This document shows positions 1-64,000 of a stretch of 64,000 nt of DNA, in pieces (position 1 is the stretch's first letter; each line of letters begins with the position of its first letter). The DNA is from Tubulanus polymorphus (lineage: Eukaryota; Animalia; Nemertea). A model generated the notes under the pieces. The model ran no database searches. It was not told where the DNA came from and saw only the letters and a program-made list of their open reading frames with translations. Where the stretch lies: the NCBI RefSeq assembly GCF_964204645.1, contig NC_134028.1, positions 19,661,653 through 19,725,652 of the forward strand, given 5' to 3'. A program made the position numbers and the translations under genes.

Positions 1-57
1 CTTGATTCAAAGTTCCCCTGTATTCTGTACCCAACGTAGTCGTTTTGCATTCTTTCA
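1..57 (-). CDS. Kringle exon K0 (partial, cut by window edge)
   Basis: Acceptor AG at 58-59 (minus); encodes [19 protein letters not shown]. Confidence 0.85.
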
Positions 58-101
58 CTGAAATTTGTCACGGCGTAGGATATTAACTCAGAAATACAAC
101 T

Positions 102-142
<41 letters not shown>

Positions 143-3100
143 TAATAATAATAAAAATAAAAATGAAAATGAAAATAAAAATGAAAATAAAAATGAAAAT
201 GAAAATAAAAATGATAATAATAATAAATAATAATGATAATAAAGATAATGATAATGATAATAATGAAAATAATGATAATAATGAAAATAATGAAAATAAT
301 GAAAATAATGAAAATAATGAAAATAATGAAAATAATGAAAATAATGAAAATGAAAATAATGAAAATAAAAATGAAAATAATGAAAATGAAAACAATGAAA
401 ATGAAAATAATGAAAATGAAAATGAAAATAATGAAAATGAAAATAATGAAAATGAAAATGAAAATAATGAAAACGAAAATAATGAAAATGAAAATAATGA
501 AAATGAAAATGAAAATAATGAAAATGAAAATAATGAAAATGAAAATGAAAATAATGAAAATGAAAATGAAAATAATGAAAATGAAAATAATGAAAATGAA
601 AATGAAAATAATGAAAATGAAAATGAAATGAAAATAATGAAAATGAAAATAATGAAAATGAAAATGAAAATAATGAAAATGAAAATAATGAAAATGAAAA
701 TAATGAAAATGAAAATAATGAAAATGAAAATAATGAAAATAATGAAAATAATGAAAATAATGAAAATGAAAATAATGAAAATAAAAATGAAAATAATGAA
801 AATGAAAACAATGAAAATGAAAATAATGAAAATGAAAATGAAAATAATGAAAATGAAAATAATGAAAATGAAAATGAAAATAATGAAAACGAAAATAATG
901 AAAATGAAAATAATGAAAATGAAAATGAAAATAATGAAAATGAAAATAATGAAAATGAAAATGAAAATAATGAAAATGAAAATGAAAATAATGAAAATGA
1001 AAATAATGAAAATGAAAATGAAAATAATGAAAATGAAAATGAAATGAAAATAATGAAAATGAAAATAATGAAAATGAAAATGAAAATAATGAAAATGAAA
1101 ATAATGAAAATGAAAATGAAAATAATGAAAATGAAAATAATGAAAATGAAAATAATGAAAATGAAAATAATGAAAATGAAAATAATGAAAATAATAATGA
1201 AAATAATAATGAAAATAATAATGAAAATAATGAAAATAATGAAAATAATGAAAATAATGAAAATGAAAATAATGAAAATGAAAATATTGTTTCGCGCTCG
1301 ACCTGCAACAGTACTAGTGCCACAAACTATTACCGAATGTTGGATTGAAAACGATCATGGAGTGGTCTCATCGTTTACAGGAGGTTTTATCCGTAACGGT
1401 AAAAAGCAAGCCGGTGCTTATGGGCGGTGAAATCGAGGATGACGTCATCGAAACCGACGAGAGCCAATTTGGAAAGAAACGCAAGTACCACCGCGGCATA
1501 GCGTGCAAAAAACATGGTTGGGTATTCGGGCTAGTTGAGCGTGGAACCCGTAACATCCATCTGGAAATAGTGAACGATAGGAGTGCAGCGACTTTGACCC
1601 CTATTATTCAGCGAACAGTAGCGCGTGGTGCCACAATCTATTCGGACATGTGGGTATCATATGCAGGCCTTGACAATGTCGGTTACAAACATGGTACCGT
1701 GAACCATACAAAATCATTTAAGTCCGAAGAGGGTGTCGCCACCAATATGATCGAAGGTGTTTGGGGCAATGTGAAACAATAAGTGGTAGGCAGAAAAGGG
1801 TGTGTATCATCTATGTTGGGAAACTACTTAGACGAGTTCACATATCGATTCAGATTCGGGGGTGAACATGGCGATATATATGGTCAGATATTCACGGATA
1901 TTGGTATTGTGTACCCCAACAATAGCGTGACAACAATTCAATTGAATGACATGTATGCACATATTCGTCAATAGTGAATTCTTATTTACAATTTGTAACT
2001 GTAATGTGTTGTTATTTCGTTTTATTTCATCGGGACCTTGCTACCAGGACACGTTCTAGTGTCGAGGGCATTATAATCAGTCGACAGAATTCAATGCACA
2101 GTAATGTCGAAATTTTCGCCGCAGTCTGTGCAGAAACTGTACAAGGCAGCGTTTTCAATTCAATTTGATTGGGAAACAATGCTTAGTAAGGAGTTATACG
2201 AGTACATGGAGGCAATGGAGAAAGCATGCAACTGTCACATGACTATGTCCCTTAGCGCGCTGATATCCGTGGTTGCGGCGTTAGTTGGACCGGAGACGAA
2301 GATCGTCCAGTCGGCCAGTCATCCAGTCGGCCAGTCATCCGGTCAACCAGTCATCCAGTCGGCCGGTCGTCCAGTCGGCCAGTCATCCACTCGGCCGGTC
2401 CTCCAGTCACCCAGTATACCATGTAAATAATGAAGAACCGAATCACTACCAACCTATCGAATATGTTCCTACACCTTTGCACTATTACTCCGTATTCTAC
2501 ACTTGGGCCGAACATCTCAGCAGCTACAATTTCGCAATTGATCGTGGTAACAAAATATGCACAGGTACGAATATAATATCGAAATACTAAGTTATTGTAT
2601 TATTCAACGCCCCTGCGTATGGAAATAAAAACCACAACAGGTGTCAGTTGTCCAAATGTGAGTTGAACTTTGCTTAAACTGTGGATAATTGACGAAGTGA
2701 AAATGAAACTAAATTGTCACCGTAGTATTATCAGAAGCCTGATTCAAAAAGGTTTTGTGAGTAAAAACATAGTTATACTACTGTGTCAATTGTCGCTGTG
2801 GCATTCATTCCCAGTTAATTTCAATCAAATTCTTAGCAACTTGCCCCTGATGATCCTGACCAAACACTGTGTCCGTGTTGGAGCGATAGTGGACATCTCA
2901 CAATACAGAAAAGAAAAATAAGTCTGGAAGCTTTTCTTGAGCTTTACATTATTCCGACATTTTACTTCTTTGGGGAATACTGAAAAGTTCCTGAAGATGA
3001 CTAATAGGATACAGTAAAATGTCAAATGAAGAGAAAACTCGAGAATTAATATTTCTTTTCTGTATTGTGGGATATTTACCGCATTATGGCCGCAGACAAT

Positions 3101-6100
3101 AAACTATACTTACAGCAAACTTTTTAGCTACTGGCCTCATGACAGAGAATATATTTACCTGGACAACTTCTTACGTCGCAGTATTCCCAACGTACCGCGG
3201 GATCAGTGGTGTAACACCAGGGTCCTCCTGTTGTATTGTCGGGGTTCCTACAATAATTCGCAGCCGTATTCCGGTCGGAGAGCATATTGTAACGGCCATG
3301 GTTGTGAGGTGATCGAGAATTCCAGGCTTGACACGTTTTTCCGGATCGCGCTTGATTCAAAGTTCCCCTGTATTCTCTACCCAACGTAGTCGTTTTGCAT
3401 TCTTTGACTGAAATTTGTCACGGCGTAGGATGTTAACTCAGAAATACAACTACATTAACTAAACAAGAGCGCATTTGTTTGTCCGTTGTGGCCAGGGAAT
3501 TATCCGAAAATATCTCTTAAACGCACAAATCGACATACAGAAACCTTTCATTGTCATATGAATCACTTATCATGAGGAAATGACAGAATGAGGATTTTGT
3601 TTGTAGGTTCAGTTTTGCTTTCAGATGTCGTTATTGGTTGGCCACATGCAATGTCTTCAAAATAATAATGTGCGTATGAAAGTAACTAGGAGTCCAGGGA
3701 CACCATACATACTTGGAAAGTGGTTTCAAATGCTCAACAATCTAACAATTCTCAGTTCAACTCCCCTGGGGCCAGTTGCACAGTCGTGACTTAAGTCCAA
3801 AAGTGGTCTTAAATCTTAAGACTGGTCTTAAGTTGTTAGATTGGCTATAGAACTAAGTTGGTCTTAAACTGGTCTTAAATCTAAGTCATGACTATGCAAC
3901 CGGCCCCTGGTGACCATATACAAAAACCAATGACCTCGAAACTCACCACAATCATTGAACATGTCAGCAGCTACAATTTCGCAATCGATCGTGGTAACAA
4001 AATATGCACAGGTACGAATATAATATCGAAATACTAAGTTATTGTATTATTCAACGCCCCTGCGTATGAAAATAAAAACCACAACAGGTGTCAGTTGTCC
4101 AAATGTGAGTTGAACTTTGCTTAAACTGTGGATAATTGACGAAGTGAAAATAAAACTAAATTGTTACCGTAGTATTATCAGAAGCCTGATTCAAAAAGGT
4201 TTTGTGAGTAAAAACATAGTTATACTACTGTGTCAATTGTCGCTGTGGCATTCATTCCCAGTTAATTTCAATCAAATTCTTAGCAACTTGCCCCTGATGA
4301 TCCTGACCAAACACTGTGTCCGTGTTGGAGCGATAGTGGACATCTCACAATACAGAAAAGAAAAATAAGTCTGGAAGCTTTTCTTGAGCTTTACATTATT
4401 CCGACATTTTACTTCTTTGGGGAATACTGAAAAGTTCCTGAAGATGACTAATAGGATACAGTAAAATGTCAAATGAAGAGAAAACTCGAGAATTAATATT
4501 TCTTTTCTGTATTGTAGGATCTTTACCGCATTATGGCCGCAGACAGTTAACTATACTTTCAGCAACCTTTTAAGCTACTAGCCTCATGACTTCCACAGTT
4601 GTGCCAGGTTTCCCTTGACAATGACAGAGAATATACTTACCTGGACATATTTTTACGTCGCAGTATTCCCAACGTACCGCGGCATCAGTGGTATAACACC
4701 AGGGTCCTCCTGTTGTATTGTCGGGGTTCCTACAATAATTCGCAGCCGTATTCCGGTCGGAGAGCATATTGTAACGGCCATGTTTGTGAGGTGATCGAGA
4801 ATTCCAGGCTTGGCACGTTTTCCCGGATCGCACTTGATTCAAAGTTCCCCTGTATTCTCTACCCATCGTTGTCATTTTGCATTCTTTAACTGAAATTTGT
4901 CACGGCGTAGGATGTTAACTAAGAAATATAACTACATTAACTAAACGAGAGTGCATTTGTTTGTCCGTTGTGGCCAGTGAATTAATTATCCGAAAATATC
5001 TCTTTAACGCACAAATCGACAAACAGAAACTTCAATTGTCATTTGAATCACTTATCGTGTGGAAATGATAAAATAAGGCTGTTGTTCGTACGTTCAGTTG
5101 TGGTAGGCAAAACAAGTTTTGCTGTCTTGCTTTCAGATGTCGTTATTGGTTGGCCACATGCAATGTCTTCAGAATAATAGTGTGCGTATGAAAGTAAGTA
5201 GGAGTCCAGGGACACCATACCCACTTGGAAATTGGTTTCAAATGCTCAACAATCTAACAATTCCAATGTTCAACTCCCCTGGTGACCATATACAAAAACC
5301 AATGACCTGGACACTCACCACAATCATAGAACATCTCAACAGCTACAATTTCGCAATTGATCGTGGTAACAAAATATGCACAGGTACGAATATAATATCG
5401 AAATACTAAGTTATTGTATTATTTAACGCCGTGCGAATGAAAGTAAAAACCACAACAGGTGTCGGTTGTCCAAAAGTGAGTTGAACGTTGCTTAAACTGT
5501 GGATAATTGACGTAGTGAAAATGAAACTAAATTGTTACCGTAGTATTATCAGAAGCCTGATTCAAAAAGGTTTTGTGAGTAAAAACATAGTTATACTACT
5601 GTGTCAATTGTCGCTGTGGCATTCATTCCCAGTTAATCTCAATCAAATTCTTAGCAACTTGCCCCTGATGATCCTGACCAAACACTGTGTCCGTGTTAAA
5701 GCGATAGTGAACATCTCACAATACAGAAAAGAAAAATAAGTCTGGAAGCTTTTCTTGAGCTATACATTATTCCGACATTTTACTTCTTTGGGGAATACTG
5801 AAAAGTTCCTGAAGATGACTAATAGGATACAGTAAAATGTCAAATGAAGAGAAAACTCGAGAATTAATTTTTCTTTTTTGTATTGTGGGATCTTTACCGC
5901 ATTATGGCCGCAGACAGTTAACTATACTTTCAGCAAACTTTTAAGCTACTAGCCTCATGATTTCCACAGTTCTGCCAGGTTTCCCTTGACAATGACAGAC
6001 AATATACTTACCTGGACATATTTTTACGTCGCAGTATTCCCAACGTACCGCGGCATCAGTGGTATAACACCAGGGTCCTCCTGTTGTATTGTCGGGGTTC

Positions 6101-9100
6101 CTACAATAATTCGCAGCCGTATTCCGGTCGGAGAGCATATTGTAACGGTCATGTTTGTGAGGTGATCGAGAATTCCAGGCTTGGCACGTTTTCCCGGATC
6201 GCACTTGATTCAAAGTTCCCCTGTATTCTCTACCCATCGTAGTCATTTTGCATTCTTTAACTGAAATTTGTCACGGCGTAGAATGTTAACTAAGAAATAT
6301 AACTACATTAACTAAACGAGAGTGCATTTGTTTGTCTGTTGTGGCCAGTGAATTATCCGAAAATATCTCTTTAACGCACAAATCGACATATAGAAACTTC
6401 AATTGTCATAGGAATCACTTATCGTGTGGAAATGATAAAATGAGGATGTTGTTTAGAGGTTCAGTTTTGGTAGGCAAAACAAGTTTTGCTGTCTTGCTTT
6501 CAGATGTCGTTATTGGTTGGCCACATGCAATGTCTTCAGAATAATAGTGTGCGTATGAAAGTAAGTAGGAGTCCAGGGACACCATACCCACTTGGAAAGT
6601 GGTTTCAAATGCTCAACAATCTAACAATTCCAATGGTCAACTCCCCTGGTGACCATATACAAAAACCAATGACCTGGAAACTCACCACAATCATAGAACA
6701 TCTGGCCCAAGTGTAGAATCCGGTTAAGTAGTTCCAGTACAAATGCTATATTGATATCCCTCCGCGAAAAGGAGTATATACGCTAGATGACTGAATGACT
6801 GGTTGATTGGATGACTGGACGACCGGTCGACTGGATGACTGGTTGACTGGATGACTGGATGACTGGATGACTGGTTGACTGGATGACTGGACGACCGGCC
6901 AACTGGATGACTGGACGACCGGCTGACTGGACGACTGGTCGACTGAATGACCAGCTGACTGGGCGACCGGCCGACTGGTCGACTGGATGACTGTATGATT
7001 GGAGGACTGGTCGACTGGCCGACTGGTCGACTGGATAACTATGATCGGAGGACTGGTCGACTGGCCGACTGGTCGATTCGATGACTGAATGACCGTGGTG
7101 ACCGGCCGACTAGATGACTGGATGACTGGGTGATCTGGGGACTGGTCGACTGGTCGAATGAGCAAGTAGGCATTTGTGTTATAGCCATGGAAAGTTCCAG
7201 ACCTGTTGCGCCTGGAGTTGTTGAATTCGTCCAAACAATAACTGGTAGTTTGGATAAAACGATCAAGTTTCTTCAGGATAACAATATAATTTGAAGCGCA
7301 GCTCTCACTGCATTTACTGCTCTTGTGATATGAACTGAAAGTTAACCTGTCGAATTGGGTTTGCGGAATATGTGCCAGTAAACAATCTGTCCGGAAAGGC
7401 TAATTTTTCTCGAATTCAAATGTCAAACTGCAAAATCTGGTTATGATAGTGTATTGTTTCGCGCTCGACCTGCAACAGTACTAGTGCCACGAACTATTAC
7501 CGAATGTTGGATTGAAAACGATCATGGAGTGGTCTCATCGTTTACAGGAGGTTTTATCCGTAACGGTAAAAAGCAAGCCGGTGCTTATGGGCGGTGAAAT
7601 CGAGGATGACGTCATCGAAACCGACGAGAGCCAATTTGGAAAGAAACGCAAGTACCACCGCGGCATAGCGTGCAAAAACATGGTTGGGTATTCGGGCTAG
7701 TTGAGCGTGGAACCCGTAACATCCATCTGGAAATAGTGAACGATAGGAGTGCAGCGACTTTGACCCCTATTATTCAGCGAACAGTAGCGCGTGGTGCCAC
7801 AATCTATTCGGACATGTGGGCATCATATGCAGGCCTTGACAATGTCGGTTACAAACATGGTACCGTGAACCATACAAAATCATTTAAGTCCGAAGAGGGT
7901 GTCGCCACCAATATGATCGAAGGTGTTTGGGGCAATGTGAAACAATAAGTGGTAGGCAGAAAAGGGTGTGTATCATCTATGTTGGGAAACTACTTAGACG
8001 AGTTCACATATCGATTCAGATTCGGGGGTGAACATGGCGATATATATGGTCAGATATTCACGGATATTGGTATTGTGTACCCCCACAATAGCGTGACAAC
8101 AATTCAATTGAATGACATGTATGCACATATTCGTCAATAGTGAATTCTTATTTACAATTTGTAACTGTAATGTGTTGTTATTTCGTTTTATTTCATCGGG
8201 ACCTTGCTACCAGGACACGTTCTAGTGTCGAGGGCATTATAATCAGTCGACAGAATTCAATGCACAGTAATGTCGAAATTTTCGCCGCAGTCTGTGCAGA
8301 AACTGTACAAGGCAGCGTTTTCAATTCAATTTGATTGGGAAACAATGCTTAGTAAGGAGTTATACGAGTACATGGAGGCAATGGAGAAAGCATGCAACTG
8401 TCACATGACTATGTCCCTTAGCGCGCTGATATCCGTGGTTGCGGCGTTAGTTGGACCGGAGACGAAGATCGTCCAGTCGGCCAGTCATCCAGTCGGCCAG
8501 TCATCCGGTCAACCAGTCATCCAGTCGGCCGGTCGTCCAGTCGGCCAGTCATCCACTCGGCCGGTCCTCCAGTCACCCAGTATACCATGTAAATAATGAA
8601 GAACCGAATCACTACCAACCTATCGAATATGTTCCTACACCTTTGCACTATTACTCCGTATTCTACACTTGGGCCGAACATCTCAGCAGCTACAATTTCG
8701 CAATTGATCGTGGTAACAAAATATGCACAGGTACGAATATAATATCGAAATACTAAGTTATTGTATTATTCAACGCCCCTGCGTATGAAAATAAAAACCA
8801 CAACAGGTGTCAGTTGTCCAAATGTGAGTTGAACTTTGCTTAAACTGTGGATAATTGACGAAGTGAAAATAAAACTAAATTGTTACCGTAGTATTATCAG
8901 AAGCCTGATTCAAAAAGGTTTTGTGAGTAAAAACATAGTTATACTACTGTGTCAATTGTCGCTGTGGCATTCATTCCCAGTTAATTTCAATCAAATTCTT
9001 AGCAACTTGCCCCTGATGATCCTGACCAAACACTGTGTCCGTGTTGGAGCGATAGTGGACATCTCACAATACAGAAAAGAAAAATAAGTCTGGAAGCTTT

Positions 9101-12100
9101 TCTTGAGCTTTACATTATTCCGACATTTTACTTCTTTGGGGAATACTGAAAAGTTCCTGAAGATGACTAATAGGATACAGTAAAATGTCAAATGAAGAGA
9201 AAACTCGAGAATTAATATTTCTTTTCTGTATTGTAGGATCTTTACCGCATTATGGCCGCAGACAGTTAACTATACTTTCAGCAACCTTTTAAGCTACTAG
9301 CCTCATGACTTCCACAGTTGTGCCAGGTTTCCCTTGACAATGACAGAGAATATACTTACCTGGACATATTTTTACGTCGCAGTATTCCCAACGTACCGCG
9401 GCATCAGTGGTATAACACCAGGGTCCTCCTGTTGTATTGTCGGGGTTCCTACAATAATTCGCAGCCGTATTCCGGTCGGAGAGCATATTGTAACGGCCAT
9501 GTTTGTGAGGTGATCGAGAATTCCAGGCTTGGCACGTTTTCCCGGATCGCACTTGATTCAAAGTTCCCCTGTATTCTCTACCCATCGTTGTCATTTTGCA
9601 TTCTTTAACTGAAATTTGTCACGGCGTAGGATGTTAACTAAGAAATATAACTACATTAACTAAACGAGAGTGCATTTGTTTGTCCGTTGTGGCCAGTGAA
9701 TTAATTATCCGAAAATATCTCTTTAACGCACAAATCGACAAACAGAAACTTCAATTGTCATTTGAATCACTTATCGTGTGGAAATGATAAAATAAGGATG
9801 TTGTTCGTACGTTCAGTTGTGGTAGGCAAAACAAGTTTTGCTGTCTTGCTTTCAGATGTCGTTATTGGTTGGCCACATGCAATGTCTTCAGAATAATAGT
9901 GTGCGTATGAAAGTAAGTAGGAGTCCAGGGACACCATACCCACTTGGAAAGTGGTTTCAAATGCTCAACAATCTAACAATTCCAATGTTCAACTCCCCTG
10001 GTGACCATATACAAAAACCAATGACCTGGACACTCACCACAATCATAGAACATCTCAACAGCTACAATTTCGCAATTGATCGTGGTAACAAAATATGCAC
10101 AGGTACGAATATAATATCGAAATACTAAGTTATTGTATTATTTAACGCCGTGCGAATGAAAGTAAAAACCACAACAGGTGTCGGTTGTCCAAAAGTGAGT
10201 TGAACGTTGCTTAAACTGTGGATAATTGACGTAGTGAAAATGAAACTAAATTGTTACCGTAGTATTATCAGAAGCCTGATTCAAAAAGGTTTTGTGAGTA
10301 AAAACATAGTTATACTACTGTGTCAATTGTCGCTGTGGCATTCATTCCCAGTTAATCTCAATCAAATTCTTAGCAACTTGCCCCTGATGATCCTGACCAA
10401 ACACTGTGTCCGTGTTAAAGCGATAGTGAACATCTCACAATACAGAAAAGAAAAATAAGTCTGGAAGCTTTTCTTGAGCTATACATTATTCCGACATTTT
10501 ACTTCTTTGGGGAATACTGAAAAGTTCCTGAAGATGACTAATAGGATACAGTAAAATGTCAAATGAAGAGAAAACTCGAGAATTAATTTTTCTTTTCTGT
10601 ATTGTGGGATATTTACCGCATTATGGCCGCAGACAATAAACTATACTTACAGCAAACTTTTTAGCTACTGGCCTCATGACAGAGAATATATTTACCTGGA
10701 CAACTTCTTACGTCGCAGTATTCCCAACGTACCGCGGGATCAGTGGTGTAACACCAGGGTCCTCCTGTTGTATTGTCGGGGTTCCTACAATAATTCGCAG
10801 CCGTATTCCGGTCGGAGAGCATATTGTAACGGCCATGGTTGTGAGGTGATCGAGAATTCCAGGCTTGACACGTTTTTCCGGATCACGCTTGATTCAAAGT
10901 TCCCCTGTATTCTCTACCCAACGTAGTCGTTTTGCATTCTTTAACTGAAATTTGTCACGGCGTAGGATGTTAACTCAGAAATACAACTACATTAACTAAA
11001 CAAGAGCGCATTTGTTTGTCCGTTGTGGCCAGGGAATTATCCGAAAATATCTCTTAAACGCACAAATCGACATACAGAAACCTTTCATTGTCATATGAAT
11101 CACTTATCATGAGGAAATGACAGAATGAGGATTTTGTTTGTAGGTTCAGTTTTGCTTTCAGATGTCGTTATTGGTTGGCCACATGCAATGTCATCAAAAT
11201 AATAATGTGCGTATGAAAGTAACTAGGAGTCCAGGGACACCATACATACTTGGAAAGTGGTTTCAAATGCTCAACAATCTAACAATTCTCAGTTCAACTC
11301 CCCTGGGGCCAGTTGCACAGTCGTGACTTAAGTCCAAAAGTGGTCTTAAATCTTAAGACTGGTCTTAAGTTGTTAGATTGGCTATAGAACTAAGTTGGTC
11401 TTAAACTGGTCTTAAATCTAAGTCATGACTATGCAACCGGCCCCTGGTGACCATATACAAAAACCAATGACCTGGAAACTCACCACAATCATAGAACATG
11501 TCAGCAGCTACAATTTCGCAATCGATCGTGGTAACAAAATATGCACAGGTACGAATATAATATCGAAATACTAAGTTATTGTATTATTCAACGCCCCTGC
11601 GTATGAAAGTAAAAACCACAACAGGTGTCAGTTTTCCAAAAGTGAGTTGAACTTTGCTTAAACTGTGGATAATTGACGAAGTGAAAATGAAACTAAATTG
11701 TTACCGTAGTATCATCAGCAGCCTGATTCAAAAAGGTTTTGTGAGTAAAAACATAGTTATACTACTGTGTCAATTGTCGCTGTGGCATTCATTCCCAGTT
11801 AATTTCAATCAAATTCTTAGCAACTTGCCCCTGATGATCCTGACCAAACACTGTGTCCGTGTTGGAGCGATAGTGGACATCTCACAATACAGAAAAGAAA
11901 AAATAAGTCTGGAAGCTTTTCTTGAGCTTTACATTATTCCGACATTTTACTTCTTTGGGGAATACTGAAAAGTTCCTGAAGATGACTAATAGGATACAGT
12001 AAAATGTCAAATGAAGAGAAAACTCGAGAATTAATATTTCTTTTCTGTATTGTGGGATATTTACCGCATTATGGCCGCAGACAATAAACTATACTTACAG

Positions 12101-14473
12101 CAAACTTTTTAGCTACTGGCCTCATGACAGAGAATATATTTACCTGGACAACTTCTTACGTCGCAGTATTCCCAACGTACCGCTGGATCAGTGGTATAAC
12201 ACCAGGGTCCTCCTGTTGTATTGTCGGGGTTCCTACAATAATTCGCAGCCGTATTCCGGTCGGAGAGCATATTGTAACGGCCATGGTTGTGAGGTGATCG
12301 AGAATTCCAGGCTTGACACGTTTTTCCGGATCGCGCTTGATTCAAAGTTCCCCTGTATTCTCTACCCAACGTAGTCGTTTTGCATTCTTTAACTGAAATT
12401 TGTCACGGCGTAGGATGTTAACTCAGAAATACAACTACATTAACTAAACAAGAGCGCATTTGTTTGTCCGTTGTGGCCAGGGAATTATCCGAAAATATCT
12501 CTTAAACGCACAAATCGACATACAGGAACCTTCCATTGTCATATGAATCACTTATCATGAGGAAATGACAGAATGAGGATTTTGTTTGTAGGTTCAGTTT
12601 TGCTTTCAGATGTCGTTATTGGTTGGCCACATGCAATGTCTTCAAAATAATAATGTGCGTATGAAAGTAACTAGGAGTCCAGGTACACCATACATACTTG
12701 GAAAGTGGTTTCAAATGCTCAACAATCTAACAATTCTCAGTTCAACTCCCCTGGGGCCAGTTGCACAGTCGTGACTTAAGTCCAAAAGTGGTCTTAAATC
12801 TTAAGACTGGTCTTAAGTTGTTAGATTGGCTATAGAACTAAGTTGGTCTTAAACTGGTCTTAAATCTAAGTCATGACTATGCAACCGGCCCCTGGTGACC
12901 ATATACAAAAACCAATGACCTGGAAACTCACCACAATCATTGAACATGTCAGCAGCTACAATTTCGCAATCGATCGTGGTAACAAAATATGCACAGGTAC
13001 GAATATAATATCGAAATACTAAGTTATTGTATTATTCAACGCCGTGCGAATGAAAGTAAAAACCACAACAGGTGTCAGTTGTCCAAAAATGAGTTGAACT
13101 TTGCTTACCTGTGGATAATTGACGTAGTGAAAATGAAACTACATTGTTACCGTAGTATTATCAGAAGCCAGATTCAAAAAGGTTTTTGTGAGTAAAACCA
13201 TAGTTATACTACTGTGTCAATTGTCGCTGTGGCATTCATTCCCAGTTAATTTCAATCAAATTCTTAGCAACTTGCCCCTTATGATCCTGACCAAACACTG
13301 TGTCCGTGTTGGAGCGATAGTGAACATCTCATAATACAGAAAAGAAAAATAAGTCCGAAAGTTCTTAACTAGGCAAACAAGTTTTGCTGTCTTCCTTTCA
13401 GATGTCGTTATTGGTTGGCCACATGCAATGTCTTCAGAATAATAATGTGCGTATGAAAGTACACCATACCCACTTGGAAAGTGGTTTCAAATGCTCAACA
13501 ATCTAGCAATTCCAATGTTCAACTCCCCTGGTGACCATATACAAAAACCAATGACCTGGAAACTCACCACAATCATAGAACATCTCAACAGCTACAATTT
13601 TGCAATTGATTGTGGTAACAAAATATGCACAGGTACGAATATAATATCGAATTACTAAGTTATTATATTATTCAACGTTCCTGCGAATGAAAGTCAAAAC
13701 CACAACAGGTGTCAGTTGTCCAAAAGTGAGTTGAACTTAACCTGTGGATAATTGACGTAGTGAAAATGAAACTACATTTTACCGTATTATGATCAGAAGC
13801 CAGAATCAAAGAGGTTTGTGAGTAAACAAATAGTTATACTACAGTGTCAATTGTCGCTGTGGCATTCATTCCCAGTTAATTTCAATCAAATTCTTAGCAA
13901 CTGGCCCCTGATGATCCTGATCAAACACTGTGTCCGTGTTGGAGCGATAGTAAACATCTCACAATAGAAAAGAGAAATAAGTCCGAAAGCTTTTCTTGAG
14001 CTATACATTATTCCAACATTTCACTACTTTGGGGAATACTGAAAAGTTTCTGAAGTTGACTTATAGGATACAGTAAAATGTCAAATAAAGCGTAATTCGA
14101 GAAAACCTTTCGGGCTTATTTTTTTCTGTATTGTAGGATCATTACCGTATTATTGCCCCTGATGGTTAACTTTACTTATAGCAAACCTTTAAACTACTGA
14201 CCTCATGACAGAGGATATATTTACCTGGACAACTTCTTACGTCGCAGTATTCCCAACGTACCGCGGGATCAGTGGTATAACACCAGGGTCCTCCTGTTGT
14301 ATTGTCGGGGTTCCTACAATAATTCGCAGCCGTTTTCCGGTCGGAGAGCATATTGTAACGGTCATGTTTGTGAGGTGATCGAGAATTCCAGGCTTGACAC
14401 GTTTTTCCGGATCGCGCTTGATTCAAAGTTCCCCTGTATTCTCTACCCATCGTAGTCGTTTTGCATTCTTTAA
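1..14473 (-). CDS. Multi-kringle protein gene (apolipoprotein(a)/plasminogen-like tandem kringle array), partial; continues past the window start and its 5' exons were not securely identified
   Basis: Eight copies of a 249-nt exon bounded by ttcag| and |gtaa(a/g)t on the minus strand: 14225-14473, 12144-12392, 10696-10944, 9360-9608, 6012-6260, 4641-4889, 3159-3407 and partial 1-57. Each encodes a full six-Cys kringle: ECKxTxxGREYRG...SGKTCQAW...NYCRNPD...PWCYTTD...RWEYCDV..C. Confidence 0.93.
105..1284. repeat. Compound (AAT)n / (AATGAA)n / (AATAATGAA)n microsatellite, about 1.2 kb
   Basis: Directly visible. Rare variants AACAATG (about 391 and 807) and AAACGAAA (about 471 and 887) recur about 416 bp apart, indicating an internal duplication. 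Confidence 0.97.
1285..2509 (+). mobile_element. 5'-truncated copy of the Merlin transposon at 6704-8675
   Basis: Near-identical to 7452-8675. It has ISXO2-type transposase ORFs 1345..1782 and 1783..1974 split by one TAA, and right TIR ATTCTACACTTGGGCC followed by GAACATCT. The left end is replaced by the microsatellite. Confidence 0.92.
3159..3407 (-). CDS. Kringle exon K1 (type A: ARSG...DPAVR...RSCP)
   Basis: 249 nt, AG/GT boundaries, open frame, matches ORF 3124..3384. Confidence 0.93.
3769..3906. mobile_element. 138-bp MITE (GGGCCAGTTGCA...TGCAACCGGCCC) with CTG TSD; further copies at 11306-11443 and 12754-12891, degenerate relatives at about 17490-17550, 45060-45201 and 56665-56790
   Basis: TIRs and 3-bp CTG duplication; the empty site (aactcccctggtgacc) is present in the other intron copies. 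PIF/Harbinger-like by TSD size (inference). Confidence 0.85.
4641..4889 (-). CDS. Kringle exon K2 (type B: VRSG...DAAVR...KICP)
   Basis: 249 nt, AG/GT boundaries, ORF 4570..4875. Confidence 0.93.
6012..6260 (-). CDS. Kringle exon K3 (type B)
   Basis: 249 nt, AG/GT boundaries, ORF 5941..6246. Confidence 0.93.
7187..8140 (+). pseudogene. Degenerate Merlin/ISXO2-like DDE transposase
   Basis: N-terminal CxxC...CxxC Zn ribbon, then [58 protein letters not shown]; several stops and frameshifts. Confidence 0.92.
8270..8472 (+). pseudogene. N-terminal fragment of a DUF3987-like gene inside the Merlin TIRs (duplicate at 2104-2306)
   Basis: MSKF...[17 protein letters not shown]...KACNC...[13 protein letters not shown] aligns by eye with the N-terminus of the minus-strand gene starting at 27068 (KIYKKAWKIKVPWSEIV...RAKNCPLDLLVGALLLITASL..GP). 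It is truncated at the subterminal repeats. Confidence 0.7.
9360..9608 (-). CDS. Kringle exon K4 (type B, appears identical to K2)
   Basis: 249 nt, AG/GT boundaries, ORF 9289..9594. Confidence 0.93.
10696..10944 (-). pseudogene. Kringle exon K5 (type A) with in-frame nonsense codon
   Basis: Same boundaries as the other copies, but the Arg CGA of NQARSG is TGA (plus-strand tca at 10883-10885). This explains its absence from the ORF track. Confidence 0.85.
12144..12392 (-). CDS. Kringle exon K6 (type A)
   Basis: 249 nt, AG/GT boundaries, ORF 12109..12369. Confidence 0.93.
14225..14473 (-). CDS. Kringle exon K7 (first of the array in transcription order)
   Basis: 249 nt, AG/GT boundaries, ORF 14172..14450; the upstream flank beyond 14480 is unique sequence. 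Confidence 0.93.
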
Positions 14474-14946
14474 CTGAATTTTTGGAAATATAAAATTTTT
14501 GGATTTAGTTAACTAGAAGATATTCACAATTAAAATCGCGGTATTTGAATAAATCCAATGGATAACACAGTCCCATTACCATAAAACGTACTATCGTTAT
14601 CCTGCGATAATGCGCATGACATCATAAACGACACGACCAATGGCGTGGCACACAGCGTTAGGAAATAACTCATCTGTAGTGATAGACACACGTGATCTAT
14701 TATTAGCGAATAACCCGTAGAAAGCCCGGTCGTTTGTTAGGCCGCAACTTTAGACCTTTCAAATCCATTGCTTATGAGACTGGAGTCCACGGGTAACATA
14801 ACTGTAGGAAGCTAAATTAATATGTAGGACCTTTTTAAGAAAAGCAATCAAGTTAAGAAACGAAGGCTCTTAACGCGTTAACGTCGTTTTCAACCCGCCC
14901 CTGGTGGCTACATTAGGAACCCAAAGTTCAATAGTAAGTTAATTAC

Positions 14947-14967
14947 CTTGGACCAAATTTCTATTGT
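14947..14967 (-). CDS. Candidate 21-nt phase 1-1 micro-exon upstream of the kringle array
   Basis: ctttgtag|ACAATAGAAATTTGGTCCAAG|gtaatt; phase compatible with the kringle exons. No independent support. Confidence 0.3.
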
Positions 14968-16052
14968 CTACAAAGTTAGAAACAATAAAATTAATCATAA
15001 ATAAATTAACCAACGCCTTTGAAATTGAAAAATTTAATTTTTTCAGGGTATTTGTGGCAATAGGTTGTCGAGTAAAACGTTGCTCAGAGAAAGCAGCCAC
15101 GGTCTTATGGCTTAATTAGGGTTGTGTGTAGGGTAGTACTTAAGAATTATGGCAACTCTAGTGATAATGATCATCGCTACACAATGACAAATATTAGAGG
15201 CACCAAAGGCCGAGTAAGCACCAGAAAAAAAAACATTTGTTCATCTGTAATACCTTAACGGTAATAACAATATTAAATATAGCTGATAAACAGCGATCGA
15301 CTACTGGTTAAAATGTTGTACTTGCAGGCGTACAAAGATTTCTTCGAAATTACTCTCATCAGTTCGTACGGGTATTTTGATGGAGGACCACCTAGGGGTA
15401 TACTTATACTTGATGTGGATCCATGTGGGCTACTGTGTACGAAAGTACCGATAGAACCATGTTTAGTCGAAACAACTTTGATGATAACAAAGAGCTTTCA
15501 CAATTCAAAATGCGAGCGTGCCGTGGTTCCAAGCAGTAACCACTCAGGCCGTTCAAAGTTGATATCTTGTTTCTCATTCAAACCTCTTTTCTTGATATGA
15601 CGAGGTAGGGCGAATTTTTTTATCATGAGCTTCTTTAAGATAAAAAAGTGGAAATCAACTTGTATTATCATATTTCCAAGGAGACGAGGGCGGGAGGTTT
15701 TTCAGAGTTTCGATCCAATGGTGGGCAGAAGCAAGACATGTTCATTAGCTTATGTTCCTTGTCTAAAACATCTTAACTGCACAATTTCAAACAAATGCAG
15801 TCTAAAATGTCATAGAATAGAATAGAACATGTTTTATTGCTCGACAAAAATGCAATTGCTTAGAGCACAGAAACAAAATCGAAGTATAGAAATTACAATA
15901 ATTAATGCGATTTACGTATAAACAGCTAATCAACAAATGATTAACATACATAGACGATAATACACACACATAGAAAAAACATTCAGAATTCATGATACAA
16001 CGAATTCGCTTAGAGGTATTTAGAAGCAGTTTTGATAAAGTTAGTACGTTGT

Positions 16053-16610
16053 TTAAGTTGTTTCCGCGATTTTGACAAGACCCGGTCTATGACGTAAGCG
16101 AGAGGTGTATCTTATTGCCTCAGTGACCACTGACACGTCATCTTGTTCGGCGGTCTTTTGGTCTTTGGGCCGTTCCGCTCCAACAGCGCGCAGCTTATCA
16201 AGTTCAGCCTGGTGAATTGTGTTGGCTCGCTCGATATGTACTATACGTGATTCTAGCTTGCCTATATTTGTACATTGATTGTCAATTTCCTCGCTGATCA
16301 GTCTAGCTTTTTGATCCATTTTGTTTGCACCTGTTTTAGTAACTCTCGCTTTAGCTTAGATATTTCAGATCGCACATAGCTACCTAGATCCTCTTGGCCT
16401 TTCTTTATTTGTCGGATTTCTTTTAGTAGATCGTACTTGTCACTTCTGTGGTAGAGTCAAAACCTTCACTCAACGTATCCTGTTCCTCTGCACCCTCAGA
16501 AGAGTTGTTTTCGTCACTTTCGTCTCCTCCACCTTTTTGTTGTTTTGCTTGGCGGTGAAGCACCTTCCGATCCTCGAGATCCAGCAGAGCTTTTTGATTT
16601 TCTTTTCATT
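16053..16610 (-). mobile_element. Probable non-LTR retrotransposon ORF1 (coiled-coil) remnant
   Basis: Frameshifted heptad-rich ORF (EEIDNQCTNIGKLESRIVHIERAN) after a basic N-terminal segment; no diagnostic domain. Confidence 0.4.
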
Positions 16611-17849
16611 TAACGTTTAGGAGCGATGCTGACGTACGTCCGTTCAGTTCAGTGTCCAGAGTGGAGAATATATAGTCTTCAGGGTCACATGCCTAATCAG
16701 TTTGTGAATGGTTCCAGTTCACCATGAAGCATTAAAATGTTCAATAATTGCATTACTAATACGCTGTACTAACTATCGATGAAAACAAAATGCATAAAAA
16801 GGTTACTTTATAATTCATCATTTTTCAATGTAGTCCATTTATTGGGTAGAAATACTCTAAATACTGGTGGTGTGTTTACATTACAATAACTTAAATTTGT
16901 TCTTATTTTTCACCATATTTAGTTTTTATTTTTGTTCTAATTTCATTATGTTATGTTCAATTTCTTTTGAAACATCAACTAATTCTTTATTTCATGTTGT
17001 TTTTTATGGTTTTATTCGGTTATTTATTGATGCCAAGAAGATCTTTCTGTCTCCCATTTATAGAGGAACAAATGTGTCCTGGTATGAAAACGCAATTCAG
17101 GAATTAATTTTATGAAATATCAGGTGACTTTCAACATCAATGAATCAATGAATTAGTGATGTATGTTAAACCGACACCTTATACGTGTATTATTAAAATC
17201 AGGCCGCTTTCAGACGAATCCTTCATTCTATCGGTATCGGCAGTTCTTCGATAATTGATTCGAAATTACATTTCAAAGGATTCTGATATGTATCGTTGAA
17301 ACTTAAGTACTTTCTATACTCATTTAATATACAAATCTTTTATCTATTAAACAAAATAAAGCTATTTCAATAATATCATAAAGCTAATTTTATTAGGCAA
17401 TTCAAGAAATTAAATGAATTTGAGTTCGCTGAAACTCTTCGCTCTAAAATATATTTGTACGCTTATTGGGGATATCACATACACATAAACAGACCAGTCT
17501 TAAGATTTAAGACCACTTTTTGACATAAGTCACGACTGTGCAACTGGCCCCTGGTATATCACAAAAACTAAGTAAGTCATACTCCCTGACTTGACAATGA
17601 CCAAAAACGGCACTTACCTTTGGCTCCCGAGACTTGTTACTCCGAACGCGCCTCTGGTGTTTGCTTATATTGACCTCCGAGAAAATGTTATCTCCGATTA
17701 CCAACATCTGTTTCTCATAGATTGCGATAACTACAGCCTATGTTTCATCATTAATTTTATCAATTATTCTTGACAAGTTATTATCACGATAATAACTTAA
17801 GTTATGGGTTTTGAGATTACATAACGGCAACGTGGAGGTGTACATCTAA

Positions 17850-19737
17850 AGGCTGGCTTATGTCGACAAGCAACGCGACGCCTACCGACGCAGCTGGATA
17901 TTTTATCGCCGATAAGCGGCAACTAGCGGCCGCTAGCGAGAGGCCGCCAGTTTCTGCTCTATCGGTTCGACATAAGCCGGCTTGCGACGGCGACCCGACG
18001 CCTACTGACTCGTCGCAAGCCGTATCCGGCTAGTTGGCCATGTTCTTCTCGGGCCTACGGTAGGCGAACAGTTTCTCGCAACCGACAGCTCATATGCAAC
18101 GCGACGGAACTGAGCGTAGGGGTTCTAGCCAATAAGAGACCGCATATTACACAGTACAAATTATGACCGCTAGTTAGCGTCGTTCGTAATCAGTCATAAA
18201 CTTTCAAATTCTAGTAGTTCAAAAAGTAAACCAAACCTTCATCATGGCAGATGACTGGACCAAGGAGGAGAAACGAAATTGGTAGAATCATGGTGTGGGT
18301 GGCCATCTTTATATGATGTCGCTAGCACATTGTATTCAAAACAGAATCAGAAAAATAAAGATCTAAAAGAAATATATTTCCCAATAATTCAAAATAATTC
18401 AAATTTATTCTCAAAAATGCTTATCACATCTGAGCCGTTGCAGTTGCCAGTAATCGTAACCGACATAGCAGGGGAACAACTGGGAGGATCTCGTAAGTAA
18501 TTAGATAAATTCAAAATTAGATTCATTGAACAAATATATCAATTGCTGAGCGGGCCGCGTAGCGGGGCGTGAAGTAATCGATATATTTTTGAAAATTATA
18601 TCTCAGCAACAAATTTAGTGTATGGATGACAAAATAAAATTGATGATATTACTATGATTAATCAAATATTATCGAATGAAACATATTTAATTACTCAACG
18701 AATAGACACTTTAGATAATAGCGCTGAAAATCCTAGAACATTTAATACAGTTTTATGTCATAAAGGTAATTTAGATGAAATAATGATAAATATTCTTGAA
18801 ACTCCTTTTAATGGATGAAATGATGATTTAATACTTTCTAAAGTTTATAATGATATAATAAACTAAAGAATTGAAAAATGACAATTATATTATTTTAATT
18901 TTGATGATAAACAAATTATTTACATTGAAAATTCATCAAATATTGGTATTGAATGTGATTTAGATAATGAATTTAAAAAGTTTAATCCTAATGAAAAGTG
19001 TATTGTTATTGCGGAAGTAAATATTTAAGATCACATAAATCAAAGCATTATCAAACAATTATCAAATTATCAAACGTATCAATTATGGAAAGAATAATAA
19101 TTCTATATTGAAATAAGATTAAGGTGTATGTTTCAAATATATAATAGTTTAATATTTTGAAATTAGTTAACGAATAACTGTTAAATTGTTCAAATGTTAA
19201 ATTGTTAGACTGTTGAAATGTTAAATTGTTAGACTATTAAAATGTTAAATTGTTAGACTGTTAAAATGTTAAATTGTTAGACTGTTAAAATGTTAAATCG
19301 TAAGATTGTTAAAATGTTACATTGTTAGACTGTTAAAATGTTAAATTGTTAGACTGCTAAAACGTTACATTGTTAGACTGTTAAAATGTTAAATTGTTAG
19401 ACTGTTAAAATAATAAATTGTTATATATAACATATCATATATGTAATTATTGGATAAGTCTTGTTCTTGTTCTATATTCGAGGTTTAAAGGTTGGGAATT
19501 TAGAAAAACATGAAAATATTACCAATTTTTAATAATAATTGGAATAAAATTAAAAAATATATCGATTGCTGATTGGGCCGCGTAGCGGGGCGTGAAGTAA
19601 TCGATATATCTTTAGTCGACCTAAGTTGCTGCGAATCGGAGCGCAGTCGACATAAGCTGGGCTGCGATCGCGGTTGCTCTCAGTTGCGTCGGTAGGAGTC
19701 GGTAGGCGTCGCATTGCTTGTCAACAAAAGCCAGCCT
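17850..19737 (+). mobile_element. PIF/Harbinger derivative carrying a MADF-domain fragment, interrupted by a 1.1-kb insertion
   Basis: TIRs AGGCTGGCTTATGTCGACAAGCAACGCGACGCCTACCGAC...GCCAGCCT with TAA TSD. A frameshifted WTKEE..LVESW...PSLYDV....YSKQ..K.K.LKEI MADF motif lies at about 18244-18375. Confidence 0.85.
18494..19612 (+). mobile_element. Unclassified AT-rich insertion with a degenerate ORF, a 24-bp tandem repeat and flanking hairpin direct repeats
   Basis: About 53-bp direct repeats at 18534-18586 and 19557-19609. The ORF remnant NYISATNLV...NQILSNETY is homologous to ORF 24103..24546. (ACTGTTAAAATGTTAAATTGTTAG)n at about 19177-19422. Confidence 0.7.
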
Positions 19738-21580
19738 TAAATCTGTATGGTGGTCGGTCAGGGTCAAAGCACTCATCTTGCATATAATGCATATTGTTCT
19801 AACACTGATTATCTCCACTAGATAATGCACCACTGTTGTGGTTGCGAATCTCTACCCGTGATTTTGTGAGGGGTTACTGTGTTCTAGGCCGGATCTTCAG
19901 TCCTGGTTCTTGCTTTTTATAATGCTCCCGTATATAATTTGAACGACTCCTTAAGTTATCTATTCATATATATTCTCTCCTAACCAGATGTGTACAATCT
20001 TCCTTCCTCGAGCTCCCTCATTTCTAAAACCTCCCATCTCTTTTCTCCAGCCTCCTTCTCTCTCTTAAACATCTTAAGCTTTCGAAAACTCCCTAAACTA
20101 TAAACGCTCCATTTTTAAAATATTTTTCTCTTTAGTAACGTGTGCAGGCCCTTTTCCACACATGGCTTGGAATTCATAGATTGTGACGTATTCATACGTC
20201 ACAACATTCCTCCAATCCATGTATGGAGTGATGACGTATATACATTGGATAATATACCGATCTTGCACAGGTAAAAATACTTACTGAACATGAGTTTTTC
20301 TGGTGTCGATATTCAATTATTTAATTTCCATTTTGAGGGACACAAAAAACAGCTTTTTTTGGAGAATGCAGCGTATGCAGAAAATCGACGGTCAGCCACT
20401 CGCGCGCTCTTTGCTCTTGAATCAACCGGTGGCCACGCGTGTTTCTAAGAAGATATTTTTACGAATATAGTATCAACAATATCCTCAGATAAAACAGTAT
20501 TTTCAGTGAAAAATCATAAATTGTATCACAATAAATGAAAAAGTTACAGCCAATGACACGAAATTACCTATATTTTTTAGGCACCTTCCTAAAAGTGACG
20601 TTAATCTTTTTAAACTGTAATGGTGTTCGATTGTTGCAGCCGGGAAATATAAAATAAAAACCATCAGAAAATAGAAATTGTCACCTTTCTAACGATTAAT
20701 AAGTTTTTGTGCCAATAGAGGGATGGACAACAATTCATCGCGCTAGAGGTTTTAGTTTAAAAATGTTAAATTATGTCCAACAATGCGGGACCACCTCAAA
20801 ATGGAGCCTGGTAACTGGATACTTCCCTATTCCATTGAAATAGAAATTTGGTCCCATTCCAACAAATTAGAAACCGCCGGTTTGGTTTGAATCCGATACT
20901 AGTCAGTTCAAGTTAACTGTTATTGATTAGTCTCATAGTGCCTGTTCATATCGACTTAATTCATAGGGACTTATTGTGATATAATGCATCAACGTAAATG
21001 TATCAGTCACGCGTATCAGGTTCGAAACCCCGACAGTAAACAATTTTAGCTTTAGCTTTAATATTAGTTTTGGTTTTAGTTTGGTTTTAGTTTAATTATC
21101 GGGACAACAGATATATGAAATATCAAGTTTTTTAAAAAGAAAAACAACAAAAATATACACATGTATTTTCAATCAATTATCAAAATCATGAGACATCCTT
21201 AATGGCAGCACTTAAACCTCATTACTACGTAGGTGCTTTAACTTTTAGTATTGTTTGTATTTGTATTTCTTAAGTTCCATAAGTTGCATGTTGATGATGT
21301 TAAAAGTACTTTGGCAACCTTGGCAAGATTTTAAGAGATTCAACTAAACTTTTGCACTTAGATAAAAGCAGATGGCACTACTGCGCCCCTACTGGCCGAT
21401 TGAAAAACGTTGTCTAATTCTTATTGTATTGCAGGTAAACCCGGTTAAAACGTTTGGCTCAAGTCCATTAAAGCATTAAATAGTTCCAGCAGAGACTTAT
21501 CACATTGGACTGGTATTTGGAATTAATCCGCCAATATTGGACTGATTGAATCTTACGACATTACGCCATAGGGACGCGCG

Positions 21581-21650
21581 AACATACCGACATACCGACG
21601 AACCGACGAACCGACATACCGACAAACCGACATACCGACAAACTGACATT
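21581..21650. repeat. 8-bp tandem repeat (ACCGACAT/ACCGACGA)n
   Basis: Directly visible; possibly a subterminal array of the second Merlin-associated element. Confidence 0.8.
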
Positions 21651-22300
21651 GGCTTATAACTTATGATTAATAGCAATAACATACTGAATGTTCGGCGAAT
21701 TATGTATCTTTGGGTTTCACACGTTTAAAAGGTTTTCCAGTTTTGTCATTGTATAAATGCTTTTAGTATAAGTCTATGAATTGAAACGATTATAAATAAT
21801 ATCGGCCATAATATCGACGAAGAGCGACCACCCATAATAAGTTATCAAATCATTGGATAATCTTCACATATTTTAGGTAAGCAATTACGGTTACTTGATC
21901 AGGTTCAAGATTCATCCGTCTCATCCGTGTCGTCGACCTGCGTTAACATTTTCATGGCCTCGGACATACTACTCGTATCATTAAACTTTGCCCAATATAC
22001 GTCTAAAGTTGTGTCTGTGCATCTGAACAGACTGTCTTTTTCGAAAAGTGCGTCTGGCAATTTCTTGAAGAAAAATAGTGTTGATCTTCCAGCTCCTGCT
22101 TGTTTTAGTGTTTTCAAGTGACCCAGGTTTTTCCTGCTCAGCTCCTGCAGACTTACTGGAATAGAGAGACGAAGTATATCAGATAAATGTGCATGTGGTG
22201 GCTTTTGTTGAATTTGCATTCCATTATATATAAGCCAGCCAATTAATGAATATTCTTTTGATGTTATAGAAATTATCCTTTTTATCGGACGAGTTTAGCC

Positions 22301-23050
22301 GATTACACTTATATAAAGTGGCCGGGATCGAGGGGCCGGGAGTGCCCGTGTATTACACTTATATAAAGTGGCTGGGATCGAGGGGCGGGGTGTGTCCGTG
22401 TATTACACTTATATAAAGTGGCTGAGATCGAGGGGCCGGGTGTGTCCGTGTATTACACTTGTATAAAGTGGCTGGGATCGAGGGGCCGGGTGTGTCCGTG
22501 TATTACACTTATATAAAGTGGCTGAGATCGAGGGGCCGGGTGTGTCCGTGTATTACACTTATATAAAGTGGCTGGGATCGAGGGGCCGGGAGTGCCCGTG
22601 TATTACACTTATATAAAGTGGCTGGTATCGAGGGGCCGGGTGTGTCCGTGTATTACACTTATATAAAGTGGCTGGTATCGAGGGGCCGGGAGTGCCCGTG
22701 TATTACACTTATATAAAGTGGCTGGTATCGAGGGGCCGGGTGTGTCCGTGTATTACACTTATATTAAGTGGCTGGTATCGAGGGGCCGGGTGTGCCCGTG
22801 TATAACACTTATATAAAGTGGCTGGGATCGAGGGGCCGGGTGTGTCCGTGTATTACACTTATATAAAGTGGCTGGGATCGAGGGGGCGGGTGTGTCCGTG
22901 TATTACACTTGTATAAAGGGGCTGGGATCGAGGGGCCGGGTGTGCCCGTGTATTACACTTATATAAAGTGGCTGGGGTCGAGGGACCGGGTGTGCCCGTG
23001 AATTACACTTATAGATAGGGGCTGAGATCTAGGGGCCGGGTTAGCGTGTA
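22301..23050. repeat. 50-bp minisatellite, about 15 copies
   Basis: Unit TATTACACTTATATAAAGTGGCTGGGATCGAGGGGCCGGGTGTGTCCGTG at exact 50-bp spacing. Confidence 0.97.
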
Positions 23051-23097
23051 TTAGGCTGCATAGTCTATTATGAAATATTATTTCATAATTTCTACAG

Positions 23098-23795
23098 GGA
23101 TCCAAACTGTCGTTGTGTTCTGCTCTGTTGATCGTGTATGGATTTGCAATTGATCTACAGATTTTTCAAGTGCAGAAATTGGAACCTAAGTTGAACGTGA
23201 AGACCATCATGAAATGGTATGACAGGTTGCGTGAAGTTTGTAGCGATTTTCTAAGGCGTAATCCTGTCATCATAAAAGGTGATGTCGCAAAATCAATTTC
23301 AGAAATTGATGAATCACTTTTCGGAAGAAGACGCAAACAAAGGAAACGGAAAATAGGACACATGGGTGTTTGGAATCATTGAACGTGGAACACGGAATGT
23401 TGTAATTTCATGTGAACCGTAGAAATCGTGAAACTTTATTGCCGATTATAAAGAAGCACGTTGCAAGTGGCTGCACAATTTATTCAGATGGTTGGTCGGC
23501 ATATTCGACGTTAAATGAAACGTATAACCGTGGTGTTGTTAATCATTCCAAAGAGTTCAAATCTGTCGAAAATGTTTGCTCGAATGGCATTGAAGGTATG
23601 TGGGGTATGATGAAAGGTAGGATCAAGAAAATAAAGGGCGTTGTCCACCAAAGAATTGGAATTTATATTGATGAATTTGTGTGTAGGTATAGATTTGGAC
23701 ACTCAAATGGAGACATTTTTGGGCATTTTTCTGTCATAGGGCCTATAGGGCAACTAAAAAGAATGGAAAAATTGAGTCGGCCTAACTTACATTGA
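23098..23795 (+). pseudogene. Second, divergent Merlin/ISXO2-like transposase (frameshifted)
   Basis: GSKLSL...IVYGFAIDLQ...KWYDRLREVC...EIDESLFGRRRK...WVFGIIERG...IYSDGWSAY...VNHSKEF...SNGIEGMW...YIDEFVCRYRF. It starts after a tttctacag acceptor-like site; no 5' exon or TIRs were found. Confidence 0.9.
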
Positions 23796-24145
23796 ACATT
23801 TGAAGCTGTGACTGCTCGTCGGCAAGATTTTTCTGGATCGTACGGAGAGTAACCAGTGGCCCACGGGAATGAATAGCAACTCTCCAGACTTTTGCGTCGA
23901 AACTCTTTATTGGTTTGTTCATTTTGATGGTTTTTGTGTCATTTCTTGAAAAGCTTTTAACTGCCTAAAATAATCATAAATTTGTTCATGTTTTCATGTC
24001 AAATGAAGGTTACCAGGTTATATTCTACTGTATTTGTATGTTTAAAAGAAAATAAATTTTAATTTAGGCCTACCTGTAAAATCACATCTTTTTGTTGAAC
24101 AATTACATGATATAACGTTTTGGCGGCGATGACGGAAGTAATAGG

Positions 24146-25071
24146 CAAATATTTAAGATCACATAAATCAAAATCAAATCATTGTAATCTTTAGAAAGTA
24201 TTATATTACTTTTTCTTTCATTGAAAGGAGTTTTAAGAATATTAATTATGTTTTCATCTAAAGTTCCTTTATAATTAAAAACTGTATTGAATATTTTAGG
24301 ATTTTTAGCGCCGTTATTAAAAGTATCAATTAGTTCAGTAATTGAATATGTTTCATTTGATAATATTTGATTAATTACAGTAATATTTTCAATTTTATAA
24401 TGTCTTGCGGACACTAAATTTGTTGCTGAAATATAATTCTTAATGTTAAACTGTGAAAATGATTTATTGGTTTCATTGATTTCGATTTTAAAGTTGGGTT
24501 CTTCTTCTTTCTTCATTTTTATAACAAAATTTTTGTTAAAACTCATTCAAATATAAATATTCAATGTTTTAAATATGAATAATTTCACTCGTTAATTACT
24601 CATTACTTTTTATATTAAAAATCAAGAATTTAACACATATAAATATAAATATTCACTGTTTTAAATATGAATTATTTCACTCGTTAATTACTCGTTACTT
24701 TTATGTTTAAAAATAAGAATCTAACATATATAAATATAAATATTCACTGTTTTAAATATGAATTATTTTACTCGTTAATTACTCGTTGTTTTTATACTGA
24801 AAATAAGAATTTAACATATATAAATATAAATATTCACTGTTTTAAAACACTCACACTTTACTCACACTTTTTATGTTTAAAAATTGATTTTAATTCTAGC
24901 AACTCGTTAATTACTCGTTACTTTTTCTCACACATTTTATGTTTGCACTTTACTCACGCTTTACTCACACTTTTTATATTGAAAATTGATTTTTTATTAT
25001 TCAAAATCTATATTTGATCTTATTTTTCTAGATTATTATGCTAACACTTTACTCAATATGAATATTTTAAG
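24146..25071 (-). mobile_element. AT-rich insertion with a 147-aa ORF and about 91-bp tandem repeats; relative of 18494-19612
   Basis: Flanked by the 9-bp direct repeat AGTAATAGG (24137-24145, 25072-25080). ORF 24103..24546 is clearly homologous to the ORF remnant at about 18590-19030. Confidence 0.7.
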
Positions 25072-25221
25072 AGTAATAGGGAATAAGTTGTTTCACATCA
25101 AAGGTTGAAGGTGCTCATAAAAAATGAAAAAATAAATTCGAGCTTGCGAGAATTTATTTTTTCATTTTTTATGAGCTTGACCTTTCGACCTTTGGTATGA
25201 AACAACTTATTCCCTATTACT
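25072..25221. mobile_element. 150-bp palindromic MITE
   Basis: TIR AGTAATAGGGAATAAGTTGTTTCA...TGAAACAACTTATTCCCTATTACT. The compound insert 24137-25221 is flanked by GACGGA/GGCGGA (6-bp TSD, one mismatch), and its removal restores the DUF3987-like frame GLES(A/V)IAAKTLY. Confidence 0.8.
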
Positions 25222-26404
25222 GGCGGATTCTAATCCAATCGTTTTATTGAATCGGAATTCATTTTCTTTGTCCGTTAAAAAGTGATGTAGGTATTGACTT
25301 TGGATACTTAAGATGACTGCAATCCTTAGAATGTGCATAGCATCTTTTGAACTTACGAGACTCGTTTCTTCAATATTTTCATCTGGAACAAACATGATTT
25401 TGAGTGCAACTGAAGACACGAACCCGTATTTTAATAATGGTTATTTTGAAATAGCAGGAGACTTGAAATCCTGAGTTAAATTTTTTGAGAATTCTGTCAT
25501 TATGCAAACTGAATTCAAATGAACAAATAGTGGTAATTTATATATAAACTTTCTTTATCAATGATTTTTTCAAACCTTCTACATGAAGAGGTTTTAAGAT
25601 ACATACCGTCACTCGAGTGTGAATCGTACATTCGGTTCATATACATTACAAATTCGCCACGAATTTTGTTGAACGCGGTTGTTGCCTCTGGGGAATGTTT
25701 TAAAACCGTTTCCTTAGAATTTGAAATCATTCTAAATTGCCTCGAATATGGGAATGAAACTTTCTAATCCTGATTGTGACAACAGTTTATAAATATCTTT
25801 ACAAACGCTCGACGGTTGGATCATTGGTTTGGAGACGATGAACAAGAACCTATCCCAGAATCCGTTTCACCACATTGTTGACTTGCCCCGTTAATCATTT
25901 CCTAAAACATGGGTTCTGGTTGAATGAACACAAGCATAGATCTTGCCCTCTTGTTCCTGTTGACAATGTTGATGCATCGCAATGTCCACCCCATAAAATA
26001 TACTTTATTAAGAAAACTCCTTTCTGATTCGTCATTACGTTGTTTCGTATTAATTTCGGCCATCAGCTTCGCACCTTCGTCCTCGCTTATCAAGCCATAC
26101 CCTCGGTTTTCTTTTTGATGGTTTTGTATTCCAGCGGAGGTGTATTTACCGATCAACAATGATTATCACTTTTTTGCATAAACCCTATTGGCTGGTATTA
26201 CGATCTCATCAAATGCTCGCGATTTACCTCTTCCACACCAGCAAAGACATGCAATAAACGTGTTTAGGGTTGATGTAAAATCACCGTCTTCCGTTTCAGC
26301 TACACATCCAGGCCCTGTCACTGTCAGACTTGCTGTTATTAGTAGCAATGCCCCAACTAAAAGATCGAGTGGACAGTTTTTTTGCCCTTGAGTAGGTTAG
26401 TAGC

Positions 26405-26952
26405 CTAATGTCTATTTATTAATGAATGAGACCTGTTTTTCTTGGATATTTTGCTTACTTTTTGGGGTACATACCTCATTTATGTCTTAACAGAATGCCA
26501 AAAATCGCGGACAACAACTGAATATCCGATATATTTCCAGTTCTGTACCATTTAGATGGATTGGCAAAAAGACTCCTTAAGTCCAGTTGAATGAGAGAGA
26601 AAATCCTCCATTTTGTGAAATTTCTTGAATTTTTACATTGTCACCATGCCTACGACATGAAGTTATTTTTCTTGTGGGGTCTCAACAACTAAATCAGGGT
26701 GGCGTAGGCATGGTAACAATGTTCAAATCCAAGAAATTTGACAAAATGGAGGATTTTCTCTCTCATTCAACTGGACTTAAGGAGTCTTTTTGCCAATCCA
26801 TCTAATTGGTACAGAACTGGAAATATATCGGATATTCAGTTGTTGTCCGCGATTTTTGGCATTCTGTTAAGACATAAATGAGGTATGTACCCCAAAAAGT
26901 AAGCAAAATATCCAAGAAAAACAGGTCTCATCAATTAATAAATAGACATTAG
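26405..26952. mobile_element. Foldback element: about 250-bp near-perfect inverted arms with about 45-bp spacer, inserted near the 5' end of the DUF3987-like gene
   Basis: 26405-26657 is the reverse complement of about 26701-26952. Confidence 0.9.
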
Positions 26953-27799
26953 ATCCTTAACCATTCTAGTTCCTGTTCGTTGACAATTTCTGACCATGGT
27001 ACTTTAATTTTCCATGCTTTTTTATATATTTTAGCAATATCGGAGCTGCATAGAATTGATCTCGACATCTCGGCAATTGTCTTTGATCTGACTAAACAGT
27101 TTAATCAGTTTAATTACAAATTCAATCAAGATATGTATCCATAGTAACACTAATGACAGTGGCTGAAAGAAACTATGGACGCAGTGTGCTATAACAATAG
27201 AATCTTCGGTATCACACGAATTACACTATAGGTAATGAATTCAATTCGCAAATTCTTAGTTCTAAGATTCTAAGAGACGTATTTTGTAAGCTATAGTAAA
27301 AAGTGATAAGAATTAAAAGTTATTCACATACTCTTAATGTTGAGTTGACTGGTTTACTGGCTCGATTCGTGAAGTTTACATTGATCCAAGAAGTGGCAAC
27401 GTTACAGCACCCACGCCTCATTGATGCCTCGTTTGGGAGGTTTTATTCTACAAGTTCCTGTGGCTTCCGATTCACCCTGGCCGTGGATTTAAAAAATCAT
27501 GTCCTTATGTGCCACAGTTTTTCAAGAAATCAATCATCATGTGCAACAGTTCACTCGGGCTCTTTCTGTTCTATTGATAAATAAATCGACTTAAAGTTAC
27601 GGGTCTTGTCGTCTTATCCTTCCAACCAAGATATTCGACGTTTCTTTCAGATGTTTCCTCAATCTATGACCACAATAACGACCGAATCTTATCTATTTTT
27701 CTTCTTATCTGGTAAAAATTTATTCTAAAATCTACGATTAAAAACATACCCGGGATAGAAATCATTTTAAAAACAAACAGCATCGACTGCTGCTGCAAT

Positions 27800-59446
<31,647 letters not shown>

Positions 59447-61685
59447 GTTTAAAATCCGTTTTCTTTAGATTTCTTCGTTTCTTTAGTTTATTTACACAAG
59501 AAATATTCAGTAGCTGAGATTGAATTCACAACGCGTTGAACATTGATTCACAATCAAAAATACAGAAATAAAAACTATCGGTAGTTTGAATAATAGAATC
59601 TAAATCCACACATAACTGTAATATATCTATATATCTAAATATAATATATTCCACCTGTCTCAATTAAAACCGGAATGAATTCGGTTTTGATTTTCGCAGT
59701 TAAATTCTTTCTCACGACGTAGTTTTTCAAACTCGTTGTGATCTGTTTGACGCGTGTCTCGTCGCTGTCAAATACACGAGTAACTGTTGTAACCGCGCGA
59801 GGATCAACCTGCCAGCGACCACCTGTGACTCCGTGGGGCCCATATCGCGGGGCGTTTATCGACTGTTTCTGTCAGAAGTAGCCACTTAACTTCGCTTAAA
59901 ATGCATAATTTACCATCTGTAGGCCTCTTTGGTAGGAATGGTAGTTAGGAATATTCAATTGTAAGTTTTCGGCAATACAAACTATAAGATTTACCTTCAT
60001 TTATGTATACCGTTAAATGGCAATTCTTAATTCAAAAGCTGTGACTTTTCAAAAAGGGTATGTCGGCAAAACTAGAATCTATAATTCATATTTGCATGAT
60101 ATTGGACTATTTGTATTACTCTTGAGTTGTAGCTTGATATTTTATGGCAGTTCTTTTTTTTTCAAAGGTGTACTTTATTTAGGCAATAATTCGTGATTCA
60201 CATTAATGAAACTAAAGCTACCGGGTTCCACCGTCAACCGATAGAAATGTTAAGCAAAATAGATAGGGATCATTTAATTTTGGTCGAAAACGGTGAAGGC
60301 TACGCCTAAGAAACTGCATCCAGAGTTTAGAACAAGTTTCATTTAATCCAAAATGGCCACAAGTTAGCCATTTTCGATATAACTACATGTATTTCATTAA
60401 TAAAACATTGATAAGAATTGCAATACACGTTGCATTCATTCATGATGCCCTACACAGATGCAGCCTACATATTTAGGCCCACAGCATGTAAATATGAAGG
60501 CTGCATCAATAATGATGCATTTCGATAATCCGTATGACCGCCAGTCAACCAACTTGAATGGAACTACCGGTACGAACGGTTGTTGAAAATTCATGAAGTT
60601 TGATGTATACTTCATTACGTCGTATCAAATTACCAGTATCCCTTTTAATCATTATTTCAGCCATCATCGTCCTCAGGAACACAAGAATGGGATCGACGTA
60701 GACCGAGCTGTCATCGCAATTATCAAAACGACTACGGTACAAACGTTTGTTTTCCCGACCCTGCCAAATCAAATGTTATAGCGAGAAAACTAAACTTCAT
60801 CGCGAGAAAACAATAATCTAACGCGAGAAAACAAATTATTTTTGTCTTCTCGCACTAAATCTAAATTTTTGTGATATTTTTTTCAGATTTTTTGGTCGAA
60901 ATATTTCGAAGACTACCCGAACCTTGCCTGGTTTATGAGGGTTAATCACTCCGTCGGCACTGGCTTCATCGCTTGATAGTTCTCTGGCGTTACGTTACCC
61001 ATTCACGGTCTCTTAGAAGGGTTGCGCAAAATGGGGTCTCACAGGAAGCGTCTTAGGAGATGTTGGATTGCTCATTGACGAAGTTCAACCCATATGATTT
61101 GAGAAAATTTGCGCGCTGATCCCAAAAGATTCACTCATTGGTAACAATTCTTCATTTGTGTTTGTTCTATAGATGCACATGCTTCCACACTAACTGTATT
61201 TTAAATCAAATGATTTTAAAACTGAAAGTTTCACCCCAAGTTGTGAATTTGCTCATGATCTGTGCATCTAATTTTCAAAGATTTTCTGCACAAGTACTCC
61301 CAGGACCCGACATTTACGCAGGTAACTCACTCTGCTCGAGAGGGAATCCTCATTCTGTTCTAATGTAGCCTACTAAGTATTATTGATTAATATTGTGTAT
61401 AAATGTTCTTTTATTATAAAGCGATTGAACACAATATATACTGGTATATACATATTGATGTATACATATAGAAATTTGTTCAATGTAAATGAATAGTATA
61501 AAATTGAATATAATCTAAATGAATTACTGATGCTTATACAGACAGCAGCAGTTCATACTCCGTTGCTAAATATTAGTTATAAACACATTTCTACACAAAT
61601 CAATGGTATCTTACAAAATCACATTAAAGCCAGTTTCGATGAACAGAATGTTTGCAGTAACTCAGTGAATGTTTGCAGTAACCCT

Positions 61686-64000
61686 CTAACCATGTGATAT
61701 CTGTAGCTCCTCGAGTCCCATCCGCCCTCGGTGAGTCCAGATTCGATATCGGGCTAAATCTTTACGCGTTACAATTCCAATTACCTGAAAACATAGCAAG
61801 GTGGAAAGGAGGCTCATAAATGGCTAAAGGACAGCAGTGGTGCCCAGGTCCATGCCGAGGGGGGTTCAGGTTTTTAGCAAACAAACCCCCTAAAACGTGC
61901 CCTTCAAAAAGTTTGTGTCAAAAAATCTGGGTCAAGTTCGAAATTTGGCTATAATTATAATTTTTTTTTGTAATTATAAAGTAATCCATTCTAAAATGAT
62001 TTATTCAGTTTCCCGGACACTTCATATTCAAGATATGGCCTTTTCCAATGAGAAAGACCTCCTTTTTATGGTGAAAAGTGCCCTTTCTCTTGAAATAGAA
62101 CTGCCCATAAAAAAGCTCAACACAGGCCAGAGGAGCGGGTATTAGCAGGCATGGTACTTACATTATTTTGATGATCAATAACTACAGTGTGCCTCAACCC
62201 TAAACCACGAAATAATTTAAACAATCGCGGCAGAGACATTGTCTGAAATACACAACAAATACACATGTCCTGTATCAACACGCTATACATATTGACCACT
62301 GTATGAATATATGAATACAGATAAACGTTGTAAGAAACATACCTCTAATACAAGGTAAGGAGCAGGATTCATGTATGGACGCAGGTCTATATAACATTCT
62401 CTTTCATGTCGAGATATATGAATTTGCTGAAACGTTGAAATATGGAACATTAAACAGCAGAAATCAAGCGAAATGTTTGAATTAACAAGCCACAAGATCA
62501 ATACGTACATGAATGGATGGAAATCTCGGATATTCTTCCCTAAAATCACTAGATTTTAATTTTTTCGCAGCCTCATGACCGGTCATAGTCTCTTGAAATA
62601 CCTGTCAAAATAAATATCGTTGACGAGGGGAGCCGCTAGTGATTTGAATAGTTGCTTGATTGATCAAGTCAAAACTGTACCTTCATCTTTAGCAGAACAA
62701 TCAGTTGATTTCTGAGAATTAAACCTTGAAACGTCCCAAAACACCCAGATTCATTGGGGGCCTAGAAAAATCAAACATAGTACCAAGTACGGAGTTTAGG
62801 AGGCACAGCAAACCCCCAAAACACAACGCATAGTACGTGGTGGCGCCAACAGCACTGCGGGCACTCCGAATCACAAACACATAGTACATTGTACAGCCTA
62901 CAGGGGGCACTACAGATCCCCTAAATAAAAACACATAGTAAATTGTACCGCCTAGAGGTGGCACTGCAGATATCCAGAAAAACTGCGAGCCAGGAAAACA
63001 TACAGTATATCACAGTAGGCCTATAAACGCATGCATCTGCACACCTGGTCTAGTGTGGCAGGGGTTCGTGCTGTGGCTGAGTGTGGCGATGCCCAGGTTT
63101 GAATACCTGCCGAGGATGTAGGGAGCACAGAAGGCCTAGAAAACATAGTAAATTGTACTATCTAACGCAGATACGCGAGGCCAGTAAACACTAACACATT
63201 AACAATACATTGTACACTGTATATTGTACTGTACACAGGGGGCGCTCTAAACATAGAACAGTACATAGAACATCATATAGCACCAAAAGAGGCAGAATAA
63301 CATGAACATTATACCTGTTCAGGATCGATATCACAGACTACCGGGAAACCATTATGAGTTTCTTTCTTCAAAACGTCTACAATTCTTCCAACTTTTTCAA
63401 CAGTTCTTAACACGACCACAGGATGACTCATCACCTCTCTACAGATATACAACAAAATTCCTTACAGACAGAATTTCCCTTATATAATATTTACATTAAC
63501 CTGGTTTAACACTTACGTAGCGGATATATTAGCAGATATCGGCGGAGCGTCCCACAGTAATAGAGGTACACTCTGCAATTGTATGTGTATATCATACAAA
63601 CCCTACATAAAAAAAAAACATGAATAATAAAGTCATTACACAAACACTAAACCAGGATTAAAATAATACAAACCTCATTAAAATAATCCCCGACCCACTT
63701 GGCAACCATCAATATAATCATTATAGGTAAACCGAATGTGATACTTCCAGTTGCCTCGATGAGTATTACAGTTAAACTGATAGTCATTCTGACAACACCG
63801 CCTAACATCGCAGCAGCGCCTAATAGAGCGTATTTACCAGGGAGAGCCCAAGCCTACAAATACACATTATAATCAACAATCTATTAATAATCCTGGATTA
63901 GAGCGCGACGGAGGGGGAGGGGGTAATACTCACTAGATTCGGCCCGAGATATTGCACTAGTATTCCGATAAGACGACCCCAGGCAGCACCGGTCAGTAAA
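61686..64000 (-). CDS. CLCN7: H+/Cl- exchange transporter CLC-7, 3' portion
   Basis: Exons 63934->64000, 63674-63853, 63517-63602, 63315-63438, 62681-62761, 62509-62601, 62343-62426, 62162-62242 and 61686-61784 (TAG). They encode [42 protein letters not shown]1 (HNGFPVV), [13 protein letters not shown] and CBS2 ([11 protein letters not shown]...FRGLGLRH...[12 protein letters not shown]). Confidence 0.94.

Follow-up and report, generated by a model that had tools for sequence, protein, structure and literature searches.

Two loci within the 64,000-nucleotide stretch of the Tubulanus polymorphus genome analyzed here (contig NC_134028.1, positions 19,661,653 to 19,725,652; hereafter, the window) are probably decayed Merlin transposons that possess, in addition to the transposase gene, a second gene encoding a DUF3987-family ATPase, which, by prediction, is a ring helicase resembling MCM that is likely to assist transposition. 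Considered separately, the two-gene architecture is regarded as likely, and, given such an architecture, an unwinding role of the helicase is regarded as a little better than an even chance. The original prediction of a Merlin lineage with two genes, the accessory one encoding an NTPase, finds support within this genome in two diverged families and a likely further copy of family 2, and is partly supported overall. The features on which this interpretation is based are listed in Table 1.

Table 1. Features of the two Merlin-associated loci and their surroundings (positions are those of the window)
Feature	Position	Strand	Details
Partial duplicate of element 1 (3' 1.2 kb)	1285..2509	+	99.7% identical; copied with tandem kringle-exon array
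Element 1 left TSD, GAACATCT	6696..6703	+	Partner 8676-8683; empty-site joint 6695->8676
Element 1, decayed Merlin insertion	6704-8675		TIRs, 8-bp TSD, empty site
Element 1 left TIR	6704..6719	+	16 nt perfect; 26/38 over longer stretch
Element 1 left subterminal array	6786..7153	+	8-bp units, 46 copies
Element 1 Merlin/IS1595-type DDE transposase	7187..8140	+	PF12762 E 7e-23; stops and frameshifts break gene
First 67 codons of DUF3987-family helicase gene	8270..8470	+	Profile E 1.4e-21; best 49% over 61 aa
Element 1 right subterminal array	8469..8574	-	8-bp units, 13 copies; inverted relative to left array
Element 1 right TIR	8660..8675	-	TIR+TSD scan
Element 1 right TSD	8676..8683	+	TIR+TSD scan
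Left end of element 2 (likely)	21456..21493	+	Begins GG; 25/38 identical to element 1 left end
Element 2 subterminal array	21582..21649	+	8-bp units, 8.5 copies
DUF3987 gene, entire but broken (pseudogene)	27068-21905	-	Two introns, frameshifts, stops, two later insertions
Last helicase exon, locus 2	21905..22155	-	Predicted winged-helix region; profile E 8.7e-7
Minisatellite in last helicase intron	22302..23041	+	50-bp unit, 14.8 copies
Element 2 Merlin transposase, frameshifted	23098..23795	+	Antisense in helicase's last intron (22156-23790)
Second-last helicase exon, locus 2	23791..23964	-	E 1.3e-5
End of long first helicase exon, past second insertion	24074..24136	-	E 0.04, colinear
Later high-copy insertion breaking helicase gene	24137..25221		Ends AGTAATAGG; 6-bp flanks, one base different
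Long first exon of locus-2 helicase gene	25222..27068	-	Walker A, Walker B, sensor-1-like and arginine-finger-like motifs; frameshifts, stops
Later palindromic MITE in helicase gene	26405..26952		253-nt arms; missing from other copies
Candidate right end of element 2, remnant like element 1 TIR	29280..29302	-	14 identical bases, facing locus 2; TIR comparison

Element 1 is a Merlin insertion holding the start of a second gene

Element 1 is bounded by the perfect 16-nt terminal inverted repeat (TIR) GGCCCAAGTGTAGAAT, found at 6704 (+) and 8675 (-), and is abutted on both sides by the 8-bp target-site duplication (TSD) GAACATCT. Only two zero-mismatch TIR and TSD pairs were present in the window, the other lying inside an AT microsatellite. 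The empty site was recovered in all four runs inspected (from one study and at most two samples), in which contigs join 6695 to 8676 with 8 letters that fit both sides, and the delimitation of element 1 by TIRs and an 8-bp TSD, as originally proposed, is thus upheld. Its affiliation with Merlin is indicated by a transposase with a DDE_Tnp_IS1595 domain, in which the D, D, and E motifs are visible within a broken gene, by TIRs that begin 5'-GG, and by a TSD of the 8- or 9-bp length typical of the superfamily. The left subterminal array of 8-bp units likely represents protein-binding sites, a function which we infer. The partial copy upstream of element 1 is, on sequence grounds, a segmental duplicate and constitutes neither an independent insertion nor independent evidence. 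In two contigs of sample S2, the match to element 1 ends at 8035 and some 300 different letters follow, and positions 8228 to 8449 lack contig cover in three runs of this sample, which are partial contig sets and count neither way.

The helicase fragment of element 1 starts 129 bp past the transposase stop, at the gene's own start codon, and continues in frame and unbroken to the point where the right repeat array begins. Element 1 holds a second gene within its TIRs, unlike the single-gene canonical Merlin and IS1595 elements, and the claim that the 5' end of such a gene lies behind the transposase is in agreement with the DUF3987 profile. Pairwise BLASTP of this fragment against the separate pieces of locus 2 returned nothing significant (no match in one search and E 1.4 in another). 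The similarity to the protein encoded from 27068, on which the original prediction had been made to depend, is recovered by two other comparisons, namely, with the locus-2 N terminus bridged across the MITE (score 63 versus 21.8 +/- 3.9; 0 of 5000 shuffles) and with a profile built from 38 homologues (E 1.4e-21 in a search of 2738 segments from the window). The fragment also matches 72 of 139 collected proteins and, by these comparisons, is a true homologue of the DUF3987-family gene. Element 1 would represent an internal-deletion derivative in which most of the helicase gene has been lost. Because it moved or persisted with 67 helicase codons, and because described Merlins have one gene (PMC8101967), the element would not depend on the helicase in cis and might not need it in any form, a point against the favored reading.

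Locus 2 comprises a broken DUF3987-family gene with a transposase in its last intron

Ten segments of locus 2, from 27104 down to 21908, are colinear with positions 7 to 497 of the 511 positions of a full-length helicase profile built from five sequences. The description of this gene as a full-length spliced homologue is consequently apt with respect to its near-full span, and is to be amended in that frameshifts, stops, and two insertions of later date have made the gene a pseudogene. All four of the motifs previously noted (GRGKS, DEG, IQP, and GFWDRFL) are present; the sensor-1-like and arginine-finger-like labels are ones which we presume by analogy to MCM. When compared with five homologues, the last exon was equaled in 0, 0, 0, 1, and 49 of 3000 shuffles. 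The Pfam family PF13148, proposed as a check, matched pieces of the window weakly (E 0.043 and 0.0045, under the curated cut-off) and was passed by 13 of 15 proteins scanned, the remaining two consisting of a fragment and a long match that proved spurious. The degraded core, used as query in a word-based search of proteins, gave no match. The joint expected of a MITE-free copy (26382->26950) was present in three of four runs, and element 2 may have died through point changes and the two later insertions. An open reading frame at 27803 to 28027 (-), considered as a third gene, had no Pfam or Atlas match and was not counted.

The two introns of this gene occupy the same places and phases as two introns of the homologous locus L002, and the transposase of element 2 therefore sits in an old intron. 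A distinct Merlin transposase within the helicase homologue had been predicted, and its presence is confirmed by a PF12762 match at 23406 to 23792 (E 4e-18), the transposase of element 1 matching the same family at E 7e-23; the prediction is corrected in that this gene is antisense, intronic, and short of approximately 65 N-terminal codons, so that its DDE_Tnp_IS1595 assignment applies to a protein whose N-terminal part is missing. These codons were not detected in 21456 to 22310, 23040 to 23110, or 27070 to 29400, where the best scores of 34 and 30 are at background level (95th percentiles, 39 and 36). A cysteine-rich hint near 22180 to 22300 in the same search was not significant.

The likely left end of element 2, which had been overlooked in the original prediction, stands 5' of the transposase, on the same side as in element 1. 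Its likeness to element 1 was equaled in 2 of 300 shuffles window-wide and in 0 of 2000 locally; furthermore, a unique-flank contig stops at 21483, and the bin from 21402 to 21702 shows a jump in summed depth. Shorter derivatives fuse this end directly to the minisatellite (joints 21550->22820, 21594->22808, and 21647->22947). No target duplication was seen pairing the remnant at 29302 with the end at 21456, and the TIR and TSD scan of the window yielded no paired right GG-initial TIR with an 8- or 9-bp TSD for locus 2. Element 2 may be rearranged, since its right end and TSD were not found and the 5' part of its transposase is missing. The orientation of the two genes, tandem in element 1 and antisense-nested in locus 2, weighs against a two-gene reading.

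An additional copy of this arrangement is suggested by contig X4-25, which covers 23097 to 23997, including both transposase and helicase exon, and in which 35 letters differ and 24 are gaps (about 4% divergent). As flank contigs of the same sample differ far less (0 to 1 letters over 233 to 382 bases), X4-25 is likely a paralogous copy of family 2, nested in like manner. Summed depth in X1, a weak measure, was similar in the transposase bins (108 and 118) and the helicase bins (83 to 179), compared with 17 to 31 for single flank contigs.

Pairing of the two genes across diverged families

The two transposases of the window are 40 to 54% identical. Their associated ATPases were sisters in none of 200 bootstrap trees, which were based on 69 columns and in which the locus-2 branch is long, and no DNA similarity was found between the two ATPase genes; the fragment in element 1 was therefore not taken from family 2. 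In an unlikely alternative, the helicase gene would be neutral cargo or part of a different mobile element, element 1 would have caught a 200-bp piece of it by chance, and locus 2 would stem from the insertion of a Merlin fragment into a helicase intron, the two being copied together afterwards. The differing gene orientations, the absence from locus 2 of a right end and of the 5' part of the transposase, the matching last intron of L002 with no transposase inside, and the mussel gene model P0108, in which the helicase is joined to an unrelated C-terminal part, are all as this alternative would have it. Conversely, the stop of the element 2 transposase overlaps the second-last helicase exon by 5 nt, so that the intron offers no space for a Merlin end, and the Merlin-like end at 21456 lies outside the helicase gene. 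The alternative is likewise opposed by the intact, in-frame beginning of the element 1 fragment at the native start codon and by the observation that, within the window, each of the two helicase loci lies next to a Merlin transposase and each of the two transposase loci next to a helicase.

Homologues of the helicase, which include a mussel cluster with 22 members and two loci from ribbon worms and in which the catalytic motifs are conserved, behave like mobile genes. No Merlin sequence occurred within 134 helicase proteins, and two helicase loci on metagenome contigs (1.3 and 1.8 kb) have no transposase and are too short to test linkage. The viral contigs scanned contained neither a helicase nor a transposase relative, the prokaryote genomes scanned for helicase relatives gave one weak match, tblastn with the helicase gave no plasmid match and one weak phage match, and the transposase search returned only two relatives.

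Predicted fold and function of the ATPase

The structure of an intact mussel homologue, P0105, was modeled at pLDDT 85. The model presents an MCM-like AAA+ core with Walker A/B motifs and a C-terminal winged helix, and its best fold match is MCM (Z 14.9, rmsd 4.4, 272 aligned), followed by BrxL (13.8), MCM8/9 (13.8), ComM (10.9), and Cch (9.9). MCM likewise occupies the top rows of the Foldseek PDB output, while the viral top rows are phage primase-helicases and DUF3987 proteins. DUF3987 is described as an SF6 helicase family in PMC4889955 and PMC11724360, the latter reporting that the bacterial PriCT-DUF3987 protein AgaPH is an oligomeric 5'-3' helicase. Because MCM ranks first in fold and an SF6 member of the family unwinds DNA, a helicase-like function is favored over that of a TnsC/IstB-like regulator, these being the two roles originally envisaged; TnsC, IstB, and MuB chains are absent among the matches listed, an absence that does not exclude the family.

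Were the pairing real and the ATPase nonetheless of the IstB/MuB/TnsC kind, it would polymerize on target DNA, bend it, and recruit or license the transposase with no unwinding of strands. AAA+ partners of bacterial DDE transposases act in this manner, and the C-terminal winged helix, which suits duplex binding, the lower placement of Cdc6/Orc1 in the fold lists (rank 16 in Foldseek; Z 6.5), and the lack of an attached primase domain all speak for such a protein. Given that its best structural matches are MCM-clade helicases and that DUF3987 is classed as SF6, with one member unwinding DNA, we consider this improbable. The helicase may instead act after the jump, in the manner of MCM8/9 or ComM, which have repair and branch-migration roles: by driving branch migration while the emptied donor site is repaired from the sister chromatid, it would restore the donor copy and raise copy number. 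The presence of MCM8/9 and ComM among the fold matches is consistent with this proposal, which would also account for the continued movement of one-gene Merlins; however, rows for MCM2-7 score equally or higher, so that the fold does not separate these roles, and the proposal is deemed very improbable.

A proposed model for helicase-assisted Merlin transposition

Under the favored reading, a two-gene Merlin with a helicase, the transposase would bind the element ends and 8-bp arrays, nick, and join the ends, whereupon the helicase would engage the junction, nicked or branched, and use ATP to unwind DNA, with 5' to 3' polarity if it resembles its one tested bacterial relative. Such unwinding, which in bacterial insertion sequences is done by host replication proteins, would release the element or let copy-out occur. 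A broader scenario, which we regard as doubtful, is that several superfamilies of animal DNA transposons took up a phage-derived MCM-like ring helicase and employ it for replicative transposition, by nicking, unwinding, and copying out, in place of simple cut-and-paste. In that case, Merlins with a helicase would constitute an ancient and widespread lineage, within which family 2 has its transposase packed, in antisense orientation, into the conserved last intron of the helicase gene.

Comparison with known systems

IS21 (IstA/IstB), Mu (A/B), and Tn7 (TnsB/TnsC) each combine a DDE transposase with a separate AAA+ ATPase gene in one element. IstB, MuB, and TnsC are target remodelers and not helicases, whereas the ATPase described here best matches the MCM clade. 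The helicase of AcademH is RecQ-like, and neither AcademH nor KolobokH, in which a RecQ-type helicase accompanies an Academ or Kolobok transposase, corresponds to the PF12762 and PF13148 combination found here. Both share with the present elements a DDE-superfamily lineage and an accessory helicase, encoded on the complementary strand in one Kolobok case (PMC10045372 and PMC9587614); KolobokH differs in that its helicase is RecQ, as opposed to an MCM-related SF6 helicase with a Merlin transposase. A Merlin lineage with an accessory SF6 helicase, comparable to AcademH and KolobokH, appears to be the best reading of the two-gene arrangement.

With Merlin and bacterial IS1595 (IS1016), the elements share the DDE_Tnp_IS1595 domain, GG-initial termini, tandem repeats in the interior, and the occurrence of several diverged families per genome, and element 1 further shares an 8-bp TSD and longer TIRs that are imperfect (PMC8101967). 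They differ in the addition of an AAA+ helicase gene, the IS1595 family being described as having a single transposase gene, and the 16-nt perfect TIR of element 1 is shorter than the 24 to 462 bp quoted for Merlin (PMC8101967). The main text of that survey contains no occurrence of "helicase" or "ATPase," and its 11 supplementary files contain no DUF3987 label and, in the protein file, no relevant motif match (PMC8101967). With the SF6 helicases of the DUF3987 family (PF13148) that occur in phages and in mobile elements of bacteria, such as AgaPH, the Pfam match, Walker A/B motifs, C-terminal winged helix, and top viral fold matches are shared (PMC11724360 and PMC4889955). The present genes differ in their spliceosomal introns, DDE transposase neighbor, and distant sequence, and no primase or PriCT domain of the phage and island modules was found in the homologues or in the 17 window pieces scanned.

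Our literature search found no description of a pairing of Merlin with a DUF3987 helicase. Merlin has so far been regarded as a simple transposon with one gene, and DUF3987 helicases have been seen as components of replication modules in phages and bacteria. The window contributes two deeply diverged families and two gene layouts from one genome, both copies being dead. If the proposed pairing is true, Merlins that encode an SF6 helicase of their own would bring a new class of accessory protein to eukaryotic DDE transposons, many multi-copy invertebrate genes labeled "uncharacterized" or "RAD54" would be explained as transposon genes, and a simple two-protein system would be at hand for asking why some eukaryotic transposons bear helicases.

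Element 1, a Merlin insertion with a truncated second gene

An end scan of the whole window (14-nt inverted ends with flanking 8- or 9-bp direct repeats and at most three mismatches) returned nine candidates, two of them perfect: one sits within an AT microsatellite, and the other is element 1, with the TSD GAACATCT. Empty-site contigs, in which position 6695 is joined to 8676 with eight letters fitting either side, were present in four of four public contig runs (X1 to X4), bearing out the TIRs and 8-bp TSD of the original prediction. As the target is a small repeat of very high depth, these empty sites may stem from further copies of the repeat instead of from alleles; in either case, the joints settle both the termini and the target duplication. 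On the inner side of each end is an array of 8-bp units. The transposase matches the IS1595-type domain PF12762 (E 7e-23), as expected of a Merlin element, and is broken by several stops and frameshifts, some of which are absent from other contigs. Element 1 shares this domain, the GG termini and the 8-bp TSD with Merlin elements, from which it differs by a second gene.

This second gene opens with an ATG 129 bp past the transposase stop and runs for 67 unbroken codons, ending in the right 8-bp array. While BLASTP against two separate pieces of the locus-2 helicase N-terminus was not significant, the N-terminus bridged across the MITE scored 63 (shuffles, 21.8 +/- 3.9; 0/5000 reaching 63), such that the predicted likeness to the locus-2 protein held for the bridged form and not for single pieces. 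A 38-homologue profile, built from matches of at least 215 aa to the degraded locus-2 core minus one spurious long match, detected the fragment at E 1.4e-21 among 2738 window segments. Based on sequence similarity, it is therefore identified as the 5' end of a DUF3987-family gene inside the TIRs, as predicted, and was most simply truncated by an internal deletion.

The 3' 1.2 kb of element 1 recurs within a tandem array at 99.7% identity and was counted once with it; a low-complexity repeat directly replaces the 5' part of this duplicate. Element 1 is located in a small high-copy repeat inside one unit of the kringle array and is partly duplicated with that array. Tandem kringle exons, ankyrin-repeat exons and a retrotransposon-like ORF, as we take these to be, mark the window as animal DNA.

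Coordinates of features in the window
Feature	Position (strand)	Remarks
Element 1	6704-8675 (+)
Element 1 transposase	7187-8140
Element 1 duplicate	1285-2509
AAT/GAA repeat	106-1286	1.2 kb
Kringle array	2510-14480	units of ~1.4 kb, one kringle-domain exon each
Locus-2 helicase gene	27068-21905 (-)	DUF3987 family
Palindromic MITE	26405-26952	26396-26952 with outer edge; 548-bp palindrome, nearly perfect
1.1-kb insertion	24137-25221
Remaining introns	24073-23965, 23790-22156
Locus-2 transposase	23098-23795 (opposite helicase)	within last intron; PF12762, E 4e-18
Stop-free stretches	27803-28192 (-)	54 and 75 aa, in line
Ankyrin-repeat exons	32999-41156 (-)	possibly a TRPA-like channel gene, we presume
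827-aa ORF	48748-51510	presumably BEL/Pao gag-protease-RT start; looks internally deleted; 194-bp perfect direct repeats at both flanks (48646-48839, 51317-51510)
Dispersed related repeats	17840-18500, 19600-19740, 35800-36230	in either orientation; probably a further family of non-autonomous DNA transposons

Locus 2, a broken helicase gene with a nested transposase

Ten segments of locus 2 align colinearly with a full-length profile built from five sequences, across positions 7-497 of 511 (two at E 0.03-0.04 only); three window segments outside this order were also matched. The gene, predicted as a full-length spliced homologue, retains two introns, which match those of the homologous locus L002 in protein position and phase (read by eye), but is interrupted by frameshifts, stops and two insertions. 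MITE-free contigs, found in 3/4 runs, point to a duplicated TAG (3 bp) and to a terminus lying a little beyond the palindrome. The 1.1-kb insertion, noted together with 18594-18854, is AT-rich and of high depth; it has AGTAATAGG at its ends, is bordered by 6-bp flanks that are near-identical, and carries a tandem repeat of 91 bp as well as an ORF of 147 aa for which Pfam gave no firm match. Upstream of the helicase start, the two stop-free stretches recur in run X4; neither matched Pfam, nor did the 75-aa one match the Atlas.

The predicted Merlin transposase was recovered within this gene. Its stop overlaps the second-last helicase exon by 5 nt, so that a Merlin end could not fit there; a search did not recover its first ~65 codons, and a 50-bp minisatellite lies upstream. 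The last helicase exon is judged genuine (profile E 8.7e-7). A candidate end at 21456 starts with GG and is identical to the element 1 left end at 25/38 bases, a match reached by 2/300 shuffles (window from 9401 on) and 0/2000 local shuffles, with an 8-bp array next to it. A unique-flank contig ends at 21483, in a bin whose summed depth rises to ~9300, and contigs link the 21456 end straight to the minisatellite, as expected of short non-autonomous derivatives. For the right side, none was established: a TIR-like remnant at 29302 lacks a matching TSD, and the similarity of one other copy (contig X2-13) ends at 27258. Locus 2 has the Merlin domain plus one likely end.

Association of the two genes

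The evidence comprises the window, four public contig sets (one study, at most two samples) and protein databases. Within the window, both helicase loci adjoin a Merlin transposase and vice versa. The two transposases share 40-54% identity over three longer blocks without a blastn match; the helicases share no DNA similarity and were sisters in 0/200 bootstrap trees (short alignment, 69 columns). Contig X4-25 covers 23097-23997 and departs from the window there at 35 letters plus 24 gap letters, while among the flank contigs listed for the same sample X2-14, X2-15, X3-21 and X3-23 differ by 0-1 letters in 233-382 bases, and others by 3-4; being far more divergent, X4-25 is likely a second copy nested in the same way. 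Depth, which is not a copy number, is similar over transposase and helicase bins. Against the pairing, the layouts of element 1 and locus 2 differ, L002 has its last intron at the same place without a transposase, and 0/134 helicase proteins contained Merlin sequence; cargo or chance nesting is accordingly conceivable, though improbable. The Merlin and DUF3987-family gene association is a real feature, seen in one genome, and both copies are dead.

Predicted role of the helicase

The degraded core retrieved 90 representatives at E <=0.001, including proteins of mussels (a 22-member cluster), a ribbon worm, a clam and a sea anemone; 13/15 homologues scanned passed the PF13148 (DUF3987) cut-off. 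The model of mussel homologue P0105 (pLDDT 85) has an MCM-type fold (best match, Z 14.9, rmsd 4.4, 272 aligned), followed by BrxL, MCM8/9, BchI, ComM and Cch; residues 410-501 match winged-helix proteins, and the top Foldseek matches were MCM subunits for the PDB and, for viral models, included phage primase-helicases as well as DUF3987 proteins. A further mussel gene model, P0108, fuses the first 339 aa of the helicase to another tail, whose motifs we take to resemble an Ulp1-type protease (no Pfam match); it may represent another transposon type beside a DUF3987-family helicase.

PMC4889955 describes DUF3987 proteins as SF6 helicases, distant MCM relatives with a C-terminal winged helix, and PMC11724360 describes one bacterial member as an oligomeric 5'-3' helicase. 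In the favoured reading, the accessory protein is a helicase that would, as an oligomer, load at and unwind DNA junctions made by the transposase, releasing the element or copying it out, and may thereby benefit it. An IstB/TnsC-like ATPase that remodels the target is unlikely, and a helicase repairing the donor gap is less probable still.

Relation to described transposons

Helicase genes are likewise borne by KolobokH and AcademH transposons, according to PMC9587614 and PMC10045372. The main text of a Merlin survey (PMC8101967) contains neither "helicase" nor "ATPase", and a term search of 11 supplement files, two alignment files being unreadable, gave no "DUF3987". Titles and abstract openings yielded no description of a DUF3987 or MCM-like gene carried by a Merlin; as Repbase, Dfam and most subscription papers lay outside this search and Repbase has some Merlins of 10-14 kb, the pairing is possibly already catalogued or present unremarked. 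A Merlin carrying a DUF3987-family gene would surprise a transposon specialist, and is testable.
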